Source of the DNA: a virus | Strand: one strand, 5' to 3' | Virus record (IMG/VR): IMGVR_UViG_3300045988_076504 | Coordinates: 32,001-96,000 of that record | DNA: 64,000 nucleotides | In this document: piece by piece, positions 1 to 64,000 of the stretch | Position numbering within the stretch: the stretch's first letter is position 1 | Layout: every line of letters starts with the position of its first letter | Notes under the pieces: model-generated | Seen by the model: the letters and a program-made list of their open reading frames with translations, nothing else | What the model was told of the DNA's origin: nothing | Databases searched by the model: none | Made by a program: the position numbers and the translations under genes

Positions 1-114
1 ACAATATCCGGACAAGATCAACCAATAAAACAACTGTCCAGATCTGATTACAAATACTGTTATAGATCGTATTAGAAATTAGATCAGACATCATTTAAAT
101 TCACAATATCATGA
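1..114 (+). CDS. 3' end of an upstream late gene (partial at window edge)
   Basis: Frame 1 is open from nt 1, with one in-frame TAG at 73. TGA at 112-114 overlaps the next ATG (ATGA at 111-114). Confidence 0.35.
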
Positions 115-332
115 AATACTTAGAAGACGATATAAAATTCTTTTCGAGAGTTGTCTCAGGTTCACAAGACGGAGTAATTGCAAGCGCGGAACAGATAAAG
201 GATTACGATTGGAAAGGCGGAGAATTTTAGAATAATATAAATAGCTAGCTGTATTAGGAGATTGCAAAATTAAAAGAACTTGGTTTTGATATGACCCCTA
301 TAACAGAACAAGAAATATTAGAAGGATTATGA
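111..332 (+). CDS. Small hypothetical late protein (73 aa if TAG is sense)
   Basis: ATG at 111. In-frame TAGs at 228, 246 and 255. TGA at 330-332 overlaps the next ATG at 329 (ATGA). N-terminus MKYLEDDIK weakly resembles the fibre N-termini downstream. Confidence 0.45.
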
Positions 333-1426
333 AATTTTTAGATTTAAACGGTTTAAATACCCTTAAAAGTTATATAAAGAATACCTACGCTAAAAAGCCA
401 ACAATTATAACGCTGTCACAAATCGATACTTGTGGATATGAAAGTGCTTGGGATCTTGCTCAAGCTGCTAAAAATTCAGAAACAGGTTTAGTGTTCTATG
501 TTAGCGATATGTATTCTACACTTTATGTATTTGGTGAAAATCCTATACATGGCTGTGTACAAGTACTAGTTGGCAATTGTGTGATGGACACAAGCGATTC
601 CTCTATCAGTGTAGCACACAAAGATGGAATTTCTGCAACATATGTCAGAACATATCTTCACAAACCTGCCGCAATATATAATAAAGATGCAGGTTTTGAT
701 AGTACAACACAAGAATGGTCAGCGTGGATCATTAGAGAAACAAACGTTGCTACGAAAACCGGAACTGTCGCTAATAATATTAACGCAATTAAACAATCTC
801 TTGGTGATTTGTTATCGGTCGGTGTTGGAACAAATGTTGACAAAAATAAGCTTACACTCGGCTCGATGTATACAGGAGGCCTTTTAAAAGCACCCGGTAC
901 ATTAATCGATAAAGAAATTCCAGAAGCAAGTCAGACATGTAACGGTCTGATGTCAGTTGCTGATAAAATCAAACTTGACGGTTTGAGTGATGGTGGTAGC
1001 AGCACTGTAACAGATCCTACAAGCGTTGCAAAGATTGTAAGGTTTGACAGTGTTGTTACAGGAGATGTTACTATCGCAGCAGGATCTATAACAAGCGATA
1101 ATTGTGTTTTAGTATATCTTAAAGATAAGAACATATTTGCAATAAAAGATTAGGATAACGATACATATTATAATAACGGAGGTATTATCTTAAACGACAA
1201 TCCTGGAGTATGGGTATCGTCAGATAATTTCTCAGGACTTATTCCAAATTTTGAAGCAGGGTATAAAGCGATTCCGAATGCTATTTATGTCGACAAAGAT
1301 TATAAAATGTATGTTGGCGGTGTTATAAATAATTTGAAAGGTGGTGGTAAGTTCTGCCAGGCACTTAACGTAATAAACGTAATGAACATCCCAATAGATG
1401 AAATAAATACAACAGAAACTGAATAA
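329..1426 (+). CDS. Tail-fibre-like protein, paralog 1
   Basis: Track ORF 329-1153 continues in frame through TAG at 1151 to TAA at 1424. N-terminus is MKFLDLNGLNTLKSYIKN, and an internal NGLMSVADKIKLDGL motif is shared with the 2291 fibre. Confidence 0.7.
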
Positions 1427-1439
1427 TTAAAGATTAAAT

Positions 1440-2276
1440 ATGGCAAAATATTTAGATAGTGCTGGTCTTAGCACACTTGTGGGACAAATAAAAGAAAAAT
1501 ATTATCCAAAGACCAGCGGAAATAGTGATAGAAGTGATATTAATGCAATACTTAACGGGGATAAACCATTAGTTGCTCCACAACTTGTTACAAACGGATG
1601 GACTGTCACTAAGGTTGGCGGAAGTGCAGATACTACAGCTTATTCTGGAACTACCATTACTGTACCAACAGGATCATCAGTACAATATACAGGTACTTGG
1701 AAATGGACAACAACTGTAGGATATAAAGACCCTGAAACTGTCAGTGGTGCGTGGGGTTCTACTAAACCAGCATCCGGTACTGCAAGTAGTGTGTGTGCAG
1801 TACAAAGTAAAACTTCAACCACAGTAACTGATGCAACTATAGCACAAGTAACATTGACTGCTGCAAAAAAAGGATTGATGTTAAGCGGTCAGAAAGTAGT
1901 AAAAGCAAGTGGTAATGATAACACAAGTGCTTCTGCGATAGTTAAGTTTAGAGAGTGTGTTTATTGTGGAGCTGTTACATCTGCAACGCCTGATGGCAGT
2001 ACAATTGCAGCATTGGCAAATCCATTGTTGTTGGGTTCAAGACAAGCAACTATCACAGCAAATACAGATTCAAGCCACTACTATTGTTATGCATATCCAA
2101 CAAGTTTCGGCGAGCTTATTTCAATCATAGCAGATGGCGCAGATCCTATTAAAGATAACTTCAGAGCTGTGCAAACAGTAAATGTGAAAAACAAAGCAGG
2201 ACTTACAAAAGACTATTATGTATATGTAAGTGTTAATAAGGGTGCGTTTTCAAACAACTCACTCGCATTTAGATAA
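1440..2276 (+). CDS. Tail-fibre-like protein, paralog 2
   Basis: Intact ORF ending in TAA. N-terminus MAKYLDSAGLSTLVGQIKEKY matches the shared fibre anchor motif. Confidence 0.75.
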   Translation: MAKYLDSAGLSTLVGQIKEKYYPKTSGNSDRSDINAILNGDKPLVAPQLVTNGWTVTKVGGSADTTAYSGTTITVPTGSSVQYTGTWKWTTTVGYKDPETVSGAWGSTKPASGTASSVCAVQSKTSTTVTDATIAQVTLTAAKKGLMLSGQKVVKASGNDNTSASAIVKFRECVYCGAVTSATPDGSTIAALANPLLLGSRQATITANTDSSHYYCYAYPTSFGELISIIADGADPIKDNFRAVQTVNVKNKAGLTKDYYVYVSVNKGAFSNNSLAFR

Positions 2277-2290
2277 TTGGAGGATTAAAT

Positions 2291-4339
2291 ATGGCAAAAT
2301 TAGGACAAATTAAATCCGGAACAATGCGAGTTGGTAATACCACCGCATCCGGTTATGGTATTGTATATGCAGATGAGATTATAGGTCACAGAAGAGTAAA
2401 CACGTATGCTGACTTAGCAAATATTCCAGATTGGTCTTTGTATAATAAAGCAGGAGGTGAAACAACGTCTGCGGCTATAGGACAGTTATGGTATGTTACT
2501 ACTGGAGACACTTCTGGTCATTCTGCCGGTTTGTATCAGCTTACAGCTTGGTCAAACAATATAAAAACTTGGACGTTCTTTAAAAATGGAGCAAATGCAT
2601 CCAATACAACCTATACATTTGCAAATGGATCGAACGGTACGTTCACTGTAACGCCATCTGGAGGTTCTGCTCAAACGGTATCTATTGGTAAACCATCTAC
2701 TGCTGGAACAGCGGATCATGCAAAAACCGCAGATTCTGCTACAAAGGCTAATAGCGCTACATCAGCAACAAATGCTGGTCATGCTGCTAGCGCTGATAGT
2801 GCTACTAGTGCTACAAAAGCTACAAATGATGCAAACGGTAACAATATTGCAGGTACATATTTGACAAAAAATACAGCTTCTACTACATACGCAACAAAAA
2901 GCGAAATTTCAGCTCTTACATCTGCTTTGGTATATAGAGGTACTGTTGATGCTAAATACGCACTCCCTACAAAAAATGTAAAAATTGGAGATGTATATGT
3001 AGTTGCTGCAACTGGTACGTTTGCCGGTCAGACATGTGAACCTGGAGATATGATTATAGCTCAAACTGCAAGCAATGCTGAAGGTACACCAGCACCTACA
3101 TGGACTGTAGTGCAGACTAACATCAACGGTGCTGTAACGACTACTGAAAATCTTACTGCAAGCAGGTTGGTTGTTGGTAATAGTAATAAAAGTATAAGAG
3201 TTGCAACTGGTTCAGGTCTTGTTAAATTGACAGAAGGTGTTGTTAGTTACGATAACAATACATATTTAACAACAAGTAGTGCATCTAATACTTATGCTAC
3301 AAAAACTGCTCTTGATGGTAAAGTTGATAAGGTATCTGGTAAAGGATTAAGTACAAATGATTTTACTACTGCCGATAAAACTAAACTCGATGATCTTGGA
3401 TTGTCTGGGAATTCTTTTAATGATACATCTACTAATACTAAAGGTTTAACACTCAACTTAGTTGGTACCGACAGCAGTTACAATATACCAATTGTTAAAC
3501 CAAGCACTGATGCTTCGACTTACGGTCTTATGAGTGGTACTGACAAGAAGAAACTTGACAACATCGCAGAAGGTGCTAATAAGTATAGTCTTCCAACTGC
3601 CGCTAACGGTACACTTGGTGGTATCGCACTTGGATATGCAGAAACAGGTAGAAATTATGCTGTAAAATTAGACAGTAATAAAGCTTATGTTCATGTACCT
3701 TGGACAGATACTAATACTACTTATCCTTTAGCTTCTACATCCGCTAATGGTTTGATGTCTAGTACAGACAAAAACAAATTAAATGCTATACAAACTCCAG
3801 CAACTATAACAACATCATAGTTAGATTTGTGTGGGTATACCAATGCTGAATCTCTAGTTAACGCTGTAGCTAACCAAAAAGACGGGCTTTCTTATTTCGT
3901 AACCGATCAGAACGCAATTGTAACATTGCAAACAGACAACGGAAAGCATGCTATAATCCAAACGATAAGAACAGCTACTGAATTAAATGATTTGTGGGAA
4001 TTTGCCACAGGCACAACGTCGTCTCATACAGATGGAGTTCTTTTTACATACTAGAGATTCTATCCAATAGGTGGAACTTACTCTACTGATACCCGCAATA
4101 AGTGGACAAAGTGGGCTATAATAGACGTAGATACAATGTACACTACAAACAGGTCAAATATGAATAGTGTTTACAAATAGCTGGGTAAACAACTACTTAG
4201 TAATTTGAGCGTGGATACGAATGGAAAAATCACATTCAGTTCTACTTATTCCGGAACAAGTACAGCAGGAATCAAATCACAATCTAAAGATATATTAACA
4301 CCTATACTAAAATCGGAAATTACTACATTATTTAATTGA
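2291..4339 (+). CDS. Tail fibre with Ser/Ala/Thr-rich repeat stalk
   Basis: ORFs 2291-3820 and 3827-4054 plus downstream sequence share frame 2. They are joined by TAGs at 3818, 4052 and 4178, and TGA is at 4337. The stalk has SATxA-type repeats, and there are three GL(S/M)xxDxxKLDxx repeats. Confidence 0.75.
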
Positions 4340-4345
4340 TAAAAT

Positions 4346-4993
4346 ATGGCACAATATTTAGATTTAAACGGATTGCGTACGGTTGTAGACAATATAAAAA
4401 ACATTAAATCCCCTGTTTGTTTACCTACTTACGATAGGCGTTCCTCCTTATCATCCACAGCAACTGTGAAAAATGAAACTGCCTCCTCATATACACTTAT
4501 TATGTATGATACGAGGAGCTTGAGGTTTTTAGCATTGTCGAATGGAGCATTTTACACCAGGTGGGATTCTAATTCGAAACATTTGAGTTACGATTGTTAT
4601 GGAACACCATTGGACACTGGTGTACAACCTAAATTTGGATATTTATATGCAAATGTATTTGATAATACATTATAGTTAGGTGGAACAAATGGACAACTTA
4701 AAAATGTGGCAAATTATACAGCCCCAACAACATGGACTACTGTAACAACGTCTCCTATAAGTGGTGGGGATACAATTACAAAAATGGAAAAAAGCGATAC
4801 TGGAAATGGTACATATTTGTGGAGAATAACTGTAAAAAATCCAAATGCGGACGCTTGTGACTTTCTCGTATAGGATGCTGCCGGCAATAATTTCATACAG
4901 TATGGTATATATTTAGAAGGTAAGCAGTCTGGTACGTTTACAATAGAATTACCAAAAACAACTCCAAATGACCGTTTTTACGTCACAACATAA
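4346..4993 (+). CDS. Tail-fibre-like protein, paralog 3
   Basis: N-terminus MAQYLDLNGLRTVVDNIKNI. In-frame TAGs at 4673 and 4871. TAA at 4991. Confidence 0.65.
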
Positions 4994-5050
4994 TATATTT
5001 TAACATATTTTATCAAAAAATTGTACATTGATGCAACCATAAACGCATAA

Positions 5051-5140
5051 ATTTCCGTTATGGAAATATCAGCGGTAGCACTTAGCTACCAGATTTATAG
5101 GTGTGCGAACACCTGTAAATCCCTATAACTTGCAAGTTAT
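5051..5140 (+). other. Cluster of four consecutive stem-loops in a 285-nt intergenic gap
   Basis: ATTTCC-GTTAT-GGAAAT (5051-5067). GGTAGC-ACTTA-GCTACC (5074-5090). AGGTGT-GCGA-ACACCT (5099-5114, GNRA loop, extendable to about 9 bp). 16-nt palindrome ATAACTTGCAAGTTAT (5125-5140). Confidence 0.5.
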
Positions 5141-5276
5141 TTTATGAAGGTTCATAGCCATTTTTTAATTAATCCTTTTATTTCTTTTAACTACGGAAGA
5201 TAAAATAACTGAGAAGGTTTATTGTTACGATCATCCGAGCGCATACAATAACCACGACGCTCTTGCTATAGCAGCT

Positions 5277-6026
5277 ATGGCAGGACGCAATAATGAAGAT
5301 CCGTTGGCAATGGCATCTATGATGAATAACAACTAGTGGATGAACAATCCTTTTATCTATTTGGTATTCCTCATGATGTTCGGTAATGGAGGTTTCTGGG
5401 GTAACCGTAATGGTCTCCAAGGAGCTGAAATTCAAGGACAGCTTGATTCTCTGCGTAATCAGATGGCAGATAACCAGAATAGCAACTTAATTATGGGAGC
5501 TATTCAAGGTAATAACTGTGATCTGAAAGCTCTTGCTTCAAATCTTAACTGTGATTTCAACCAGTTACAAAACTCTGTTTGTGCGGTACGTTCCGCAATT
5601 GAACAGGTTGGTGGAAAGATCGGTTATAGCGCAGAACGAGTAATCAATGCAGCTAACTTAGGTGATATGAATATAATTCAGCAACTTAAGGACTGCTGCT
5701 GCCAGACCCAACAGAACATTATCAAGATGGGTTATGAGCAGTAGCTCGCAACATGTAATCAGACTAACACTTTGCAGAATGCAATCCAGTATGTGGCAAC
5801 AGGCGTTGAACGAGGATTCGCTGCATCAAGTTTCCAGAACGCACAAGATAAATGTGATATAATCCGTTCTAGCCAGGATAATACTCAACGTATCATAGAT
5901 ACATTGAATAATCACTGGCAGTGTGATTTACAATAGAGGTATAATGATGCAAGACTAGAGCTCAGTCAGCAGAAACAGAATGCTACGTTAATCGCAGCTC
6001 TGAAACCTGCTGCAGCTGCTGCATAA
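5277..6026 (+). CDS. Hypothetical Gln/Asn/Cys-rich protein with hydrophobic N-terminal segment
   Basis: 5277 is the first in-frame ATG after a TAA at 5166. TAGs at 5334, 5742 and 5934. TAA at 6024. Has a FIYLVFLMMFGNGGFWG hydrophobic stretch and an Ala-rich C-terminus. Confidence 0.6.
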
Positions 6027-6038
6027 AATGGTTAATAG

Positions 6039-6080
6039 AAGGGAGAGGGACAATATCCCTTTCCCTTTTTTGTTTTATTT
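6039..6080 (+). terminator. Rho-independent terminator
   Basis: About 10-bp stem AGGGAGAGGG / CCCTTTCCCT (one G-U pair) with loop ACAATAT, followed by TTTTTTGTTTTATTT. It lies immediately after the TAA at 6024. Confidence 0.75.
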
Positions 6081-6093
6081 AAATTTACAAACT

Positions 6094-6579
6094 ATGTTGT
6101 TTAAAGATTTGAATCCAAATTATCCGATATTTATCTTCAATAAAACAGATATTACTGTACAGGAAGGTAAAGTTATAAACAAAGGTCTTCCGCATTTTGA
6201 TATGTTGCATAACACTACTTCTGCGATGGTTACAGATATAACTATCAAAGCTGGAGATGTTACAAAAACATATACATTTAAAGACGATACTGAAATAGGG
6301 TATGCTGAAAACCTTGTAATATCTCCAAATAGAGATGCTATATTACGTGAGGTAGAATCTATCAAAGATCAATCTGAACAAGTTCTTAACCAAATTGATC
6401 TACATAAAGCAACAGTAGAAAAATGTAACAAAGTATTGTCCGAGTTTAATCCGGTGTTTAAAGAGAAGAAAGAAACAGAACAACGTTTCTCAAAACTTGA
6501 ATCTTCTGTTGAAGATATTAAAACAATGATTTCAAATCTTTCAAACACTATAAACAATAATAACAATGGACAAGTCTAA
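6094..6579 (+). CDS. Hypothetical protein
   Basis: Start moved to ATG 6094 (MLFKDLNPNY), because the track start at 6028 lies inside the terminator hairpin. Ends in TAA. No TAG. Confidence 0.7.
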   Translation: MLFKDLNPNYPIFIFNKTDITVQEGKVINKGLPHFDMLHNTTSAMVTDITIKAGDVTKTYTFKDDTEIGYAENLVISPNRDAILREVESIKDQSEQVLNQIDLHKATVEKCNKVLSEFNPVFKEKKETEQRFSKLESSVEDIKTMISNLSNTINNNNNGQV

Positions 6580-7063
6580 AATGAAAATGCACATAGACAG
6601 AATATCTTCTTTAATGGAAGAGCATAGTGATTCTGAAGTAAAGTGCGCAATAGTAAAAACGATCATGTCTTATCTATCAAAATGTGATGATAATACAATA
6701 AATGAGTTGTTAGATTGTACTGAAGGTTTATGTAATTATAATAACTTCTTAACGCAAAAGGAAGCATATGAAATACTAAACAAGTTTAAAAACTCGAATG
6801 GTAGTTCTGGTGCCCCTTTAAACATGTCAATACTTGAAACGCTTAAAGATGAAAACAAGTGCATAGACGATGCTCCAAATTATAATAAATGGGCATTATA
6901 TGTCACAATGTGCAAGTTTGCATCGGATCAAGGAGAGGTTATTTCTAAACTTGTGAACAATGATCATAATGCTTATATTAGTGCTTGTTATGATATGTCT
7001 GTTGCTCAGCTTAAAGATGCTGACAGACCGAGATGGGTAAGACAATACTTTAATTTATTTTAA
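6566..7063 (+). CDS. Hypothetical protein
   Basis: Intact 165-aa ORF overlapping the preceding stop by 14 nt. Ends in TAA. Confidence 0.7.
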   Translation: MDKSKMKMHIDRISSLMEEHSDSEVKCAIVKTIMSYLSKCDDNTINELLDCTEGLCNYNNFLTQKEAYEILNKFKNSNGSSGAPLNMSILETLKDENKCIDDAPNYNKWALYVTMCKFASDQGEVISKLVNNDHNAYISACYDMSVAQLKDADRPRWVRQYFNLF

Positions 7064-7065
7064 AT

Positions 7066-9945
7066 ATGAAAATTCAAAAGAAGCAAGAAATTGAATTCTT
7101 TGGTACCAAAACAGGCAATGCTAATTCTATCGCTTTAGGCTACGCAACTGAGACTAAGAACTTCGGGGAAGTTGCTGTAGGTGTAATGAATAAGTCTACC
7201 GCTGCTAAAGATCCAAATAGCCCAAAAGGCGTTTGCGCTGATTCTGATGCCACTTTGTTCTCTGTTGGATGTGGTGGAAGCGGGGAACGAAAGAACGCGT
7301 TAGAAGTAAAAGGAGACGGCTCTGTGTTGATTTCTGGAGAGAATGGTGATATAAATGTTGCCGATAAAATTAAGCAGGCTCTCGATACAGATGCAAGCAT
7401 TGAACTTGTTAAATCTACAGAGAGTGATCTCCAGTATACACTTATGGTTAACAACGAGTCACGTGGAAGCATAAATATTCCAAAAGATCAATTCTTGAAG
7501 AATGTAACGTATGATACTGAAGCTAAACAGCTTGTATTTACGTTTGTAACACTTGATGAGGAAGAGCATGTAGAGAAAATATCTATCAACGATCTGAAAG
7601 ATGTCTATACAGCTGGTGATGGTATTAACATAGATAATAATGTAATATCTGCTGATTTTAGTTCTGTCATGACAGCTATATCTGATGAAAAGACTTAGAG
7701 GGAAACGACTGATAACGAAATAAAGTCTACATTAGATACTAAAGCTGATTTAAATAATGCCATAACTTATCGTTCAGATAATATAAGTGGATTATTTAAC
7801 AACGATGGAAACAAACAAGAATCTTATGGTTATCGTTGTGTGGATATAGGTTTTAATAATGTAAGAAACTTTAGCAATACTTGCATTTCTATAGGTAGCG
7901 ATAACAACCAACTTGAAAGAGGCGATAACACTATTTGTATGGGTACATCAAACACTTTTAACTATGGTAGTGTTTGTGTTGGAGACAATATAAAATCCAG
8001 ATATACTAATTCTATATATATTGGAAGTGGAATAACCACAAAACAAGACACCTTTGGTTCACTTAACACTATAATTGGCAGTTATGACGGTTTAAATGTT
8101 GCTTGTACACCGATTGGATTTATTAGCGTTGGGTTCGGACCTCGTGCCGACAAAGACGGAAAAGTACTTTATCAAATCGGAGCTCATCATGCTACAGATT
8201 ATAACAAAGATAATTATAATCTAGAAGAAACCCTTACTTCTGATTACGATCATAAAAAGTATATTTATGGTATTGGTGGTTATGATGGTACAGACCCTGT
8301 AACAACTAAAGCTAAATCTCTTCAAGAAGTCTTAGATACTAAAGCTAACAAAACAGATGTAAATAGTCGTTTAGATGATTTACAAAACCGTTGTTTTAAG
8401 TTTGGAATTGATGGTAGCATAGCAGCTCCATATAAAGGAATACCTACAGATGATTCAAAACTAAAGATTAAAACATTAAAGGATAATCAAGAATATACTT
8501 ATGTTAACGTAAGTGGTATTTTAGAGCCTGGAGACCCAGCTTATAATTGTATATATGATAAAACTCTCGATAAAACCATTAATATTATAACTAGTGATGA
8601 CTTTATTCCAACAAATAAAGAAGGTGATTTTTTTAAAACATCTGAATCTCTTGATTTAACTCACACATTTTATCTTGATAATGAAAAGACAGGTATTGTT
8701 GATAATCTTACTCAACTTACCATTGAAGAAACTAATGTTTTTGTAAATTTTCCGTATGTGGAAATTAATGATAATCTTAATGACAGTGAAGTACCACAAT
8801 ACATATATGATGCAACTGATAATAAATGGATAGAAGTTGTTGATACATTTTATACCAGTTCGTATGTTGGTTTTAATACAGAAGAACCATTAGATTTGAC
8901 ACATGAATTTTATAATAATGTTATAGGAAATTGGACAAGCGTTGGAGAACACTCTACAGCATTAGGTTGTTATGCGTATTCAGGTGGAAACGAATCTATA
9001 GCATTAGGATGTTTTACAACAGTAAACGGCAATGGTTCTACATGTTTAGGATATAATTCACAAGTAGATGGAGACGAATCTATTGTATTAGGATATAATT
9101 CATCATCAAAGGCGAGTTATAATGTAGTATTAGGACGAAAAATAAAATCTTACGCAGGTGCGTCTAATAGTGTAGCAATAGGAACTGGTCTAACTGTAAA
9201 TGGAAATCATGCTATCGGGATAGGAGATGGAATAGATTTAAATAATGATAGGAGTATAGCAATAGGAGATGTTAGCTATGTATCTGTTGGAGCTATAGCT
9301 ATTGGTAATAATAATAATGCAACAGGAGACACGTCTATAGCTATTGGAGATACCACTCGCTCAAAGGGTAACTATTCTACATGTATTGGTTATCGTGCAA
9401 ATGCAACCGGTCTTAATTCTTCAGCTTTAGGTGCTTATTCAAGTACTGGTGGAGATTATGCTATAGCTCTTGGTAAAAACATGTCAAATACTAAATCAAT
9501 ATTTGGTGTTGGTTTTAATGGTGTGAATGGTATCGATATGGATAGAGATAATTATGGTCTTTATCTTAAAGGTTTTGGTGGTTATGATGGAACTAATCTT
9601 GTAGTACCGAGTGGAAATACTGAAACTCTCAATCCTGGTATTAAAAGTGTTCAGCAAATAATTAATGAAAAAGCTGATGCTTCTGCTTATTATACTAAGA
9701 CTGAAATAGATGGTAAGGGTTATCTTACAGCTCACCAATCATTGGATGATTATGCTAAGAAAACTGAAATACCTAATGTTAGTACCAAAGCCGATCTCGT
9801 TGATGGTAAATTAAAAGCAGAACAATTACCTAAGCTCGATAATATTGCGGAAGCCACCACAACAGAAGACATGATAACCAAATTCAACGATTTACTTGCC
9901 GATTTGAAAGCTAAAGGTTATATGACTGCCGACATAACAACATAA
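7066..9945 (+). CDS. Large tail fibre/spike with YadA-head-like (Hep_Hag-type) repeats
   Basis: ORFs 7066-7698 and 7840-9945 are both frame 1, joined through a single TAG at 7696 (checked codon by codon). Has repeated SxAxG / SIAIGD / NATGxxSxAxG units like trimeric autotransporter head repeats. TAA at 9943. Confidence 0.75.
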
Positions 9946-9952
9946 TCATTTT

Positions 9953-10384
9953 ATGACATTTAATATTAATAATACCACTATCAAAGGGATATGTAATTTC
10001 GAAGGATTAGTACTTACCGCATATAAATGTCCAGCTGGAGTTTGGACAATTGGATATGGACATACTAAAGGAGTTAAAAAAGGACAAAAGATAACAAGAG
10101 AACAAGCTGTAGAATATTTAAAATAGGACGTTCAGCCTATTGTAAGCTACTTAAATAAGCTTGGCGTGTGCAAGACACAAGGTTAGTTCGGAGCTTTAGT
10201 TAGTTTTATATTCAATTTAGGCGTTGGTAATTTTTAGAAATCGACACTATTTAAATATATTAAACAAGGTAAATCTGACGACATGATATGTAATTAGTTC
10301 ATGCGTTGGACAAAAGGTGGCGGTAAAGTACTACCAGGATTAGTAAAACGAAGATAGTGGGAGTGTAACATGTGGAGAAGCTAA
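9953..10384 (+). CDS. Endolysin, GH24 (T4/P22-type) lysozyme
   Basis: Invisible in the standard-code track. With TAG as sense it reads MTFNINNTTIKGICNFEGLVLTAYKCPAGVWTIGYGHT...Q-FGALVSFIFNLG...GLVKRR-Q-WE. Shows the E-8aa-C/D-5aa-T catalytic spacing. Five in-frame TAGs, including 10124 and 10184. TAA at 10382. Confidence 0.9.
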
Positions 10385-10385
10385 T

Positions 10386-10901
10386 ATGAATAACATACTT
10401 ACTTAGATTGGATATATGTTCAATTCTATATGTGGACAAAGCCAATGGGCTAAGTTATGGCTTGGAGCGAGTGCGTTGCTCACAGCATACGTTGTCCCTA
10501 TAGTAGGATTATTAGTCGCTTGTTTTGCATTTACTACCGTAGATATGATCTATGGTATAAAAGTAGCAAAAAAGCTAGGACAAAAAATCACTAGTAAGAA
10601 AAATTGGCGTGGTACACTCTAGAAAATAAAGGATGAATTCACCATTATATTATTAGCACATTTGTTGGAATACGTTGTGCTAAACGATCAGATACCATTT
10701 GTACTAACAGGCGGCACTACAGTTATAATATGTTTAACTGAATTATGGTCTATTCTTGAGAATTTACATACATTGGATCCAAACGGTCCGTGGAGATCTT
10801 TAGGTATGTTTTTAAAGAAAAAAGGTGGTGAATATACAGGGATTGAAATTAATAATAAAAACGATGATACAAGCGATAATAACGTGGTTATTAAACCATA
10901 A
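10386..10901 (+). CDS. Holin (phage_holin_4-like, three hydrophobic segments)
   Basis: ORFs 10416-10622 and 10662-10901 share frame 0, joined by TAG at 10620. The ATG at 10386 is followed by TAG at 10404. Motifs: VDMIYGIKVAKKLGQKITSKK ... ELWSILENL. The start could instead be 10416. Confidence 0.7.
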
Positions 10902-11508
10902 AAGAATCGCTGTAGAAGCCTTTTTAAGCCTTTGTGTGACATTATCTGTTTTGTATGGAATAACTATACATAAACAGAATTAGAAGCTTACAGAGAGCTT
11001 AGAAATAGCTCAGAATAACATTGAAGCCTATTAGGGGTTGTTAAACAACTCTTAGTAGGCTTGTAATGTTTTATAGCTAGACATGTCTAAACTAAAAGAA
11101 TCTAACGATAAATTAATACAACAAATAGACAGTGTTCGTAAAGAAAATAAAATTTCTTCAAAAGGTTTAACTACAGCAGCAACCCAAACGTAGGTTTTAA
11201 ACGTTAATAGTAGTAAGGGGGTAGGGGGTTAGGTTATAGTTACTAAAGATACTATATATACAGATAGTATTAAATATAACGACTTAACCAATGTATATTA
11301 TAGTATAAGTAAAGACAGTATTTCTATAAGATTAGATGTACGTAATACTTAGTATCTATACATATATAAGAAAAAAGAATATAAAAATAAGAAAAACTTC
11401 TTTAAACGTTTGTTTACATTAGATTTCAAAAAGGTTACTAAGTACAAGTACAAAATAGTAAATACTAACGAATTACTTAAAGGGGAAGATATAAGAATTA
11501 TAGAATAA
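10864..11508 (+). CDS. Spanin-like protein (N-terminal TM plus coiled coil)
   Basis: ATG at 10864 overlaps the holin 3' end. Frame 1 was verified codon by codon to TAA at 11506. Eight in-frame TAGs at 10981, 11032, 11053, 11056, 11074, 11191, 11230 and 11350. TM segment IAVEAFLSLCVTLSVLYGITI is followed by heptad-like KLKESNDKLIQQIDSVRKEN. Confidence 0.55.
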
Positions 11509-11515
11509 CAATAAT

Positions 11516-12199
11516 ATGAAATTATTTACATTACGTAGTATAGTAGATGATGTTCTACTAATGATTAGAAATAATAATGTAAGTGAAAGTGAAGACTTCT
11601 CAAGAGCTTAGATAGCTCTATGGGTGTTAGCATATAAAGCTGCAATTCTTAAACGAAAACAAGAGAAAGATAAAGAAGCTGGAAAGAGCGATGAGGATGA
11701 AGATGACGATATAACGAAAACAATAGGTCCTGTCGAACTTGTAGACGAAGAGTCTTTAGACGGTACCTGTTTATATAGAAAAAGAACAAAGGATAAACTT
11801 CCAGAATTGTCAGGATCTAGCGATTGCAGTATTATAAGTGTACAGGACCAAGAAGGATGTCCGATACAAAAAATGAATGAGAAACGCAGACATTTTCACT
11901 TCTTTAGAAAATATACATTTGGAGAATTAGCATGGTGGTATGAAGACGAATACGTCTATTTAGAAGGTCTTACGGATCTAAATAGGTTACGTTATATATG
12001 GATCAGCGGAGTGTTTACAGGAGCTGATTCTAATGTAGACGAAGATGATGTAAAAATACCAGGGTGGATGATACCAGATATAAAACAAATGATTATTAAG
12101 AACGAGCTCGGGTTTATATTACAAATGCCTAGTGACGATGATAACAACAGTACTATAGCGAGTGTAAAGCCAAGAGGTCCTCAGCAAGATGAAAAATAA
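11516..12199 (+). CDS. Uncharacterised virion/structural protein
   Basis: ATG at 11516 is in frame with ORF 11624-12199 through TAG at 11609. Ends in TAA. Has an acidic central region. Confidence 0.6.
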
Positions 12200-12641
12200 A
12201 AAATCATACACTACAAAAGATATGTATAAAGCATATCATAAAATCAACAAAGAAGTACCATACGTTCGTTTTAAGCGCATTTTAGATAAATGTAATAAGA
12301 TTATCCTAGATGCGCTTTTAATGCGTTCAGAACTAATTAAAATGCCTTCTGGGTTAGGTTATATTTGTATATGTAAATATAAACCCAAGACATATACAGC
12401 TAAAAGTTTATCTGTAGATTATAAAGCATCTAAAGAATGTAACAAACGTATATATCACTTAAATGAACATTCCGATGGTTATAAATATCGTCTATTTTGG
12501 TCTAAGCAACCTAGAATTTTTCCAGATATATATAAATACAATTTAAGTCTTGTACGAACAAATAAACGAGCGTTGGCACAATTAATATTTAACAATCACG
12601 ACTATATAAATATAGATGATATACAAATATACAAAATGTGA
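12189..12641 (+). CDS. Small basic hypothetical protein (possibly HU/IHF-like as in crAss structural blocks)
   Basis: Intact 150-aa ORF overlapping the previous stop. Ends in TGA. The functional guess comes only from position and basic composition. Confidence 0.55.
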   Translation: MKNKKSYTTKDMYKAYHKINKEVPYVRFKRILDKCNKIILDALLMRSELIKMPSGLGYICICKYKPKTYTAKSLSVDYKASKECNKRIYHLNEHSDGYKYRLFWSKQPRIFPDIYKYNLSLVRTNKRALAQLIFNNHDYINIDDIQIYKM

Positions 12642-12660
12642 ATCTGTTATTGCAAAAATA

Positions 12661-13476
12661 ATGGCAGATTCTGACATGTCGGAAAAAAATATGAGAGTGA
12701 CCGACATTAGAGAATGGATATTTGAAGCTATCGAACACATAGGAGCTCCGATGTAGTATATACAAAAAGAGTCTGGTCAAGATGATTGCCCTGTATTTGA
12801 AATACATGAAAATCAAATACCAATACCAGACGATTTACATACATTAAATGGAGTTGCATATTCAAATAATCCAGACGGTCCTTGGATACCAGTCAGATCT
12901 GAAACAGCTACATTCAAAGGACCTAAAAGACACTCGCACCCGCATCACGAACCAGAGCAACCAATGAGGTACAAATTACCTACAACGCAAGCTCAATTTT
13001 ATGGTAACAATCTTACCAAATATGTCACAGACAGAATCCCAAATGAGGAGAATGATGTTACGATGTTTACAAAACCTGGATGGATTGTATTTAATAAACC
13101 GAAGGGATATGTAAAATTGTCATATAAAGCAATCGCAACTGATGAGCGAGGTTATCCATTAATACCAGATTTAGCATCGTATCAAGAAGCTGTATATTGG
13201 TATGTAATGTGGAAATTATCATTTAACAAATATTTAAAAGGAGAGCTTGGTGGAAGTGTACGTAATTCCCAACAGGTTTACTTTTATTTACAACAACAAT
13301 GGAATTTCTTTAGAAATTGTGCATATGCTGAAGCAATGATACCAACAGAAACAGACATGCGTTCTATCAAAAACGAATGGAATAAATTAATACCAGATTG
13401 GGACAGCGATGATAATTTCTTCAGCAGTGTCGGAAAGAGACAATTAAATTATAACGATTATTATTATGGATACTAA
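12661..13476 (+). CDS. Putative tail adaptor / tubular-protein-A-like protein
   Basis: ATG at 12661 is in frame with ORF 12964-13476 through TAG at 12754. Ends in TAA. The functional call is a weak resemblance plus synteny with the next gene. Confidence 0.5.
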
Positions 13477-16400
13477 TCAAAACAACACCTCAATTAATGT
13501 ATTCAACAAGGGTATGAATACAGATGCTTCATATTCTAATATACAAGAAGGTCAGTATTTATACGCTGAGAATCTTAGAAATTATATGCTAAATGGAGAC
13601 GCTGACGGCTTTAATACAAACCAATATGGATCTATACAGCCAATAGAGGGGTGTGACTGGGACAAACTTAATATTAAGCTTATTGATTTTGACGGAAACC
13701 CATTTCATATAGATTCTATTTTAGCTGCGGATACAATACGTAATATTGGTATTATAATAGTTAAAGGTTATGTAGAAGATGAAAATTCAGAACAGTAGTT
13801 AGAGCAATGGGCTGTTGCGCGTGCAACATTATCTGATGAAAAAATACTGGAAGACATTAAAATAATATACTTGTCTGGAACTGGTGTTAAAAATTAGTTA
13901 GACGGGGAAAAGGTGAGTATTGTATTAAAATACGAAACCGAAGAAAATATAAAACTGTATATCGCAGACGGTAAGCATTTCATGCTCGTATTGAATGTTG
14001 CTGAAGGCAATGATGGTCACAATGAAAAAATATCTGGGGATTTATCAAAAATAGAAAATATACAATGTGTATTTTTAAATCCTATAAAGTTTTTAGGTCT
14101 TACTACAGGAAATCTTACAGCAGGCGTTGTCCAATATGCTTATAGACTATATGATCAAAACGGATCTGCAAGTCCAATGTCTTGTATTACAAACACAATA
14201 CAGCTGGTACAAAATGAAGAAAACAGCGCTTCTAAAATAACAAAAGGTGGAAGTAAGGGTAAGTATATAGGATGTGGTGTAAAATTACAAATAAAATTAG
14301 AAAAGGAAGAAAACGCAGCATATAATCATATAGAAATATATAGAATATATTATGAAGAAGGAGGACAACTTCCGAAAGTTGGCGTAATATATAATAAAAA
14401 AATACCACAACTCGATACTTTAGACTATACTGATTTTGGTCAGGGATATTTGTCAGAAATAACAGTAGACGAATTTAACAACATATCTGGAATACATATC
14501 ATTCCGAAAGTATTGGAATCTAAAAACGGACGATTATTTGCAGCAAACATTAAAGATTCAGCATCATCACTAAACGATATTGCAAATCACTTTGACGCTA
14601 GAGCATTTAGGTTCAATAGGTAGAATAAAACAGTATATTCACAGTACTCCGATCAAAACACTACGTATTCAAAAACAAGAGAAGATATAGATAAAGAGTC
14701 TTATTATGATAGTAAAAATGATACGTCTGATTATTTTAACGAATACAACGATGTAACAAAAACTTTTAATATCGAAGATGATGTATGTAGACTTGGAGAA
14801 CTTACGGAAGATGGAACTGGTGCATATTACGGAGGATACGGTAAAAATATAAAGTGGAGGTTTGTAATAACAGAATTAGTTGGAGATTATTCTAATGTAG
14901 GAAACCCACATGGAACGCGTTAGACAGATCCAGAATTTTTATATGAAAACGTCGGAGCTGTCGGAAATACGTTGATAACAAATTATGAGGAAAGTAGTGA
15001 TGGAGTAAAACCGTTATCATATGACAACAAACTGAAATACGGGTATGTTATATAGAACCTCGAAACTGGTGATAATTCTATGGAATTGTAGGACGAGATT
15101 GATTATACAGATTTGTTTGAATCTTCAAATAAAACATGCACATATTCCAACTCATGTATATCTTATGGATTTAGATCTTTAAAAAGAGACGAACTGTATA
15201 GGTTTGGTATAGTATTGTATAACAAAAGAAACGAAGCTACGCCTGTTATGTGGATCGGTGATGTTAGAACACCTCCGTGTAATGAAAAATGTTTTGACAC
15301 ATATGAATCGAATGTACATAATACAAGTCTTGTTGTGAGACCTTTGGGTATTGAATTTAAAGTAGATCTAACAGATATAAATAAGTACATAGCTAAGAAC
15401 GATGAATACAACGAATCGGATCAAATAGTAGCGTATGAAATAGTACGTTGTTACAGATCGTCCAAAGATGTTTAGAATATAGCGCAAGGTGTATTATCAA
15501 GACCTGTAAGGAAAACAAAAAATGAGTACGCGGCAAATGTTAAGATAGATCCTGTGTATACACCAACAGGTATACTTACAACACAATCGTATTGGAATGG
15601 GGAATCCTGGGTATCACATAATGGATGTCTTAAAAACGTGTGGGACGCTGGTAAGCTAAATGATGCAAATGGATATGAAGCAGATAATTTCGACAACCGT
15701 ACATTGTTTTAGTTTATATGTCCAGAGGCTTGTTACAACGGAGATTACATGAAAAGCGTAATAGACAATACTAATTTGTCAATATAGCCGTTTTTTTATA
15801 TATTCGGTCAAGGTAAAGGTAAAACACATGCGTTAGATACTTGTAACGAGCTCATAACTGTTAGTGCCGACAAATAGGAGCGTCCGAAAATAAAAGATCA
15901 TATATTATTACAATCTTATTATTATACAAGTACAGCGTGGTCAAACAATCAACAACCACTACCTCCGTATGCTACATCTTTTGACATTGTAGATAAAGAG
16001 TCTATCAATATAAATGGAGCTGTTATTAAGCTAGATAGAAATCCGTATGTAGATTACGGGGTTGATTTAAAGACAGACCAATGGGATTATTTACCTGTAG
16101 ATCAGTTTGTATTACGCTCATATGAATCTGGATTTATAGACGATCCTATAAAACTTGTATTGTTTGCTCCGAGTGGAGAATCTAAACAAACATAGGAAAA
16201 GTACCCGAAATTAAAAGATAATCAACTGTTCTTCATATATGATTCTTACGGAAGAACAGCTATTAATTATTTTGAAAACAAAGCGTGTACAAGGAACGGT
16301 CAAGATCTTATCGTTGGTGGCGGATTATACAATAATCCTGATATTAAGAATTATGGTTTTAGAAGGTCTGTAGACAGTTATGAATATCTTACTTATAAAA

Positions 16401-18670
16401 CGCCAGAAAGACATTACAAAGGCGCTGCAAATGTCGGATCTCTTGGTATAATAGCAACACCTTCATATAAAAATTATATAAACTGTGTACAATATTGTTA
16501 CGGGTATTCTAAACTATACGAAAAGACACCATTCCTATATACAAGAGCGTACAGTAATTCAAATGAAACTACCAAATTATTTGGTGACGCAAATATTGTA
16601 AATTCATATAATATAAAAGGAACTGAGAAGTATAATGTTAAGGATGCAATTATAACAAACGCTCTCGGATGGGATGATATTTTTTCAGCAGACACTCAGA
16701 ACGGAGCAACTTCATGGTCGTATAAATATAATGATTACGTACAACCAATAGGTATATCGACATATTGTAATATTATAATGGGAGGAAAATATGGCGAATC
16801 TAAATATTTGACCAAAGACAAAGAGCAAGGGTTATTCAATAGCGAAGGAAAAACAAAAATATCATATGGAGACATGCCATCTGGATTAGTAGGTACTGCA
16901 GGAAATAGCATATTGATAAATCTGGAAAGCGACAATAATATATTATATAAGAATGTAGCTACTGATAGAATATTAAAGCATTCTAATCAAATGACATCGT
17001 TAAGCGATTATGAATTATGGTACAGCTACATATATGAACATCCAGCTACAGAGCAAAAAACTTTATATTCTACAACGTTTCCAAATGAGGTTACAGTAGA
17101 CGAGGCTATAAGCGAAGCTTCTAGAGACAAATCTTGTATATACGACAAGGTAGTACGTAAAGAAGAAGGAGAATAGGATTTGACTAGCTTTATTTATAGA
17201 TCTAGTATTGCTGGAACATATCTTTGTAACTTGAAGCAGAACACCGTTCCGTATAATGGTTATCAATACACTTCCAGATTAACAAATACGTATGTAAGTT
17301 GTGGAAATTATTATAAGTATAATCCGAATAAAAAGAAGATCGTATTTAACGGAGATTGTTATATTCAACCTTTTGAGTATGTGAGTGCTCATAAATATTA
17401 CTATAAAGATGTTGCCAGTCCTGTAACAACGTGTCTTATATACACATTCCCCGTGGAAACAAGTATAAACATGATAACATCGTACGGTAATGAATTTTCA
17501 AAGAATCTCGACAGTGAAGGATTGTGTACAAATTTACAACAACAACCATCAAATGTGAACGACATTTATGCGTAGGATGATCCTGAATATGTATACAATA
17601 CTGCGTATTCTCAACAATCAAATGCTCAAACACACGAGGTTATAGATATTAGCGATGATAGCAATACCTTATCTTGTGTAGATTATAGATGTTACTATTC
17701 AGAATTAAAATCGAATAACGAAAATATTGATAGTTGGCAAGTATTTAAACCTGCTAATTTTTTAGATGTTGACGATAGATACGGAGAAATAACCCATCTT
17801 AGAACATTTAACAATATATTAATGTTTTGGCAAGAGCACGCAACTGGACAGTTTAGTGTAAACGAGCGCAGTCAAATAAGCGATGATTCTGGAAAACCTA
17901 TAGTTCTTGGTGTTGGAGATGTATTGAGTAGATACGATTATATTGATTATACAACAGGTATGCATAAAGAACAATATTGCGATACGTGTTCTAATACATC
18001 TTTATATTGGTTTGATTCGCACAACAGTGAAATAAAAACATTATCTGGTAACGGGGTTGTACAACTAAATAAAACACACAACACGTAGAACATTATGCAC
18101 GAATATTCTGGAATATCTGCACCAGTTATGTTCTATGATAAAAAATATAACGAGGTTGTTTCTAAAGTATTACACGGAGATCCTGATAAATCTATCGCAT
18201 ATAATGAAATGATACAAGCATTTACATCTGTATACGATTTGGATTTCGAAAATCATCTCACGTTCGATAATAATATTTATTTGTTAAATCCATCGAAAGA
18301 AGGAAAATTAAACATCGGACATTGGAATAATGGAACTCAAAACGTTAATACAAAATTAAAATATGTTGTGAATGCTAATCCTGGAATAACCAAAGTATTT
18401 GATAATTAGGAAATCGTTACAGAACAATATAAAAACACCAATATTGAAGATTTTAAGTTTACGTGGTATACAGAAATATCCGGAGATACTACTTATGAAC
18501 AACCAAAGATAACAAACAGAGAAGGAAATTATAGATATTCGTTGCCGAGAGTTGGTTAGAATGCGGTCTATGGAAACAGATTGCGTGGAAAATACATGAT
18601 TGGCGAAATAGATAATATAATAACACCTATATCTTATATAATTACTAAATTTAGAAAATCATGTAGTTAA
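13466..18670 (+). CDS. Large tail protein (tubular-B/nozzle-like), about 1734 codons
   Basis: Seven track ORFs (13466, 13913, 15113, 16778, 17180, 17822, 18095) are all in frame 2. The gaps I read contain only TAG stops. TAA at 18668. N-terminus NVFNKGMNTDASYSNIQEGQYLYAENLRN resembles podovirus tubular protein B. Confidence 0.7.
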
Positions 18671-20721
18671 CAAATTATAAATATATAAAGAATCAAAAAC
18701 CGAGATATGGCGATGGCAAGTGGGATTGGAATGATTGGTATAATGATACGAAAGGTATTATATCTTTTAATCAACCGAGCGGAAATAAACATCTAACATG
18801 GGGTAACGTACCTGGTCTTGAGAGTGTTATTCGAAGCGATATACAAACAGCTAGTCCAAATCAATTAAATAATATGGTTAACAAACCAGAACATTCGGAA
18901 ATAAAACCAGGTTCTGAAAACGGAGGTTCATCTAAAGGCGTATCATCAACAGGATTATCTTGGGATCCTACATCAGCATTAATGTCTACAGCTAATTTTG
19001 TTGGTGATGTGTTTAGCGCATATAATAGACCTGTTGCAAACGCATCCGAACTTGCTTCTCAAGCTGGTACATCTTATGGAAATGTAGGAGGAGTACAATA
19101 TCAAAGACAGAATGCTGTTGACGTTGATCAGGCTGTATAGAATGCTAAAGAATAGGGGAACCAAGGAACAATGTCAACAGCTATGAGTGGTTTAAGTGCA
19201 GGAGCTGCTATAGGTTCTATAGGCGGACCACTCGGCGCAGGAATAGGTGCTGTTGTTGGAGGACTTGGTGGACTTTTATTTGGAAATAGCGCAAAACGTA
19301 GAGCTATGAAACGAGCACAACGTCAAGGTGAATTAGCACAAAGAATGGCTGTAAATACTAATATATTTAACAGAGCACAAGCTCAGTCAGATTTGATGAA
19401 ACAGCAATATATGTAGAAATACGGAAATACTCAAGGTGGTATACTGTATGCTAATAAAGGAAAAGATATACCGATGTATAATAGTGGTAAAGATAAAGTA
19501 TGGTCTCCTGACGGATATGTTTCTGGATTACACAATTCTTATGTAGGTAAAGGCGAAGTGATAGCCAACTTTAGCAGCGGCAAAGCTTCTGTAATCACAA
19601 AAGGTAAGGTTGGAGTTGATAATCAGAAATCATCGGTTAGTGAAAATGACGATAATGTAATACTCGGCAATGATGTTGATTTTACAACAGGAAGGACATT
19701 CGCAGAACAAGGTAGACCATATGCAGACAAATTACATTTCATAAACCAATCTGAAAAGAAGGTTGGAAAATACGGGAAATTGAGTTCTTTGAGTAAGAAT
19801 ACTCAAGATCTTTATAACAAACAAATAGGTTCTACTAAACAACAATTACTTGATGGTTTGAAAGATATTTCAGATAGACAAGCAGAACAACATAATTATG
19901 AGAACAACATGAAACAATATGCACATTTTGCGAATGGCAAATCTTCTGTATTCTATAATAAATGGTTACCATATATGCAAATGGCAGTACCTAGTCTAAC
20001 AGGTATTGCTGATGGAATCGGTAGATACATAAACGCTAACAAATAGAATATTGAAAATAGTGATACGTATTATAGAAATCCGTATGCACAACGTGCTCTA
20101 CAAGGTCTTGCAGGACTAAGATATGATGTAGATCCGGAGTTAAGACAATATGTGAATCAACAAGCTTATAATAAGTATGCAATAGATCAGCAAGGTGGTT
20201 TGACAGCTGGGCAGAAATATATAGCGAAGAATAGCTTGTATAATGATTATATAAATAATGTAGCTAAATTGTATGCAAACGCTAACAATATAAATAATCA
20301 ATACAAGGCACAGTATTATGATCAGCTTATGAAAGCTGGAGAAGCTGAAAGATCTGCTTTGACTGCAGCTAGACGTTACGATGCTGATATTTATGCTAAA
20401 GCTAGAGCTGCACAACTTAATATGGCAAATCAAGCACGTAAGGATGCACTTGAAAATCTTTATAGAATGGATAAGAGATTTGCAGATTATAAGATGTGGA
20501 AAGACACAAATAGGATTTACGAGCAGGATGTGGCTAATAAGAAACAAGATGTGCAAAATAGTTTTGATATAGCTAAAGAAACTGCTGCAAGTAATGAAAG
20601 AATCGCAAGAATGATGAATAATTCCAATCGTGTCGTTACAAATCCTATGTTTTATAGATTTACGCCAAGTAGTCTTTTTGATCAGTTAAACTTTAATTAT
20701 TCAAATTTCACGAAACGATGA
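18661..20721 (+). CDS. Internal virion/ejection-type protein with Gly-rich hydrophobic segment
   Basis: ORFs 18874, 19171, 19474 and 20152 are all in frame 1, joined by TAGs at 19138, about 19150, 19414 and 20044. TGA at 20719. Segment GLSAGAAIGSIGGPLGAGIGAVVGGLGGLLFG. The start is uncertain: ATG 18661 is followed immediately by a TAG, and the next ATG is 18874. Confidence 0.55.
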
Positions 20722-22442
20722 TATATAGATATGACCAACCTGTAGATATGCCAATTCCAGAACTGTATGATACCGGTTTAATGTAGGCATACACACAGGC
20801 GATAAGAGAGCAATTTGAAAAAGGAGAAAAGCGTTTAGATGAGTTTGCATCAAAGTATGGAAACTTCACATCTCCTTTTGCTAAAGATATACAAGATTGG
20901 GACAGATTGACAATGGGTCGAATAAATAATATTTATAATGACCTTGTATCCAGAGGCATAGATCCATTGCGTAGCAGAGAAGGTTAGATGCTAATGGCAT
21001 AGGCTATTAGACAAACACCTGTTGGTAAATTAAATCAATTAAGGCAGTCTGCTGCAATAGGTGAACAATATCTCAAAGCCAAAGGAGATTTACAAGCGAA
21101 GGGTTTGTATAGCCAGGAGATGGAAGATTACTTTTTAAAACATCCTTTTAGTCAATGGAGTACTTCTGAAAACGGATTGTTTAATAGAACATCTCCTTTG
21201 CAATATAAGGATATACATGATATCACTGATGATTGGTTTAAGCATTCTGAGAAAAAATTTGATGAGAAATTAACAAAGCAGAAAGCGGACGGTTATGATT
21301 ATTATACCGTTTCTGAAGATGATATACATGGTATTATAAACAGTAATATTAATGACTTTCTGGATAGCGATTACGGTCGTTATTATTATTAGAAAGAAAA
21401 GAATTTGGTTTAGCGTCTAAATCCTACAGCCACACAAGATTAGATAGAAAATATGGCGATGTAGAAGTTCAGAGAAGATATTGTCAATAGAAACAGTGAT
21501 TATCTAAGAAACGAACGTAAAGTCAACGAATATGCTAAATTGGATTATGAGGATAAACTCGAACGTAGTAGAAAAGAGTGGGAGTGGGCAAACAAACCGT
21601 CTGGAAAATCTGGCGGTCCTCAGGAAACATAGAACTATCATCAGAACATGTTGTTAAACGGTTTGTATAATTTATCAGGCAATACAGATTTTCTTGATCC
21701 TGGTGTTTCAAGCAAAACCAAAACAACTATTGCATCTAAAGCTATTTCTTATTTGAAAGACGCTGTAAAAGGGTTTGATACAAATCCAAAGGAGAGACTA
21801 AAACAGATAATAAAATACACAACAATATAGGGGTCTGAAGAAAAACCTTCTTTTATAGGCGAGAAATTTAACCATAAAGCAGGAAAGTCGTATGGTAATT
21901 GGATGATCGGAAACAAAAAGGTCGAAGGCTTGACATTATCTCAAAACGAATTGAACACTTTAATCAGTGATATAAATTGGGGTGCGATGACAGTAAACAG
22001 TAATATTAAACAGTCACATGCGTTACATAACAACATAGCAAACCTTTCCAAAAAAACTATTTCATACGAAGTTACTGATAAAAATAATAAATCAAAGAAA
22101 GTAACAAAAACAAAACCTAAATACAGATTTATTCTTATTCCGGATACATACAACAATGTCGCAACAACAATAGATAAAAACGGAGCTGCTGTACAAGCTA
22201 ATCGTGGAACGCTGTATGCTGTAAATACAGATGATAACTCAAAACAAATAAATCTCGGTAAAACATTCATACCGTTTAATAAAACAGATCCTGTGACTAC
22301 AGATGGAAAAGCTAAAACTAACGAAATTACAACAGCATCCGGATATAGAACAAGAACAGATCAACAAGAAAATAGTGTACGTAAAGTATTAGGTATGAAA
22401 AATACCGATAAGGGTGCTAATACGGGAGATTATGATTATTGA
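20718..22442 (+). CDS. Hypothetical virion protein
   Basis: ATG at 20718 overlaps TGA at 20719 (ATGA). ORFs 21105, 21648 and 21903 are all in frame 0, joined only by TAGs. TGA at 22440. Confidence 0.6.
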
Positions 22443-22444
22443 TT

Positions 22445-25400
22445 ATGGGAGATATTAGAAAATTAAGAGCCATCTCCGCAAATGTGAGACGGCAAGAAGA
22501 ATATCAGCAGCGATTGAGGAATGAAGAGCGTGAGAAAAAACGCAAAGAAGAACTTCTTCGTCAACGTGAAAAGGAATATTAGGAAGCTTTAAAAAAGAGA
22601 AAACAGGCTGAAGAAGCCGACGCACTTATACGAAAACATAAGGAGGAAAATAATTATAAGCCTGTTGATTCTCTAATAACAAAATCCGAAGAGCCTCAAA
22701 AACAAGATTCTGCCGATATAATAAGACCTGTAACTAAACCTCAACCGAGTATATATAAAAGTCCTTTTAGAGAAGATACAATATTTGGAGCAGATGGTAA
22801 ATTAAACAAGTACGATTGGACAAAGTCTGAAAAGGCTATGAAATATACTCCAATGGTACAAAAAATGGTAGATAAATATAAGCAGGATGAGAGTGACAAG
22901 CGTTTGAGATATGCCACAACTCCTGCTCGTATTGCTAACATGATGGCAGATCAAGCTGATTTGGAAGAAGCTCTTGCAGCGATGGGTGCTCAAAATGATG
23001 CGAATACCATGGCAATGAAAGAGGAGCTTAAAAAGATCAAAAACGACATTCAAAAGGAAGTAGATTGGTATACTGCAACAACACCTCGTAGTAATTAGAG
23101 TGATATTAGAACAGATAGTTCGCGACTTATTTCTTATTTTGATGCTGGTGGTATAGGAGAAGCTTCTGTAGATATAAATCATGCGTTAAAACAGCAACAA
23201 CAAGCTAAAAAGCTCGGTCTTATTAATGACGGTCAGTCTTTGCTGGCTGACGCGTATCACACGTTCATGATTTCTAAAAACGAAGTTCAACGACAAACAT
23301 CACAAGGTAAAATTAATACTCTATAGCAACAGTTAAATATGGCGAACCCTCAGGGTCTGGACGAGTATCAAGACATATGTGAACAATATATACAATTAAA
23401 TCAATGGTTGAACAGTGTTAAAAGAAGATATACTAGCGGACAAGGAATTACACCAGAAGAGAAAAGACAATGGGATCCTGTACAGAAAAAGATCAACGAG
23501 TTAAATAGCAAGAAAGAACAATATGAAAATATGTTTAATAATCTTGCTACTTTTGAAAATCAAACAACTGTTGGAGATTGGGTGTCAAATTCACAAAAAT
23601 ACTTAAACAAACTCAATTTGGATTTTGGTACTGGTGTTGGAGGATCTTTGAAAGGATATGGTGAAAATATAACCGGTTTTTAGAAAGCATTGGCCAATAG
23701 AGATCAAAAAGCTGTAAATTTTTATAAAAACAAGTTAAAAGGTATATTTAAGAATTTCTCTGCAAAAGGTGAAGAAATGAAAAAACTTTGGTAGAGAGAT
23801 TATGATATAGATACTGCAGATTTAAATCGTTGGACATCGGACTACAAAGTATCTGAATATTTCAAACAAAAAGAACAAGAAGCTAATGATTTAGCATGGT
23901 ATAATCCTAAAAAACTATGGATGGCTCCGTCTTTGTTAGGATCGTCTATGTCTTCTCCGGAAAAAACATTAATGTCCGTGGGAGCCGGATTGATAGCTCT
24001 CATGGGTTCGATATTAGCTCCTGAGACAGGAGGTGCTTCTATAGCACTTACAGCAGGAGCCGTATCATTCTTAAGCAGTATGGCAGCAGGAGCTGATGAG
24101 AACTTTGCAAATGTCGCAGATGCTACAAACGAAATAGCCAAGAAAGATTTAGCTAAAAAAGGTCAGATGGATAAATTTTTAGCTGATGCCAGACAAGTTC
24201 TTGGTTATAATACAACAGAAGAGGACGCGTTACAAGCATTTTATCTCGGCAAATATGTTCCGAATGACTTTAAGATACGTCAGACTTTGTTAGATGCTAC
24301 GGCAGGTTCTGCAAAGCAGTATTATCAAGGTATGGGTGTAAATACATGGGATTCTCTTGTAGATGCTATTGTTACATGTATGCCTACTGGTGGTATTGCA
24401 AAAGGATCTAAAGTTGGGTTCTTAACAGATAAAATCGCAAGTAAAGCGGATAGAAAGTTGTTGAAAGCTCAGCTTTCTAAATATATGAAAGCAAACAATG
24501 TATCTCTCAAAGAAGCTATCAAGGCTTTCAATGAAAGCGGTGCTAGTAGAACAACAATATAGAACGCCATAAATGATTTACGACAAGCTGTCAATGCTCC
24601 TGCTAATTATCTAAGAACGCTATCTAAAGACGTTGTAGAGAAAATGGGACTCCCTGTATTGCAACAAAAAGCAAATGCGTTGTTAGACAAAGGTCTCGCT
24701 AAAATGGCAGAAAGATCTTTAAGACATACAGCTAATGTTACAGACATGCTTGCAGCTGTTCCAGAAAGAGTTTTGAAGTATAGAAAAAACTTAAGACTTG
24801 CTGGTAAACTAGCAAAAGATCTAGGATGGCGTACAGCAGCGTCTATGTATTCTGAAGGTGCAGAAGAAGGTATTCAGCAATTGCAACAATATCAACGTAT
24901 GGAAGAAAGGTCGAATGCGTATTTCAATGTATTAGAACAACTTCCTCTTACGATAATTGATGGAGCTAAATTATGGAGTACGTTCTTATTTAAGAATCCA
25001 GAGAACCTTACAGCGCAAGAAAGAGATATAGTACAACAGATGCATGGTGGTATATTGGGAGCTTTGTTACAAGGTGGACCGATGATTGCAGCACAAGGAG
25101 TTGGTGGTACGTATAAGCAATACAAGCTTGATCAGATTATAATGAATAACCTTTTAGCAGACAATATAGCAACAAATGACTATCTTGATAAAGCTAGGAT
25201 TTTGTCGCAAGAGCTTGGAAAAGGGAATTATAAGAACATTATAGAAACTCTGAATCAATACGATGAGTTAACTACAAATATGCGAAATCGTCATAAAGAC
25301 GATCCTAATTGGGCGCTTCCTCAAAATCATATAAGCAATCTCCATAAACTTTTAAATGTTGTTGCAAATTTGCAACAAAACGAAGAGGTTAAAAAAATAA

Positions 25401-28400
25401 AGAATTCTATTTTTAATTATGAAGATGATACGAAAGGCGTTATAAGAAAAACCGCAAAAGGTATATGGGATAATACATTTAATAGAAAAGATGCAAAACG
25501 CAGAAGCCAACTTAGAGACGATTATAATACATATATAGGTATCTTAGCAACGAGGTTGAACGAGATAAATGATTCCAAACAGTTCTTGGACGAAAAGACA
25601 AGAGATCTTATTTCTGCAAGATTTAATCAAGGTACATTTGAAGACTATGTGAACAACAATCAAGCTAATCCTCTTGTAGCGGAACTATCTACAAAAATTG
25701 AAAAAGATGAACACGGATATCATTTGGCTGACGCATATAAAGATAACCAAGATCTACAAGAGAAGTTTAAATTGCTACAAGAAAATTATTAGACTCACAA
25801 TTCGAATGCAGAAGTACTCCATAGTCTTATAGGTTAGATGCAGACGATGCAGCTTTTACAAGACATGGAGAAGATTAAACAACTCCCAGGAGGAACCACA
25901 CTGTCATCTAGAGCTAAGTTTGAAGTTGATCGTACTAAAAAACGACTTCGTGAGTTACATGGCGATAATATAAAGCTTGATACAGAAGAAGATGTTAAGA
26001 ACTTTGCAGCATCACAAGGCTATAATATAGACGACGATTATGTGGATGCATTAAGACAGGTATCTGATGCTAGAATGCAAGTGAACTTCAATACGGAAAT
26101 GTTCAACAGGCTCATTACAAATACGAAAGACGCTGTAAAAGCTGTCAAATCATTTAAAGAGAATCGTAAAGCCGATGAGGAGTTAAGATAGAGTATTGAA
26201 GATGATTTCTACAACAATGAAATAGATCGTCAAAAGTTCGAAGCGTCGGAAATAAACGATGATAACAATACATTTACAAAAGACGGTAAAACGTATGTTG
26301 TACGTGATGATTCTGATGGTGTACGTAGAGTATACGAATACGACTCTGAAAACGACAAGCTTGTTCCTACAAATAAATAGTTCAATAAACGAGAGTGGTA
26401 CGATAGTAGATAGTAGTTTGATGCTGAAACAGCAGACCATGAAAAACTCAGAGCTAAATATGACGATTATAAAAGCTTGCTCGATAAAGATGTAAATGAT
26501 CTGACGGATCAAGAGAAAGAAAGACTTGAAACATACAAAGGTATGTTAGATAAGTTTAATCGTTTTGATGATTCTGAGCAAGCAAGAAATAAGTATTTAG
26601 AAGATGCTTCTAAGACTCCAGGATTAAAAACAGATTATACAGAAACCTTTAGAAATTTATCAGAGTACGCTAGCGAAAAAGGATATACTCAAGATCAATT
26701 TGATAGCCTTGTAAACGAATTAGCAAAAACATCAAACGATGGTTATAGAACCAGAGAATAGAAAATACGCAAATGGGTTGAAGATGGTAGAGATGTCGAA
26801 TATTCTTATACAGGAGATTCTTATTTTATTGGAAGCGATCATGTGTCAAAAGAAGCTTATGATTATGCTAAATGGTTGCAAAAACGTAACGAAAATCAAG
26901 ATGACGTTGTAGAAGATGACGAAGTTTTGGTAGAGCCTCCAATTGTTCCAGAGACTCGACCAGAAGATGAAGATAACTAGAGAAAAGCTTATCAAAAGCC
27001 AGAAACTACGTTTACGCATAATGGAAAGCCTATCACCTTGCAACAAGCTTAGGTTTTAACACAACTGCAGCCGTATCTAGCATCTGATGAAAAATATCAT
27101 TATGAATGGCGTACTAGTGAAAACTATTTTATAGAAGAGAATGGTAAAATTGTAATGTACAATCGTCTACATAGTTTGTTAGATCCGTATATTGCAGATG
27201 AGCCAGAAAAAACAGAATCTATAAAAGAAAATACAAGAATATTACAAGCCGCAAGAGACAAATGGAAAACCGCTATTGACAATAACGAATCTTCTGACCG
27301 AATTAAAGAGTTAAGAAAAGAGTATGTTTCATTAATCGAACAAATGCGTGACGATTATAACGAAATAGTTATGCTCAAATATAGTCAGAATGAATCAGAT
27401 GTTAAAAGATTCTATTTAAATTTTGATGGATATTTTCAAAATGACGACATTCTTATAAGCGATGATGCTGTAAACGCAATGGCTACCATGCTTGCTCGTA
27501 AAGATAACAATTTGTTCGAAGTTGGATCTACCACAGTATCTGGTACAATTGTAGACGAAATAGCAAGATCTGTATTCGCACATTCTCGTGTGGACAATAT
27601 TCCAAGATTTAAAATGAGCGATGAAACATTTTCTAAACTCGTTAAAGATCTAGAGAAAGAAAGAGATCGCTGGGAATCACTTGGTTATACTATTGTAACA
27701 GAAGGATTGTGTTTCCATGGTGAAATCCAAGACAAAGATGGTAATATAGTCCGAGTTGCTGGAGAAACAGACATGTTAGCAATAGCTCCAGACGGGTCTA
27801 TTACAATCGTAGATTATAAAACGTCTAAGAAATCATGGGAAACTAAACAACGTCCTACAGGTGTACAAAGTACCGAAAGTGTTATAGACGCATTGGATTG
27901 GCAATATAGCAAACGCTATGCTTTTGGTAAACGACAACGTTCTACAGCAAGAGTATTCTATACAAATCAATTGAACGCATACAGGCAAATGATAACAAAC
28001 TGTACTGGATTGTCTGTTGCAAATCTTCAACTGATGGGATTTTAGACAGATATTGAAGAAAGTAATGATAGAATATTGTTAAACAAAATAAAATCTATTA
28101 GCGAACCTACAATTGTAGATATTGCTGTATTAGATCCTGTATTGAGTGAACATTCTTATATAGAACAACGTAGTGTAATAGAAGAAAGAATAAAGGAAAC
28201 TAAAGAGCGTACAAAAACCGCATTTAAAGAATATACCGATAAGTTTGCTGCTGTTGGAGAATTGATGCAAGACGTTCAAGATCCTAAATTACAAGCTTTG
28301 TATAAATATGCGAAAGAACAGATTGATAAGATTGGAGACATTGATCAGATCAACGACTTGGACAGATTAAACTAGCTTTATAATTGGATCAATAATAGCA

Positions 28401-31400
28401 TGTCCAGTTTACGTAATTTGGAAGCGGAAGCTCAACAAGCATTGAATGCTCAATCAGAAGATGCGTCTAGAAACGAAGGTGTTACACCTAACAGCAAAAA
28501 ATTCAATGCTCCACACAGAGTGTATAGTGATGAAGAGTTGAAACATTATAATCACACAGCACAGGATCCTAAATTCTTAAACGCCCAATAGAAGAAAGAA
28601 TTACAAACGTTCAAAGATTGGACAACACGACCAGATTTCGCATAGAATGTTCAGTTTGAAATAGATTTCGATGCGTCCGGGTTTATACATGGAGTACCTA
28701 CAGCGGGTACCAGATTAAAATTCAAATCTATAAGTTATAACGGTGTTAAATTATCACCATCCGTTGTGCAGAATATTTCATTTATGTGGTCTGTTGATCA
28801 AGACGCATCATCATTACGCCAGCGTCTTATACAATGTTTTAATGACAATTATGACGATATCAAATCTGGCAAAAAGAAAATCATATTAAAGAACGTACAA
28901 AGAACAAACGGTAAATTACTATTCGGTGATACTTCTAAAAATGTACAAGAAGCGTTGGAATTGTCAGACGAACAAGTTTCAAATTTGTTAAATTATGATA
29001 GCGATGCTGTACTATTAATATCGGATAGTGCTGGTATTGTACGTAGATTGGATAGTGAAGATAAGAAAGCCGGGTCTGGAACCGCTGAGCGTATTTCTAA
29101 AAAAGAAGAAAATAGAAACCGTCCTGGTATTGTATACATACAAAAGTAGCTGCATTATGCTGAAGATGAAGGATCTGGAAATAAACCACACACAGCTTTA
29201 ATTCCGCTCACGCCTGCTAAAATGTCATCTGGTGCAGTAGATCTCATAATAGATATTCTTACAAACACCGGTAAATCCAAAAATATGTCTGCAAAAGACA
29301 ACAACGGAAATTCAATACCGGGACCTATAAATAGATCATTACTGTTACACTACTTAATCCGTTTTGGAGGTGGTGCTGAAGCTATGATGAATAGTTTCCA
29401 ATTCAATTATGAAAGTAATGGTCAAAACGGTTTGGACTACAGTAAAGTATTCATAAGTACAGATAGAGGTTAGACAAAAACAACTTATAACTTAAAAGAC
29501 ATACAAGATGTATAGAAATTAAGAGAGTGGTTGTTAAATAATGCATATTTGAATGTACAAAATATATCTTTGATTCGAGATAATGTAGCAACATCTAAGG
29601 ACGGTATTTTTGCAGGAGTAAAAGAATGGTTTGATAATCATCCTGATGTAGAATCTATATCATACTCTGACGAATTTGTAATAACGAGAGATGATGTAAA
29701 TTCTAATATCGGAGGAATACAATGGATGATTAAAAACAACTGGTTGCAATCTCAGTATACTGGTATTACGGACGCTATTGTATCTGCTAATGATTTTGAC
29801 ATAATAGATCAAGTTCAAAACGCTCCAGAAAATATTTAGAAACAGCAAGATGATTTTGATCGAGCTGTGGAAGAGCAACTAGGACCGATTCCGGACGGTG
29901 TAAACGATAACAACGATCAAAACACAACAAACGATGCTCCGATCTCTTTTGATGACTGTGATAACGCTTGGGGAAACATAATAGATCCTAGCGCGACACT
30001 ATTCATGAGAAACCCAGAACATCCAAAACGACCGATAACAGAAAAACGTCAAATGGACAAAGCTATTCAAGATGTCAAAAGGATGTGTGGAGATACAGTT
30101 CTCATAGAAACGTTGGACAGTGTTCAAATGGCTGAAAGATTTGGAGATGCTGTTGGAGCATGTACTCAAGCAAGTATTGTGTTATCGTACGGTGCGGAAA
30201 ACGGAGTTCAATACCACGAAGCATTTCACAGAGTTGTAGAATTAGCAATGCCAAAAGATGAGCGAGACAAATTGTATAATCTGTACAAGACTAAATACGC
30301 TAAGAATACAAACCTTAAAGATAAGGATGTTGCTGAAGATTTAGCCGATATGTATTTTGATTACAGTAAGAATGTATGGCACCCGAGAAATAAGTTGTTT
30401 GCAAAACTATTCTCGAAAATATATAATTATATAAATGCTTTATTGACAACAAAAAGTTTTAAATTTGCAGCAACGTTTGTTAGAATTGATTACGGTAAAT
30501 ATGCTAAGAATGAAATAACAAAAGAAAATCAAGACCGTTTTACAAAAGAATTCCACAATGTACTGAAAATGACATTGAAAGATTCTACTGGTAAGGAGCA
30601 TGTATTTAATAATGTATATACACAAACACAACTAAAAGACGCTGTTGATGTATTGTTACCTTTAATAATCAAATCTCAAGGTATCGATATTCTTGGTTCT
30701 AACGCAGATACTCTAAAAACAGATAAAAAATCTTTGCTTGCAGAAGGTTCTAAATTCGCACAAATATATAGACAGTTAACGTGTGGTGATGCTACTGAAT
30801 TATAGTTAAATCAAGCTGTTGCGGAAGGTAAGTTGTCTCCACTAACAAGAAATAATGCATTAGCTTTACGAGAAGTGTTTGACAACTGGTCTCTTGTACA
30901 ACCGATGTTGGAAGACAAATTACGTGCCGTCGGACTTCGTTCGAAACTTGGAGATGTCAATCAGATAAGTGCAGATGTAACTAGTCATACAGACGATGCC
31001 TTTTATTCTCATTCTATGAGTGACGATATAGGTTCTGCGATGCTTTATTTACTTAGTACTATACCAAATCAAAGGTATGTTACACAAGAAGATGTGGCTT
31101 CTGGCTTAGCTAAAAACATGTATGCTACAGATAAAAATGGAAATATTATAATGGAGAATGGTAAACCGAAACGCGCTACTATTCCAGCAATACGTAATAG
31201 TTTCGGAATGACTTCGTATCTTCCATTTAAAGCTGTACACCAAAGAATGTTAACAGAATTGCACGATGTAAAAGATGTTCGTGATTTGGTAGAAAAACTT
31301 AAGAAGTTAGGAGAAGTAGATTACTTATTTAACACTCTTGCACAGTATCTCGAAAGATTTAGATACTTGTCATATATAAGGTTTTCAGATAAAGAGAAAT

Positions 31401-34400
31401 TTGGCGAATATGTAGGATTCCCTGTCGTGATGTATAAAAACGCAATAGTCGATCCGTCATATTATATTGCAGATACATCTATTCGTAATGAAGATACAAT
31501 GTATCCTAAACAAATACGCCTCGTTAAGGATTTAAAGGACAAAAAGGGCAATCTCATATGTAAGGCTGGTGATATATTACAAGGAGCTGCTATATTGTAG
31601 GATCAAGATAAACAAACATTAACAACGTTGTTTTATCAGTCTATAAAATCACAGAAGATGAATTTCAACTTCTTCAACATTAGAAATTCTAAAGGTGAGA
31701 ATGGAAGATATGAATATTCATATTAGCCTACAAATACAGACAGATCAATATCTCAGTTGCCTATAGGGTGGTTTGATAATATTAGAATAGGTCTTACAGG
31801 TTTGTATAACAAAGATGGTTCTGTTAATAAGTCTAACAAATCATTTGAAACGACAAGGCAATTCTTGATGTCCATAAGAAACCAGCTTATTAATAATTCT
31901 GGATAGGTATAGATTGGTGATAAGATATATAAAATGAGCGACGCCGCTGATTTCGATCATGTTGTTTCTGCTACTGTACAATCTTTAAATAATGTTGGCA
32001 TAATGGTAAATAAAGCAACATGGTACAACATGTTGCATCGATTAAATCCGAACGAAACCGATTACACAATATCGTTTAGAGAGATCATGACAGCAAGTAA
32101 CGAAAAAGGTCTTAGTATCGCGCCATTTATAGAAAAAGGTGGAGTATTAGATAAATTACAAAAAGCTGTTGATTCTGGCGATTTGAATATGTTTACACAA
32201 GACGTTGCACAAACTGGAAAGAGAGGTGGTTATTCTGGAGCATATTTATACGCTAGAAATAATTTTGTTAGAAGACTTGCTGAAGAAACCGGTGTATATC
32301 GGTCAGCAACATCTGAAATAATGACAATTGGAGCAGGAGATACTAAATTGTATATGTATGCTCAAAACAATACCGCATCTGATGTTACTGACGATTTGAA
32401 TTCATCTCTTAACGAAGACGGTACGGTTAGAGAAGGATCTATTTTGAGCGATATGTAGAATGTAGAATATGTAGTTTATCATGACGACCGTGGCGGTATA
32501 CATGGATCTGTAATAGCAAAGGCTTTATTAGATCCTAATTTTAATAGAAATCATAACAGACTCGAAGTTATTACAGAAGCCGGTTCTAAACAAAGATTTG
32601 GACCAAGAGATAGCGTAAAGTTTGCAGAAATGGAAAAACGAACAGATTATCTTTCTCGTATTCAAAAAATAACAGACGGTCTTATCATATTCCCAACATT
32701 GTCTGATAAATCCACATATATGACAATAAAAGGTTTTGATAAACAGTACAGACTTCCAGGATTTAATTACGACTAGAATATTACAGAAACAAGTTCTACT
32801 GCAGATTTAAATAATTTCGGGAAACTTCCGTTCATAAATAAAAACAACGGTGCTCTTATATTTGATGCTGCTGATAAATACAACAATTATTCTCAAAACG
32901 AAGTGATCGACCAGTTTATAGAGTATTATGAAGCAGAACATCGTAATGTGTTAAAAACGTTAAATGAACTTGGATTTGGTCCGGACAAAAGTAAAAAATT
33001 ACCTAAAGAATAGCTGGTTAAGAACTATCATACCGGTAGTATGAACGGTGCGAGATATACTTCTATTTCTGGAATATATGATGAAAATGGTAATTTTATA
33101 TCATTTAATTTTAAAACCGATTCCGAAGATAAAGGTGTTATTGAATGCAACAAGATTGCAGAAACAGAATTCTTTAGTAAGCCGATAGAAGAAAAAAGAG
33201 CGATTGTTGCTAGAATATTAAAACACAGACTTGATGACGAATTACGCGGTTTGGTTGATGCCGGAATTATACAAAAGCAAAATAATGACAATTCTTCTCG
33301 GAAGAATGCAGATTATAATAATTATAAAAACGTGTTTTTATCGAATAGTGTGATAACACAACTAAAATAGGCGTATTCGTTAAATGAAAACTTTAAGAAA
33401 GCTGCGCCTGGATCATTAAATACTGAAAGTTTAGCTGTAGTAGCGTATGTATACGATATTATGTGTAAACATCTGATGTGTATAGAAGAAACACGTAGAT
33501 TCTATACAGGTATGCCCCAGTTCTTTAAAACAAGTTTCGGAGAAGATGGTCGTTTAACTGTTTTTGGAAATGATGAAACAAAACGTTACGGTGGTGTCGG
33601 ATCTACTGGTGTAAACAATAGAGAAGATATTCCGGGAATGAACGATGATTATCGTGTAGCTGAAATAAATGATTGGGAAACACCGTCTCCGGTTTTAGAT
33701 TCTTTAGGAACGTTGTTTAAGATTGGAGAATATAGAGAGGCAGTCGCTAATATAAGATTGCGAGAGCTTGGAGAAAATGCAAACGAAATTTAGAAATATG
33801 CTTTGTATGATTCTGTAAATTAGATGGACGAAGATGCAATGCGAGAAGTACTAGATGAAGCAGGCGTATTAAAAATGCTGGATAAAAAGATAGAAAAAGA
33901 AGCAAAGGCTTTCTCTAATGTGAATGTAGCTGATGGTACGGCATTCATTAGTGACAAGATGTGCGAAAATCTTTTGAAACAGCGTGGCGCATTTACAAAA
34001 GCTGTTGAAAATGCATTTAAAATACTGCGTAGTGATTCTGACGATTATCTGAAATTGTCCCAGTCATATAAAATTATACACAACGCTATGATCTCTACAT
34101 AGAAATATTCAGCGTTTGGTTATAGAATGGAGAATGGTACACCTGTACATTATTATAATAAATATGCATTATTTCCGGTCTTTAAAGGAATATCGTACGG
34201 CTTTATGAAGAATCTGTATGAAAAAATGAATGACGCTGAGAATGGAGTAGATGTTGTATTGTTTACATCTGCTGTTAAAGCAGGATCTCGTGGAGCACAG
34301 CGTTTTGATCCGAACATATCTCAAGAAGAAATTAAAAATTTCTCGTTTAAGGGTCATATATATAAGTAGAAATACAAACATATGCGTAGACAGTTGAACA

Positions 34401-35236
34401 CTGATCCTAGAACAGACGAAATAATGTCTGCTGGTACACAGGCGTTAAAAGTTGTATTATCTACATTACGAGACGGATAGACATACAATATACTTGGACC
34501 AGACGGTTAGATACACGAAGCCACATCTTCCGAAGTTAGAGATCGTGTAATGGAATTACTCAATAAGATTGCTGATTCAGGGTGGAATAAGTTGTAGGAT
34601 CAATTCTTCACAAACGGCAACCTTGATTATTCAAAACTACAAGACTTCTTAATTCATGAGTTACTTGGAAGAGATGCTGATCAAAATATACTCGATGCTT
34701 TGTAGCTCAATGAAAACAAAGATGGCTTCATAGTAGATTTAAATAGTGTTTCTAACATGACTTGGGTTGAAAGTATTTTGACGTCCAAAGTAAACAAAGA
34801 TGTTATTGATTTACAACTTAAGGGAAACGCATTCTATCAGAGATCTGTATTTGGTATGGATAGTCCTTATATCGCAATGAGCGACGATGAAGTGTCCAAC
34901 GAAATAAATGGAGGAAAACCATTACAAATGATCAATGAAGAAGGTAGTATGGATGCTGTGGTATCTATAGATTATTTTATGGATATTATTCCAAAAGAAT
35001 ACAAATACAATTTTAATAAAGCTAAGCAGTGGCTTATAGATAATGGTATTATATCCGGTGTAAAAACTGGAGAAATAGCATGGAGCAATGCAGAAGCAAA
35101 CACCATGTCGTATCGTATTCCTACACAGGCTGCATCTTCAATCGGCGCATTACGATTTGTAGATGTGTTACCTATTGTCAGAGACACTATTGTACTGCCT
35201 AAAGAATTTACAGCTTAGACTGGTTCTGACTTCGAT
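22445..35236 (+). CDS. Giant virion protein, exon 1 (includes PD-(D/E)XK nuclease-like and HExxH segments; ends in ...TGSDFD)
   Basis: Twenty track ORFs from 22838 to 34757 are all in frame 2. Every junction I checked is TAG (about 40 in-frame TAGs by manual count). ATG at 22445. Exon 1 ends at U35236, the 5' splice site. Confidence 0.75.
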
Positions 35237-36162
35237 AAACATCAATGTCGAAATAAAAGTATGTGAATTGCTGGGAAATCCCTATGGGACAATCAGCAGC
35301 CTAGCCCTACGAAAGGGAAGGTTCAACGACTAATAGTATATTATATAATAATTCCTCATAAATTGAAGAAAGAAATGAAAAAGATTTTAAAAAATAGATT
35401 AAATGAAAATGGTAGAAATCTCCTAATTGCCGCTGCACTTGGAGATGGATGTATAAGTAAACAAGGATAGATGTTAATAAATCATTCTTGGAAGCAATAC
35501 GAATATTGTAAATGGAAACGAGAACTTTTAAAAAAGAACGGAATAAAAGTAGGTGTTTTACAACGTTTTGAAGGTTCAAATGGATATTTAAAACACACAA
35601 TACAATATAGATTTTGCATTGGTATTACACCATTTAACAAAGTTCTAAGACGTATTATGTACAATGAACACGGTAAACATTATTCTCGTAAATTATTAAA
35701 CAGACTAAGTCAACAAGGTCTTGCCTTGTGGTTTATGGACGACGGTGCAATATTACGTAGAAAATATAAAGGTAAATATTGCGGGTTCTATTTAAGAATA
35801 TCTACATATTGTACATCACAAGAAGCTGATGATATTATTAAATATTTTGTTGAAGAATGGGATATACACCCTACCAAAGTACATGAAAATAAAATAAAAC
35901 ATTATGATGCTTATACTATCAATTTTGGAGCAAAAGAAGGTAAGAAGTTAATAGATATAATTAAGCCTTATATGTGTCCAAGTATGATGTATAAAGTGTT
36001 ATATGATATCGAAGAATTAAAATCTTATTATGATATACAAGATGTGAGGGAAGTTCTCACAGAAAGTACATTAGAGTCTGATAGACTACTAATGGAAGCG
36101 CATACTACATCGAAAGATGTAAAGATATAGTCTAATCTTCGTAGCAATACGAAGTATAAATG
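35237..36162 (+). mobile_element. Group I intron (926 nt) carrying a LAGLIDADG homing endonuclease ORF
   Basis: P1: exon TTCGAU (35231-35236) pairs with GUCGAA (35247-35252), with a U-G pair at the splice site. P10: AUCAAU (35241-35246) pairs with exon 2 AUUGAU (36163-36168). Terminal G at 36162. GNRA hairpins CCC-UACGAAA-GGG and CUUCGUA-GCAA-UACGAAG. Splicing restores the frame and gives ...GSDFD|IDKLYM... Confidence 0.85.
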
Positions 36163-36163
36163 A
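35375..36163 (+). CDS. LAGLIDADG homing endonuclease (double-motif)
   Basis: ATG at 35375. Motif 1 is LLIAAALGDGCI and motif 2 is LALWFMDDGAIL. The in-frame TAG at 35468 separates motif 1 from the rest, so it must be read as sense. The TAG at 36128 is also read through, and TGA at 36161-36163 straddles the 3' splice site. Confidence 0.85.
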
Positions 36164-39100
36164 TTGATAAGTTATATATGTCTACACTTCATTATGATGT
36201 AGAGTCTGTTGACAACGATTATATCGATAAAAAAGGATAGATACACAGAAGAAAGACATATAACGCTAAATCTTACAATTTATCAGATGTTACAAACAAT
36301 AACACAAACGAGTTGTTGCGCATATATTTGTCTTTGTTAAAAGATACCGGATAGTACAAAGATGGAAAGATTGTAGGTGGAAGATACGGACACGTATTAA
36401 GAAGATCTATTGATAGTGATACGGATTTGATAAAAGAGGTTCTTTCAGAAATAGAAAGTAGTATAGAACAAAAAGCATACGAACCGTATCAATTTGAAAG
36501 TATGTCGTTTTAGGTTAATACCAGATCTGCATTTGCAACCGGTAAAACTGGTATCGGACCATTTGCGCTGAATAACAACAGTCAAATTCTTACACAAATA
36601 TATGGCATCAAGTTTATAAACGATGGTGGTATATTAAGTTCTTTCGGAGCTTTATCATTAGATAGGACTTCGGACGTTGATGGAAAATCTATATTATCTT
36701 GGATTTCTGGTATGATTAATGCTCACGTAGACGTTGCGAAAGACCCGTATATATTGAGATTAAATATCAATAAAGACACATATAATCTTGCAGCATTGTT
36801 ATTACGTTTAGGATTTGGAAGACACGCTCTTTATTTCTTAAACAATCCTGTAATGAGAGAGCTTTCTGCTATACGAAATGAGCAGGACGGATAGATTGTA
36901 AACGACCCTGGAAAAACTCCAACACAGCGTAAAGAAAAAGCTGAGAATGAATACATTAAAGATGTATTCGGTAGTAATAGTGTGGCATTCTCATACGTAA
37001 ATGCAAAACCAGATGAAAAAGATGATATTGCTAAACGAGCTTTTAAAACGATTGTACAGATATTTGGAAATCCTTTTAAAGAACATAAAGATACTACAAT
37101 ATTACAAAGTATTTGTTAGAGTTTGTATGGAGAAAATGGTGAGAAAAAGGTAACAGATCTGTCAAAGGACAAGATATATAAGTTGGAAGATGGTACAAAA
37201 TTATCACCATTTGAAGTTCAACAATATGTATATATAGCATCTAAAGAATTTGAATCTTACGCTTAGGGTTTGTCAGACTTAGTACAATATACTAAAATCG
37301 ACACAAAGAAACAAGGTATAAATTATACAGAACAGTAGAAGTATTTGCAAGGTTATGAGAAACTTTACAATAGCGGAATGTTTAATTCAAATCTGAAACA
37401 ATTGTTGAACGATTCTTATATACATACAAAAACAATATACGGTACTTCATTCTTACCTAGAGTATTAGGCGGACAAATGATCCATATGTCATATCAATTC
37501 CAAGCTGAAACAGAATCGATTTTGGATAAAATTAACAACCATTCTAAAAATTCTAGAGAAGCTGTACAAAAAGCAATGCTGTGTTATATTAAACAAAAAG
37601 CTTTCAATAAGGCGTTTAAAGATTATGTTGATAAATATAACGAGCAAAATAATACAGACTACACAATAGAGAAATATTGGGAACATTTAATAAAAGGAAA
37701 CGATACTTTATCTAATCGTATTTAGAAGCTACAGAGATGGATATAGGCTGATAATAAAGGACTGCTAAAAGAATTCGGTTAGAATGGTGTTATAACAAAT
37801 GCGATACTTAAGAACTTATATCCGGTACCGTACATATCTCAATATGGGCAAGATCACTTTGATATTATCACTTTAGGAAATAATAGCGAAGATGAAAAAT
37901 CTATAAGTAATGATTATATATATTCATGGGAACAGATGTTAAATTATACAAATAGTGAACGTCTGGGATTACAGAAATATATTAGAGATTTAGCTAACGA
38001 TCTTGCTATATACGCATTTATGACATCTGCAGACAGTAAAGGATTTACAAAATTCTTTAAATACGCGCCACTTCAATGGAGAAAAGAGTTTGGATATTGT
38101 GATAATATTGCGGAAGCAAACAAAGAATATCAAGAAGGTGGTCTCACATTAACTACAGACAATGTTAGCGAATACGGTATCGATTTCGATGATTTTATAT
38201 AGAATTTCTATTACGACAACAATATATTACCGGAAACGTCTTTAACTGATCGTAATGGTCGCCAACAAATGGTTACTTCAGCATTTACATATAACACTCT
38301 TGACGAATACGGTAATCCTACATTACGTACAGAACCTAAAAATATAATAGGTCTTAACATGCGTGGTAATAAATATGCACAAAGTATTAGTAAAAACAAA
38401 GACGGATACTTCCCAGAATATATAAAAACACGTAGAAACGGAACACGATATAACGATAACGATCAATTCCTATTGTATAAACTCGTAGATGTCGGAATTG
38501 TAAAGAATGGAAATGTCGAATTAGAATATCCAATATATCAAATTATAAACGCCAAAGGTTTACAAATGCAAATTGGTTCACAAACATATCAATTCTATTC
38601 TTGTGGAATGAATGATAATTACGAGCGTTCTCAATTTACCACGAAAGATAAATCTGGAAATAGGGTAAAGCCAACCATGGAGCAAGTGCAAGAGTCTTAT
38701 AATAACCGCAAAGCTGCTTTATAGAAATACATCAATGAGAATAATTATTCTATACTTGATGCGGTTAAGAAAGCAGGACTCGTTAGTAAGAATGATATAT
38801 TTGGAGGACAGTTATCTAGTATACAAGAAGCGGCATATAGCGGTATAGGTTCAAATAAGAATACTGTGAATGTTAACTTCGGAGCAAGCGATAATCCACA
38901 TTTGTCTAATTTTGCAAAACGTCCTATTTCTGATATATTTGACGTAGTTGAAAGTTTTATTAATTCTCCAGAGTTTTATAAAATAAAATCTACGGTTAAA
39001 CATAAGGCAGACACTGTAGAAAATGCGTTCTAGGCGTTAAAAGTGTTGTATTCTGATTTGAATGATAATGATAAGGTGGTTAAATTTAATCATATTATAT

Positions 39101-39465
39101 CACTACCGTCTGCAAAACAAGCTAGAGCGGAAGGTAGATCGTTACCTATTAGTAGTACAAAACTTAAAATGTGGGACGATATAAGTACTGATGTATTACA
39201 GTCTTTGATGAGGGCTTCTTTTGAGCAGAATGAAGACGCAGCGCAAGCATTGGTTGATACTGGTGATAAAATAATAACACATGATAACGCAAAAGGTGAA
39301 TCTTTAGATGATAGATTTGCTCCAGCATTGACTCAGATACGCCAAGAGTTAATAGATGGAGGACATGCTCCAAACACTGTAAAACAACAATAGTCTTTGA
39401 AAGATTATCCCGCTAACGAGGCTCTTGATGAATTAGCAGATCAAATAGACGAACAATGTAAATAA
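36163..39465 (+). CDS. Giant virion protein, exon 2 (RNAP-like region continues; C-terminal NADAR domain)
   Basis: Starts IDKLYMSTLHYD. ORFs 36712, 37345, 37936, 38269 and 39043 are all in frame 1, joined by TAGs (about 14). A genuine TAA is at 39463-39465. Exons 1 and 2 together give about 5364 codons. Confidence 0.75.
38860..39393 (+). other. NADAR (YbiA/DUF1768-like) domain at the C-terminus of the giant protein
   Basis: PHLSNFAKRPI, VENAF-(TAG)-ALK and WDDISTDVLQSLMRASFEQNEDAAQALVDTGDKIITH parallel my recollection of E. coli YbiA: FSNFAAWPI, EHYFQAQK, WESVKEQVMRKALRAKFEQHAELRALLLATAPAKLVEH. Confidence 0.75.
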
Positions 39466-39474
39466 CAAATCATT

Positions 39475-42400
39475 ATGGTATGTTTAATTAAAAGTAAATA
39501 TAAAGAAGAATTAGATTTATACACATAGTTGCTAGGCTCTGAAAAACGAGCCTACGCGATTTTGTGTTGTAATAACGGATATACTCTAGACAAGACTAAA
39601 GATGGAAAACCATCTAAATTGTATAATGATTTGTTAGAGTATTATAAAGGAGATGTAACAAAAGCTGTGCAAAAGAAAGCATAGCTTTTTACATCTGAAT
39701 TTACAAAAGATTACGGTCAATGGTACCAAGACGGATATGAAATATCTGACGAATATAAAGATGTATTTGATGAGAATGGAGAACCGCTGCTTAACGGCAC
39801 ACATTTTGGTACAGCAGATAATAAGATATTACTCGGCGGGCAGAAAAAATTTGCATCAATAGAAGAGGAGGAACAATATATATTAGAGCACGCTACACGT
39901 GATGAAAATGGAAAACTATTGGCACCTAATGGCAAACCTTCAAATCTTACAGAAAAACAATACGCTCAAGTGAGAACTAAAGCCTTTAAAGAGTGGTTTG
40001 GTGATTGGGAGAATGATCCAGAGAGTGCTTCTAAGGTAATAGATGAAAATGGAGAACCTTTGGTTGTTTATCATAATACACCATTTAAATTCAATGGTAT
40101 ATTTGATATGGATCATGTTTCAAGAATTATGCCGTAGATGTCAGAGCCATTTGGTCATGTAAGGACTAAAGAAACCGCCAATACTATAAAAGGTTCACAA
40201 TACGCTCTTTTCCTCAATTTAAAAAATCCATTAGAAACTCCTGATTTTGTCCACGAATCTGTAAGTTCCATGTTATCCGAGCTGTATAAACAAGGTATCA
40301 TTTCTAGAGAAAAATATTCTTCTCTCAGAGGAATATCTAATTCAGAATTAAGAAATTTGATGCTTTCTTTGGGATATGATGGTACAAAATATGAAAATAA
40401 AGCAGAAAGAGGCGGGATTTCTTATAGTTTTATAACACCTAATCAAATTAAATCAGCAACAGACAACGTAGGTACATTCTCTAAAACTAACGATAATATA
40501 TACAAAAGACGTGGTGAAAAGAGAGACAACCATATGTACAACAGGGAGCGTGCTGTAAAATATATTAAGGATCAAGGATACACAATAGACAATCTGGTTC
40601 ATGACACATATGAGACAAGATTTGAAGTCACATTAAAAGCTAAAACTAAAGAAGACGTTTGGAGATCGTATATAAAGAATATGGATCCTGCGTTAAAGGT
40701 TAAATATGCAGGAGTACGTATTGGTAAGAAAGACCCTAGACTTGAAGTTTAGATTAAAACCAAAGAAAGTGAGTCACTAACTAATCTAAATCAGTTTCTT
40801 GATAAAAAATCTTTAAATACTGCGCAAGATCTTTTACAATATATTATAAAACAAACTAAAGACGAGAATAATCAGAATTTTTCTTTCATCCGTGCTGTAT
40901 TAAAAGATATTAATAAAACTGTTCCCGAATTATTTAGTAATATCAATGTCAAAGTAATTGCCGATAACAATGGTAATTATTCTGCGAAATATGACAATAA
41001 TACAAAAACTATAATTATAAATAGTGCAAGATCGTTCGGCAACGAAAATAATTTCAACGATGAGTTAATACAGACATTGACTCATGAAATGATACATGCT
41101 GTTACGGTGGAAGCGTTATAGAGATCTAAACAATTGCGTGAAAGAGCTGAAAGATTATTATCAGAGCTCAAAAAACAATTTAACAATGATCCAGATATTC
41201 AAGGTATACAGGATGTGTACGAAATGGTTGCCGAATTAAGTAACGATGAATTTATCAAAAAATTGTAGTAGATACAATATTCTACTGATGAAACATGGTT
41301 TGATAAGATAAGAAGATTTATATCTACTGTTATTCGTCACTATCTACGTAAAATAGGGCTACAATATAAAAATACCGCATATTCAGAACTCGCTAATATT
41401 TTTGTACAATCTGCGTACGGTAAGAAAACCGGTTTATAGATGTCTGAAAACATAGATGAAAAGACGGTTTTTAATAGAAACTCTAAAAAACGCATACAAG
41501 AAGCTAAAAAGAAAGTAAAAGCTAAACTGAAGGAAGGTATACATATTGTCGGAACACGTGATTCTACATAGAAGCTTATAGACAAGTTGTCGCAGGATAT
41601 AATATTAGGAACACGTAGTAAAAATAAAGCATATTCTTCTAAAAGAAACAGTAGTGTATCTTACGGAAATGAAAGGTAGATTGCCAGAAACCAAGAAGCT
41701 GTAAATTTTGTAGACGAGCAAGCTAAAACTATAAACGAAGCTATAGCTGAGCGTGATGCAGAAAAACAATTAACCGAACAAGCAAAACTTATACTCGATT
41801 TTATAGATCACGCTGATTCTGATATAAATGAAGTACTACAAATGCTTAAAAACGCATAGGATAACGACTACGATTTAATATATTATAATGTCGACCAATT
41901 TGGAAATAGATTGTATCAAGATCCGTCTGGCAATTCTATAACAGCTCAAACTGCAGGAAATAATACTATAGCCAAGTAGTTTTCATTCGATGATATACAA
42001 TATATGACAACCGATATTTTAGGTTATTATCAAAAACTTCTAAGCGACATTGACAATATGTTATTGTAGGTACCAGTTGGCAAAAATGCAATTGTTGATG
42101 AAATTCGCGATCTTATGCAATCATTAAGACTACACGATCAACTTCGAGCTGCATCTAATATGAAACGACAAGCGCAAGAGAAAATGCTTGATTTTTATAT
42201 AGATCAACGTATAAATCAACAAGAATCATCAGAACTTACTGATGAAATGAAACAGAGGTTGTCTATCAACATGAAAAAATGGGTAAAATCCCAATATGAT
42301 TTTGGAGATGTTGGAAGTTTCGCTGTATGGACGCAACTCATATCTGATTCAAAAAGTCCTATTGTGAGAATGATGGCAGATGAAATCTATACAATGAATC

Positions 42401-45400
42401 AAGAAATAGATAGTGCTATTGTTCCGAGGGGTGAAGAATTAGAAAAAGCTTTAAAAGAAGCCGAAAACGAAATGTCTATTTTAGGAAATCATAATCCAGT
42501 CAACGTAATGACGATGTTGATGCAAAAGGATAGACGTGGTTATTACAACGGAGATTTTGTACAACCTATTAACAGAAGACAATATTTTCAAGATCTTGAA
42601 GATTTTAAAACTGCGTTGTTGTTTGGAAAGGGAGGGTTGCAAGACTAGTTAAAGAAAAAGATCAGCAATGACTTTGAATTAGAACTAGACGAATATGGAG
42701 AACCTGCAATACCAACAGGTGTTGAGTTTGATGATATATACAAAGACTACAAACGTAAGATGGAAACGTTTATATGTGATCATGCTAACAGACGTTTTAC
42801 GAAAGAGTATTATTTGTCTCGCATAGACACATTGTCTCCAACTACTATTCGTGTATTAGATCAATTTAGTAGGAAAATTAGTAATTTGAAAAATTCTGCA
42901 ACGGTTGATGGTAAATTCAGACCAGACCTGCTAAGTTCTAAACAGCGTGCAGAATTAGCACAGCTTTAGAAAGATAGACAGGAATTAAGTAACCCGTATG
43001 ATCAGTTTGGAGAATTAAAAGATCCGGATTTTATTGAAGGAATCGTAGCTAAGGAATTAAATGACTGGCAGGACGTAATAAATGGAGAGATAAAATATAA
43101 AAGCGACGTAGAAGCGTTCAACGAATGTCTTAATAATATACAATCTCAAGCAGAAAAAGATCAATTTAAACGCATGTTTGCATATGTTGGTTTAAATCCT
43201 AACATGTATAACTTTTTAGCAAAATATGAGTATATAGGTCAAAATGATGCTGTTAGACAATTACTTGACGAAATAAGCGAACTACGTAAGAAACTTCGTA
43301 AACTAATCGGAATAAACAAAGATCGTTCGTCATATCTTGGTTATAATTGGGAATAGTTATTCGATATTCGTACAGGAGAGATAAAAAACGAAAAACTTTT
43401 AGCAGAAATACGTAACGTTGATGATTAGTTACAACTTAAATCACAAATGTTGCGTAATATAAGGAAGAGCGACAAAGAAGACGAAGATACATTTGGCGAC
43501 AAATGGCAACTCATTCCAGGCGTTTCGTATGGCAGATTATTTACACAAATGTATTATGGTAGTGTAAATATAGATCCTACTTAGAGTAGTACTCAGACTG
43601 TATATTCTCCAAATAACGACACTGTTTATGAAATCGTACGTAATAATTATATAAATTATCTGACTAGTAATGGAATGTCAATACAAGACGCTACAGATAA
43701 AGCATCTTAGATGTTAACTATAGGTCATAATACACCGTTGTCCATTTTCATGGTGTAGATGCCTAGCAGCAAAACATTTAAATACGAAGATGAAAATGGT
43801 GTCGAGCATAGTGAACCGTCTTTTGTATGGATTCCAAATCAATTATTTAGTAAGGTGGATACTGAAAATTCATCTTCTAGGTTTATAAATAAGCACTTTG
43901 ACGAATCATCCGGAGAAAGTGTACAGCCGAAGGAAGAAGACTATAGAGACGAGCGGTATTACGAAATGATAAAGCATCCAAAACTTAACGATTTATACGA
44001 CAAGCTCGTAAAAGGTATGTAGGATGTTTACAGTATATTGCCGTATTCTGGTAAATACGATATGAGACTTCCACAAATGGGAGCTAACACAGCTGCGATG
44101 TTGACAAGAAATTTATCAAACGATTATGGTTTTCATTTTGCATCAAACCTACGGTCTGTATTTAATAGATTTGCCAACGCTACTGAGATAGATACTGATT
44201 ATTATATTCCAGAATACAATAGACGACCAGATGGCAGTACTATTAAAAACATACCAATTAGGTATATAAACAGAATAGATGATTCTAGAAATATATCTTC
44301 AGACTTAGCTGGTGGTGTCATAGCGATGTTGAAAATGGCTACTAACTATAACGTTAAAAGTAAACATATATCTAAATTTGAATCTATATTAAATTCTATT
44401 AAGGAAAACGATGTTGGAGAATCTAATCAATCTCGTGTAGTAGAAGGAATGCTCGACAGATTAATGTATGAAAATCAAAACAATACAAAGAAAAACAAGG
44501 ATGTTGAAGATATAAGTAAGATTAGACGTATATTCATAGGTGGCCCTAAAACTCTGTTAAAACGTTTAGGAATCGCAAGAGGTGCTTCAACACTTATAAA
44601 CCTTGCAGGTAGAGGTGTATCTATGATAGTTTCATTTTTAGATCCTTTGCTTAGTACGTTTATAGAATCACTTACCGGTAGATATTATGGTGCGCGCGAT
44701 CTTATGTGTGGTGTATTCGATACATGTAGAGAGTTCCCATTAATGCTTGCTAGTATTTCTAGAAGAAAATCTTTTAGTAAAACTATGGCTATTATAGACG
44801 CTCTCGGTATGGAAAAACCTATAGAGCATAGATTTTCTAATATGCATCATTCTTCTATAAGACGACTTCTTTCTGACAATTTAATGATGAAAGGATTTGA
44901 AGTTGGAGATTATACGATAAAAGCTTTTAACGTAAATAGTATATTTAGAACTTATAGAATGTACACCGATAGCAACGGGTAGGTTTCGTTCTTAAATAAA
45001 TACGACTATATACAACATTGTATACAAGACGGGATGTCTAAAAAAGATGCGGTGAAAGCTTACAAAAGTGCAAGAAATGCTCGTTCTTATTTATATGTTA
45101 AAAATGGAAGCTTAGCTTTCAAGAGTGGTATGACAGAAGATCAATTTAGAAAACTTGGAAATGCTGCGAAAAAGATTTCACAGAATATCACACTTATGGC
45201 TAATACTGAAGATAAAACGTGGATGCAAACTAATCCGTGGACAGCTTTCATTACAATGTTGCGTACATTTATGCTTGTAGGATTTGGAGAAAGGTTTAAG
45301 AATTTTAATGATTTTATTGTTGGTACAGACGAACATTACGATCCTACAACCGGAAATGTTATTACTGATATATCTGATAGAAATCTTACGAGTCGTGAAA

Positions 45401-46215
45401 TAAAACAATAGAAAAAATAGCATTATTATAGAGGAGGTTATAATTTTATGACAGGTCACATTGAAAATGGTATATATATGAGTAACCTCAAAGCTCTTAA
45501 AAGATTAGTGTGGGATGCTTAGAAACACAGAATTAGATTCAATCGCTTTTTCTTGAAATATAGTAATATGACACAAGAAGAACTTAAAAAGTCTGACATA
45601 TCTATGGCGGAATTATATTCACTTAAGCGTATATTATTAGAATTGTCTGTCGTTGCAGGTTGTGTTACAATGTCTGTTTTAGTAAATAGACATTGTCAAG
45701 GGTTGGATCCAGATGACGATGATAATTATTGGTGGTTCTTGTTAAATTCAATTTTCATGAGAATTGGTATTGAACGTGTTACAATGTATAATCCTTAGAC
45801 TGTTAGTGATTTGATTACGTCTATAACAACATTAACTAGTGCAACTTCTAAATTATTTGGTGTATTTGATGTACTTGGTGATTTCTTAGGTCTTACAGAT
45901 CACGATCCTAATGAAATCATAACATCGAATAGTGCATATAATGGCTATACACGGTCTTACAGAGCTACAATGAACGCTCTTTCAATTTTCGGTACAGCTG
46001 GTTGGTTTGCAACAATGCCTAAATCATTAGGAGGTGGTGGAGCTAGAGCTCTTGACAAGTCTGCAGGATGGTATGCTAAAACTGCTCCTTGGAGGTTGTT
46101 ATATAAGAATCAAGATGCTGGATATACACCAGTAGAAAAAGATTATAAAGATCCGTCTCTTGCGACAGATGATATTTCAAATTCTGATTTAGCTACAGAC
46201 GACGTTATAGAATAA
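39475..46215 (+). CDS. Polyvalent-type giant virion protein (about 2246 codons): ART-like domain, HExxH zincin motif, C-terminal hydrophobic segments
   Basis: ATG at 39475 follows the TAA at 39463. Ten track ORFs (39919 to 45811) are all in frame 1, and the 40753-42115 gap was verified codon by codon to contain TAG only. About 26 TAGs. TAA at 46213. Motifs: FKEWFGDWE..DENGEPLVVYHNT...GYDGTKY...PNQIKSATDNVGTF, and LTHEMIHAV at 41083-41097. Confidence 0.7.
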
Positions 46216-46252
46216 AAATTTTGGGCGTATTCTCCATAGTCCAATAATGGTT

Positions 46253-46296
46253 AAAAAAAGAGGGTGGTAGTTATTTGCTAACTATCACCCTGTTTT
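46253..46296. terminator. Bidirectional intrinsic terminator at the convergent module junction
   Basis: 12-bp stem AGGGTGGTAGTT (46261-46272) / AACTATCACCCT (46280-46291) with one G-U pair. It is flanked by A8 upstream (a U-tract for the - strand) and GTTTT downstream. It overlaps the last codons of the - strand gene ending at 46271. Confidence 0.7.
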
Positions 46297-46771
46297 CGTA
46301 TATACGATCAAACTCTTCGATAGTTGGAGCATAGTCGTCTTCTGGTACCGACGATCTATCAACTCCAAATATTTGCATAGAAGAATTTAGGAGACGATTG
46401 TTCAGGTCGTCATCATCGAGTCCCCAAAATTGCAAAACACGGGTTGCTCGATTTCCTGTAGGTACTCTTCCTTTAAACAAATATCTTGAAAAGCTATCGA
46501 AAAGTTGAAGTGTATATACCGTATATGGTTTATTGTTTACTCTTATATGTTTTACAGAACGTAGCGATTTTTGTTCTCGGATTTTCATCCATCTAATCTT
46601 ACTTTCTCTTGTATCGACAGTATCATCATACATTAAGAATAAACAATATTCTAAGCTGGGTCTGTTTTGATCGTATATATACGCATCGACAAACCCAGCT
46701 TGTTTTGTAATATCATCCTTAGTTATTGTATCAACCGCGAAAGGAATGATACATTTTATCTGTGTAGACAT
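46271..46771 (-). CDS. Hypothetical protein
   Basis: Intact 166-aa ORF under the standard code. TAA stop. Confidence 0.75.
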   Translation of the reverse strand: MSTQIKCIIPFAVDTITKDDITKQAGFVDAYIYDQNRPSLEYCLFLMYDDTVDTRESKIRWMKIREQKSLRSVKHIRVNNKPYTVYTLQLFDSFSRYLFKGRVPTGNRATRVLQFWGLDDDDLNNRLLNSSMQIFGVDRSSVPEDDYAPTIEEFDRIYENRVIVSK

Positions 46772-46776
46772 AAGAT

Positions 46777-47751
46777 TCAGAGATTCAAATATTCTATACC
46801 GTTGTTTTCATAATAACCGCGAGTATGAGTCCAGTCACCTCTATTTCTATACCATACTATGTCAAACATAGCAGATTCAATGTCATCGAGACGAGATTCA
46901 AGTTGTTCCGGAACAAACTCAAATACCCTCACCTCGTTATCAGACACTGTATCAATAGCAATTATGTAGACCCCAAATGTCCACCCTTTACTATCCTGGT
47001 GTAGTTCGTTTTGTATGTACCATTCTGCTGCCAGTTGATAAAACATAAACTGTCTGAAATAGTCATATTGCTCAACACTTTTTTCAAAATTGTGTATATG
47101 CACAGTTGTTTTTAAATCCATTATTGTACATTCTTTCTTTTCAATATCAAACTTAACACTGTCAAGAAGAGATTTACATTGCACAACACCATTCATAGCT
47201 CTGTATGTCCAGTTTATATGAAATTCATGATGTGCATCAGGATCATCTAACAAAGGTTTTGCTGCCACATGTTTATCTATATTCTGCTTAATAGACCATA
47301 ACAACTTCATATCGTATTGTGTGATATATGTGTGTTCTGTATCTTTAAGGGATTTGATATAAGAATTCAACGTAGAGGCTATTTCCTTTGCTTCTGAGAG
47401 CATTTTAGCTTCAGACTTACCAACTATACTATATACCTTCTTATAAGCATCTAGAAGGGCTAAATCAGGCTCTATTTCAGTAGTGCTGACCAACTCTTGA
47501 CAGAATTTCTCCTGTTGCTGAGATTTAGGTTTCTGCATACCTGAAACTCGATAATGTTTTTTAAACTCGTCTGGTTGCAAAAGCCACATATGAATCATGG
47601 TTCCTTTGCTCATAGCTCGCGATTCTTCGTCTGGAATTTCACCAGACATCTTTTTATAAAAATAGGATGGTCCTCCATAAAGGAGCCATCCTATCGCTGT
47701 ATTGTTTATACGAGATTTATCCTCGTAATAAGGAATTTCAACCGACATCAT
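46777..47751 (-). CDS. PD-(D/E)XK (RecB/Cas4-like) nuclease
   Basis: 324-aa ORF. Has CTIMDLKTT (the D/ExK motif) followed by QYDYFRQFMFYQLAAEWY (QxxxY-like), and GTMIHMWLL upstream. Confidence 0.75.
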   Translation of the reverse strand: MMSVEIPYYEDKSRINNTAIGWLLYGGPSYFYKKMSGEIPDEESRAMSKGTMIHMWLLQPDEFKKHYRVSGMQKPKSQQQEKFCQELVSTTEIEPDLALLDAYKKVYSIVGKSEAKMLSEAKEIASTLNSYIKSLKDTEHTYITQYDMKLLWSIKQNIDKHVAAKPLLDDPDAHHEFHINWTYRAMNGVVQCKSLLDSVKFDIEKKECTIMDLKTTVHIHNFEKSVEQYDYFRQFMFYQLAAEWYIQNELHQDSKGWTFGVYIIAIDTVSDNEVRVFEFVPEQLESRLDDIESAMFDIVWYRNRGDWTHTRGYYENNGIEYLNL

Positions 47752-47980
47752 ATCTCAAATATCCTTTTATTTGTGAACATTTTTCAGAATCCGTATACTC
47801 TGCATTATCTATTATGTCTCTTACTTTTCTGTACAAGTTATGCCATTTATAGTAATGTATAGCTTTGGTTCTTTCTTCTAGCTTATGGTTCAATACTATT
47901 TCAATGATTGTACCAGTCACAACTGACATCAGTATAATACAAGTACAAACAATAATAAGAGTTATTTCTAATTCACTCAT
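47738..47980 (-). CDS. Small membrane protein
   Basis: 80-aa ORF with N-terminal TM segment LIIVCTCIILMSVVTGTII. Its stop overlaps the next gene's start. Confidence 0.6.
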   Translation of the reverse strand: MSELEITLIIVCTCIILMSVVTGTIIEIVLNHKLEERTKAIHYYKWHNLYRKVRDIIDNAEYTDSEKCSQIKGYLRYDVG

Positions 47981-48131
47981 TGCATTCGTCGTATAATAAA
48001 TGATCCAATTCTTGAATTTTACGTATAAGATTCATAGCTGTTTCTGGGTCTCTATTTAATATAGCTGAATAAACCTGTTGTTTAGTGTCATTCAGCTCTT
48101 TCCTTATTCGTCCTTCTTCAAGAATGTCCAT
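47973..48131 (-). CDS. Small hypothetical protein (52 aa)
   Basis: Not in the track because it is under 60 aa. Reads ATG 48131-48129 ... TGA 47975-47973 (MDILEEGRIRKELNDTKQQ...). It is overlap-coupled to both neighbouring genes. Confidence 0.4.
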   Translation of the reverse strand: MDILEEGRIRKELNDTKQQVYSAILNRDPETAMNLIRKIQELDHLLYDECNE

Positions 48132-48504
48132 TGCATTTAATGTCTTTTATCATTTCGTCAACTTGTTTGTGATTTCTCACAAGATAACATCGTTTTTTAC
48201 TTCGATGTTTTTTCAAATAATATTTAAAGAGTTTATATCTTAAAGGAAAAGAATCTCCCATAAGACCTTTACACTCCACAATAAAGTCTTTACCTATAAA
48301 ATCCGGCAAATATGTTATGGGGCGTATTTTTTCTCCTAAATAATCAAATTTTGGTAGTAGTGTAAAATGCTTTGGCTCATATTTAACAGGAATACCTGCT
48401 TCCATAAAAGCTTCATAAGTATAACATTCTAGTTTAGATCTAAAATGTAATCCATACTTATCGACCTTTGTCGCATTTCTCACTCTTCCTTTAGAGGTTC
48501 CCAT
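48118..48504 (-). CDS. DUF1064-like PD-(D/E)XK endonuclease (resolvase-like)
   Basis: FRSKLECYTYEAF ... YLPDFIGKDFIVECKG matches the remembered S-x-x-E ... D-F ... E-x-K pattern of DUF1064 phage nucleases. Confidence 0.65.
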   Translation of the reverse strand: MGTSKGRVRNATKVDKYGLHFRSKLECYTYEAFMEAGIPVKYEPKHFTLLPKFDYLGEKIRPITYLPDFIGKDFIVECKGLMGDSFPLRYKLFKYYLKKHRSKKRCYLVRNHKQVDEMIKDIKCNGHS

Positions 48505-49474
48505 AACGTTGTAATTCTTTATTTAACCATTGTTTTACATCTTCGTAAGAATTATATTCTACCGCATCCGAAATATCTTTTGCTTTAAACTTCTTATTAA
48601 TAAAGAACGCATCAAAATGATATTTTCTACTGTAATCTCTAGCTTTTTTTACTCCTGTAGCATCTCTATCATACAGAATCAATATTGTTTTCCATTTAGT
48701 CTTAAGCTTATCCAATATTTCATCCGGAATAAATGTTGTTTCACTAGACGCAGCAATAGCATCATATCCCATCTCATATAGAGTCATTACATCCTTAAGA
48801 GATTTTGTAATGATGAGAAGATTACCTCCTTCTTGAGGTATTTCAGCAAGCCCCTGAACGTCATAATTTGTCAGATTAGAACGCCATTTAGTATACTTAG
48901 AAGCCAAAGGTCTATAAATCTTAAAATGATCATATACCTTATATGCATACATAGGACAGGTTTCTTTGTAGACTCCTCGGACGGTTCCATTACAAAGAAA
49001 ATACTTAATACTATAAACACGATATCTTTCAAGAGTTTTCAAAGATATATGAAACCTGCTCCAATATTGTAAATCGATGTTACTAAACGGTTGTCTAGCT
49101 ATACCTATTACAGTATTGTGAGCAGGCTCATATGTCTTCTTATAATCAACCCTTTTACTTGTAGGATTCTGCTTTCGTAGAATCCTAAGAAGTTCTTTTT
49201 CTAATTCTTCCTTTGAATGTATATTACAAATAGTTTTTACAAACGTTATTGCATTTCCACCTATTCCATTACCATGGTCTTTAAAAAACAAACGTCCCTC
49301 ATGTCCTACAAAGACTGCAAATGATGGATTTTTATCATCGTTTCGCAAAGGACTATTCATGAGTTTGTTTATTTTAAATTGACCAAGATAATATGAGTAG
49401 ATATCATAATCGTTCAACAGTTCTAATATATCTTGTAGAACTGTGTCCGTAATTGCTTTTTTTGTACTATACAT
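48491..49474 (-). CDS. DNA primase (Toprim domain)
   Basis: 327 aa. Segment LLIITKSLKDVMTLYEMGYDAIAASSETT...ILILYDRDATGVKKA shows a Toprim-like E ... DxD pattern. N-terminal region NPSFAVF..FKDHGNGIGGNAITFV. Confidence 0.8.
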   Translation of the reverse strand: MYSTKKAITDTVLQDILELLNDYDIYSYYLGQFKINKLMNSPLRNDDKNPSFAVFVGHEGRLFFKDHGNGIGGNAITFVKTICNIHSKEELEKELLRILRKQNPTSKRVDYKKTYEPAHNTVIGIARQPFSNIDLQYWSRFHISLKTLERYRVYSIKYFLCNGTVRGVYKETCPMYAYKVYDHFKIYRPLASKYTKWRSNLTNYDVQGLAEIPQEGGNLLIITKSLKDVMTLYEMGYDAIAASSETTFIPDEILDKLKTKWKTILILYDRDATGVKKARDYSRKYHFDAFFINKKFKAKDISDAVEYNSYEDVKQWLNKELQRYGNL

Positions 49475-49530
49475 GACTTAAAAGTTCTTAGTTAGTAGTA
49501 AGAATGAGAGGACTCGAACCTCTTGATTAT

Positions 49531-49602
49531 CCATATTGACAAGATTCGAACTTGCATACGTCAGCTTAATAGCTGATGCCTTACCTGTCGAGCCACAATA
49601 TT
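49531..49602 (-). ncRNA. tRNA-like element with a non-canonical anticodon loop
   Basis: The - strand sequence folds as a 72-nt cloverleaf. Acceptor AATATTG/CAATATG has a 1-72 mismatch. D arm is TG-GCT-CGACAGGTAA-GGC. T arm is GCAAG-TTCGAAT-CTTGT. The anticodon hairpin is TCAGC-TATTAA-GCTGA, giving a 6-nt loop, or an 8-nt loop CTATTAAG if the closing C-G pair opens. No standard 7-nt loop is possible. Confidence 0.4.
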
Positions 49603-49828
49603 GTATATATAAACATTCTTCCCCTGATATAACCACATGCATCAGAACACATCCAAGATACGCTTGGAAACAGGGCTAGACTTACATCGATTAGAAAGCC
49701 TGTGTGTTACGTTGCTCCTCACGTCGACTTTATAGAGCTTCCTATGGAGTGGTAGGAGGTTACGATCCTCCCAAAGTTCATATTTACCACTCTTAGTTGA
49801 CTGGAGTCAACACTCCACCAGATCTGCA

Positions 49829-50443
49829 TTAGAAGGGCAGATCATCCTTTTTCTCTTCTACAATAGTATTGTCCGGGGTACTGTGTACATCATTTTCTGA
49901 TACAGCAAGCGGATCGACAGACTTTTCATCGTCTACCTTGAATTCTGGTCTGACAGTTTTGTCACGACCTGTTAATACTATTTGAGTTTCTTTTACGTCC
50001 ATTGGTTCTACAAATGTACCATATGCTGATACACGAATAAAACCTTTGTTATCGTACGTTGTTTTAAGACGTAGAAGCTTCTTTCCTCCAATAACTGAAT
50101 CAAGCTTAGATTTAACCCAATTTATCATGTCAGAGAATGTATTAAGTTCTACATCTTCGATAGAGTCGAAATAACATTTGAGAATCTGAAGCATTCGTCC
50201 AAACTGCTGATTATCACGACGTTGTAGATCTTCGTCAGTTTTAATCCACTGGTTCTTCTCGTTCTTCCACTCTGTGAGAGAAGCTGTTGCTCCATTAGCA
50301 TCCTCAAATGTTATCTCCAAGTAATCACGACCGGTTGGAGATTTCATGACATTTACTTCTTTAAGAGTTACATTGTCATTAATTCCGGCATTCATATATT
50401 TATTTGATGAACTTTCAAATACGGCTGTTTTAGTACTAAACAT
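49829..50443 (-). CDS. Single-stranded DNA-binding protein
   Basis: 204 aa. The acidic C-terminus ends ...EEKKDDLPF, matching the bacterial SSB tip motif DDDIPF. Sits in the replication module. Confidence 0.65.
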   Translation of the reverse strand: MFSTKTAVFESSSNKYMNAGINDNVTLKEVNVMKSPTGRDYLEITFEDANGATASLTEWKNEKNQWIKTDEDLQRRDNQQFGRMLQILKCYFDSIEDVELNTFSDMINWVKSKLDSVIGGKKLLRLKTTYDNKGFIRVSAYGTFVEPMDVKETQIVLTGRDKTVRPEFKVDDEKSVDPLAVSENDVHSTPDNTIVEEKKDDLPF

Positions 50444-50451
50444 ATCTTCTA

Positions 50452-51201
50452 TTAGTTTTCTGATTTATAAATTCTGTCCCAATAAGTTGTGATAGTTCCA
50501 TCTTCATTACCAGTAGCAATGATGATGTCTTTACCTCTCAAGTGAGGTGCTCTAGCTTCTTTGATGGTTCCATCTCCACCTTTGAAGCTTATATGAGTCT
50601 CGTTACCTTTTCTATAAACATATCCTACAGCATCAGCTTCACCACATACAATAGAACCAAGTTTTCCAACAAGGTCTAGTGCCATTTGACTAAGCTCTTC
50701 GCCATTCTGTTCTATTTGAACATCTTTAACATGTCCAATCAGAACAAACTCGTCACAAAGACTTTTAAACATATCTAAAACTTTGCGTACAGCTTGTCTT
50801 AGATACATATATCCAGAACCGTTTGGCAAAGTGCGTACATCGTCTCCTTTGTAGTTCTTGCCCATTGGTGTTTGGCAATATAAAGTCTTCGCATACGACA
50901 AACACATCTCCTCTAATCGAGTAGCGTTGTCTATAGTAATACGTCTATAAAAATTATGTCCGGCTTCTGAGTTTTTAGCTCGGATAGCTTGTGCAATTTC
51001 TCCTAAATCTTTAACACTTCTAGCTTGTACAGCCATAGCGTCTATAAACTGGGACCCACCTTCCAAATCTATAATTAGATTACTAGAAAGTTGTGCTAAT
51101 GCACTAGTCTTTCCTGCTTTGGGACGACCGTACAAGATTAAAAATTTCGGATTAGTTGAAACTGCTGGTATTGGTTGTGTAGGTAATATTAAACCGCTCA
51201 T
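50452..51201 (-). CDS. AAA_24/Sak4-like RecA-fold ATPase
   Basis: Walker A ILYGRPKAGKTS followed by IIDLEGG. 249 aa, typical of phage AAA_24 ATPases. Confidence 0.75.
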   Translation of the reverse strand: MSGLILPTQPIPAVSTNPKFLILYGRPKAGKTSALAQLSSNLIIDLEGGSQFIDAMAVQARSVKDLGEIAQAIRAKNSEAGHNFYRRITIDNATRLEEMCLSYAKTLYCQTPMGKNYKGDDVRTLPNGSGYMYLRQAVRKVLDMFKSLCDEFVLIGHVKDVQIEQNGEELSQMALDLVGKLGSIVCGEADAVGYVYRKGNETHISFKGGDGTIKEARAPHLRGKDIIIATGNEDGTITTYWDRIYKSEN

Positions 51202-51240
51202 GTATCTATGTATCTTATTTGTTAGTTCGTTTGTTTACAA

Positions 51241-51696
51241 TTACGCTGCATGCTTAATATCGATGTAAATATCGATGATGCGCTTACGAGTATCCTCAGA
51301 AAGAAGATCGTAATAAGCCTTTGTAAAGTTGTTAAGAGGTATCAAATCATAACCGATCTGAATCTCGTCAGAGAACATCTTTACTGGCGTTCCGTCGGAA
51401 AGCTTGAAGTCATAAGAAGGCTTCTCACGCTTGTAATCATAAATAAACTTAATAGCATCGAAAATGTCTCCATAATCGATACTGTCATATGTATACGTTT
51501 TCTTCGGCTTGCGAGCGATATCAATGTTAATATTAATATTCTTTGCACGCTTCGGAGTCTCCTCAAAGTCTGCAAACCATGGATTATTCTTCTTTATATT
51601 AGAAGATATAATGTCACTAAGAATCTCAGAATAAGTGTTACTGGGATTAATATTCATCTTTGCAGTATTGTCGATCTTAAATGTATACTTTTTCAT
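51241..51696 (-). CDS. Hypothetical protein
   Basis: Intact 151-aa ORF with a TAA stop. The overlapping + strand ORF 51250-51720 is judged a shadow. Confidence 0.65.
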   Translation of the reverse strand: MKKYTFKIDNTAKMNINPSNTYSEILSDIISSNIKKNNPWFADFEETPKRAKNININIDIARKPKKTYTYDSIDYGDIFDAIKFIYDYKREKPSYDFKLSDGTPVKMFSDEIQIGYDLIPLNNFTKAYYDLLSEDTRKRIIDIYIDIKHAA

Positions 51697-51716
51697 AATT
51701 TTCAGCCTTTAAATTG

Positions 51717-52667
51717 TTAATTATTATCTGATACAACTTCAGACTCTATTAGGTTGTTAAAAGCAAGGTCGTTTTCAAATTCGAGAATACAAGGTTTACC
51801 GGCATCTCTATTTTTCAAGATGTGAATATAAACCTTGTTACAAGTAGGTAAACGATTGGGACCGTACTCTTGTATACCTAATATCTCAGGTCTGTGTATA
51901 ACAAGCACATAATCAGATGCTTGAAATATTGAATCAGACGATGATAAATCGCTTCTCATCGGATAATGTGAAGCAGGGTTGTTAATCCTTTCAGGCTCTT
52001 CAATTCTTCTATTCATCTGTGATAATTGTATTACAGATGTCAATGGTAGTTTTTTAGTTCTAATAAAAACTTCTTGTAAAGCACTTAAAGTTTCTATAGC
52101 ACTACCAATACGTTTAGTCAACAATGTATGATCGTACATGATCACAAAATGTTTATTTTGACCTTTAACGTATTTATTATAAAAGTATTGAATTGTAGTA
52201 TCTATTTGTTCTGGTGTACCAGGATCATCTACGAAGTAGATAGGGTAATTCCTGATTTGATTGGAAACATTAATGACTTGTTCGAATGTAGTGTCATCAA
52301 GGTCCTCTTGAGAACTATACAAATAAGAAGTCGTTTTCCGTAACTTATTAGAAAGCGTTCTTCCGATCTGCCTAAATCCAACCATCTCTAATGAGAACAC
52401 TAAAACAATGATATTTGCTTTAGGATTAATATCAATTAAATCAGTTGCGATAAGGTTAGCAAATGAACTCTTACCGCTTCCAGAAATACCGGCAATTGTA
52501 TATACACAATTTGGTTCAATACCGCCCATACAACACATATTCAACTTCTTCCATCTTGTAGCCAATGAATTTATATCGTGGTTCTTACGAGCCGTAATAT
52601 AGTTGACAGCTTCATCTGTAACTACAGAAATAGGTCGAATCTTTAGGTTAGAATAATTCTGTTCCAT
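51717..52667 (-). CDS. DnaB-family replicative helicase (C-terminal ATPase domain only)
   Basis: Walker A GISGSGKSS, FSLEM, DHTLL (Walker B region) and LSQMNR (compare the DnaB LSQLNR motif). Confidence 0.85.
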   Translation of the reverse strand: MEQNYSNLKIRPISVVTDEAVNYITARKNHDINSLATRWKKLNMCCMGGIEPNCVYTIAGISGSGKSSFANLIATDLIDINPKANIIVLVFSLEMVGFRQIGRTLSNKLRKTTSYLYSSQEDLDDTTFEQVINVSNQIRNYPIYFVDDPGTPEQIDTTIQYFYNKYVKGQNKHFVIMYDHTLLTKRIGSAIETLSALQEVFIRTKKLPLTSVIQLSQMNRRIEEPERINNPASHYPMRSDLSSSDSIFQASDYVLVIHRPEILGIQEYGPNRLPTCNKVYIHILKNRDAGKPCILEFENDLAFNNLIESEVVSDNN

Positions 52668-53217
52668 AACTATGTTGTATGTTTTGCTCGGTATTGTTCA
52701 TTTCTTCGTCTGAGGCTTCCCATTGTCTATCTTGCAACCACCGCCACATTGTTTTCATATAACCCATACTTCCACTTTTCATCTTTTTATCGATTTCAAA
52801 CTGTAAGCATTTGTTAATATGTTCACACATGGCGTTATTACCTCCCGTAAGTATATTATAAAGGTTGCGACATTTGTTTTTATTTGTCCTTAAGAAAGCT
52901 TTACTTCCGTCAGAACGTAAGACATATATAGGATACATTTCATAAAACAAGTCAAATTGGTCTTTAGGAGGTTCCATAAAGACTTTAAGTTTATGACTTG
53001 CTTCATATAGTATAGATTTACTTCTCTCCATCGAAGTAACCAAACCCTTGTCGATTAAGTATAGTATTTCGTCGTCACGCATAAGGCTGACTAACTTGCG
53101 AACGTCTTGATCATATGTACTTTGATTCTTATTCAATACCATACTAAGGAATACTAACTGATTTAAATTGATTTTTTCTGGAAGTTCCAGAAGTTTAGTA
53201 TCTAATTCCACTATCAT
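52648..53217 (-). CDS. Hypothetical replication-module protein
   Basis: Intact 189-aa ORF between the polymerase and the helicase. Overlaps the helicase start. Confidence 0.65.
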   Translation of the reverse strand: MIVELDTKLLELPEKINLNQLVFLSMVLNKNQSTYDQDVRKLVSLMRDDEILYLIDKGLVTSMERSKSILYEASHKLKVFMEPPKDQFDLFYEMYPIYVLRSDGSKAFLRTNKNKCRNLYNILTGGNNAMCEHINKCLQFEIDKKMKSGSMGYMKTMWRWLQDRQWEASDEEMNNTEQNIQHSYGTELF

Positions 53218-53233
53218 CTCTTATACTCTTTGG

Positions 53234-55141
53234 TTAACAAGATTGGAATAAATCTAGCTGTCTACATTCCAGCTGATTTACTATTTTTCTTGCCTCACTA
53301 ATATAGTAAGGGTAGTTAATTTTTCTTTTTTCCACCGGTTTGTCATCCAGTTTGTTTAGAATTGTAACACCGCTTTTCTTCAACAAGTTCGAATACTTAA
53401 ATGGTGTTTTAGATTCATCAACTGTGTACAGATAACAACCGTCTGTACTGGCATACCAACGATTTATACGTTGAATATATTTATCATTATACTCAACTTT
53501 AAATTTCTTATCAACACGCTGTGACATTAGAAATTTATAAATGTCGGTACAGTTTTTGACAGAATCCTCTATAGGAATGTTGTACACAAAGTAGTTTATA
53601 ACAGATTCTGGGATAATGGTCGGTGCTAACCCTTTACCCAATACAGGCTCTGTTATAAACATACCTTTTTTTTCTATCAGTTTTGGATCTCTAGATTGAG
53701 AGAATCCGTCAATAACACCAAAATAATCATTGACAGCGAACTGATAAAACGCTTCATAGCTATCTGCTTCGAAAGAGAGTTTTGTTAATTGCTCAAGTTT
53801 TGCTACCGATTCCATTATAGCATCTTTGTACGCCTTTTTAGCAATAAACATCACACCGTCTGTGTTTACTTGTACAATCTCACAAGAATGCTCCAGAAGT
53901 ATATCTGCAAGCATTAGTAGAATTAATTGCCCGTTTATTCTAATCTTAAACACACTAAATGGATCGTACATCCAACTAGTCTCTTGCTGCATTTTTCCTG
54001 TGACAGAATTAAGAACAAGCTTTAGCGCTAGATTCTTATGTTTCTGTCCGCTATGCTTGGCTTGTATTCTCTCATGATAAATCTGAGTATATACATCCAG
54101 GCCTGCTTTACCTAAGTGCCTAGGAAACCACCCGTAGCGCACAATGAAGGACGGATACATAGAAGCAACATCAAGGTGCCCTAAGTATTCATCTTCTTTA
54201 GGAACGTATATTCTAGGGTCGTTTAGCGAATGTATTCCGCCAACACCTATCGAATACCGTACATTTGAGACAACAAACTTGTTCTCGTAGTTTTTTTCTC
54301 CAGGCCTTTTTATAGAAGATACTACTTGTTTTTTCATATCTTCAAGGGCTTCCTGGAATTTTGGATTTTTGTATTTTATAAATGGTAATATAACATCTTT
54401 CAAAGGAATGTTGTCCATTGGAGATCGCATTTGTTCTAGTTGTCTTTTGTTTATGTGTAATTCTTCACAAACTTTTTTAGCTAGCAATGTTTCTCCAAAC
54501 TTAACACTATCCATTGAAAGTGCATTAAATCCATATTCTTTCTCTATAAACAATCGTAAATCAATGTCTCCTTTTTCGACTAGCTGTGCAAATAATGCAC
54601 AAGTTGATTCCACATCGTTTATATTGTAACTGATCATTTCGTCAATTTTATCTTTCGGTAAAAATGAATTAAAATCACCATTGTATTCTTGCACGTTGTT
54701 GTACTTCATAGTGATTTGCATGGATTTTAATCCTACTCTGAGCTTAGAACTAAACATCATTGTAAGTAAATCCATAGATTCGAAATAATTAGCGTATTTC
54801 CATCGTTTAATCCTATCGATATTTCCGTCTTCCGATATTATCAACGTTTGTGAAAGATTAAATAGCGATTTTGTTATATCATATATGCTTTTATGCAACA
54901 TAATGTCAACATAATCTATGATATAATTTATAATAACATCATCATAATGTTTGTTATTATAACCACATAAGAGATAGTTTTTATTAGTAAAGAAAGCTAC
55001 TAATTGTTCTATCTGATTTATCCTTTCGGATATTTCAAACTTATATAGTTTCTCGTTATCTGTATCTTTTACAACACAATGAAAAACATTAGGAAAAACT
55101 TCAATATCGTAGATCATAACTGTTTTGTTGTGTATTAGCAT
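53234..55141 (-). CDS. Family B DNA polymerase
   Basis: Exo I YDIEVFPN, Exo II GYNNKHYDD, Exo III YNINDVEST. Polymerase motif A DVASMYPS, motif B KLVLNSVTGK, motif C VNTDGV. Confidence 0.9.
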   Translation of the reverse strand: MLIHNKTVMIYDIEVFPNVFHCVVKDTDNEKLYKFEISERINQIEQLVAFFTNKNYLLCGYNNKHYDDVIINYIIDYVDIMLHKSIYDITKSLFNLSQTLIISEDGNIDRIKRWKYANYFESMDLLTMMFSSKLRVGLKSMQITMKYNNVQEYNGDFNSFLPKDKIDEMISYNINDVESTCALFAQLVEKGDIDLRLFIEKEYGFNALSMDSVKFGETLLAKKVCEELHINKRQLEQMRSPMDNIPLKDVILPFIKYKNPKFQEALEDMKKQVVSSIKRPGEKNYENKFVVSNVRYSIGVGGIHSLNDPRIYVPKEDEYLGHLDVASMYPSFIVRYGWFPRHLGKAGLDVYTQIYHERIQAKHSGQKHKNLALKLVLNSVTGKMQQETSWMYDPFSVFKIRINGQLILLMLADILLEHSCEIVQVNTDGVMFIAKKAYKDAIMESVAKLEQLTKLSFEADSYEAFYQFAVNDYFGVIDGFSQSRDPKLIEKKGMFITEPVLGKGLAPTIIPESVINYFVYNIPIEDSVKNCTDIYKFLMSQRVDKKFKVEYNDKYIQRINRWYASTDGCYLYTVDESKTPFKYSNLLKKSGVTILNKLDDKPVEKRKINYPYYISEARKIVNQLECRQLDLFQSC

Positions 55142-55168
55142 GATTCTATGATTCTTATTAATAATGTT

Positions 55169-55262
55169 CCCTATTCAGGACTTGAACCTGATGTCTATCC
55201 ACCGCGAATAATCAAACAAATACTGATACTAAGTTGCCAAAAAGACTGGTTATAGAATAGGG
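55169..55262 (-). ncRNA. tRNA-like T-arm/acceptor element (not a canonical tRNA)
   Basis: The - strand has TCAGG-TTCAAGT-CCTGA followed by ATAGGG, which pairs with CCCTAT 94 nt upstream. I could not fold the 65 nt in between into D and anticodon arms. Confidence 0.3.
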
Positions 55263-55288
55263 TTCCAACCGCGAGATTGGCTTAGGTG

Positions 55289-56110
55289 TTAGATCCACAT
55301 ACCAACACTGGTACCGTTATGACAAAAGACTTTAAGGCAGATGAGGTCATCACCATGGCGATTTGTAGCTTTCTCTTTTAATTTACTAGCGAGCTCCTTA
55401 ATGCGTTTGTCTTTTGTGGTATAATATGAAGGATGTGAATCTATTATATGTTTAGGGTCGTACATATGACCAAATAGTTTCTCATTTATAACAGTTCCGT
55501 CGTCACTATAAAATCTTACAGTGACTATACAACTGTCTTTCGGAGGATATAATGCTGATAAATCCTCACGTATCATCTCTCGTTTTTTGTCTCTAAGGTC
55601 GAGAAAACCTTGTATCAATGTTCTGGGGAATAAATCCTGTTTCAATTCCTCAAATGTAGGCTTGTGTTTACGTTCCCACCTGTCTACTTTATGATTTTCG
55701 AGCATGTGTAAACGTTCAGCATATCCCAATTTAGTAGGTTTGTTTTTCCAAATAGCTTTGATTTCGTCTTTTGTAAGATTCCAAGGTAATTTAAAATTTA
55801 TATCTTTACGAGGTGTAAATACACCGTTGTTTATTCGAGTATAATCTCTAAATACTTTGTTCTTTGCCAACCTGTATCGTATAAATGCACGTATGGCGGA
55901 TGGTGAATTATTCGGTCGTATCTTCTTCAGATACTGCAATCCGTACTTTTTCAGCAGGTCGTACATACCAAGCCTTTCAACATCTATAACGAGTTTTTTA
56001 GCCCTTTCGGTTTTACAAAAGTTGTCAAATTTATTTACTATTTCTGTATTTTTATTTACTTTATCGAGATTCTTTTCTATTGCTGTTTTCTTTTCTTCTT
56101 TCTTTTTCAT
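55289..56110 (-). CDS. Hypothetical protein
   Basis: Intact 273-aa ORF with a TAA stop. Confidence 0.7.
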   Translation of the reverse strand: MKKKEEKKTAIEKNLDKVNKNTEIVNKFDNFCKTERAKKLVIDVERLGMYDLLKKYGLQYLKKIRPNNSPSAIRAFIRYRLAKNKVFRDYTRINNGVFTPRKDINFKLPWNLTKDEIKAIWKNKPTKLGYAERLHMLENHKVDRWERKHKPTFEELKQDLFPRTLIQGFLDLRDKKREMIREDLSALYPPKDSCIVTVRFYSDDGTVINEKLFGHMYDPKHIIDSHPSYYTTKDKRIKELASKLKEKATNRHGDDLICLKVFCHNGTSVGMWI

Positions 56111-56308
56111 ATTGATTATGCTTTTAAGGGGTTATAAAATTGATTCTAAGGCACTTCTCGTGCGTTCTAACGCATTTTGACGTTCGTTGTGAATAACTTA
56201 TCACAAAATGGTTGAAAGTGCCTTAAAATTGTTTATTTTAAGTGTTGCCATAACAGGACCCGACCCTGTGCATCTTAGTGCTGACCATATTCATAAGGCA
56301 TTTTATTT

Positions 56309-56863
56309 TTATGCTATCTTATAGCGATTTATATCATCTATATCAGATGTCTCAAGCTCTGCAGTATCGTTAAATTTAGCAATATCTGCGTCAAGCTTGT
56401 TTATTTCGAGTTGCAGCTTCTTCTTAATAGAAGCAATCTTCGCTGATGTGAAAATCTCAATCTTTCCTGTACCTTTTATACCAGCTTTAGCCTTAGTAGC
56501 AGGATTAATTGTACTCTTCTTGAGAATCTCCTCCCAATGAGCAAGTTGCTCCTTCTTCTCGCATGCAGCATAAATTGTATAATAATGTGTCTTCTTAGCC
56601 TCTTCAAAATCGAACTTCTTGATACCATTATTAATGGCATTCAACATAAGTTTAATCTTAATGAGAGTATCTGACATTTGTGTAATCTCATTATACAACT
56701 GTGTTAGGTCAAAACCTGAACCCATTCCGGCAGTTTTTGCCTTCTTGCTCATTACGTTCTCTGAACGTATAATACGCCAATATTTGGTTTTAGTCTTACA
56801 AATGTTATCACGAGCAATAATAATATCCTTTGAGCTTAATTTCATTGATTTGTTCTTATTCAT
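56309..56863 (-). CDS. Hypothetical protein
   Basis: Intact 184-aa ORF with a TAA stop. Confidence 0.7.
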   Translation of the reverse strand: MNKNKSMKLSSKDIIIARDNICKTKTKYWRIIRSENVMSKKAKTAGMGSGFDLTQLYNEITQMSDTLIKIKLMLNAINNGIKKFDFEEAKKTHYYTIYAACEKKEQLAHWEEILKKSTINPATKAKAGIKGTGKIEIFTSAKIASIKKKLQLEINKLDADIAKFNDTAELETSDIDDINRYKIA

Positions 56864-56966
56864 ACTAGATTTGATTTAAATTAAACATGTTAATATGAAT
56901 TTGAAAAATCGTTTACCTAGCGCCATGTGTGGACTTGCACCACCTGTTATCTATAATACAACATGG

Positions 56967-56998
56967 CAAAACCCTCACTATTCTCACGAACCGTGAGG
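56967..56998 (-). terminator. Possible intrinsic terminator downstream of tRNA-Leu
   Basis: - strand CCTCAC ... GTGAGG stem, with an alternative CTCAC-GGTTC-GTGAG hairpin, followed by GTTTTG. Confidence 0.4.
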
Positions 56999-57054
56999 TA
57001 AATAAAATAATAAAATGAAAACAAAATTAAAACACTCTTACGATTAAAATTTTG

Positions 57055-57138
57055 TACCTCCAGCGGGACTCGAACCCGCACGTCACATGGGACAACAGAT
57101 TTTAAGTCTGTAGCGGCTGCCAATTACGCCATGAAGGT
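57055..57138 (-). tRNA. tRNA-Leu (anticodon UAA, reads UUA), class II with long variable arm
   Basis: - strand: ACCTTCA TG GCGT-AATTGGCAG-CCGC T ACAGA-CTTAAAA-TCTGT TGTCCCATGTGACGT GCGGG-TTCGAGT-CCCGC TGGAGGT A. The acceptor is 7 bp with one G-U pair. CCA is not encoded. Confidence 0.85.
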
Positions 57139-57233
57139 AACGAAGCTGGGATATTAACATGTCCCAACTTTAAGTGAAATATATAGTAATCAATCAAACT
57201 TGTAATTAAACTCCTGTTTAACCTACAAAGAGA

Positions 57234-57761
57234 CTACTCAAAGAAATCCACACCTTTGACTCCAACTCTGATTTCGCACAGAGGATCGCCTGATCCCGGC
57301 AAGCGTGCGATTTTAATACCATCCTTGGATTCAATCTTAATGTGTTTATCTATTTTATCACTAACAGAGAAACCCGTTGTATTTAACGGGCTTTTGACTC
57401 CATACCTTGCGGCATCAAATAAACGATCTACTACAGTGTCATATTCTTCTCGCATTACAGCATTACGTATTACCTCCTCACTCAAGCCTTTGAGTATCAC
57501 ATCGTTGATATTACGTTCCTGTCCTGCAAGAGCTGCAACTGTTTTAATAGCGAAGTCTGCAAAAGAAATAGTCTTTTCATCTCCTATAAGATGATTCCAC
57601 CAAAGACACCCTGTCTTTCCAAATGTGATAGAACCATCTTCATTAATGGATACGCGACTATATAATTCTTTCTTAGACTCGTCAATCAAATTCCGTCTGA
57701 TTGCCGGATCCAAGAATAGAATTTGTATTTGCAGTTTACTTCTCTGACTAATCTTTTTCAT
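57234..57761 (-). CDS. Hypothetical early protein (terminates with TAG)
   Basis: Intact 175-aa ORF. The stop codon is TAG (+ strand CTA at 57234-57236). Codon usage is GC-richer than most of the window. Confidence 0.75.
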   Translation of the reverse strand: MKKISQRSKLQIQILFLDPAIRRNLIDESKKELYSRVSINEDGSITFGKTGCLWWNHLIGDEKTISFADFAIKTVAALAGQERNINDVILKGLSEEVIRNAVMREEYDTVVDRLFDAARYGVKSPLNTTGFSVSDKIDKHIKIESKDGIKIARLPGSGDPLCEIRVGVKGVDFFE

Positions 57762-58369
57762 TAATCAACAGTTACATTTACATGCACCTCGCTCTTCTTC
57801 TGGTCGAGCTGGCGATAATAATCGTTTACTCCGGATATATTCTTGTCGAATGTATCCTGAATCATCTTACGCATCTTCTCAAGATCCTTCGTGAGCTCGT
57901 CGATACGACGCATCTCAGTGGCGTTAGCAGGATTCAATGCCTCAGCAAGCTTCTTTGCATTTGCAAAATAAGTTACTGTAAAATCCTTCTTGTTAAGAGC
58001 GTCTGTCACAGTGTCTGTAGTGACATCCTTTGTGAACTTCTCACTGTCGATTGGACAACGAACCTCTACAGATTCGCCTGAATCATCGACACGACCCCTG
58101 TTGATAACCACAACATTGGTTCCGTCTACATCCTTATCCAAATCGAGACCGATAATGTCGATAGGTACTATCTTATATCGGAATGGTGTGCGGTTTGTTA
58201 CTAATCCGTGATTCTCATTTGCATCGCGGAGCTTCTTGTTAAAATCAAGGTCACATGGTACCTTAATAGCCTTAAAGATTCGCTTACCGTAAAGCGATCC
58301 AAAATTGCTGATATTTACTCTGTTGTCTTCTACAAGTCTTACATTGATGTTTAATGTTTCGTTATTCAT
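57761..58369 (-). CDS. Hypothetical early protein
   Basis: Intact 202-aa ORF. Its TAA overlaps the downstream ATG by 1 nt. GC-richer codon usage. Confidence 0.75.
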   Translation of the reverse strand: MNNETLNINVRLVEDNRVNISNFGSLYGKRIFKAIKVPCDLDFNKKLRDANENHGLVTNRTPFRYKIVPIDIIGLDLDKDVDGTNVVVINRGRVDDSGESVEVRCPIDSEKFTKDVTTDTVTDALNKKDFTVTYFANAKKLAEALNPANATEMRRIDELTKDLEKMRKMIQDTFDKNISGVNDYYRQLDQKKSEVHVNVTVD

Positions 58370-60370
58370 AATAATTTATCCTTTTTGATATCGTGTTTGA
58401 TTACACCCACGATAAATTATGTAAAAATTCTCCTCTCAGCTCAGAGAAAGCTATAAATGCATCGTTTGATGCTACTCAAGATTTATTTTATACAGTGTCA
58501 AGTTTCTTTATGACCGCTTTATAAGCGTAAGTCACTATATGTGGATTCCAACGATAGGAATAGCTTAGCCTCATATAGATATATACGACAGACCCGGATC
58601 TCTCACGGAAAGCTTTGAATGACCGGTGTACATCATGTACTAAATCTTATAAGTAAAACTAAATTTTTTGAAATAAAGTTTATATTCATCATCCGTCCAA
58701 CGCTCTAATGTTTCTGGAATCGTGGAGGGTTCATTGGCTGAGATGATGAATATTACCCACAAAAATAAAAAGTGAGAATATCTTCCTTGTGCATTTCCTA
58801 AAACTAAGAAAACATTCTCCGATGCTGTACAGTCTTACGATACTGTTTAGGCGCATCTGCCACTATTCTAAGTACTGTGTAGAATAATCAATACACGTTT
58901 CATTATCGAACAGTCTAGCCTTCAGGGGGTATCTACGACTCTACGGCGGTTATTCGATGGAAAACCTTGCTAAAAACCTTCTTCTATTTATAGTGCACGA
59001 ATATTGGGGATTTCAGCCCCGTACATATGTATATGTTATCACCCACATATTATTTTCACGCCCTACAGAGACAGTGTAGACCGTGGTGGGTTAAGTCTCC
59101 CACAGGCATACGCTTTACGCACTGCTAGTATGATTTCTCATTTTAATAATATGCTGCCTACTATATTTTCTGTACTGATTCTACCTTTCGCTTGACGCAT
59201 ACACTTGCGGATGTATACTTTAGGCTGGTTATCATAACGGTTGGCACTCGAACTTTCAGACCTCGTTACTCCTTATTTACAACATAAGTTTTTCACTATC
59301 TGAGGACATCGATTTTTGTTAAACATGTTACTTTAATACTTAATATGTAGTTTTGTTCCTACACCATAATATCAAAATTTTTCATATACATACTTATGCT
59401 CATAATATATGCACTATTATTATGTACAATAACTATCATTGTTCCTTTCGGTTCTTTTTCTCTGTATAGAGAATAATAGATATTATATATTATATATGAA
59501 CATGTGTATATTATTATTTGATATTTTTATTGGCATTGAGGTAATTGATTACAACTGGAATGCTGCTCTTATTTACTCAATGTATGTTTTTAGAAAGCCC
59601 CTCAAAAACATTAAAACGGCTGGTTTGGCTGTCAAGTAGCCACCTATGATGTCATATTTCATATAATACTAAGATTGCTAATGTCTTGTACTATAATCCT
59701 GTCTTCAGTCCTATGAACGCCGACTCTAGAGGCTGTGCAGCTGCCATACGCACCTAGTCATTTTACTTTTATATACCGCATAAACGACCAAAGCCTGGCG
59801 GTCTTATCTCATTATAAGCGAATAGTTTTCTCAGCCTCAACTCTTTACTGCATCCCTGGACCCTTCTTTGGCTCAAAAGGCTGCTGAATCGAACAGCACA
59901 GATTTATCCCTGGACACTACGTTTACTGCGTAGCTTGGTCTAACTGACAATAATATGATCTGACTCACATATTACCTACCAAGTCCTTCTCTATTCTATC
60001 TTATACCCTAATAAAATTTTCATCCCTTCATACACAGTTTGGACCTGTGGAACACTAGATTAAGCAATGATGTATCACATAGAGGTTGGAAGTCTATGTG
60101 TTCAGCACTTGTATACGGTTACCAATGTAATCCACATCAAAATTACAAAGAGTATTAGCTACCGGTTCATTTTGCTCTTCTTGAGACTTACGCGTCTTCC
60201 TAAGTCGTTATTCGCCAGACGGTTCTCAATAACGCTGTTGGGGTTGATACAACGCTCTCCCCACTTACATATTACTTTTCACATAATATGCATTTCATCC
60301 TACCTTTTGAGTTATCTCGCCTTTTGAGAAGGTTAACATATTCTCGGATCAAGTTTATTTCGTACACGAG
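58370..60370. other. 2.0-kb ORF-free, hairpin-dense region (candidate large ncRNA(s) and/or origin/regulatory region)
   Basis: No ORF over 86 aa in any frame, and stops of all three kinds are frequent, so TAG read-through does not rescue it. Examples of structure: a 12-bp helix 58682-58693/58742-58753, 7-bp stems 58864-58870/58880-58886 and 60076-60082/60094-60100, and the repeat ATCCCTGGAC at 59852 and 59906. An AT-rich core lies at about 59300-59560. Confidence 0.6.
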
Positions 60371-60823
60371 CTAATGAGACTCGTTATATGTACTGACGGA
60401 GGTGTCTTCGACTGAATGATCGTAATCATTCTCTCCCGGAGTGAATATCGTTTCGCAGTCTATGTCTTCAGGGCTAGCTTTCCTTACAACATATTTAGCT
60501 TGAGAATCACTGCAGGTTTGCTCCTCACGAACCTTTGATGAAGCAATATACAATATAGGTACATACAACGTATCATGTACTGCATATGGTACTTTCACCA
60601 CTTTTACATTCTCTTTATGGTTGCACACTTGTGATGTTGTCTCAGGATTGACAGGATCACGTTTCATATGACTCAGCTGGAGATCATATGGCAATTGCCC
60701 TATTACAGGCATCACTGGTGCAGCTTGTATAGTTACACCAGGATCTGCTCTATTGTTTATTCCTACTAATAGGCCGTATAGTAGTAACATTGAGCATGAA
60801 ATAATTGTTGTTAACTTTTTCAT
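60371..60823 (-). CDS. Secreted/membrane-anchored hypothetical protein (terminates with TAG)
   Basis: 150 aa. Signal-peptide-like N-terminus MKKLTTIISCSMLLLYGLLVG. The stop codon is TAG (+ strand CTA at 60371-60373). Confidence 0.7.
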   Translation of the reverse strand: MKKLTTIISCSMLLLYGLLVGINNRADPGVTIQAAPVMPVIGQLPYDLQLSHMKRDPVNPETTSQVCNHKENVKVVKVPYAVHDTLYVPILYIASSKVREEQTCSDSQAKYVVRKASPEDIDCETIFTPGENDYDHSVEDTSVSTYNESH

Positions 60824-61179
60824 TTTGATAATGTGTTAAGCGATAGCTTCTTTCTTTTCATGGTCTACTATTACAGTAATACCATTATGTCTAGGTACCA
60901 TCATCGATACGTCAAGATTATGTGTATAACCTCGGGCGTCTAAATTGTTGATGACTTTTCTAAGCTTTTTCTACTACCGATATGAATTTCTGACATTTTG
61001 ATAATGTTTTTAATTGTTTTAGGAGTTGCGAATGCGTCTTCCAAATTTTGGAATTCCACCTTCATCTAGTTCGACATGCAAAAGATTCTTTATAGATGTA
61101 GCTACTCGTCTACAAGAATCTTTTACATCGTCGACAACTAGTTGAATATGTCTTTTTTTACGAATCTTTCGTAACTCCT

Positions 61180-62613
61180 TTATGCGTTTTTTGAGTCTTC
61201 TTTTTTGGCTTCAGCAGCAGCTTTTGCTTCTGCCTCACGCATCTCCTTAATCTCCTCTGTAGTATACGCTACAAGATCGTGGAGATTAATCTCGGCATAG
61301 GTCTCATCCCGGTCAGCTAACGGCTTGAACATGTTACATATAATGCCAGCATGCTGTACAATATTGTAATCCATGTTCTTAAATCCGCCACGAGCAGAGT
61401 TCGGATAATACTGATCCTTAATGCGGCCATAAATCTTAATGGCTCCAGGATCCTTATCCTTGTCCATCTTCTCAATGAGAGAGCTGACGATCTCTGGATC
61501 CGGATTCGTTACATAGCCCAAGATGTCCTTATAGTGCTGGATAGAGTTCTTGTACTTCTCAGCTACATCCTTATAGTCTTTTGCTTTCTTATCAAGAGCG
61601 TCAAGATTCTTTTGCTCGTCAGCAATAGTATTGTTAGCTACAAGATAAATGATCGCCTTAACGGCGTCAGCAATTGACTGTTCGTCCCATACAGGTTGTC
61701 CTGTCTCAGGGTCTGTAAGAGACTTTCTGAGAATACAGAATGAAGAAATCGGACTCTTGTCGAAAGACGCCATGGTGATAAGACCACGTCCGATACCGTG
61801 AAGAAGAAATGTAGGCTTGACGTATGAGAATGCATCCATCAACCACTGGTCAACAGTATAATCGTCATACTTCAGCTTTGCTTCAGCAGAGTTCTCCGCT
61901 TTATCTGCCATTGTCATGCGATAGGTACGCATGAAATCAACAACACTTACAAGTGTGTTCTTGATATTGGTCTTCTTAGGACCGACAATCAACAGATACT
62001 GAAGAGCCTTTTTGAGATCGTCCTCACTCATAGCTGCCACCTTTACAGGGTCAAGCTCTGGCTGCTCGTCCTCAATCGCATGTTCTTCTGCAAGCTTCTC
62101 CTTTGCCGCCTTGGACACCTTTACCTCTTTGCTGTCAACAGTCACATTACCGTTCTCGTCAACCGGCAACGCCTTAACGTTCGGCAATGTGATACCCATA
62201 TCCTTTGCAGCAACAAGAAGCTGAGGATACATTGTATGGTTAAGAACTGCTGAGAAGGTAGAATTACCATATACTGCCTCATCTGCAATTGCTGCGATAA
62301 CGCCGGCTGCAACGATAGCATTCGCTCCCTCTCTTACCTCTAGCGAGAACTTGCGTTCTGCATCTGGGTCTTTGCGAAAGATATCGTCAGCAAGACACAA
62401 CAGATCTACGCGATGATTTGCATCGAGAGACGACTGGGTACCACCTACAAGATTCTTTGCGTTTATCTGTGAAGGATTTACTTGATCCTTCTTAGGAGGT
62501 TCTACTGTTGTCTCGACTGTTTCTACTACAGCTGCTTCTGCTGGAGCTGCTGCTGGTTTATTTACTTTAGTTGTCTTCTTTTGAGTTTTGTTATTTTTAG
62601 TTTTAGCTGCCAT
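61180..62613 (-). CDS. Hypothetical protein with Lys/Ala-rich termini
   Basis: Intact 477-aa ORF with GC-richer, host-like codon usage. N-terminus MAAKTKNNKTQKKTTKVNKPAAAPAEAA and C-terminus EAEAKAAAEAKKEDSKNA. Confidence 0.8.
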   Translation of the reverse strand: MAAKTKNNKTQKKTTKVNKPAAAPAEAAVVETVETTVEPPKKDQVNPSQINAKNLVGGTQSSLDANHRVDLLCLADDIFRKDPDAERKFSLEVREGANAIVAAGVIAAIADEAVYGNSTFSAVLNHTMYPQLLVAAKDMGITLPNVKALPVDENGNVTVDSKEVKVSKAAKEKLAEEHAIEDEQPELDPVKVAAMSEDDLKKALQYLLIVGPKKTNIKNTLVSVVDFMRTYRMTMADKAENSAEAKLKYDDYTVDQWLMDAFSYVKPTFLLHGIGRGLITMASFDKSPISSFCILRKSLTDPETGQPVWDEQSIADAVKAIIYLVANNTIADEQKNLDALDKKAKDYKDVAEKYKNSIQHYKDILGYVTNPDPEIVSSLIEKMDKDKDPGAIKIYGRIKDQYYPNSARGGFKNMDYNIVQHAGIICNMFKPLADRDETYAEINLHDLVAYTTEEIKEMREAEAKAAAEAKKEDSKNA

Positions 62614-62684
62614 AATTTTGATAATTATTTAAAACGTTAATATATGTTAATTTATAGTTGATGGTCTTGGAATCGTTTTGAAAT

Positions 62685-63056
62685 TCAAGACGAGTCAAAA
62701 ATAAATGGAACTAATCCATCACCATAAAGAGGTGAGAAATTTTGTTCACCACTAAGAGTTGTAGATTCGGTGGTACAATAATGTACAACCGGTGTTTCAC
62801 AAGTAGGAACTACTTCTTCGGTGTTACTAGGTAACAGGAATTGAGCAGTGGGCATACTGCTGTTAAGTGTCAGATCCTGTGAAACACATTCTACGTTACT
62901 CTCCTTATTGTTTCCAATATTGGCTGCAATTGTACCGCCAATAAACCCGCTCATCATTGAGATAAGCAGAATCCAGAATAATTTGTTACTCTTGTTGTAT
63001 CGAGCAAGCAAGAATATAACAACTATTCCTACGAAGAATGTTAGAAGATTTAACAT
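62685..63056 (-). CDS. Membrane protein (two predicted TM segments)
   Basis: 123 aa. Segments LLTFFVGIVVIFLLA and LFWILLISMMSGFIGGTIAANIG. Its start overlaps the sigma-factor stop by 7 nt. Confidence 0.7.
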   Translation of the reverse strand: MLNLLTFFVGIVVIFLLARYNKSNKLFWILLISMMSGFIGGTIAANIGNNKESNVECVSQDLTLNSSMPTAQFLLPSNTEEVVPTCETPVVHYCTTESTTLSGEQNFSPLYGDGLVPFIFDSS

Positions 63057-63610
63057 AGTTTCAGTTGTTTTTTTAGGTTATTGCGAACTCTGTGTAGACA
63101 TGACTTTATAGTTCCCACTGGCACATTTATCGCTTTACTTATTTGAGATACTGTCATACCATTTTCATAGTATAGTTTGACAATTCTTTTGCTATGTTCT
63201 GGTAACTGATCGAATATTTCGACCATATTATCGTATGTCAGAGTAGTATTTTCATCTACAGTACTGGTAACATCTGATAATTGTATACCTGATTCCTTGT
63301 CATCTATTGATATTGCTTTGTTTTTCAACGACCGCAAATAATCAATGGCAGTATTTTTTGTCATTATTCTCAACCATCCTCCGAATGAAGAATAGTCTGT
63401 GAATTTCGAGAGTTTTTGATATATTTTCAAGAATACAATGTTCGACAAGTCTTTAGCCTCATCATAATCATTTATATACTGATATAAAAGATTTATTACA
63501 AAATCTTTATATTTATAATATATCAAATTGAATGCCGATTCTTTACCGGCTTTGGCATCTTTGATTATCCCAATTTCTTCTGGAGTAATTTTGGGTGTTT
63601 TCATAATCAA
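63050..63610 (-). CDS. ECF-type sigma-70 family sigma factor
   Basis: Region 2-like: DEAKDLSNIVFLKIYQKL...FGGWLRIMTKNTAIDYLR. Region 4-like: LPEHSKRIVKLYYENGMTVSQISKAINVPVGTIKSCLHRVRNNLKK. Confidence 0.8.
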   Translation of the reverse strand: MIMKTPKITPEEIGIIKDAKAGKESAFNLIYYKYKDFVINLLYQYINDYDEAKDLSNIVFLKIYQKLSKFTDYSSFGGWLRIMTKNTAIDYLRSLKNKAISIDDKESGIQLSDVTSTVDENTTLTYDNMVEIFDQLPEHSKRIVKLYYENGMTVSQISKAINVPVGTIKSCLHRVRNNLKKQLKLC

Positions 63611-63615
63611 ACAAT

Positions 63616-63993
63616 TTAAAAAGGTAACTCACTTAAGACGATATCTGACAATTCTTTGTTGATATTATCTTTTAGATTTGTAAATATTTGCACATTCTCA
63701 ATGTCTGTCAAGTTGTCTACTTTATTCAACATACTTGCAGCTATACGCAATTTTACGCGAGTTGTAGATTCAGAATCTAGACCAAGATTGAGTATAATAT
63801 TTCTATTTACCCAGTTTAACCATTCTTTGAGAGATTTATTTGACAAACATCGTTGTCTACTAAACGGAAAAATGCAGACAGAGCTGTCGTAGATAAAATA
63901 TCTATACGCCCATGCTACTTTACGTACCGTATTATATTTCTCTCTTAATGTGTCTTGGTCTAGATAACGTATGAAAGGACCATCAAACAACAT
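63616..63993 (-). CDS. Hypothetical protein
   Basis: Intact 125-aa ORF with ATG at 63993-63991 and a TAA stop. Confidence 0.6.
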   Translation of the reverse strand: MLFDGPFIRYLDQDTLREKYNTVRKVAWAYRYFIYDSSVCIFPFSRQRCLSNKSLKEWLNWVNRNIILNLGLDSESTTRVKLRIAASMLNKVDNLTDIENVQIFTNLKDNINKELSDIVLSELPF

Positions 63994-64000
63994 AATTCGA

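Follow-up and report, generated by a model that had tools for sequence, protein, structure and literature searches.

Predicted decoding of TAG as glutamine in the late module of a gut crAss-like phage

Late and early modules of the window

The window, the whole 64-kb stretch of DNA analysed here, belongs to a crAss-like contig of 100,119 bp that comes from a gut metagenome from Peru. A late module occupies the + strand (1-46215) and an early/replication module the - strand (46271-64000). Structural genes of the crAss type are present, with Pfam CrAss_Ring_1 and CrAss_Ring_2 matching genes of the window and crAss_MUZ and Crass_capsid on record for the same contig. Oafivirinae genera gave the best matches at both DNA and protein level, and the placement was made by these matches. 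Judged from its sequence, the phage is a member of the Crassvirales, Suoliviridae/Oafivirinae-like, and the window represents about two thirds of a genome of roughly 100 kb. The features are given below.

329..9945, + strand: eight tail-fibre-like or unknown late genes (329-1426, 1440-2276, 2291-4339, 4346-4993, 5277-6026, 6028-6579, 6566-7063 and 7066-9945), TAG-poor, 10 TAGs in total (codon counts in TAG-sense ORFs)
9953..10384, + strand: GH24 endolysin, 143 aa; 5 TAGs, 50% of its Gln codons; Pfam Phage_lysozyme on record
10386..10901, + strand: holin, 171 aa, 2 TAGs; Pfam Phage_holin_4_1 (E=1.3e-11), PHROG holin
10864..11508, + strand: spanin-like protein, 214 aa; 8 TAGs, 57% of its Gln codons
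11024..11062, + strand: terminator-like RNA hairpin within the spanin-like ORF; 18 pairs (6 GC), 3-nt loop, tail GTAATGTTTT
11516-12199, + strand: crAss tail ring protein 2; Pfam CrAss_Ring_2 (E=3e-50)
12189-12641, + strand: small conserved protein
12616-13476, + strand: ring protein 1; Pfam CrAss_Ring_1 (E=1e-99)
13466..18670, + strand: tail stabilisation (muzzle) protein, 1734 aa, 16 TAGs; tblastn match to crAss stabilisation proteins, crAss_MUZ on record
18661..22442, + strand: two late genes, one of 686 aa (5 TAGs) and one of 574 aa (9 TAGs)
22445..35266, + strand: giant virion protein, first part of a split gene, 4273 aa, 41 TAGs
35375..36163, + strand: LAGLIDADG homing endonuclease inserted in the giant gene, 262 aa, 2 TAGs; Pfam LAGLIDADG_2 (E=2e-18)
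36160..39465, + strand: second part of the giant gene, 1101 aa, 14 TAGs; aligns to residues 4549-4732 of cr273_1 gp35
39475..46215, + strand: giant late protein, final gene of the late module, 2246 aa, 26 TAGs
46271..64000, - strand: early/replication module in the standard code, without internal TAG (stops TAA 13, TGA 4, TAG 2); products include a PDDEXK exonuclease, primase, AAA_24 ATPase, DnaB helicase, DNA polymerase and a sigma-70-family factor
57054..57138, - strand: tRNA-Leu(UAA), the sole canonical tRNA in the window and no suppressor
57234..57236, - strand: TAG as true stop of early gene 57237-57761
60371..60373, - strand: TAG as stop of early gene 60374-60823

The spanin-like protein, which had no match in Pfam or PHROG, has a transmembrane segment at its N-terminus followed by a coiled coil and keeps its full length in 75 loci; position and topology suggest a spanin function. 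TAG makes up 15 of the 30 Gln codons of the lysis cassette (50%) as against 125 of 701 elsewhere (18%; Fisher p=1e-4), and the MCP gene directly upstream of the window has none. The giant gene is one ORF in relatives (5604 aa in a close relative), and the 4273-aa protein aligns to residues 2532-4465 of cr273_1 gp35. The LAGLIDADG gene that interrupts it showed 96% identity in L079, compared to 77-79% for the flanking genes.

When TAG was read as sense, the + strand from 1 to 46215 resolved into 21 tightly packed genes. Coding density, for which the initial annotation had suggested a re-call under table 15, rose to 98% of the late module from the 55% covered by code-11 ORFs of at least 100 aa. 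Across 15,163 late codons, 140 in-frame TAGs (9.2 per 1000) were counted where well over 100 had been estimated, and neither TAA nor TGA was found. The off-frame rates of these two codons in the late module are 47.6 and 28.0 per 1000, respectively, and zero in-frame TAA/TGA in this number of codons has a chance probability of ~1e-518. All the merged genes end in TAA (15) or TGA (6). The collinear standard-code fragments described earlier were recovered in exact number: the 20 frame-2 ORFs (at least 60 aa) at 22838-35218 and the seven frame-2 ORFs at 13466-18409 all end in TAG, as do 14 of the 15 frame-1 ORFs at 36712-46215, the last of which ends in TAA. The TAGs singled out at that stage (10184, 39031, 11053/11056, 26411/26414 and 41266/41269) are all in frame. 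TAG is a sense codon, read as glutamine, across the 46-kb late block.

Programmed or leaky stop-codon read-through, which concerns a single site or a few sites in a special context and yields a minor extended product, was rejected, since the late module has 140 TAGs, as many as 41 of them in a single ORF, and three tandem pairs. Since one ORF contains 41 TAGs, full reassignment is the only workable reading. The tandem pairs had been put forward as an argument for it; their coordinates are correct, but the pair at 11053-11058 is not independent evidence because it is kept as part of a conserved RNA hairpin. Under code 11, no piece of the endolysin is longer than 57 aa, and the giant virion proteins are split into dozens of pieces. 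The warning against code-11 annotation was justified for two relatives, Bohxovirus PV686213 and Dulem virus 42, which are deposited in GenBank as fields of code-11 fragments; the public record of the source contig already has TAG-sense gene calls.

Decoder and extent of the recoding

An amber suppressor tRNA (anticodon CUA) encoded by the phage is the most likely decoder; that this phage's own genome has it is presumed from the relatives. Neither tRNA(CUA) nor a release factor or Gln-tRNA synthetase was found in the window and 18 kb of flanking contig (82 of 100 kb covered). An intact tRNA(CUA) is present in ten relatives (cr273_1, cr131_1, Dulem virus 42 and seven metagenomic ones), where it heads the late operon, on the late strand and immediately upstream of dUTPase. 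In the relative 082615, the tRNA(CUA) at the same site is intron-split, an HNH-bearing insertion dividing it within the anticodon; such a split is a concrete reason for 'missing' suppressors in recoded phages. The corresponding site of the contig studied here lies outside the window, in the remaining 18 of 100 kb.

It is quite improbable that TAG is read without a dedicated suppressor, by near-cognate Gln tRNAs (phage tRNA-Gln(UUG) or host tRNA-Gln) or by an odd phage tRNA-like gene with UUA in a short anticodon loop. The lack of tRNA(CUA) within the 82 kb read would fit such decoding, as would the tRNA-Gln(UUG) of the contig and its paralogue with the loop aCUUAu, the tRNA-like gene at 49531-49602 of the window (loop UAUUAA), and the similar odd tRNA carried by Bohxovirus, which is without tRNA(CUA). 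However, all three complete TAG-only relatives and the seven close metagenomic ones have a normal tRNA(CUA), and in relatives the elements that hold the syntenic position of the window's odd tRNA carry unrelated loops. With a UUA anticodon, TAA would be read too, and TAA is the end of 15 of the 21 late genes, which have no nearby TGA back-ups; a ribosome could not pass 41 TAGs by near-cognate reading.

The reassignment had been described as holding throughout the late module, which is correct; a refinement is that it is confined to this module. The 19 early genes have no internal TAG in 4,537 codons, and genes among them stop at TAG. In addition to TAG 57234 and TAG 60371, two further early-strand TAG stops lie in the 9.6 kb of contig next to the window, and at all four the next stop is 5 to 43 codons later. 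Read-through past TAG 57234 would add 43 codons and enter the tRNA-Leu gene. As early genes end in TAG and lack internal TAGs, the genome is dual-coded, TAG being Gln in the late module only and the early genes following the standard code. The recorded gene calls, in contrast, take TAG as sense throughout and extend two early ORFs to 219 and 183 aa, in line with a uniform code 15 in which the early genes merely happen not to use TAG. With all early-strand TAGs so close to the next stop, an extension that runs into a tRNA gene, and no early TAG against 9.2 per 1000 codons in the late genes, a uniform code is very improbable.

Residue at the TAG codons

Alignments covering ~90 related phage loci and solved lysozyme structures were used to determine which residue stands at TAG. 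The tabulation over homologues, which had been proposed as a check, gave Gln: at the window's TAG positions, 77 related IMG/VR loci have TAG (506), CAA (224) and CAG (92), the first non-Gln codon being AGA (96). Stops within aligned segments (HSPs) of the relatives were TAG in 2968 cases, TAA in 4 and TGA in 1. In relatives 80-99% identical, 77 of 116 differences at TAG were to CAA (42) or CAG (35), and of 73 TAG sites of the giant genes, the relative 082615 has CAA at 29, TAG at 18 and CAG at 13. In a likelihood test, Gln was the maximum-likelihood residue at TAG, the next residue being >570 ln units behind. Strictly conserved Gln sites showed a free mixture of TAG, CAA and CAG only. Where sites vary, TAG is also matched by K, R, E and N, as expected of any Gln codon at such divergence.

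Two TAGs had been assigned to conserved glutamines. For TAG 10184 of the endolysin the assignment holds, as Q is invariant in solved GH24 lysozymes of the PDB (E down to 4e-25) at two of the endolysin's five TAGs, those at aa 78 and aa 115, of which 10184 is one. For TAG 39031 (aa 958), in the NADAR-like C-terminal domain of the 1101-aa protein, the closest relative has CAA at the site, but the Pfam NADAR match (E=8.5e-7, 29.8 bits) is under the gathering score of 35.1 and the alignment to PDB YbiA stops short of the position. By sequence comparison, TAG would thus be decoded as Gln in the late genes.

That TAG stands for another residue (e.g. pyrrolysine, Lys, Glu, Tyr or Trp) could be argued from the K, R, E and N at variable sites, and from the name 'tRNA-Pyl' that ARAGORN gives to the relatives' tRNA(CUA), from the anticodon alone. 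The lead of Gln over all other residues in the likelihood test, the codon mixture at strictly conserved sites and the invariant Q of the lysozyme structures make this extremely improbable, and PMC9523058 reports Q by proteomics of related phages. Pyrrolysine decoding in particular was rejected, as the TAG columns are Gln and Pfam scans of 19 early-module and seven late-module proteins, the latter a minority of that module, found no pyl-type enzymes (pylS/pylBCD domains). That the TAGs are damage, in a decaying phage or by assembly or sequencing artefact, has nothing but the fragmented appearance under code 11 in its favour and is refuted by the data in hand: just one of the three stop codons is found in frame, ~90 independent assemblies share the TAG positions or have synonymous codons, and contigs recorded independently in ENA and Logan have the same sequence as the window.

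Proposed model, hairpin and known systems

We consider it highly probable that the genome uses two codes, the early one standard and the late one with its 140 TAGs read as Gln via a likely phage amber suppressor tRNA. The early module would be decodable by the host's standard code, and the late module would need TAG as Gln with TAA and TGA as stops. As the late genes carry TAGs and the lysis genes are richest in them, late proteins would be completed only after tRNA(CUA) is made, above all the TAG-rich endolysin, holin and spanin-like protein; assembly and lysis would thereby be tied to the code switch. To the reassignment, its late-module restriction, the Gln identity, the TAG enrichment of the lysis genes and the suppressor position in relatives, the model adds a presumed timing of tRNA(CUA) expression and a presumed outcompeting of release factor 1.

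The stem of the hairpin at 11024-11062 contains three TAG codons, TAG 11032 and the tandem TAG 11053-11058. The hairpin has the form of an intrinsic (Rho-independent) terminator, a G+C-containing stem-loop followed by a U-rich tract (MFE -34.6 kcal/mol, z = -7.2), and no other terminator-like match was found in 9500-13500. Its consensus stem of 11 bp covaries at synonymous sites (AU 38, GC 13, GU 2, unpaired 0), and stem and GTTTTA are conserved at such sites. There is one copy of the motif per genome in 91 loci and also in >119 IMG/VR contigs. It is conceivable, though doubtful, that this hairpin is a suppression-sensing attenuator with a stem made of three TAG codons. Without the amber suppressor, ribosomes would terminate at TAGs within the 5' arm or immediately ahead of it, and the hairpin would then form and cut off what remains of the lysis gene together with the virion genes downstream, in transcription or translation; with TAG read as Gln, ribosomes would melt the hairpin and expression would go on. 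If so, the code switch would be physically coupled to late-gene expression, beyond TAGs blocking translation. A TAG-codon hairpin invariant in >100 genomes is a testable handle on the tie between recoding and lysis timing. Like the classical ribosome-mediated transcription attenuators of trp/his leader type, it resembles an intrinsic terminator in a translated region, and its formation would hinge on the ribosome passing particular codons; unlike in those systems, the critical codons would be TAG and would lie in a long coding gene, not a leader peptide.

Late recoding of TAG to Gln is well known from earlier work on this phage group. The TAG-free early/TAG-rich late architecture was reported for Delta-group crAss-like phages (Yutin 2021, PMC7886860), the lysis-gene TAG bias and a regulatory model were described by Borges 2021/22 (10.1101/2021.08.26.457843), and TAG as Q in crAss-like phages is reported as proven by proteomics in Peters 2022 (PMC9523058). 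Biologically, the window is one more case of a known strategy and leaves the picture unchanged; the TAG hairpin, the split suppressor tRNA and a relative with both TAA and TAG as Gln may matter more.

With the Delta-group phages (Suoliviridae) the window shares order, family-level clade, codon and amino acid, the TAG-free early and TAG-rich late blocks, the lysis-gene TAG excess, and a suppressor tRNA that in its relatives lies with the late genes. It differs in that its lineage is absent from GenBank, the best stabilisation-protein match having ~30% amino acid identity, and in that the 82 of 100 kb covered contain no suppressor. In common with cr273_1 (Buhlduvirus animalis), cr131_1 (Cacepaovirus simiae) and Dulem virus 42 it has a collinear late module, TAG-only recoding, the hairpin motif, giant genes, a sigma factor, an ORF-free region of roughly 2 kb and a permuted tmRNA. 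In those phages, however, tRNA(CUA) is visible beside dUTPase, and in cr273_1 a single ORF of 5794 aa, free of a LAGLIDADG insertion, corresponds to the window's 4273-aa and 1101-aa proteins. Bohxovirus PV686213 has both TAA and TAG as in-frame Gln codons, with TGA as the sole late-gene stop, and a relative of this kind would widen the known phage codes. Its late genes, and not the window, in which TAA is a normal stop, resemble the ciliate nuclear code (table 6, TAA and TAG as Gln); unlike in ciliates, the change in Bohxovirus is limited to the late module, its early genes ending mostly in TAA.

The phage and its late module

The window belongs to a crAss-like phage. In the late module (+ strand, 1-46215) Pfam searches recovered crAss tail ring protein 1 (E=1e-99) and ring protein 2 (E=3e-50), along with a holin, a LAGLIDADG endonuclease and a weak NADAR domain. 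The early module, on the - strand, encodes a DnaB-type helicase, a primase, an AAA_24 ATPase, a PDDEXK exonuclease, a sigma-70-family factor and a DNA polymerase. The closest GenBank records are Suoliviridae of the subfamily Oafivirinae (Bohxovirus, Buhlduvirus cr273_1 and Cacepaovirus cr131_1), and these are distant relatives, with ~30% amino acid identity in the stabilisation protein. The window (64,000 bp, G+C 34.6%) is contained in scaffold_42 of ENA ERZ5855851 (100,119 bp; Peruvian gut metagenome, run SRR1761707), the two being identical across 12,276 and 10,951 overlapping bases.

The initial annotation had proposed that TAG is a sense codon, most likely for Gln, throughout the late module, and had pointed to three runs of collinear, same-frame fragments. 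Standard-code ORFs of at least 60 aa were counted in each of them. All 20 ORFs of the frame-2 run at 22838-35218 and all seven of the frame-2 run at 13466-18409 are closed by TAG, as are 14 of the 15 in the frame-1 run at 36712-46215, where the last is closed by TAA. The codons cited as examples (10184, 39031 and the tandem pairs 11053/11056, 26411/26414 and 41266/41269) are TAG triplets in the frames claimed for them. With TAG as sense, the + strand from 329 to 46215 resolves into 21 genes, abutting or slightly overlapping, and the largest ORFs include those of 4273, 2246, 1734 and 1101 aa. All 21 terminate with TAA (15) or TGA (6), as had been stated of the merged genes, and together they contain 140 in-frame TAGs, where well over 100 had been counted by hand. 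Code-11 ORFs of at least 100 aa span 55% of the late module and TAG-sense genes 98%. The observation is therefore real in every particular.

Neither TAA nor TGA is present in frame in the 15,163 late codons, against 47.6 and 28.0 per 1000 in the off-frames. These rates give P ~1e-518, and such a pattern cannot have arisen by chance. TAG itself occurs at 9.2 per 1000 in frame compared to 21.7 per 1000 off-frame. The view that the TAGs represent decay or artefact is excluded on two counts: only one stop codon is used in frame, and there is conservation between independent assemblies.

It had also been cautioned that any code-11 annotation would be badly wrong. The caution is fair. PV686213 (Bohxovirus, annotated with Prokka; PMC12697116) and PP511876 (Dulem virus 42) carry standard-code annotations in which the late modules are fields of short 'hypothetical protein' CDS, and the terminase, portal, capsid and stabilisation genes are each broken into several pieces. 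Current pipelines can handle such a genome: the gene calls stored with the scaffold_42 record are already at TAG-sense lengths, so the annotating pipeline had coped with the recoding.

A single TAA at 39463-39465 (+) divides the contiguous, same-frame genes of 1101 and 2246 aa. The junction is also a single TAA in IMGVR_UViG_3300045988_082615 (hereafter 082615), the closest IMG/VR relative, and a TGA in Bohxovirus. As two separate genes are annotated here in cr273_1, this TAA is probably a true boundary.

Upstream of it, the giant virion gene is divided into 4273-aa and 1101-aa parts by a LAGLIDADG homing endonuclease gene (35267-36163, +). Both cr273_1 and a close relative have the giant gene undivided, as single ORFs of 5794 aa and 5604 aa, respectively. 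In one relative the endonuclease is conserved at 96% identity and the genes flanking it at 77-79%, the pattern expected of a mobile element. A group I intron around the LAGLIDADG gene was considered and gave no Rfam match. The ATGA overlap between the LAGLIDADG ORF and the start of the gene that follows makes the element look like a free-standing insertion by which the giant gene was split.

Amino acid read at TAG

The late proteins of the window, with TAG masked, were aligned to 77 related IMG/VR loci around ring protein 1. At reliably aligned TAG sites the homologues carried TAG (506), CAA (224), CAG (92), AGA (96), AAT (80) and AAA (71), in agreement with the proposed Gln. Stop codons inside the HSPs of the relatives were TAG in 2968 cases, TAA in 4 and TGA in 1, and the window residue opposite was mostly Q. 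In a likelihood test, for which the substitution table was derived from the same 77-locus alignments, Gln was best and stood >570 natural-log units above Arg, the runner-up. Q was found opposite TAG at 31%, similar to the self-conservation of ordinary Gln (34%), and most of the 25 strictly conserved Gln columns freely mix TAG, CAA and CAG. In relatives that are 80-99% identical, TAG was involved in 116 codon differences, and in 77 of them the counterpart was CAA or CAG; in the giant genes of 082615, CAA, CAG or TAG occupies 60 of the 73 window TAG positions. An amino acid other than Gln is ruled out by the alignments, and these comparisons support the TAG-to-Gln interpretation.

Two TAGs had been put forward as conserved glutamines. 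For TAG 10184 of the endolysin (position 78), the GH24 lysozymes of solved structure invariantly carry Q, as they do at endolysin TAG position 115. The NADAR example, TAG 39031, is plausible, since the comparison of the giant genes with 082615 includes a CAA there. The Pfam match is below gathering, the alignment to the YbiA structure stops short of the codon and PDB alignment of the NADAR-like domain is too weak for placing it.

The tandem TAGs had been taken to argue for full reassignment rather than leaky read-through. All three pairs are in frame. The one at 11053-11058 belongs to a conserved hairpin and is therefore not independent evidence.

11024-11062, + strand: terminator-like RNA hairpin, 18 bp, inside the spanin-like ORF; the stem includes TAG 11032 and TAG 11053-11058

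At amino acids 57, 64 and 65 of the spanin-like gene (TAG 11032 and the tandem pair), TAG is found in 70-72 of 74 relatives, compared to 0-73% in other conserved Gln columns. Near-invariance of the three codons is attributable to a constraint at the nucleotide level. The spanin-like protein gave no match to a Pfam or PHROG family. In its 81-nt context the hairpin has an MFE of -34.6 kcal/mol (z = -7.2), and it is the sole terminator-like site within 9500-13500. RNAalifold on 54 distinct sequences yielded a consensus stem of 11 bp, whose closing pair shows covariation between two synonymous third positions (A-U 38, G-C 13, G-U 2, unpaired 0); pair 13-35 changes from U-A to C-G in two sequences. 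In one relative TAG TAG is replaced by TGG TGG with a compensating CAG opposite, altering the protein and keeping the helix. Downstream of the hairpin, GTT TTA is fixed at the codon level, in contrast to the five or six codons seen in other Leu columns. A single copy of the hairpin arms per genome was found in 91 loci, among them those of Bohxovirus, cr273_1 and cr131_1, and likewise in >119 IMG/VR contigs. Purely as a hypothesis, the hairpin might sense whether TAG is being read.

Search for the TAG decoder

The tRNA content of the window consists of tRNA-Leu(UAA) and an aberrant tRNA-like gene at 49531-49602. No tRNA(CUA) was found in the window by ARAGORN (default and relaxed), Rfam or a manual pattern for CUA anticodon arms, nor in the contig flanks (8.5 kb upstream and 9.6 kb downstream), and the window yielded neither a release factor nor an aminoacyl-tRNA synthetase. 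The flanks carry tRNA-Gln(UUG), a shortened-loop paralogue of tRNA-Gln and a permuted tmRNA.

A normal tRNA(CUA) is found at the start of the late operon in cr273_1, cr131_1 and Dulem virus 42, where it is on the late strand and adjoins the dUTPase gene. Seven metagenomic contigs, with a dUTPase 98-99% identical to that of 082615, each have tRNA(CUA) ~25 nt ahead of dUTPase, after which come TerL and portal. Since the relatives have it there, this phage probably carries tRNA(CUA) in the equivalent ~18-kb stretch of its contig. In 082615 itself ARAGORN and Rfam reported no tRNA. Its locus (L169 2147-3176, -) nevertheless contains two intact halves of tRNA(CUA), which correspond to the unsplit tRNA found in the seven close relatives. 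The halves are separated by an insertion of ~990 nt that encodes an HNH endonuclease ORF and interrupts the CUA anticodon precisely between U35 and A36. A group I intron in this split tRNA gave no Rfam match.

A non-canonical decoder within this genome is less likely than a canonical tRNA(CUA) elsewhere on the contig. A UUA-type reader would suppress the TAA stops of 15 late genes, which are without nearby TGA back-ups. The tRNA-like gene at 49531-49602 was considered as such a suppressor and is an unlikely one; syntenic elements have unrelated anticodon loops.

This tRNA-like gene (-) scores 36.6 bits with Rfam, is missed by default ARAGORN, and has a 5-bp anticodon stem with a 6-nt loop, UAUUAA. 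A second T-arm-like element is present at 49505-49525 (-), just upstream of the primase gene. At this site the relatives keep a covarying T arm with unrelated, often shortened anticodon loops, and cr131_1 has a normal tRNA-Leu. In L086, the flank of the source contig beyond window position 64000, tRNA-Gln(UUG) and its clear paralogue (1726-1798 and 2430-2499) lie ~7 kb from that position. The anticodon loop of the paralogue is reduced to aCUUAu, and to aUUUAu in two close relatives, which also carry a tRNA with anticodon UUA and G33 before the anticodon. The permuted tmRNA gene (L086 8422-8652) is ~1 kb beyond position 64000, upstream of the sigma-factor operon, and is annotated likewise in cr273_1, cr131_1 and Dulem virus 42; a RAGATH-1 hammerhead ribozyme was detected in a close relative (L087 992-1060).

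Dual coding: standard early genes, recoded late genes

The early module (46271-64000) comprises 19 minus-strand genes with no internal TAG in 4,537 codons, and these genes end in TAA (13), TGA (4) or TAG (2). At 57234-57236 (-) TAG can only be a genuine stop, because read-through would add 43 codons and run into the tRNA-Leu gene at 57054-57138. The other is at 60371-60373 (-), and just beyond the window two further early ORFs have a TAG a few codons ahead of the next stop. As the early genes are without internal TAG and some are TAG-terminated, the phage is dual-coded: TAG is a stop in early genes and Gln in late genes. A uniform code 15 over the whole genome is contradicted by the early TAG stops.

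Within the early module, the ORFs in ~1.9 kb at 58400-60270 do not exceed 66 aa on either strand, whichever stop codons are reassigned. Rfam families and strong repeats were looked for in this region and none was found. A gap of ~2 kb occupies the equivalent position in cr131_1, cr273_1 and close relatives. Patches of 68-85% DNA identity across genera suggest a non-coding function, which could be an RNA or an origin.

In Bohxovirus sp. 'endotrachealis' PV686213, TAA as well as TAG is found within late genes. Nine verified late genes (13,403 codons) contain 110 in-frame TAA, 170 TAG and no TGA, and the late ORFs attain their expected 5400, 2085 and 1805 aa only when both TAA and TAG are sense. 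TAA in this phage stands opposite Gln or TAG of the relatives about as often as CAA does, and its early genes are mostly TAA-terminated. No tRNA(CUA) was found in PV686213; an odd tRNA with the 6-nt loop CG-UUA-G is present. The literature searched contained no mention of TAA recoding.

TAG accounts for 19% of late-module Gln codons overall. Its share is 50% in the endolysin, 33% in the holin and 57% in the spanin-like gene, and zero in four late genes; TAG is also absent from the major capsid gene, which lies a short distance ahead of the window. In the lysis cassette 15 of 30 Gln codons are TAG, versus 125 of 701 in the rest (Fisher p=1e-4).

TAG-to-Gln recoding of Suoliviridae late genes is already established, and one study (PMC9523058) reports proteomic proof of TAG=Gln in related crAss-like phages. 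Dual coding has been described in Delta-group crAss-like phages (Yutin et al., PMC7886860) and more widely (Borges et al., 10.1101/2021.08.26.457843). In the TAG excess of its lysis genes, the window matches the published pattern.

Follow-up and report, generated by a model that had tools for sequence, protein, structure and literature searches.

Hairpins that lie inside open reading frames and act together with stop codons are known from bacterial SECIS elements, from PYLIS and from the take-off stem-loop of T4 gene 60, and the i-spanins of two-component systems are exemplified by Rz of lambda and LysB of P2. In crAss-like phages, the reassigned stop codon TAG has been linked to lysis through codon usage. 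Borges et al. (bioRxiv 10.1101/2021.08.26.457843; Nat Microbiol 2022) found that lysozyme and spanin genes of these phages favour TAG over CAA and CAG (p=6.8e-3 and p=9e-6, respectively), presented a suppressor-tRNA model together with the hypothesis of a fail-safe on lysis timing, and described convergence in an unrelated TGA-recoded clade. Peters et al. 2022 (PMC9523058) validated code 15 in crAss-like phages by metaproteomics. Neither 'hairpin' nor 'tandem' occurs in Borges et al. (10.1101/2021.08.26.457843), and a literature search returned no description of a hairpin in the spanin-like gene. Here we analysed a 64,000-nucleotide stretch of an IMG/VR virus record (the window), in which folding and covariation reveal a conserved sense-strand RNA hairpin within the spanin-like ORF of a recoded lysis module.

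The source is a phage of the Crassvirales, nearest to the Suoliviridae, whose late genes use genetic code 15 (TAG = Gln; Table 1). Besides the lysis module, the late block comprises virion proteins, tail-fibre-like genes and giant ORFs; its stop codons are exclusively TAA or TGA, and ORF coverage of the window rose from 14256 to 23945 aa once TAG was read through. In alignments of relatives, 5 genes together had 17 conserved Gln columns at which TAG was exchanged with CAA or CAG, the pattern of in-frame TAG at positions where homologues have Gln that is expected of code 15, and the early and replication genes were kept in the standard code, as is also expected. The latter encode a PDDEXK nuclease, a Toprim primase, an AAA_24 protein, DnaB and an ECF-type sigma factor; TAG was the first stop in 2 of the 19 minus-strand genes of at least 100 aa, which apparently terminate there. 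Reading TAG as Trp, at which a TAG-free relative (L009) might hint, was ruled out by the interchange with CAA and CAG and by the CAG found at codon 57 of the spanin-like gene in L009 itself. Like those of Peters et al. (PMC9523058), this is a gut crAss-like phage that decodes TAG as Gln in late and structural genes; our Gln assignment rests on alignments, theirs on metaproteomics. Phage order, gene families and standard-code early genes are shared with the phages of Borges et al.

Table 1. Predicted features of the window, with in-frame TAG codons (codon number; position of first nucleotide)
Feature	Position	Strand	Size and content	In-frame TAG	Basis
Late block	111-46215	+	22 genes; TAG read as Gln	143 in 15236 codons	
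GH24 (T4/lambda-type) endolysin	9953-10384	+	143 aa	5 in 143 codons (58, 78, 95, 115, 135; 10124, 10184, 10235, 10295, 10355)	PF00959, phrog_7, PDB alignment
Holin	10386-10901	+	171 aa	2 in 171 codons (7, 79; 10404, 10620)	PF05105 Phage_holin_4_1, phrog_199
Spanin-like / LysB-FtsL-like conserved protein	10864-11508	+	214 aa	8 in 214 codons (40, 57, 64, 65, 71, 110, 123, 163; 10981, 11032, 11053, 11056, 11074, 11191, 11230, 11350)	Topology and position
RNA hairpin, sense strand, inside spanin-like ORF	11017-11070	+	~25 bp; outer stem 11017-11022 with 11065-11070; inner stem 11025-11040 with 11046-11061		Fold and covariation
Early/replication block	46271-63993	-	Standard code	Essentially absent	

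A tRNA(CUA) was not found by ARAGORN or Rfam in the 64-kb window, outside which lie about 31 kb of the genome. Within the window, ARAGORN called only a tRNA-Leu(UAA), and Rfam 15 returned two tRNA matches and nothing else; the tRNA-like gene at 49531-49602 (minus strand) in the Rfam output was rejected as a CUA suppressor on the basis of its 6-nt anticodon loop, UAUUAA. The closest relative found does encode a tRNA(CUA), derived from a tRNA-Gln (L207:3185-3257) and orthologous to the tRNA(CUA) of cr7_1 that is annotated tRNA-Gln. It lies within a block of small, almost TAG-free genes beside a divergent early control region, a genomic place outside the stretch that corresponds to the window, and the window's own phage probably carries a tRNA(CUA) as well. 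Because each of the lysis genes contains TAG, no product of the three would be completed until an amber-suppressor tRNA became available; the timing of suppressor expression is something we infer.

The first-pass annotation had described endolysin, holin and spanin-like genes as a cassette hidden in the standard code. With TAA and TGA as the only stops, its gene coordinates and TAG counts (5, 2 and 8) were reproduced exactly, and under the standard code the region is fragmented into ORFs of 31-79 aa. The proposed recoded endolysin was borne out: with TAG translated as Q, it matched PF00959 over its full length (profile positions 2-125 of 125, E=1.2e-44, 152 bits against a cut-off of 22.3), phrog_7 endolysin at E=8e-55 and solved GH24 lysozymes in the PDB (E=1.7e-26), whose conserved Gln residues line up with TAG78 and TAG115. 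The predicted catalytic triad Glu-X8-(Asp/Cys)-X5-Thr, read off the translation aligned to the solved enzymes, consists of E17, C26 and T32 in NFEGLVLTAYKCPAGVWTIGYG, and hydropathy revealed no transmembrane or hydrophobic segment, so that the predicted GH24 endolysin holds. The holin prediction likewise holds. The gene, which starts 2 nt past the endolysin stop, matched PF05105 (E=5.5e-12, 46.2 bits, curated cut-off 22.2) as well as phrog_199 holin, and hydropathy gave hydrophobic segments at residues 24-60 and 106-124, as expected of a small multi-TM protein adjoining an endolysin.

The third protein, whose gene shares its first 38 nt with the end of the holin gene, is spanin-like in topology and position but lacks a strong profile match and a lipoprotein partner. 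Hydropathy placed a transmembrane segment at residues 15-35, and AF2 predicted a helix over residues 2-94 (pLDDT 59-90; mean for the protein, 53), with pLDDT below 50 past residue 100, where the C-terminal half is not modelled confidently. This predicted arrangement of an N-terminal anchor and a long helical, putatively periplasmic coiled-coil segment is that of the i-spanins Rz and LysB, whose genes it also resembles in adjoining holin and endolysin, directly downstream. Unlike them, the gene has no embedded, overlapping or adjacent o-spanin lipoprotein ORF: among ATG-initiated ORFs of at least 25 aa in the plus frames of 9900-12700, none carried a lipobox-like motif. Unlike Rz, the C-terminal ~120 residues look beta-rich and profile similarity is sub-threshold, with a weak match to the phrog_739 Rz-like spanin over residues 24-96 only (E=0.0083) and no Pfam family above its cut-off. 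The protein has 3499 database homologues, and none of those listed is named; a 98.7-kb contig codes for a spanin-like protein, P0002, with 96% identity to it. A unimolecular spanin of the T1 gp11 type was rejected, as a lipobox is lacking, Cys24 is unconserved and the sole transmembrane segment lies at the N terminus. A homologue lies immediately upstream of a homologue of g11516 in 75 of 77 related loci; in other Suoliviridae, the gene is annotated 'lysis regulatory protein-like' beside 'holin', and annotators of related genomes note similarity to LysB and FtsL. Topology and position together suggest a role in lysis.

The TAG density reported for the whole cassette proved real yet uneven. When the three lysis genes were pooled, 15 of 528 codons were TAG compared with 128 of 14708 in the other 19 late genes (Fisher OR 3.3, p=1.3e-4), TAG made up 50% of Gln-like codons compared with 18% in the other late genes (p=1.1e-4), and in-frame TAG exceeded off-frame TAG (OR 2.5, p=0.008). 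Controlling for Gln content gene by gene upheld the excess in the spanin-like gene (p=0.0015; Bonferroni 0.033), left the endolysin marginal (p=0.027, which does not survive correction for 22 genes) and gave none in the holin (p=0.33). One gene offered as a TAG-free comparison, 6094-7063, is not an ORF (970 nt), although the actual genes there, 6028-6579 and 6566-7063, both contain 0 TAG. The tandem TAG-TAG at 11053-11058, which had been singled out, is present but not unusual in itself, as late genes contain 3 such pairs against 1.3 expected. Across lineages, whose genomes are related rather than independent, TAG density in the spanin-like gene exceeded that of neighbouring genes in 27 of 27 cases and in 21 of 27 after removal of the hairpin TAGs. 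By contrast, holin TAG density was lower than that of neighbouring genes in 14 of 16 lineages, with TAG-free holins in recoded relatives (for example, L007, L035, L037 and L063), and the endolysin excess was confined to the window's clade, its homologues in L015-L017 and L029 having 0-1 TAG. Both the TAG excess in lysis genes and the fail-safe idea are already published, and the window is a further example. Borges et al. reported an extra TAG-biased gene two genes (~1.1 kb) past the spanin, but its counterpart here, 12616-13476, is not TAG-rich (1/286); relative to their work, the non-enrichment of the holin is shown in the present analysis.

What could have produced this pattern? The first-pass annotation invoked a fail-safe, and the TAG density of the whole cassette could indeed be an adaptive, dosage-dependent device that withholds the lysis proteins while suppressor activity is low. 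This reading, consistent with the locus although not new, draws on the pooled enrichment, on the spanin-like excess that outlasts removal of the hairpin TAGs, on the like conclusion of Borges et al. with its convergent TGA-recoded clade, and on the location of a relative's suppressor in a nearly TAG-free block. However, the gene that sets lysis timing and is lethal alone, the holin, is unenriched, and the endolysin excess belongs to one clade. Moreover, a single TAG suffices for suppressor dependence, every late gene of at least 300 codons has at least one, and the tandem pair is explained by RNA pairing, as set out below. We therefore regard a cassette-wide fail-safe as a tentative and rather unlikely explanation. 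Nor is the locus the clean test case that had been proposed, given the unenriched holin that several recoded relatives keep TAG-free, the clade-limited endolysin excess, a suppressor tRNA that is not in the window, and the fixation of 3 of the 8 spanin-like TAGs by a hairpin that exists without TAG in a relative.

A non-adaptive origin, in which TAG accrues under weak translation-efficiency selection, for instance in late proteins of low abundance, or arrives with horizontally acquired TAG-rich modules, the lysis genes being merely genes of that sort, is possible but doubtful. The tail-fibre block at 329-9945 has the lowest TAG density (0.32% compared with 1.0% in 11516-46215, p=1e-4), the endolysin behaves as a mobile module (homologue detected in 11 of 78 related loci) with a clade-specific TAG load, and the background TAG share ranges between lineages from 13% to 58%, all of which favours such an origin. 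The spanin-like gene fits it poorly: vertically inherited and fixed in synteny, it exceeds its neighbours at any background TAG level, and the short, probably low-abundance genes nearby are TAG-poor (g12189, 0/150; g11516, 1/227).

Part of the spanin-like excess has a structural source. The hairpin (MFE -29.9 kcal/mol, z=-7.0) is the most stable 60-nt fold in the window on either strand and is supported by an RNAalifold consensus. In it, the junction of TCY and TAG64 is the partner of TAG57 (11032-11034), and TAG64-TAG65-GC that of TAT56 and GCC55; a conserved GTTTTA follows 3'. Across the alignment, 91.5% of hairpin cells were paired, compared with 29-57% in slid controls, and double-sided changes numbered 67 compared with 17 in shuffles, with 0 of 500 shuffles reaching 67. 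Pair 30/66 switched between AU and GC at least 7 times on the tree and was never broken. The pattern occurs in at least 119 IMG/VR contigs, one copy each, and Rfam 15 at its gathering threshold returned nothing at 11017-11070.

TAG57, TAG64 and TAG65 were invariant in 29 of 29 dereplicated recoded relatives and were the only such columns, whereas other conserved Gln sites in the same relatives mix TAG, CAA and CAG. Further codons of the hairpin region are also fixed, including GCC (27/28), which accounts for only 6% of late-gene Ala codons, and TAT, GTT and TTA (28/29 each). The sole other codon-invariant Gln column, a CAA at 12624-12626, sits in a gene overlap and served as a control; an overlapping ORF as the cause of invariance at the hairpin was rejected, as no other-frame ORF of at least 30 aa extends over 11017-11070 and both other plus frames carry TAA within it. 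TAG57 and the tandem TAG64-TAG65 are instead fixed because they form the stem. Were TAG turned into CAG by a T-to-C substitution, an A-U pair would be lost, and compensation would come at the cost of a changed Tyr56 or a new Trp, such that pairing and coding constraints together forbid at these sites the synonymous drift allowed at Gln sites elsewhere. Hairpin TAGs account for about 40% of the spanin-like TAG excess in the window.

Relatives that depart from the consensus did so with compensation. GCC to GUC was accompanied by GGC to GAC in L048, and TAG57 to CAG by TAG64 to TGG or AGG in L009 and L074. In the TAG-free L009, the hairpin is kept as CAG/TGG/TGG, and this retention of pairing without TAG argues that the hairpin has a function of its own. 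A scan for the L009-type pattern GCCTAYCAGG...TGGTRGGC yielded 66 matches with variable spacing, mostly in contigs far below crAss-like genome size, which apart from the L009 contig were taken as chance. The hairpin was absent at the homologous site in more distant Suoliviridae subfamilies that retain the spanin-like gene, and so is not essential to the protein's role. Two genomes, cr113_1 and cr125_1, carry other strong hairpins at codons 13-38, which the terminator scan does not call.

We infer that the hairpin acts in cis as a brake on the mRNA for the spanin-like gene and the genes downstream, whether by making translation pause, by attenuation or 3'-end formation, or by processing of the RNase III type, and that it would be melted only by ribosomes able to decode TAG. 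As a whole, a recoded lysis module with an uneven TAG excess, some of its TAGs frozen by the hairpin, and a brake of this kind on the mRNA is the best explanation of the locus and, in our judgement, a probable one. With intrinsic terminators and attenuators, and with RNase III hairpins such as the T7 R sites, the element shares a long conserved sense-strand hairpin, an internal loop and a short U-run. It is picked up by a simple terminator scan, as an 18-pair stem (6 G-C) with the tail GTAATGTTTT, a lineage-specific tail of which only UUUU is conserved. Unlike terminators, it lies about 150 nt inside an ORF, its stem is AU-rich and its U-tract has 4 U, two of them paired; the phage's clear terminators, which are short and GC-rich with T5+ runs, are resembled only loosely.

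A more specific proposal is that the hairpin is a translation- or suppressor-sensing switch that silences the spanin-like and downstream virion genes. Without tRNA(CUA), ribosomes would halt at TAG57, within the 5' arm, allowing the hairpin to form and the transcript to be terminated or cleaved; with the suppressor, ribosomes would pass all three TAGs and keep it melted. All three invariant TAGs lie within the stem, the hairpin is the only terminator-like site found in 9000-14000, the U-run in GTTTTA is conserved although its TTA is unpaired, and the phage's ECF sigma factor points to transcription of its genes by the host RNA polymerase. Against these points, L009 retains the hairpin without any TAG, the long AU-rich stem and short U-tract differ from the canonical terminators at 6037-6069 and 46257-46295, most lineages lack a U-rich tail past the inner stem, and the hairpins of distant subfamilies are not called as terminators. 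We consider such a switch unlikely. The likeness to SECIS, PYLIS and gene 60, a stable in-ORF stem-loop with a reassigned or bypassed stop codon in it or right beside it, is also limited: here the genome-wide reassignment of TAG makes a local signal unnecessary, stop codons occupy both arms so that decoding melts the stem, the loop is translated in frame, and the TAG-free L009 keeps the hairpin. A local recoding signal of the SECIS or PYLIS type was rejected on the grounds of the genome-wide reassignment and of L009.

That the palindrome works as DNA, as a protein-binding site or a cruciform, is very improbable. It is a long inverted repeat of strongly conserved sequence, but the G.U wobble at pair 36/60 is kept in 57 of 60 sequences, with G.U frequent at five other pairs, the sense fold is more stable than the antisense fold in 60 of 60 sequences (-28.3 compared with -17.8 kcal/mol), and the apical stem covaries instead of keeping its sequence. 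Finally, that TAG57, TAG64 and TAG65 are true stops dividing 10864-11508 into two genes, or a bypass site with T4 gene 60-like hopping, as the stop codons in a stem-loop and an ATG at codon 74, 3' of the hairpin, might recall, is scarcely credible given that the frame is open across the hairpin in all 75 homologues with a sole indel of 3 nt, that synonymous codon changes leave the protein sequence of the loop and of the A-x-N-V-L-x-L stretch from TAG65 to Met74 conserved, that matching take-off and landing codons are absent, that TAA interrupts both alternative plus frames inside the hairpin, and that all three sites are sense codons in L009.

Selection for a 'stop-codon gate' cannot be read straight from the TAG counts of recoded phages. 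Three codons frozen by RNA pairing make up a sizeable share of the signal in the gene family whose published TAG bias is strongest, and the holin, the actual lysis timer, shows no TAG bias. The hairpin is a concrete, widespread and experimentally testable element. Speculatively, and with low expectation, it may be an undescribed riboregulator that couples expression of the spanin-like gene, and possibly of downstream virion genes, to the code switch, with only tRNA(CUA)-supplied ribosomes traversing it and termination, cleavage or a translational block ensuing otherwise. If true, such a riboregulator would provide a physical mechanism for a lysis fail-safe, replacing simple codon counting; and if the hairpin responds to suppressor availability, the correlative idea that links the code switch with lysis timing would become a defined mechanism.

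The window is laid out as is known for crAss-like phages that read TAG as Gln (code 15), with a late block on one strand facing an early/replication block on the other (table), and its closest annotated genomes are those of Suoliviridae crAss-like phages such as cr7_1. Products of the minus-strand block include a DnaB helicase, a Toprim primase, an AAA_24 ATPase, a PDDEXK nuclease and an ECF-type sigma factor, the last of which suggests that host RNA polymerase is used for part of the phage transcription programme. Reading TAG as sense increased the total length of ORFs of at least 100 aa from 14256 to 23945 aa. TAG interchanged with CAA/CAG at 17 conserved columns across five genes, and TAG78 and TAG115 of the endolysin matched Gln of solved lysozymes; judged from these alignments, TAG is Gln in the late genes of the window phage. 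Code 15 is described as confirmed by metaproteomics for crAss-like phages (PMC9523058). In the early block, ORF 57102-57761 (-), upstream of tRNA-Leu(UAA), meets a TAG at 57234 and a second ORF meets one at 60371, each probably a true stop.

Features of the window and of related loci (L-numbers); positions are those of the window unless a locus is named
Feature	Position	Strand	Remarks
Late block	111-46215	+	22 contiguous genes; 143 in-frame TAGs in 15236 codons; stops all TAA/TGA
Tail-fibre-like block	329-9945	+	10 in-frame TAGs in 3096 codons (0.32%)
959-aa gene	7066-9945	+	one TAG only
Endolysin	9953-10384	+	
Holin	10386-10901	+	
Spanin-like gene	10864-11508	+	
Hairpin in spanin-like gene	11017-11070	+	
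Late genes	11516-46215	+	115 TAGs in 11539 codons (1.0%); about threefold the tail-fibre-like block, p=1e-4
GC-rich hairpin	5092-5121	+	canonical
GC-rich hairpin	6037-6069	+	canonical; clear terminator; inside first 14 codons of ORF 6028-6579
GC-rich hairpin	46257-46295		canonical; clear terminator; between convergent late and early blocks; bidirectional in appearance
2246-aa gene	39475-46215	+	
Strong intragenic hairpin	39517-39572	+	within the 2246-aa gene, about 40 nt from its start; -25.1 kcal/mol; stem includes in-frame TAG at 39526
Early/replication block	46271-63993	-	TAG essentially absent from genes
tRNA-like gene	49531-49602	-	Rfam 36.6 bits; missed by ARAGORN; overlaps spurious 54-aa ORF; 6-nt anticodon loop (UAUUAA); mismatch at first acceptor pair
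tRNA-Leu(UAA)	57054-57138	-	early block
ECF-type sigma-70 family factor	63050-63604	-	phage-encoded; Sigma70_r2, r4
tRNA(CUA)	L207:3185-3257	-	closest relative
tRNA-Gln(UUG)	L207:12021-12092	+	closest relative
Permuted-tmRNA-like gene	L197:8463-8638	+	about 1 kb past equivalent of window's end
Permuted-tmRNA-like gene	L200:20629-20985		cr7_1; tmRNA annotated there
Group I intron	L194:5409-5718	+	early region of close relative; RF00028, 84.8 bits
Strong hairpin	L201:1549-1596		-20.8 kcal/mol
Strong hairpin	L204:1539-1587		-25.0 kcal/mol

The first-pass annotation had described a lysis cassette dense in TAG and hidden in the standard code. Endolysin, holin and spanin-like gene were recovered with exactly the coordinates and TAG counts it gave, and the standard code yielded only fragments of 31-79 aa in the region. 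Assignment of the endolysin to GH24 held along the entire profile (PF00959, E=1e-44; solved GH24 lysozymes, E=1.7e-26); it is a complete lysozyme with an E-X8-C-X5-T motif and no TM segment. The holin matched PF05105 above cut-off. The spanin-like protein has a single, N-terminal TM segment and, in the predicted structure, a long helix reaching about residue 94; modelling failed for the C-terminal half, which differs from Rz. Its similarity to spanin profiles was sub-threshold, and a search at the locus found no lipoprotein partner ORF. Topology and gene position are i-spanin-like, and annotators of related genomes have remarked on the LysB/FtsL similarity of its homologues, suggesting that the protein possibly works like an i-spanin.

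Enrichment of TAG over the other late genes stood for the pooled cassette (15 TAGs in 528 codons versus 128 in 14708; OR 3.3, p=1.3e-4) and for the spanin-like gene (TAG at 8 of 14 Gln-like codons; p=0.0015, Bonferroni 0.033), but not for the holin (2 of 6, p=0.33) or, after correction, the endolysin (5 of 10, p=0.027). TAG made up 50% of Gln-like codons in the lysis genes versus 18% (p=1.1e-4), and was favoured in-frame relative to off-frame (odds ratio 2.5, p=0.008). One proposed comparison gene, 6094-7063, is not an ORF, but the genes there (6028-6579 and 6566-7063) both lack TAG. The tandem TAG-TAG of the spanin-like gene is real but unremarkable as such, with three in late genes versus 1.3 expected. 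Without the TAGs at codons 57, 64 and 65, which lie in the stem of an RNA hairpin, the spanin-like gene of the window alone reached nominal significance only (5 of 11, p=0.039).

We collected 77 related IMG/VR loci via the conserved gene 12616-13476. The spanin-like gene was found in 75, always directly upstream of the 11516-12199 homologue, a holin homologue in 36 and a window-type endolysin in just 11, the window included in both latter counts. Across 27 dereplicated recoded lineages, the spanin-like gene was TAG-denser than its four downstream neighbours in every case (median +2.2 percentage points), and remained above them in 21 when the three codons were removed. Holin TAG density was lower in 14 of 16 lineages, several recoded lineages having a TAG-free holin, and the TAG-rich endolysin was limited to the window's own clade (0-1 TAG in the homologues of related loci L015-L017 and L029).

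Codons 57, 64 and 65, set in the motif NNIEAYqGxxxxSqqAxNVL, are unlike all other Gln columns of the spanin-like gene: each of the 29 dereplicated recoded lineages has TAG at all three, and among all 74 relatives 70-72 have it. Codons nearby lacked synonymous variation (TAT, GTT and TTA, each 28/29), and the neighbouring Ala codon was GCC in 27/28, though GCC makes up 6% of late-gene Ala codons. In the hairpin, an outer stem pairs AACAUU with AAUGUU and an inner stem pairs GCCUAUUAGG... with ...YUAGUAGGC, followed by a lineage-specific apical stem. Its folding energy of -29.9 kcal/mol (z=-7.0) made it the most stable 60-nt fold on either strand of the 64 kb (mean -7.3, sd 3.6), and RNAalifold recovered the structure from 60 distinct sequences. 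In the extended stem, 91.5% of cells were paired versus 29-57% with partners slid, and double-sided changes numbered 67 versus 17 in shuffles, a count reached by 0/500 shuffles. The third bases of Glu54 (GAA/GAG) and Ala66 (GCU/GCC) paired as AU in 44 sequences, GC in 14 and GU in 2, with none broken and at least 7 changes on the tree. A compensatory change was present in the related locus L048 (GCC to GUC with GGC to GAC), and a U-A pair had become C-G both in the TAG-free relative L009 (CAG, TGG, TGG) and in L074 (CAG, AGG, CAG). Conserved G.U pairs, and a sense strand 10 kcal/mol ahead in 60/60 sequences, point to action as RNA, not duplex DNA. The exact pattern occurred in at least 119 IMG/VR contigs, once per contig; no Rfam family covers it, we found no description of it in the literature, and more distant Suoliviridae subfamilies keep the spanin-like gene but lack the hairpin. 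Spanin-like homologues of Loutivirinae and Uncouvirinae (L201, L204) have different strong hairpins at codons 13-38, right behind the holin stop, neither called a terminator by a simple scan.

A T-to-C change at any of the hairpin TAGs, giving CAG, breaks an A-U pair, and restoring the pair would either change Tyr56 or introduce Trp. RNA structure and coding constraints together thus lock all three TAGs, tandem pair included. Among the Gln columns analysed, just one more had an invariant codon: CAA at 12624-12626 (+; 29/29 lineages), within the last 26 nt of gene 12189-12641, where that gene overlaps the start of gene 12616-13476. The overlap accounts for the invariance, and the case shows that codon invariance of this kind marks a second constraint.

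The hairpin is most likely a cis-acting brake on the spanin-like mRNA, which could operate through a translational pause about 30 codons past the TM segment, through 3'-end formation or attenuation, or through RNase III-type processing. It was the only terminator-like site flagged in 9000-14000 and has a short conserved U-run after it, but is long and AU-rich, unlike the window's clear terminators; two of the three canonical GC-rich hairpins precede T-runs. That it serves as a suppressor-sensing switch seems unlikely: although its stem holds three TAGs, it is kept without TAG in L009. Bypassing or a split gene at these TAGs, a SECIS/PYLIS-type local signal for them and a DNA-level palindrome are disfavoured: the loop is conserved in frame, the alternative frames are closed, a relative keeps the hairpin without TAG, and the two strands are asymmetric.

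In its 64 kb, the window carries only tRNA-Leu(UAA) and one odd tRNA-like gene, with no tRNA(CUA). The tRNA-like gene is no obvious CUA suppressor; its anticodon could be read as UUA (ochre-type). The closest relative, IMGVR_UViG_3300045988_062669 (L207), encodes a tRNA-Gln-like tRNA(CUA), orthologous to a cr7_1 tRNA annotated as tRNA-Gln, amid small, near-TAG-free genes about 2 kb from the divergent control region; its separate, normal tRNA-Gln(UUG) lies about 9 kb away on the opposite strand. The equivalent site is on the late-gene strand, about 13.6 kb upstream of where the window begins, a position that fits the published code-switch model and that we infer for the window phage. A gene resembling a permuted tmRNA (Rfam RF04321, 64 bits) is also present in close relatives, and tmRNA in stop-codon-recoding phages may merit attention.

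According to Borges et al. (bioRxiv 10.1101/2021.08.26.457843), a preference for TAG over CAA/CAG is confined to four gene families of crAss-like phages: a lysozyme-type amidase (p=6.8e-3), a spanin (p=9e-6), a 'tail tube' gene that lies two genes (1.1 kb) downstream of the spanin, and a gene of unknown function. They proposed that this preference blocks premature lysis. The published geometry agrees with that of the window (11508 + 1.1 kb = 12616). The TAG-density observation and its interpretation were therefore already published for this gene family. The suggestion that suppressor-dependent lysis genes provide a fail-safe on lysis timing is that same hypothesis and is only partly supported at this locus: the holin is not enriched and three TAGs are locked by the hairpin. 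Together, the TAG-density observation is confirmed, its interpretation is a known hypothesis, and what the analysis adds is a conserved hairpin in the mRNA, which accounts for the three invariant amber codons.

Follow-up and report, generated by a model that had tools for sequence, protein, structure and literature searches.

A continuous, intron-interrupted gene for a probable 611-kDa polyvalent virion RNA polymerase protein in a Suoliviridae-like phage

Introduction

Giant RNA polymerase genes of gut phages have already been called a hallmark (PMC10136315; bioRxiv 10.1101/295642; PMC7886860). RNA polymerase genes of up to ~6,000 aa, recoding of TAG to Gln, and LAGLIDADG introns within the gene block are all in the literature, so the giant fusion, the recoding, and the intron described below are not new but are already recognised in this gut-phage family. 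Suoliviridae genes of this kind are present in RefSeq as single CDSs of 4,328 aa, 4,946 aa (cr118_1, YP_010110531), 5,801 aa (cr130_1, YP_010113266), and 6,386 aa (cr272_1, YP_010113476), and homologues of 6,320 and 6,581 aa, in the standard code, were found in a big protein library. The giant gene of cr131_1 is annotated as a 4,372-aa product, an intron ORF, and a 1,401-aa product, RefSeq having split the homologue at the intron.

In the characterised crAss-like phages phi14:2 and phiCrAss001, by contrast, the functions reside on separate polypeptides, partly on the opposite strand in phiCrAss001, and there is no intron, TAG recoding, or polymerase-borne NADAR. The preliminary description of the present DNA had likewise placed the functions in several large virion cargo proteins of such phages. 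In phiCrAss001, gp47 carries the nuclease and an HExxH motif and gp50 is the RNA polymerase; gp47, gp49, and gp50 are present in the virion (PMC10172136). Polyvalent proteins and the N4 virion RNA polymerase offer a further parallel, being single huge injected polypeptides that combine RNA polymerase, HExxH, and variable effectors, are coded among late virion genes, and have an N-terminal region proposed to act in ejection (PMC5512222; PMC13434306). The N4 enzyme differs in that it is T7-like (single-subunit) rather than of the crAss/gp66 type, and in that its HExxH follows the polymerase whereas in the protein described here it precedes it. A 2026 study of N4 raised the question of whether the RNAP-associated cargo proteins of crassviruses act as a unit (PMC13434306).

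NADAR enzymes reverse the ADP-ribosylation of DNA by DarT1, and phage NADARs counter DarTG1 (PMC11543638, PMC11257639). They are recognised by a catalytic Glu-Lys pair at a spacing of seven residues and by a third position that is acidic or His (PMC11543638). The phage counter-defence enzymes are free-standing and expressed after infection. Here, we describe a giant gene in a window of 64,000 nucleotides (positions 32,001 to 96,000 of IMG/VR record IMGVR_UViG_3300045988_076504).

Architecture of the giant gene

We consider it highly probable that the locus is a late gene of a Suoliviridae-like (Delta-group) phage, interrupted by an intron and with TAG encoding Gln, that specifies a 611-kDa polyvalent virion RNA polymerase protein. 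The spliced product comprised 5,364 aa, encoded by 5,364 sense codons followed by TAA (Table 1). The preliminary description, made from the DNA alone, had proposed a continuous frame of ~5,360 codons, minus an intron, with about 55 TAGs; the spliced CDS contained exactly 55 TAG and 0 TGA codons, with TAA solely as the terminal codon. The motifs it had listed (GETD...VDYK...QLNAY, HEAFH, DFDID, and a NADAR-like segment) all lay where it had placed them. After splicing, the order of modules would be a membrane-segment-like N-terminal region, a RecB/Cas4-type nuclease, a zincin-like HExxH block, a crAss-type RNA polymerase, and a phage-type NADAR.

Table 1. Features of the giant gene and its intron, with positions in the window
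Feature	Residues or size	Position (nt)	Strand	Evidence
Giant gene, exon 1	aa 1-4264, last residues ...GSDFD	22445..35236	+	Frame without TAA/TGA; collinear with L007, cr130_1, and other Suoliviridae giants
Giant gene, exon 2	aa 4265-5364 + TAA, first residues IDKLY...	36163..39465	+	Reading frame; junction in L007
Conserved N-terminal block	aa 279-960	23279..25324	+	BLASTP blocks common to cr130_1, cr131_1, and cr272_1
Hydrophobic Gly/Ala-rich, membrane-segment-like stretch	aa 490-560	23912-24124	+	Hydropathy
RecB/Cas4-type PD-(D/E)XK nuclease module	aa ~1553-1866	27101..28042	+	Pfam PDDEXK_1 on tile
Zincin-like block	aa 2376-2971; H2591-E2592-x-x-H2595 + E2631	29570..31357	+	Invariant motif
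crAss-type virion RNA polymerase module, across the intron	aa ~3036-5080	31550..38610	+	Profile match to PDB 6VR4
Catalytic DFDID, intron-split	aa 4262-4266	35228-35236 + 36163-36168	+	
Group I intron, within DNA coding for catalytic DFDID	926 nt	35237..36162	+	Rfam RF00028 half-matches; P1 pairing; intron-less L007
LAGLIDADG homing endonuclease ORF, intron-encoded	262 aa; 2 in-frame TAG	35375..36163	+	phrog_11023
C-terminal NADAR domain	aa ~5166-5351	38866..39423	+	Pfam NADAR, phrog_1017

The gene was on the late strand beside homologues of cargo genes, and its position in the cargo-gene block was syntenic with that of relatives. Two large ORFs that were checked were fibre-like. The Suoliviridae giants occupy the same place in the late cargo-gene block, are TAG-recoded in most members, and share the order of N-terminal block, zincin-like HEAFH, and RNA polymerase with GSDFDID. 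Oafivirinae members among them also have a C-terminal NADAR, and in cr131_1 that GSDFDID motif is likewise interrupted by a homologous LAGLIDADG group I intron. However, amino acid identity to the protein described here was just 23-31%, the PD-(D/E)XK module had no match in the five RefSeq giants, its matches coming from Steigviridae gp47 and a few others, and the C-terminal payload differed, with NADAR alone in the giant gene of this window. A megablast search of the giant-gene span against 50,697 phage records returned zero matches, similarity being found at the protein level only. A single fusion of such size, which the preliminary description had placed among the largest phage proteins, is the Suoliviridae norm. 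Nuclease, HExxH, RNA polymerase, and NADAR were found in one chain whose architecture varied among relatives, which is the pattern of the polyvalent proteins of Iyer et al. (2017).

RNA polymerase, nuclease, and NADAR modules

The identity of the RNA polymerase module is solid at the level of homology. A profile of 7 homologues matched PDB 6VR4_A (phi14:2 gp66) with E = 1.2e-78, profile positions 165-846 corresponding to chain residues 958-1704, and bore out the RNAP-like core of the preliminary description. GSDFDIDKLY (aa 4259-4268 of the spliced product) was invariant in the 7 homologues and aligned to GSDFDIDKMY of gp66. The module also matched RNA polymerase genes of Crassvirales by tblastn and crAss001 gp50 by BLASTP, so that its core is homologous to that of both characterised enzymes. 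Single-sequence phmmer of the C-terminal 2,764 aa against the PDB gave zero matches, and a PHROGs search likewise missed the RNA polymerase.

Upstream, the conserved N-terminal block had no match in Pfam or PHROG, and PHROGs recognised nothing in the N-terminal 2,800 aa. Hydropathy in this block reached its maximum, 1.71, at aa 508-526. The PD-(D/E)XK-like segment that had been claimed further along was confirmed by homology: Pfam PDDEXK_1 scored 27.3 bits on the tile against a cut-off of 22 (E = 4.2e-6), with 9 of 12 family members matching, and only 19.9 bits inside a 2,800-aa piece. GETD...VDYK...QLNAY spanned aa 1773-1846 (nt ~27761-27980), and the motif residues D1776, D1790-Y-K1792, and Q1842-LNA-Y1846 were conserved in crAss001 gp47, to which (aa 1714-1943) the module is homologous; in that protein nuclease and HExxH lie at nearly identical residue numbers. 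The AlphaFold model of the nuclease tile was of low confidence (mean pLDDT 50.7) and placed a helix, three strands, and a helix in the right order. Foldseek of this model against the PDB returned no match at E <= 0.001, nor did single-sequence phmmer of the tile against the PDB return any.

The claimed C-terminal NADAR was likewise upheld as a homologue with intact motifs, its Pfam score falling just under the cut-off. The segment scored 32.5 bits with Pfam NADAR (PF08719; cut-off 35.1; E = 1.2e-7), matched phrog_1017 with E = 2.6e-8, and matched E. coli YbiA (2B3W) weakly, E = 0.41, by single-sequence phmmer against the PDB. Sub-threshold NADAR matches occurred at the same position in cr130_1, cr131_1, cr272_1, and L007, a metagenome relative of ~90% nucleotide identity from a separate assembly and sample. 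In a by-eye alignment to YbiA, E5217 and K5224 lay in TVENAFQALK and H5304 in IITHD, H5304 occupying the position of the His in phage NADARs. The E...K motif and His position are those of the phage counter-defence enzymes (PMC11257639; PMC11543638); unlike those free-standing enzymes, the putative NADAR here is fused to a virion polymerase. In the searchable literature apart from Figure 3 of Yutin 2021, we found no description of such a fusion. The C-terminal domains of relatives varied, comprising NADAR, DUF7831, DUF1848, DprA-like, and SF1 helicase domains, and differed even at 90% nucleotide identity, between the window and L007.

Zincin-like block and possible processing

The HEAFH motif was at aa 2591-2595 (nt 30215-30229). 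Homologues of the tile were gathered by an alignment query, a first word-indexed search having given one fragment, and the module was present in 3,454 cluster representatives; H2591, E2592, H2595, and the downstream E2631 were invariant among 7 distant homologues. Pfam gave no peptidase or zincin family match on the tile or on 28 family members, and a PDB profile search of the block returned only FtsH and YME1 at E ~1. With hhalign, the motif and preceding strand were aligned to the HExxH region of N4 gp50, not significantly (probability 1.3%). The AlphaFold model of the tile (mean pLDDT 52.5; core 60-84) contained strands, the HExxH helix, and two helices, and Foldseek returned no PDB match at E <= 0.001. 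The zincin of the preliminary description thus stood as regards an invariant HExxH...E motif but found no Pfam, PDB-sequence, or Foldseek match. Together with the low-confidence secondary-structure pattern, the motif suggests a putative zincin, a weaker assignment than the one given in the preliminary description.

The preliminary description had also suggested a polyprotein processed by its own zincin. In this scenario the zincin would cut the chain, in the capsid or after ejection, into gp47- and gp50-like pieces and free nuclease and NADAR. The invariance of HExxH...E over very distant homologues argues for a working metal site, and in most relatives the module forms the end of a separate protein of ~2,000-3,600 aa, an end that matches the expected cut point near aa 2,780. 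Processing has also been proposed for polyvalent proteins by Iyer et al., and DdrB of phage P1 is processed (PMC5512222). However, the zincin fold lacked a Foldseek match and its AlphaFold model was of low confidence, the module borders showed no sign of a conserved linker or cleavage motif, and the HExxH-bearing N4 virion RNA polymerase is packaged unprocessed (PMC5512222). We regard processing as unlikely on balance; it would be compatible with the polymerase reading, adding one step to it without replacing it.

Recoding of TAG

Comparison of codons among relatives showed TAG to be read as Gln in the giant gene. Where TAG was exchanged for another codon between the window and L007, 36 of 44 differences were to CAA or CAG. 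Across six giants, the residue opposite a TAG was Q or another TAG in 22% of cases, compared to a Q background of 4.4%, and in the FQAxK motif of NADAR the conserved Q (Q5221) was encoded by TAG. The pattern was that of genetic code 15, with TAG in conserved late genes aligning with Gln and early genes lacking TAG: the minus-strand ORFs of the window were nearly TAG-free, and the opposite strand without TAG started at ~46.2 kb. Reading of TAG as Gln has been validated by metaproteomics in a Suoliviridae phage (PMC9523058). No amber-suppressor tRNA was found in the window, where a tRNA-Leu(UAA) and an odd tRNA-like element were present; the tRNA-Gln of cr130_1 has the anticodon UUG.

With 55 TAGs, a full-length yield needs near-complete read-through. 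Alternatively, some TAGs could still terminate, giving nested N-terminal products or separate genes such as a gp47-like product ending at TAG 2787. This codon is common to the window and L007 and lies near the terminus of the split homologues, 9 codons beyond the gp47-type end, and the lack of a suppressor tRNA in the window would also fit. At an average of one TAG per 98 codons, however, any given position has a ~20% chance of lying within 10 codons of a TAG, and 38 TAGs lie upstream of 2787. Neither a Met nor a start context follows it. The other recoded giants had no conserved TAG column at the border between the gp47-type and polymerase regions, just one column of the whole alignment held at least 3 TAGs, and the cr118_1 homologue, with 0 TAG in 4,946 aa, was continuous at the border. 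Nor would termination suit a codon that swaps with CAA and CAG and occupies a conserved-Q motif position. We therefore consider residual termination very unlikely. The preliminary description had named gene boundaries coinciding with TAG codons in relatives as a finding that would count against its continuous frame; this check was run, and the frame, which is not a product of wrongly ignored TAG stops, survived it.

Group I intron

The intron is genuine and its boundaries are exact, 35236 being joined to 36163. Rfam RF00028 half-matches were found at 35199-35377 (43.2 bits, E = 1.8e-9) and 36019-36154 (31.2 bits, E = 7.4e-6). The ORF splits the intron core, which left each half short of the 50-bit gathering score. 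In P1, the exon end UUCGAU paired with intron GUCGAA (35247-35252), a U.G pair lying at the splice site; the final intron base, 36162, was G. The intron ORF matched phrog_11023, "homing endonuclease with LAGLIDADG motif" (E = 2.3e-20). L007 provided the intron-less allele: it was continuous over the junction, with GACTTCGAT joined to ATTGATAAA precisely at the predicted site, and this exact junction restores DFDID. The cr130_1 homologue was likewise uninterrupted at this position. The intron site was 6 nt downstream of that in cr131_1. The intron probably self-splices.

If it did not, exon 1 (ending ...DFDKHQCRNKSM) and exon 2 (from ATG 36160, MIDKLY...) would be two proteins. The last three intron bases do make an in-frame ATG, here and in cr131_1, and RefSeq annotates three CDSs for cr131_1. 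Against this stand the group I core, P1 with its U.G, the terminal G, and the LAGLIDADG ORF, as well as an allele without the intron in a 90%-identical relative, whose exact junction gives DFDID; moreover, separate translation of the exons would split the catalytic Asp triad over two chains. Two unspliced proteins are thus extremely improbable, and the single spliced gene that had been claimed was sustained.

Continuity of the reading frame

The frame of exon 1 ran from ATG 22445 to 35264 without TAA or TGA, and that of exon 2 opened at 36160 and closed with the TAA at 39463-39465. As TAA and TGA made up 4.6% and 9.9% of codons in the two other frames of the same DNA, the odds of chance continuity are ~10^-167. 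The equivalent frame of L007 was unbroken over ~17 kb, without the intron; its total of 6,058 codons includes a C-terminal extension that runs through N stretches, so its full continuity is not proven. Codons that differed between the window and L007 numbered 1074 for synonymous and 370 for non-synonymous changes, and the non-synonymous/synonymous ratio was 0.15-0.48 across all internal 300-codon tiles. At the codon level, purifying selection was thus evident along the whole length of the gene. The chance that continuity is an assembly or sequencing artefact is negligible: nothing was found in favour of an artefact in this DNA, which probably comes from a metagenome assembly; an independent scaffold from another sample keeps the frame over ~17 kb, five RefSeq relatives share the architecture, and codon-level purifying selection runs from end to end.

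Proposed role

Because of the homology with phi14:2 gp66 and with phiCrAss001 gp47 and gp50, we infer packaging, ejection, and early transcription for the giant protein. It would be synthesised late, packed into the capsid, and ejected with the DNA, and would then transcribe the early genes of the opposite strand. The accessory modules would most likely be early-acting helpers or counter-defence enzymes; a NADAR on the polymerase and the fast-changing C-terminal domains suggest that the latter may be delivered ready-made, the likely job of NADAR being to strip the ADP-ribose that DarT-type defence puts on DNA bases. The fusion joins proteins of the gp47 type (nuclease, HExxH) and of the gp50 type (polymerase) in one chain, which supports the idea that the RNAP-associated cargo proteins of crassviruses act as one unit.

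A more far-reaching scenario would make the giant chain the crAss-type counterpart of the N4 enzyme, a single machine for ejection and transcription in which the membrane-segment-like N-terminus would aid passage through the envelope, the phage-type NADAR, carried in on the polymerase, would remove DarT-type ADP-ribose from the entering DNA ahead of the first transcript, and the zincin would release or activate modules after entry. We offer this scenario as speculative and probably not correct in full.

The giant gene leaves the current picture of Crassvirales unchanged. Its value for annotation is that of a clean worked example: conventional gene callers broke it into ~30 fragments, and a correct reading of the locus needs both code 15 and removal of the intron.

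Extent and continuity of the giant gene

On the plus strand, frames free of TAA and TGA extend from 22436 to 35266 and from 36160 to 39465, and joining of the two exons gives a coding sequence of 16,095 nt with 5,364 sense codons, 55 in-frame TAG, no TGA, and TAA only as the terminal codon (predicted product mass, 611 kDa). A preliminary description of this DNA had reported one such frame of about 5,360 codons with about 55 TAGs, which was borne out, and the motifs it quoted were found where it had placed them. Because TAA and TGA account for 4.6% and 9.9% of codons in the two other frames of the same DNA, the probability of chance continuity is approximately 10^-167. The giant gene is a real gene that had been correctly and carefully observed.

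Features in the region of the giant gene
Feature	Position	Strand	Description
Giant gene	22445-35236 joined to 36163-39465	+	Polymerase fused to nuclease, HExxH and NADAR modules
Group I intron between exons	35237-36162	+	926 nt; RF00028 halves flank an ORF
Intron LAGLIDADG homing endonuclease ORF	35375-36163	+	phrog_11023, E = 2.3e-20
Next gene	39466-46215	+	2,249 aa, 26 TAG; own HExxH (LTHEMIHAV)
tRNA-like element	49531-49602	-	Rfam 36.6 bits; not called by ARAGORN

[quoted passage not shown] First, L007, a closely related metagenome scaffold from ENA and an independent assembly, has one frame of 6,058 codons through the region. Second, the window and L007 differ synonymously at 1074 codons and non-synonymously at 370, which shows purifying selection, with a non-synonymous/synonymous ratio of 0.15-0.48 in every internal 300-codon tile and relaxation to approximately 1 in the first 300 codons (22445-23344) and the last 260 (38671-39465). 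Third, TAG acts as a glutamine codon. Among 76 aligned sites with TAG in the window or L007, 32 had TAG in both, 36 had TAG versus CAA or CAG, and 8 had another codon; Q or TAG stood opposite TAG in six distant giant homologues at 22%, compared to a Q background of 4.4%; and TAG 5221 supplies the Q that is conserved in the FQAxK motif of NADAR. Fourth, the homologue in cr118_1, a RefSeq member of the Suoliviridae, contains no TAG in 4,946 codons and covers the N-terminal region, HExxH module, polymerase, and a C-terminal helicase. No gene boundary in the relatives coincided with a conserved TAG, and continuity stands.

The TAG at residue 2787 (30803-30805) is conserved in L007 and lies about 9 codons beyond the end point of the split gp47-type proteins of other crassviruses; nowhere else in the gene would a leaky stop reproduce the split layout. 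However, TAG occurs once per 98 codons in the giant gene, making this position unremarkable, and the cr118_1 homologue runs on through it. Chance probably explains the position.

Called in the standard code, the single giant gene of L007 appears in a public collection as about 30 "proteins", each 64-415 aa long, so that most database homologues of recoded phages are fragments.

The group I intron

Both halves of the intron core were matched by Rfam RF00028 (E = 1.8e-9 and 7.4e-6), with the ORF in between. In P1, GUCGAA at 35247-35252 pairs with the final six exon bases, UUCGAU, placing a U.G pair at the splice site, and the final base of the intron is G. The L007 allele, in DNA approximately 90% identical, has no intron and reads GACTTCGAT followed directly by ATTGATAAA; this is exactly the predicted junction, decides decisively for it, and restores GSDFDIDKLY. 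The cr130_1 homologue is likewise uninterrupted, and cr131_1 carries a homologous intron (15735/16647 in its sequence, L003) 6 nt upstream of the window site (35236/36163), between GSD and FDID as opposed to between GSDFD and ID, the P1 guide of each intron matching its own exon end. Given its absence from two relatives and the shifted homologue in a third, the intron is a mobile, polymorphic insertion within DNA encoding the catalytic motif.

Two in-frame TAGs lie in the intron ORF, one at codon 32 and one near its end, and the ORF in the cr131_1 intron also has two; TAG read-through is thus needed for the homing endonuclease as well. In both introns the last three bases are an ATG in frame with exon 2 (36160-36162 in the window, 16644-16646 in L003), so that RefSeq begins a separate CDS there in cr131_1. 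This ATG may be a coincidence or a fallback start.

Protein modules

A profile of seven homologues matched the structure of the phi14:2 gp66 virion RNA polymerase (6VR4; E = 1.2e-78), the alignment taking in the catalytic GSDFDIDK, and by tblastn the polymerase part was closest to Suoliviridae, with cr130_1 and cr131_1 as top matches (28-29% identity). The proposed PD-(D/E)XK segment was supported by homology: as a tile it scored 27.3 bits against PDDEXK_1 (Pfam cut-off, 22), 9 of 12 family members matched the same model, and it shares D1776, D1790xK1792, and Q1842xxxY1846 with gp47 of phiCrAss001.

The zincin assignment held in part. The HExxH motif is present, H2591, E2592, H2595, and E2631 are invariant across very distant homologues, and 3,454 cluster representatives carry the module; however, peptidase-family, PDB-sequence, and fold searches gave no match, the predicted structure being of low confidence. 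The module is taken as a conserved metal-site motif, probably of zincin type, not as a demonstrated protease. Iyer et al. proposed zincin-mediated processing of polyvalent proteins but noted that the N4 polymerase is packaged uncut (PMC5512222).

NADAR scored 32.5 bits (Pfam cut-off, 35.1), and comparable sub-threshold matches occupied the same place in cr130_1, cr131_1, cr272_1, and L007. The E...K pair is kept, and a His is present where phage NADARs typically have one (PMC11543638). The N-terminal 1,500 aa had no recognisable domain; residues 279-960 form a conserved block with one hydrophobic Gly/Ala-rich segment.

Genomic context

In-frame TAGs occur in all long plus-strand ORFs from 1 to 46215 and are almost missing from minus-strand ORFs from 46271 onward, with GC skew reversing at about 46 kb; this late-versus-early pattern is already known for TAG-recoded crAss-like phages (PMC7886860, PMC9523058). 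No amber-suppressor tRNA was found within the 64-kb window, though the late genes hold about 200 in-frame TAGs. The tRNA-like element has a 6-base anticodon loop (UAUUAA) and is not a CUA suppressor.

Gene order agrees with Suoliviridae relatives: the giant gene follows a gene for a large structural protein and two for proteins of middle size, and precedes one more gene for a large protein, after which the strand switches and exonuclease and resolvase genes begin. The product of the next gene had weak Pfam matches (SprT-like, E = 8.7e-4; MPTase-PolyVal, E = 0.014) and a hydrophobic C-terminal segment, and its own HExxH means that the cargo block has two different HExxH proteins.

Comparison with known systems

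The preliminary description had these functions spread over several proteins in characterised phages. That is true of phiCrAss001, where gp47 carries the nuclease (aa 1714-1943) and HExxH (aa 2157), residue numbers almost those of the giant gene, and gp50 is the polymerase, both being virion cargo proteins (PMC10172136). In Suoliviridae, in contrast, fusion is the rule, with RefSeq CDSs of 4,328, 4,946, 5,801, and 6,386 aa, and the cr131_1 gene is split by its intron only. A 1.84-billion-protein library also held standard-code homologues of 6,320 and 6,581 aa. Giant fusions of this kind are a known family hallmark, larger ones have already been annotated, and a polymerase gene reaching "up to ~6000 aa" has been described as a hallmark in the literature (PMC10136315). 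TAG recoding has been reported, together with LAGLIDADG introns in the transcription block and PDDEXK domains in the proteins that the block encodes (PMC7886860), as has the "polyvalent protein" concept of a single injected chain combining polymerase, HExxH domain, and variable effectors (PMC5512222).

Judging from its homologues, the giant protein would be made late, packaged, ejected, and would then transcribe early genes. The nuclease and NADAR modules, by domain identity, may act early, with NADAR plausibly removing DarT-type ADP-ribose from DNA (PMC11543638, PMC11257639). NADAR fused to a virion polymerase is the least-described element of the giant gene.

The C-terminal domains comprise NADAR alone in the window and NADAR, DUF1848, and more in L007, where about 2.2 kb of extra sequence, including runs of N (L007 18174-20382), corresponds to just 44 nt of the window (39350-39394). 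C-terminal domains thus seem to have been gained or lost recently. Elsewhere among the relatives the addition is DUF7831, a DprA-like domain, or an SF1 helicase, and such turnover, even between 90%-identical genomes, fits an arms-race role.

Follow-up and report, generated by a model that had tools for sequence, protein, structure and literature searches.

Group I introns that encode homing endonucleases are classical residents of essential phage genes, whose best-conserved portions they interrupt. The td, nrdB, and sunY introns of T4 and the DNA polymerase introns of SPO1-like and Bacillus phages are of this self-splicing, endonuclease-bearing type; they interrupt an essential gene within its best-conserved catalytic region and bring in an early in-frame stop codon. 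In crAss-like phages, abundant group I introns combined with TAG recoding have been described for the Delta and Zeta groups, and in the same report, the legend to Fig. 3 notes an "intron-encoded endonuclease maturase" of the LAGLIDADG type among the genes of the transcription block (Yutin et al. 2021, PMC7886860). The virion RNA polymerase of phage phi14:2, gp66, is a chain of 2,180 residues whose gene has no intron. Its catalytic motif is 1361-DFDID-1365, in which any Asp-to-Ala change kills activity, and virion packaging and early-gene transcription by a polymerase of this type are known for phi14:2 only (bioRxiv 10.1101/2020.03.07.982082).

Here, we analyzed a 64,000-nt stretch of viral DNA (positions 32,001 to 96,000 of IMG/VR record IMGVR_UViG_3300045988_076504; hereafter, the window). 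Positions 35237 to 36162 very probably constitute a mobile group I intron that separates the second Asp codon from the Ile codon of the DFDID motif in the virion RNA polymerase gene of a crAss-like (Suoliviridae-like) phage; we infer its splicing, endonuclease activity, and homing. The locus shares the phage order, the combination with TAG recoding, and the element type with the introns of Yutin et al., and one genome of their set, cr131_1, bears a sister intron. The difference is that their account, in the portions drawn on here, is without the DFDID insertion point, the two alternative sites, and the RNA structure (PMC7886860). In the passages returned by a term search of the relevant crAss-like literature, the position within DFDID, the existence of two sites, the ORF-less copies, and the RNA structure likewise went unmentioned. 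Since crAss-like introns have already been reported (Yutin et al. 2021), the element type is not new, and what this locus adds is natural history. Over 67 nt, elements of Bacillus, Vibrio, and Xanthomonas phages match the core at 82 to 87% identity. Relative to the classical phage introns, the host differs, as it encodes a single-chain two-barrel virion RNA polymerase rather than a nucleotide-metabolism enzyme or a DNA polymerase, the P2 helix is missing, and the ORF, lodged between P7 and P3′, is TAG recoded and overlaps the 3′ core.

The interrupted gene and its reading frames

Exon 1 (22445 to 35236, plus strand) runs for 4,264 codons from its first ATG, the putative start, and terminates with ACT GGT TCT GAC TTC GAT (...TGSDFD), whereas exon 2 (36163 to 39465, plus strand) opens with ATT GAT AAG and extends for 1,100 codons, beginning IDKLY, to a TAA at 39463. 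A NADAR domain match near the C terminus of exon 2 fell below threshold. A 900-aa query centered on the exon junction retrieved 41 homologues, which align with the pattern YRIPTQ...LP.EFT..TGSDFDIDKL and ∼30 of which carry GSDFD(I/V)D as one unbroken stretch. The intronless homologues carry ...TGSDFDIDKL... as continuous sequence, which excludes both a different location of the motif and separate genes for the two exons, the outcomes that an earlier note on this DNA had named as speaking against its reading. A profile of 20 homologues matched PDB 6VR4 (phi14:2 gp66, a DNA-dependent RNA polymerase) with E = 3.5e-71. The match spans ∼500 profile positions, including YRIP(T/N)Q...TGSDFDIDK(L/M)Y, and sets GSDFDIDKL of the window against GSDFDIDKM of gp66, so the split motif, taken in that note for the catalytic one, aligns with 1361-DFDID-1365. 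This homology was reached only via the profile; as single sequences, a 2,600-aa spliced segment had no match in PDB (phmmer) and the 900-aa junction segment had none in PHROGs or Pfam. Judged by the profile alignment, the interrupted gene belongs with the virion RNA polymerases of crAss-like phages (gp66 family) by homology. Its product differs from gp66 in length (5,367 predicted residues), TAG recoding, and the NADAR-like C terminus. The best tblastn matches in GenBank phages, at identities of ≤41%, all belong to Crassvirales, and every top match whose taxonomy line was read belongs to Suoliviridae; megablast of positions 30000 to 42000 against the same phages returned no near relative.

Both exons can be read through only if TAG is a sense codon. 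A stop-codon census found 55 in-frame TAG codons (41 in exon 1 and 14 in exon 2) and zero TAA or TGA across the 5,367 codons of the whole polymerase gene. Every apparent stop in the exon-1 frame, from 22580 to 35216, is TAG, and the exon-2 frame behaves likewise until the TAA at 39463. The last of those in exon 1, at 35216, just 5′ of the junction, corresponds to CAA in the intronless relative L002, and the TAG at 35468, codon 32 of the intron-encoded endonuclease, is replaced by the Gln codons CAA or CAG in the close relatives L202 and L203. This alignment of TAG with Gln codons indicates that the phage decodes TAG as Gln, and that, by codon comparison, TAG is read in this manner in both the host gene and the endonuclease. 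Such TAG-as-Gln recoding has been described for many crAss-like phages (PMC7886860). No suppressor tRNA with a CUA anticodon was found within the 64-kb window, so the support for TAG decoding is comparative; the tRNA may sit outside the window, as the genomes of relatives measure ∼100 kb. An Rfam scan of the window at gathering thresholds yielded two tRNA matches only. A tRNA-like gene at 49531 to 49602 was considered as a candidate amber suppressor; its 6-nt anticodon loop gives no CUA anticodon.

Anatomy of the intron

The insert (35237 to 36162, plus strand; 926 nt) interrupts the gene in phase 0 and ends in G36162. The P1 hairpin (35231 to 35252, plus strand) pairs the exon strand UUCGAU (35231 to 35236) with the guide GUCGAA (35247 to 35252), placing a U35236·G35247 wobble at the 5′ splice site that is kept in 15/15 related introns. 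Within the P1 loop, adjacent to this guide, AUCAAU (35241 to 35246) can form P10 with the first six bases of exon 2 (ATTGAT, 36163 to 36168) at 6/6 base pairs. Where the exon sequence differs among 13 to 15 related introns, P1 and P10 differ with it; in L089, for example, the P10 guide is altered to match an Ile-to-Val change in the exon. Without splicing, the exon-1 frame meets a TGA at 35264 to 35266, 9 codons into the intron. The last three intron bases form an ATG in frame with exon 2, which is not conserved, as other family members end in UUG. The earlier note had proposed this insertion point and phase, the P1 and P10 pairings, the U·G wobble, the terminal G, hairpins capped by GNRA loops, and the premature TGA, and every one of these was found in the sequence at the positions given in this section. 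Absent from that note were the LAGLIDADG endonuclease within the intron, the TAG recoding, and the P3′ strand beyond the ORF.

Downstream of P1, with no P2 in between, the elements of a group I core follow in order, all on the plus strand. The 5′ strand of P3 (AGUAUGUG, 35258 to 35265) pairs with the 3′ strand (CGCAUACU, 36099 to 36106) across the ORF, as indicated by the minimum free energy (MFE) fold and by covariation for both strands. P4 encloses P5 at 35269 to 35298 (P4, 35269 to 35274 with 35293 to 35298; P5, 35279 to 35282 with 35286 to 35289), according to the Rfam alignment, pair tables, and fold, and is followed by P6 (35299 to 35322), with an outer (35299 to 35301 with 35320 to 35322) and an inner (35305 to 35307 with 35315 to 35317) part. 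P7 is built from GACUA (35328 to 35332), within the conserved R element GGUUCAACGACUA, and UAGUC (36128 to 36132), within the likewise conserved S element AAGAUAUAGUC. Its 5′ strand is invariant in all relatives. The fold further gives the P8 hairpin ACAUC-GAAA-GAUGU (36107 to 36120; strands 36107 to 36111 and 36116 to 36120; GAAA loop at 36112 to 36115), with a possible sixth pair, U36106-A36121, and the P9 hairpin CUUCGUA-GCAA-UACGAAG lies at 36137 to 36154 (strands 36137 to 36143 and 36148 to 36154; GCAA loop at 36144 to 36147).

Independent support for this core came from covariance models, folding, and comparison. The Rfam model RF00028 (Intron_gpI) matched 35256 to 35342 with 43.1 bits (E = 2.2e-9 for the local stretch and 1.2e-7 for the whole 64-kb window) and, in a second piece, 36120 to 36152 with 23.5 bits (E = 1.6e-3, local stretch); these pieces keep their order in the model (positions 47 to 158 and 219 to 251). 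Neither reaches the gathering score of 50 bits, because the 766-nt ORF insertion splits the match. The Rfam scan suggested in the earlier note thus delivered two collinear pieces, and no intron match appeared at the gathering threshold. No further group I intron was detected in the window at E ≤ 0.01. After deletion of the ORF (35231 to 35340 joined to 36095 to 36170), the MFE fold of −48.5 kcal/mol (z = −5.0 versus shuffles) reproduced P1, P3, P4, P5, P6, P8, and P9. P4, P7, and the outer P6 are invariant across 13 to 15 related introns, and compensatory changes were seen in P3, P5, P6 (in L089 and L099), P8, and P9. Specifically, three to four kinds of Watson-Crick pair occur at four positions of P3 among 13 related introns, P9 shows three pair types at four of its seven positions, and P8 occurs as six different stems; these P3 and P8 tallies exclude L207 and L208, whose longer P8 was missed by the simple finder. 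The close relatives L202 and L203 have C-G in place of U-A at the outer P8 pair. Rfam places an AU-rich, weak P3′ at ∼35336 to 35342, just after P7. We rejected this strand in favor of the 8-bp helix between 35258 to 35265 and 36099 to 36106, which is predicted by the MFE fold and covaries; in addition, ORF-less relatives of the present intron have a 62-nt insertion at the point where the ORF sits. Fold and covariation of P3 thus locate P3′ on the 3′ side of the ORF, which is accordingly flanked by P7 and P3′. Introns of subgroup IA carry P7.1/P7.2 in this interval. Taken together, the model matches, the fold, the covariation, P1/P10, and the terminal G bear out the earlier assignment, and the insert has, as far as comparative structure prediction tells, a full group I core with P3 to P9, a P7 formed by R and S, the U·G pair, a terminal G, and P10.

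The ORF within the intron (35375 to 36163, plus strand) encodes, with TAG as Gln, a predicted LAGLIDADG homing endonuclease of 262 aa. It matches Pfam PF03161 (LAGLIDADG_2; 67.5 bits, E = 1.8e-18, cutoff of 25) and phrog_11023 (E = 2e-20) and has two LAGLIDADG motifs in one chain, LIAAALGDG and LALWFMDDG. The reading frame is intact and 96 to 97% identical in L202 and L203, and a 262-aa gene is also called in relatives by gene callers that use a recoded table. TAG occurs in it at 35468 and at 36128, the latter being the UAG of the invariant P7′ strand, and its stop codon, TGA at 36161 to 36163, spans the 3′ splice site. The last ∼22 codons overlap P3′, P8, P7′, and P9, so translation of a transcript would be expected to upset its ribozyme, and endonuclease synthesis and ribozyme folding would interfere mutually.

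Intronless alleles and a second insertion site

Public proteins P0001 to P0003 are 88 to 97% identical to exon 2 and begin with MIDKLY..., and contigs L202 and L203, from which such proteins derive, have the same order of exon-1 gene, endonuclease, and exon 2. The uninterrupted allele is represented by L002 (65% aa identity), whose empty site reads GACTTTGAT^ATTGAT (a caret marks the insertion point throughout). An empty site of the L002 type has the sequence GGTTCTGACTTTGATATTGATAAATTATAT, and as candidate endonuclease substrate we propose the L002 site in the form GGTTCTGACTTTGAT^ATTGATAAATTATAT. In IMG/VR, at least 468 loci of this polymerase were confirmed; all 80 that were retained are intronless at the DFDID motif, and 27 of the 78 intronless motif sites obtained from them contain TCGAT^ATTGAT exactly. 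At least about 16 intron-bearing contigs occur among the matches listed, one of which (L210) is the cr131_1 sequence itself. Intron carriers would thus make up a minority, roughly a few percent, among the matches listed.

Pattern scans of IMG/VR with inspection of the flanks uncovered copies at two sites, for which the carriers given here are a lower bound (at least these). Site A, DxD^ID, is occupied in the window, L202, L203, and L206, plus the distant polymerases L102, L116, and L179, with the junction EGSDLD^IDKQY, and L200, with EGSDYD^IDKQY. Site A is therefore filled both in the lineage of the window and in very divergent polymerases. Site B, D^(F/Y)D(I/V)D, which lies 6 nt (two codons) away in the same catalytic motif, is occupied in L001, L089, L091, L099, L160, L193, and L207 to L212. 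Three site-B contigs carry ORF-less introns of 261 nt that match RF00028 with 87 to 91 bits, and their persistence indicates that this ribozyme family can dispense with a cis-encoded protein. Two further contigs, L204 and L205, match the class-A junction pattern exactly, but these are chance matches in GC-rich, unrelated contigs without the intron core. Two-piece tblastn matches in cr7_1, cr4_1, and cr1_1 were likewise discarded as introns: each lies in a single annotated CDS and was taken, from the annotation, as a protein-level insertion. A two-piece match in Bohxovirus lies under six short CDSs.

The sister intron of cr131_1 (NC_055902, 60203 to 61113) exemplifies site B, with exon 1 ending ...GGT TCG GAT and exon 2 starting TTT GAT ATA GAC. 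It resides in the same host motif, has identical R/S elements, P4, P7, and outer P6, shares the guide core AUCAAUGU, and bears a homologous LAGLIDADG ORF in the same position. It differs in lying two codons upstream, after the first Asp, in its longer P1 (9 bp), and in the endonuclease; some copies at this site, moreover, are the ORF-less ones of 261 nt. Identity to the endonuclease of the window is 51% for the distant site-A enzymes and 37 to 42% for the site-B enzymes, so the endonuclease clade follows the insertion site and not the host. We tentatively consider that the insert, rather than standing alone, belongs to an intron-endonuclease lineage specialized on the codons for DxDxD in the virion polymerase of crAss-like phages, with two endonuclease clades for two sites, a possibility that we hold to be somewhat doubtful. 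The second site may then have arisen through re-targeting of the ribozyme, for instance by reverse splicing, within the quasi-repeat GAT-NTT-GAT-ATT-GAT, for which small changes of the guide would suffice, and the endonuclease would have adapted to the new site after the ribozyme shift.

Proposed mechanism, alternatives, and implications

Anatomy, homology, covariation, and intronless alleles were established directly, and a coherent mechanism can be proposed for a mobile, self-splicing intron. The guide AUCAAU-GUCGAA would pair with the final 6 nt of exon 1 to form P1 and with the opening 6 nt of exon 2 to form P10, and the core would assemble around the P7 strands from P3, closed across the ORF, P4, P5, P6, P7, P8, and P9. 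Guanosine-initiated self-splicing of the late transcript would then join T35236 to A36163, yielding ...TGSDFD-IDKLY.... Unspliced message would be translated only to the TGA at 35264, giving a product without the last 1,100 residues and without the third Asp of the catalytic motif, so an active polymerase probably depends on splicing. The endonuclease presumably cuts intronless alleles at the conserved DNA site, by which the intron would spread.

Other explanations of the insert were weighed against this mechanism. LAGLIDADG-domain inteins occur in the TerL genes of crAss-like phages (PMC7886860) and might suggest an intein or another in-frame protein insertion. That idea has a practically negligible probability: the length of 926 nt is not divisible by 3, which puts the exons in different frames, and this frame shift refutes it, the exon-1 frame is closed after 9 codons, Hint motifs are absent, and RF00028 matches an RNA core. 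The in-frame ATG at the intron end, on account of which gene callers annotate separate proteins, could instead be taken as the mark of a dead intron remnant, the polymerase being made as two assembling polypeptides (a split RNA polymerase) or the genome copy being defective. Split large RNA polymerase subunits do exist in other phages. Such a split would, however, part the first and second Asp from the third, each of them essential, and the ATG is replaced by UUG in other members. The architecture is also retained in several sampled relatives, and the covariation of P1 and P10 with the exons, along with the compensatory P8 change from U-A to C-G among close relatives, indicates selection on splicing. 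We therefore regard a dead remnant as very improbable.

A closer competitor accepts the intron as real and supposes that efficient splicing needs the LAGLIDADG protein as maturase, or an RNA chaperone of host or phage. Some LAGLIDADG proteins are known maturases. P3 is AU-rich and must close across 766 nt of ORF, and the LAGLIDADG ORF of the transcription block is called an "endonuclease maturase" by Yutin et al. (PMC7886860). Set against this, the ORF-less 261-nt relatives persist at the neighboring site in three contigs, and the core of the window intron has the complete set of conserved elements with GNRA loops. On balance, assistance of this kind appears rather unlikely, and a mobile group I intron that splices by itself is the reading that we retain.

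The consequences reach from annotation to phage biology. Public records break the polymerase into "hypothetical proteins": the cr131_1 pieces stand in GenBank as three CDSs of that name, and the annotated exon 2 starts at the intron-derived ATG, giving MIDKLY... here and MFDID... in cr131_1. The exact junction allows correct reconstruction of the largest and least understood crAss-like protein, including in TAG-recoded genomes. Assays of splicing and homing could draw on the 261-nt relatives that lack the ORF and on the L002 allele, which has no intron. Should the tentative account of one lineage at two sites be true, the family would document, in nature, how a group I intron shifts between neighboring sites in one motif. 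The DNA of the catalytic motif appears conserved enough to act as a shared intron landing site across a very divergent phage order. If the splicing inference holds, the virion polymerase would be made from a spliced mRNA, and the production of infectious particles would be ribozyme dependent.

In-frame ATG at the 3′ end of the intron

The final three bases of the group I intron in the virion RNA polymerase gene of the window (36160-36162) read ATG, in frame with exon 2, and the corresponding ATG lies at 7053-7055 in L001, a contig carrying the sister intron at site B (D/FDID, the slash marking the insertion). Public gene calls begin at this intron-end codon: the three exon-2 proteins P0001-P0003 start with MIDKLY, and YP_010113391.1 of cr131_1 starts with MFDID. 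The downstream fragment is called from this point because the intron ends in an in-frame ATG; the resulting MIDKLY and MFDID starts are an annotation artefact. TTG, not ATG, occupies the intron end in other members of the family.

Giant ORFs, TAG decoding, and tRNA genes

With TAG read as sense, two giant ORFs follow one another on the plus strand (22445-46215). The polymerase gene contains 55 in-frame TAG codons and the downstream ORF (39475-46215; 2,246 aa) also has many; relatives carry Gln codons at positions aligned with TAG in the window. At the end of the polymerase gene (∼38990-39285, the C-terminal part encoded by exon 2), a match to the NADAR domain PF08719 reached 33.8 bits, below the threshold of 35.1 bits. 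In the downstream ORF, the ADP-ribosyltransferase profile ART-PolyVal (PF18760) scored 45.7 bits, and a HEMIH zincin-like motif is also present. Within the transcription gene block, these two adjoining ORFs would pair an ADP-ribosyltransferase with a candidate ADP-ribose-removing domain.

No amber-suppressor tRNA was found within the 64-kb window, although TAG is a sense codon there. Both ARAGORN and Rfam (51.8 bits) called a tRNA-Leu at 57054-57138 on the minus strand; its anticodon is UAA and its variable arm is long. On the same strand, a tRNA-like gene (49531-49602; region 49500-49602) scored 36.6 bits with Rfam, with no ARAGORN call. In its anticodon arm, UCAGC-UAUUAA-GCUGA, the loop is 6 nt long and shows no clear CUA anticodon; a second T-arm-like piece, GAGGTTCGAGTCCTC, follows the gene.

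Sister introns and wider spread of the intron core

The site-B intron of L089 (IMGVR_UViG_3300042311_000757) interrupts a polymerase resembling gp66 of phi14:2 (IGYRIPNQG...KTGSD/FDVD); its P5 loop is expanded by ∼60 nt, and its altered P10 guide matches the Val codon. Three ORF-less sister introns of 261 nt, all at GSD/FDID (L207, 9582-9842; L208, 5712-5972; L212, 406-666), scored 87-91 bits with Rfam Intron_gpI; their small size would suit them to splicing assays. At least 120 viral contigs (L082-L201, IMG/VR scan) contain the core motif CAATCAGCAGCC...GGTTCAACGACTAA, which in most of the matches listed lies outside RNA polymerase genes. Elements of Bacillus, Vibrio, and Xanthomonas phages share 82-87% identity with the core. 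This distribution and identity point to the intron core being part of a widespread phage intron family with other targets.

Follow-up and report, generated by a model that had tools for sequence, protein, structure and literature searches.

A NADAR domain at the end of a giant crAss-like virion RNA polymerase

Positions 38866-39351 (+ strand) of the window, by which we mean the entire 64-kb stretch of viral DNA analysed here, encode a NADAR domain. The domain occupies approximately residues 5164-5328 of a 5,364-residue protein that, judged by homology, is the virion RNA polymerase (vRNAP) of a crAss-like phage. In the reading we favour, which we consider about equally likely to be right or wrong, this His-type NADAR would serve as an ADP-ribosyl-nucleobase glycohydrolase that is injected as the C-terminal part of the vRNAP and strips DarT1-like ADP-ribose from the incoming genome or its transcripts. 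Free-standing phage NADARs that counter DarTG1, termed AdfN, have already been published, and the vRNAP-fused form is the new element.

The NADAR domain and its active site

The domain was delineated by profile searches and hhalign. When TAG is read as glutamine, the frame contains the motifs LSNFAKRP (38902-38925) and ENAFqALK (39019-39042), a Trp codon (39172-39174), and the sequences MRASFEQN and LVDTGDKIITH. NADAR motifs had been reported at the C-terminal end of the giant protein in the initial annotation, and they are present in this frame. The Pfam NADAR profile (PF08719 / DUF1768), whose use on the TAG=Gln translation had been proposed as a check, matches the window with an E-value of 1.7e-8 and 35.3 bits, which is a margin of only 0.2 bits over the gathering cutoff of 35.1. 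This match has partial coverage, spanning positions 33-123 of the 163 in the profile. PHROG 1017 also matches the domain (E=1e-9).

A phmmer search of the PDB with the single sequence yields only a weak match to YbiA (E=0.42), and therefore a family profile was needed. The profile built from 33 sequences, including that of the window, matches E. coli YbiA (2b3w) with an E-value of 6e-16 and the NADAR structure 8bau with an E-value of 8e-9, and PF08719 is matched by all 33 aligned members. Likewise, hhalign assigns probabilities of 98.9% to YbiA and 98.8% to the NADAR of a T5-like phage. Family member P0121 was modelled with AF2 (pLDDT 84.3), and this model finds only 2b3w (TM 0.68) and 8bau (TM 0.56) in the PDB, and the fold of the window's own domain is assigned from this model by homology. 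This family-level support for a NADAR domain is far stronger than the Pfam score of the window itself. The boundaries differ from those first proposed, where the domain was drawn over approximately the last 175 residues (38860-39393). The core ends at 39351 and is followed by a 36-aa stretch that includes a conserved tail.

The predicted catalytic motif, E-N-A-F-q-A-L-K (39019-39042, + strand), contains Glu73 (39019-39021), a TAG-encoded Gln77 (39031-39033), and Lys80 (39040-39042). The Glu and Lys are invariant in 99 of 99 family members, and the Gln is found in 93 of these. A Glu and Lys at this +7 spacing form the NADAR catalytic pair, as in E88/K95 of the E. coli C7 enzyme and E43/K50 of the P. 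nicotianae enzyme (Schuller 2023). The third active-site residue, His160 (39280-39282, + strand), takes the place normally held by a catalytic Glu or Asp, and 98 of the 99 members have His there. It aligns with the His of T4 gp30.3 and, ungapped, with the Glu of the T5-like NADAR. Both HMMER and hhalign alignments to YbiA instead place the family His on a YbiA His and leave the Glu gapped. We judged this placement to be an artefact of the 'EH' sequence in YbiA, and the T4 gp30.3 and T5-like alignments resolve the position.

Loss of catalytic residues had been named as grounds for abandoning the initial proposal, and the Glu, Lys, and His are all retained, as is every other family-invariant residue, including W124 and R180. 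The lineage comprising the window and its relative L005 does depart from the family at conserved sites (INIYAG to VNVNFG, W167 to S, QNP to QNE, and G104 to A), and such substitutions could alter or abolish activity. The dN/dS ratio of the domain relative to L005 is 0.15 over 165 codons, with L005 saturated at synonymous sites, which indicates that the domain is under purifying selection. The 23-aa C-terminal tail, SLKDYPANEALDELADQIDEQCK (39394-39462, + strand), is more strongly conserved, with 22 of its 23 residues the same in L005 although the synonymous sites have diverged (dN/dS 0.008). The tail carries a near-terminal Cys (39457-39459), and a Cys is present within the last six residues of 110 of 150 related proteins, compared to an expectation of 1.4%.

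The carrier gene and its virion module

The domain had initially been placed on a giant protein. That carrier is confirmed, and it is assembled from two exons around a group I intron. An open reading frame scan with TAG as a sense codon, combined with translation and splice reconstruction, defines exon 1 at 22445-35236 (+ strand), which comprises 4,264 codons with 41 in-frame TAG codons read as Gln and ends in ...TGSDFD. The intron (35237-36162, + strand) interrupts the DFD|ID catalytic motif and contains a LAGLIDADG homing endonuclease ORF (35375-36163, + strand; Pfam LAGLIDADG_2, E=2e-18; PHROG 11023, E=3e-20). Exon 2 (36163-39462, + strand) contributes 1,100 codons, which complete the RNAP core with its C-terminal half and continue through a linker and the NADAR domain into the tail, and it terminates with TAA (39463-39465). 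The intron is overlooked at the Rfam gathering threshold, and its two halves are recovered as partial RF00028 matches in E-value mode (35256-35342, 43.1 bits, E=2e-9; 36120-36152, 23.5 bits). Exon 1 ends with T and the intron with G, and splicing restores DFDID.

With phmmer, the carrier matches the vRNAP of phi14:2 (gp66, 6vr4_A) in the PDB with an E-value of 9e-23, in an alignment that spans the splice junction and the restored DFDID. The presence of both the DFDxD motif and gp66 homology identifies the predicted product as a crAss-like virion RNA polymerase. In tblastn searches, the RNAP core is 35-44% identical to Suoliviridae relatives, and megablast of 36160-46215 against annotated phages produced no match. 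The source is a novel TAG-recoded, Suoliviridae-like crassvirus, or gut crAss-like phage. The product of exon 1 also includes a weak PD-(D/E)XK match at residues 1728-1806.

The standard genetic code was rejected in favour of TAG=Gln; under it, the region falls apart into short ORFs and the NADAR catalytic motif is interrupted. TAG codons are confined to a late block on the + strand, including the one inside the catalytic motif, where relatives P0001 and P0002 have an ordinary Gln codon. A suppressor tRNA with a CUA anticodon was not found within the 64-kb window.

The gene for the vRNAP is directly preceded by a virion module (11495-22442, + strand). This module encodes the Ring 2 (11495-12199; CrAss_Ring_2, E=5e-51), Ring 1 (12610-13476; CrAss_Ring_1, E=4e-100), and muzzle (13448-18670; crAss_MUZ, E=6e-198) proteins recognized by Pfam, as well as two cargo-sized ORFs (18649-20721 and 20697-22442), all on the + strand. 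The same order of virion module genes is found at locus L012. In ΦcrAss001, Gp47, Gp49, and Gp50 have been detected in virions by mass spectrometry (PMC10172136), and the RNAP of phi14:2 is translocated together with DNA (PMC7886860). The initial annotation described the carrier as packaged in the virion. Its homology to the crAss vRNAP and its location next to the ring, muzzle, and cargo genes support this description, and from these homologs and this synteny we reasonably infer both packaging and ejection of the carrier. An HExxH motif occurs by sequence near residue 2590 of the exon 1 product, and protease-like motifs of this type are present in both giant proteins encoded here. We count these motifs against our reading since they bear on whether the C-terminal part would survive maturation.

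Possible roles of the fused domain

We propose that the giant vRNAP would be a late product, synthesized once TAG is being decoded as Gln, and would be loaded into the capsid as cargo. The confinement of TAG codons to the late block supports this timing. As shown for its homologs, it would then be ejected into the next host before or with the DNA. There, the tethered eraser would remove ADP-ribose with which a host DarT1-like transferase has marked the entering genome or nascent transcripts. Since early transcription relies wholly on the injected polymerase, removal of these lesions would allow it to proceed before any phage gene is expressed. The fused eraser would thus probably arm the virion in advance against a bacterial immune toxin.

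Precedent for the chemistry comes from the NADARs of T4 and T5-like phages, which strip ADP-ribose from DNA and counter DarTG1 (PMC11825919, PMC11125620). The T4-type (His) enzyme does not rescue DarT1 toxicity outside infection (PMC11125620) and requires the phage context (PMC11825919), and for this reason the specificity of the domain described here is uncertain. A literature search for DarTG in Bacteroides and Bacteroidota returned nothing relevant and gave no evidence that Bacteroidota hosts encode DarT1-like enzymes. We also weigh against the favoured reading the marginal and partial Pfam match, the substitutions shared with L005, the lack of the domain in most cultured crassviruses, and the neighbouring transferase as another potential partner.

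That transferase lies in the next giant ORF (39475-46215, + strand), which encodes 2,246 aa with 26 TAG codons read as Gln and is a possible functional partner. Residues 190-335 of its product (40042-40479, + strand) form a predicted ART-PolyVal ADP-ribosyltransferase (ART) domain, which matches the full Pfam profile PF18760 (positions 1-140) with an E-value of 8e-11 and 43.3 bits relative to a cutoff of 31.2. This domain was absent from the initial annotation. The two giants might form a writer/eraser pair, in which the ART, approximately 650 nt downstream in a presumably injected protein, modifies host targets while the tethered NADAR keeps phage DNA or RNA clean or protects the producing cell as an antidote. 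Such an arrangement would mirror the logic of DarT-NADAR toxin-antitoxin systems, and we regard it as unlikely. The ART match exceeds the Pfam cutoff over the whole profile, cr130_1 has the same order of NADAR then ART, and ART-like segments occur in a few NADAR-bearing giants (P0044, P0098, and P0085). Moreover, NADARs are genomically paired with ARTs in the DarT1-NADAR and YarT-YbiA systems (Schuller 2023; PMC11125620). However, we tested for strict co-occurrence of NADAR and ART and did not find it. Both cr126_1 and cr272_1 have a NADAR but no detectable ART, an ART is present but a NADAR absent in cr85_1, cr271_1, ctcc615, cr115_1, cr10_1, cr4_1, and BF1-TP2, and the downstream giant at three distant NADAR-vRNAP loci has no recorded ART match. 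Furthermore, proteins are the predicted targets of the ARTs found in polyvalent proteins (Iyer 2017), whereas nucleobase-linked ADP-ribose is the only known substrate of NADARs. A broader version of this idea, which we judge unlikely, is that the injected polymerase and cargo of crassviruses provide a chassis for swappable counter-defence enzymes. In this case, the NADAR would 'proofread' ADP-ribosylated template or transcript co-transcriptionally and, joined in this lineage with the injected ART, would constitute a virion-delivered writer/eraser that leaves host nucleic acids modified and those of the phage clean.

The other alternatives concern the substrate or activity of the domain itself. 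The eraser might be directed at RNA rather than DNA, taking ADP-ribose off guanosine (or cytidine) in host RNAs or in phage transcripts as they emerge. It would thereby shield early mRNAs from a host transferase that targets RNA. In vitro, guanosine-ADP-ribose on RNA is hydrolysed by NADARs, that of T4 among them (PMC11833690), a 2026 paper reports that cytidine ADP-ribosylation is reversed by NADARs, and the polymerase tether would place the domain at the emerging transcript. Nevertheless, the domain in the window has no RNA-specific feature that we could find, and the sole in vivo role demonstrated for a phage NADAR is on DNA (PMC11825919), so we consider this option quite unlikely. It seems very doubtful that the domain is a non-catalytic or degenerate module that serves a structural or binding role, for example as a binder of ADP-ribose or of a toxin, or that persists as a relic without a hydrolase role. 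The departures from consensus at several strongly conserved positions and the marginal Pfam score would fit this explanation, and one phage NADAR mentioned by Johannesman et al. (PMC11825919) needs no enzymatic activity to work. Yet if the domain were decaying, the two lineages would not both have preserved the full set of catalytic residues, and the retention of all invariant residues together with the low dN/dS relative to the synonymously saturated L005 also speaks against this explanation. Finally, E. coli YbiA is the top-scoring solved structure in the profile search, as might be expected of a metabolic YbiA-type N-glycosidase whose substrates are riboflavin-pathway intermediates or other small molecules. 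We find this role extremely improbable because the Glu that defines the YbiA family, in the last strand, is replaced by His. In addition, fusion to a vRNAP and the presence or absence of the cassette between close relatives are unlike a housekeeping role, and DNA is the substrate of those phage NADARs outside the YbiA type whose action has been assayed (PMC11825919).

Crassviruses are the most abundant human gut phages. Their first transcripts need the injected polymerase, so a lesion in DNA that has just entered would kill the infection before the phage could express an anti-defence gene. Neutralization of DarTG1 by phage NADARs was shown only in 2024-2025, and all described examples are small proteins made after the onset of infection. 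If the favoured reading is correct, a pre-packaged, polymerase-tethered eraser would solve this timing problem and would be the first case of a virion delivering an enzymatic anti-toxin. It would also predict a significant role for ADP-ribosylating defences in Bacteroidota, a group in which they have received little study.

Known systems and occurrence among crAss-like phages

The closest known counterparts are the AdfN (anti-DarT factor NADAR) proteins of T4 (gp30.3), the T5-like phages Bas32/33, and Bas60 (Johannesman et al. 2025; Cihlova et al. 2024). As in these phage-encoded NADARs, the E...K(+7) pair is intact in the window, the Glu-to-His exchange is that of T4 gp30.3, and the highest profile similarity of the family is to the T5-like type. 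The activity is presumably the same, namely removal of ADP-ribose from guanine. In contrast, each AdfN is a small, free-standing protein produced in the course of infection, whereas the domain in the window is a C-terminal module of the vRNAP that is translated only under TAG recoding and presumably delivered pre-made. The in-frame TAG within the catalytic motif rules out a stand-alone NADAR gene read with the standard code. The DarG1 / BC4488-type antitoxin of DarTG1 (Schuller et al. 2023) has the same E/K pair and, by homology, presumably the same fold, and the same chemistry is expected, although its third catalytic residue is Asp rather than His. Unlike this bacterial toxin-antitoxin operon, the phage locus has no adjacent DarT1 gene and no N-terminal extension on the NADAR, and the transferase in the neighbouring giant ORF matches ART-PolyVal and not DarT.

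The carrier resembles phi14:2 gp66 (6VR4) and the Gp49/Gp50 block of ΦcrAss001 in its homology around DFDID and in its place after muzzle and cargo genes. It differs from gp66 in being approximately 2.5 times longer, split by an intron at the catalytic motif, and TAG-recoded, and the characterised crAss polymerases lack a NADAR module. Capsid-loaded enzymes and anti-defence proteins that act before phage gene expression include T4 Alt (an ADP-ribosyltransferase), T4 IPI*, P1 DarA/DarB, and polyvalent proteins, but none of these is an ADP-ribose eraser. Fusions of ARTs to N4-like vRNAPs were noted by Iyer et al. 2017, who do not mention NADAR/YbiA among the domains of polyvalent proteins. Our literature search found nothing relevant linking NADAR, YbiA, or DUF1768 to crAss or Crassvirales.

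A word-indexed search for homologs returned only three proteins, and an exhaustive search was required. We compared the 150 nearest representative clusters. A length of 2,000 aa or more is reached in 57, with RNAP-core homology in 36 and a DFDxD motif in 47. By these comparisons, fusion of a NADAR to a giant protein is not unique to the window but recurs widely among crAss-like phages. The domain is absent from most cultured crassviruses, and its position within the giant proteins varies among relatives. An extra cassette of 215 aa in L005 has no Pfam match. In one case, a clean indel of approximately 170 aa separates cr126_1, which carries the NADAR, from the congeneric phage 'frurule', and the NADAR protein of cr126_1 is the ortholog of the virion-detected ΦcrAss001 Gp50, which adds to the homology argument for packaging. 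These patterns indicate that the NADAR is a movable accessory cassette in crAss cargo proteins that exhibits arms-race behaviour. Material for experiments includes a domain of approximately 165 aa with defined catalytic residues, the adjacent transferase, and near-identical phage pairs with and without the cassette, such as cr126_1 and 'frurule'.

A NADAR domain with a complete predicted active site

With TAG translated as Gln, the NADAR core near the C-terminus of the giant protein (38866-39351) exceeds the Pfam cutoff (35.3 versus 35.1 bits) with partial coverage. Because this match is marginal and partial, the assignment was tested across the whole family. A close relative served as the seed for an exhaustive HMMER search, which yielded 202 representative clusters, and 99 full-length domains were aligned. 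The positions that are invariant or nearly so in this alignment (LSNFA.RP, E73, Q77, K80, W124, SF.QN, L.TG, T159-H160, F172 and R180) are all retained in the window. A 33-member family profile matches YbiA (2b3w; E=6e-16) over almost its full length and also 8bau (E=8e-9). Every one of the 33 members matches Pfam NADAR, and eight match the T4 gp30.3 family PF08010 as well. In addition, an AF2 model of the family member P0121 (pLDDT 84.3) retrieves only the two NADAR structures from the PDB.

Schuller et al. assigned NADAR catalysis to a Glu and a Lys 7 residues apart (E88 and K95 in E. coli C7) and to a third residue that differs between types: YbiA-type enzymes have Glu, those of the DarG1 type Asp and those of the T4 type His. 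E73 and K80 of the family share this spacing of 7 residues. Alignment with hhalign places the family L-T-H on the L-K-H of T4 gp30.3, which likewise has His at the third position. The family LLATGNATLTH also aligns, ungapped, with LLATKNATLIE of a T5-like NADAR (98.8% probability), which has Glu at this position. This spacing and these alignments identify the window domain, at the level of sequence, as a His-type NADAR with E73, K80 and H160 all present and thus no loss of conserved catalytic residues. The NADAR domain named in the initial annotation is therefore confirmed by the family profile, the retained motif residues and hhalign, consistent with the P0121 model. The domain is 68% identical to that of the closest relative, L005, with a dN/dS of ~0.15 compared to ~0.05 for the RNAP core, values that are rough because dS is saturated. 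Several strongly conserved non-catalytic residues are substituted in the window/L005 lineage (e.g. W167 to S).

A spliced giant polymerase in a TAG-recoded virion module

Under the standard code, which was rejected because it fragments the ORFs, only short ORFs occur across the region. When TAG is treated as a sense codon, ORFs of 100 aa or longer add up to 81.2 kb instead of 55.8 kb, and long ORFs open at 22436-35266 (4,277 codons), 36160-39465 (1,102 codons) and 39466-46215 (2,250 codons). In-frame TAGs, up to 41 per gene, are almost confined to the plus-strand block of structural and giant-protein genes (1-46215), and each minus-strand gene at 46271-64000 has none or one. This distribution is consistent with late-gene-specific recoding, a pattern already described in crAss-like phages (PMC7886860). 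The NADAR motif ENAFqALK itself contains one of these TAGs (39031-33), in a column that is Gln in 93 of the 99 aligned domains. In two close relatives whose genes were called with the standard code, this position is an ordinary Gln codon. TAG=Gln is thus supported position by position. Although TAG is clearly decoded as Gln, the 64-kb window contains no suppressor tRNA with a CUA anticodon. A tRNA-like gene on the minus strand (49531-49602; Rfam 36.6 bits) is missed by ARAGORN at default settings; under relaxed settings it is called as 'tRNA-?(Asn|Stop)(atta)', and its anticodon loop is 8 nt long.

The 4,277-codon ORF ends in ...TGSDFD followed by a stop, and the following long ORF starts with (M)IDKLY. 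Between them is an ORF for a LAGLIDADG endonuclease (Pfam E=2e-18; PHROG E=3e-20), flanked by two group I intron halves (RF00028 at 35256-35342, E=2e-9, and at 36120-36152, E=0.0016). The intron with its homing endonuclease (35237-36162, plus strand) splits the RNAP catalytic motif as DFD|ID, with U as the last base of exon 1 (35236) and G as the last base of the intron (36162). Predicted splicing joins GSDFDIDKLY to give a product of 5,364 aa with 55 TAG codons. The junction-spanning segment matches the phi14:2 virion RNA polymerase (PDB 6VR4; E=9e-23), and the alignment continues through the junction (TGSDFDIDKLYM versus TGSDFDIDKMYV). The same insertion site recurs in other phages, since cr131_1 has an additional gene at this spot in its RNAP and the representative protein P0032 ends in '...SDFDKYRC', resembling the window read-through '...SDFDKHQC'.

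The closest annotated phages to the RNAP core are Suoliviridae at 35-44% identity, and megablast of 36160-46215 against annotated phages returned zero matches, which together mark the source as a new delta-group-like crassvirus. Upstream of the giant gene are CrAss_Ring_2, CrAss_Ring_1, a muzzle protein (E=6e-198) and two cargo-sized ORFs, an order identical to that of a distant NADAR-vRNAP locus (L012). Given its homology to virion RNAPs and its place in this virion module, the giant protein is probably packaged, in agreement with the initial description of a virion-packaged protein.

The N-terminal part of the giant protein may hold additional enzymatic passengers or a protease that processes the protein itself. 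Residues 1728-1806 (~27626-27862) give a sub-threshold PD-(D/E)XK nuclease match (E=7e-4, 20 bits versus a cutoff of 22), and 'YHEAFHRV', an HExxH motif, lies near residue 2590 (~30200). The representative P0006 has a similar 'YHEAFHYV' after its NADAR domain.

Recurrence of the fusion and a conserved Cys tail

Among the 150 best of the 202 representative clusters, 57 have proteins of at least 2,000 aa, 47 carry a DFDxD motif and 36 show significant homology to the window RNAP core. NADAR follows the core in 26 of these 36 and precedes it in 10, and it often lies within 10-60 residues of the C-terminus. In ~50,000 annotated phage genomes, the domain was found in four crassviruses only, each time within a giant RNAP-block protein. 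A NADAR of the same clade, 42% identical to a consensus-like member, occurs in Bacillus phage vB_BspM_AgentSmith (MW749006.1 46400-46786) within a protein annotated as toprim domain-containing, a fusion with a nucleic-acid enzyme outside crassviruses.

In cr126_1, NADAR forms the N-terminus of the ortholog of Gp50, a protein detected in ΦcrAss001 virions by mass spectrometry (PMC10172136). The congeneric 'frurule', a Bacteroides cellulosilyticus isolate, lacks exactly this ~170-aa block, and the flanks are 86-92% identical. This clean presence/absence within the genus Kolpuevirus (L001:8857-10056 in cr126_1 versus L009:5650-6549) offers a ready natural comparison for experiments. L005 (ENA scaffold MUNK18-1...scaffold_976; L005:6809-10930) carries an extra ~215 aa, without a Pfam match, between NADAR and the conserved tail, and in the representative P0034, NADAR is followed by a RecD/PIF1-type helicase. 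The C-terminal part of these polymerases seems to be a variable site that accepts extra domains.

A Cys occurs within the last 6 residues of 110 of the 150 related, mostly giant, proteins. Chance would give only 1.4%, given the extreme scarcity of Cys in these proteins (0.24%; binomial p ~1e-84). The 23-aa window tail (...DELADQIDEQCK; 39394-39462) is identical to that of L005 at 22 of 23 positions (dN/dS 0.008). Comparable tails are found in other relatives (L003:10504-10626, L004:12463-12585 and L002:10657-10779), and the proteins of cr130_1, cr272_1 and cr131_1 end in ...NHCKGGK, ...KHCKN and ...KYCKGGN. It is possible that the Cys tail is a packaging, ejection or processing signal.

Candidate counter-defence and the adjacent ADP-ribosyltransferase

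NADARs undo the ADP-ribosylation of guanine by DarT1 (PMC11543638), phage NADARs (AdfN) such as T4 gp30.3 and those of T5-like phages and Bas60 counter DarTG1 (PMC11825919), and guanosine-ADP-ribose in RNA is also a substrate (PMC11833690). The searchable literature holds no link between crAss-like phages and NADAR, YbiA or DUF1768, a polyvalent-protein survey does not include NADAR among its domains, and GenBank labels the cr126_1 protein a 'DUF1768 domain-containing protein'. Thus, the family and its anti-defence role are already known, and the fused, presumably packaged form and its spread appear not to have been described.

The domain is intact, under purifying selection and covalently part of the virion RNAP, is encoded in a late TAG-recoded virion module, and behaves as an accessory cassette. 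Presumably, the giant protein would be synthesized late, packaged and then ejected, whereupon NADAR would rid guanines in the incoming template or nascent RNA of ADP-ribose, freeing the injected polymerase to transcribe early genes. With an in-frame TAG in its catalytic motif, NADAR can be translated only once TAG is suppressed, which fits a product meant for the next infection. The injected counter-defence against DarT-type toxins proposed initially is plausible and in part supported by the domain identity, catalytic set and virion-RNAP fusion, with ejection and guanine de-ADP-ribosylation as its predicted steps.

The next giant ORF (39475-46215) encodes an ART-PolyVal ADP-ribosyltransferase domain (40042-40479) close to its N-terminus, and the Pfam match covers the whole profile (E=8e-11, 43.3 bits versus a cutoff of 31.2). 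Two neighbouring giant proteins thus carry an ADP-ribosylation eraser and writer encoded ~650 nt from each other, and NADAR might instead be paired with the transferase of the phage itself. We consider this unlikely: cr130_1 shares the arrangement, but elsewhere among crassviruses the two domains are distributed independently, and no ART match is recorded for the downstream giant protein at three distant NADAR-vRNAP loci. Like T4 Alt, the ART-PolyVal protein may be an enzyme that is injected and modifies the host. The same ORF also has an HExxH motif, 'LTHEMIHAV', with a weak SprT-like match.
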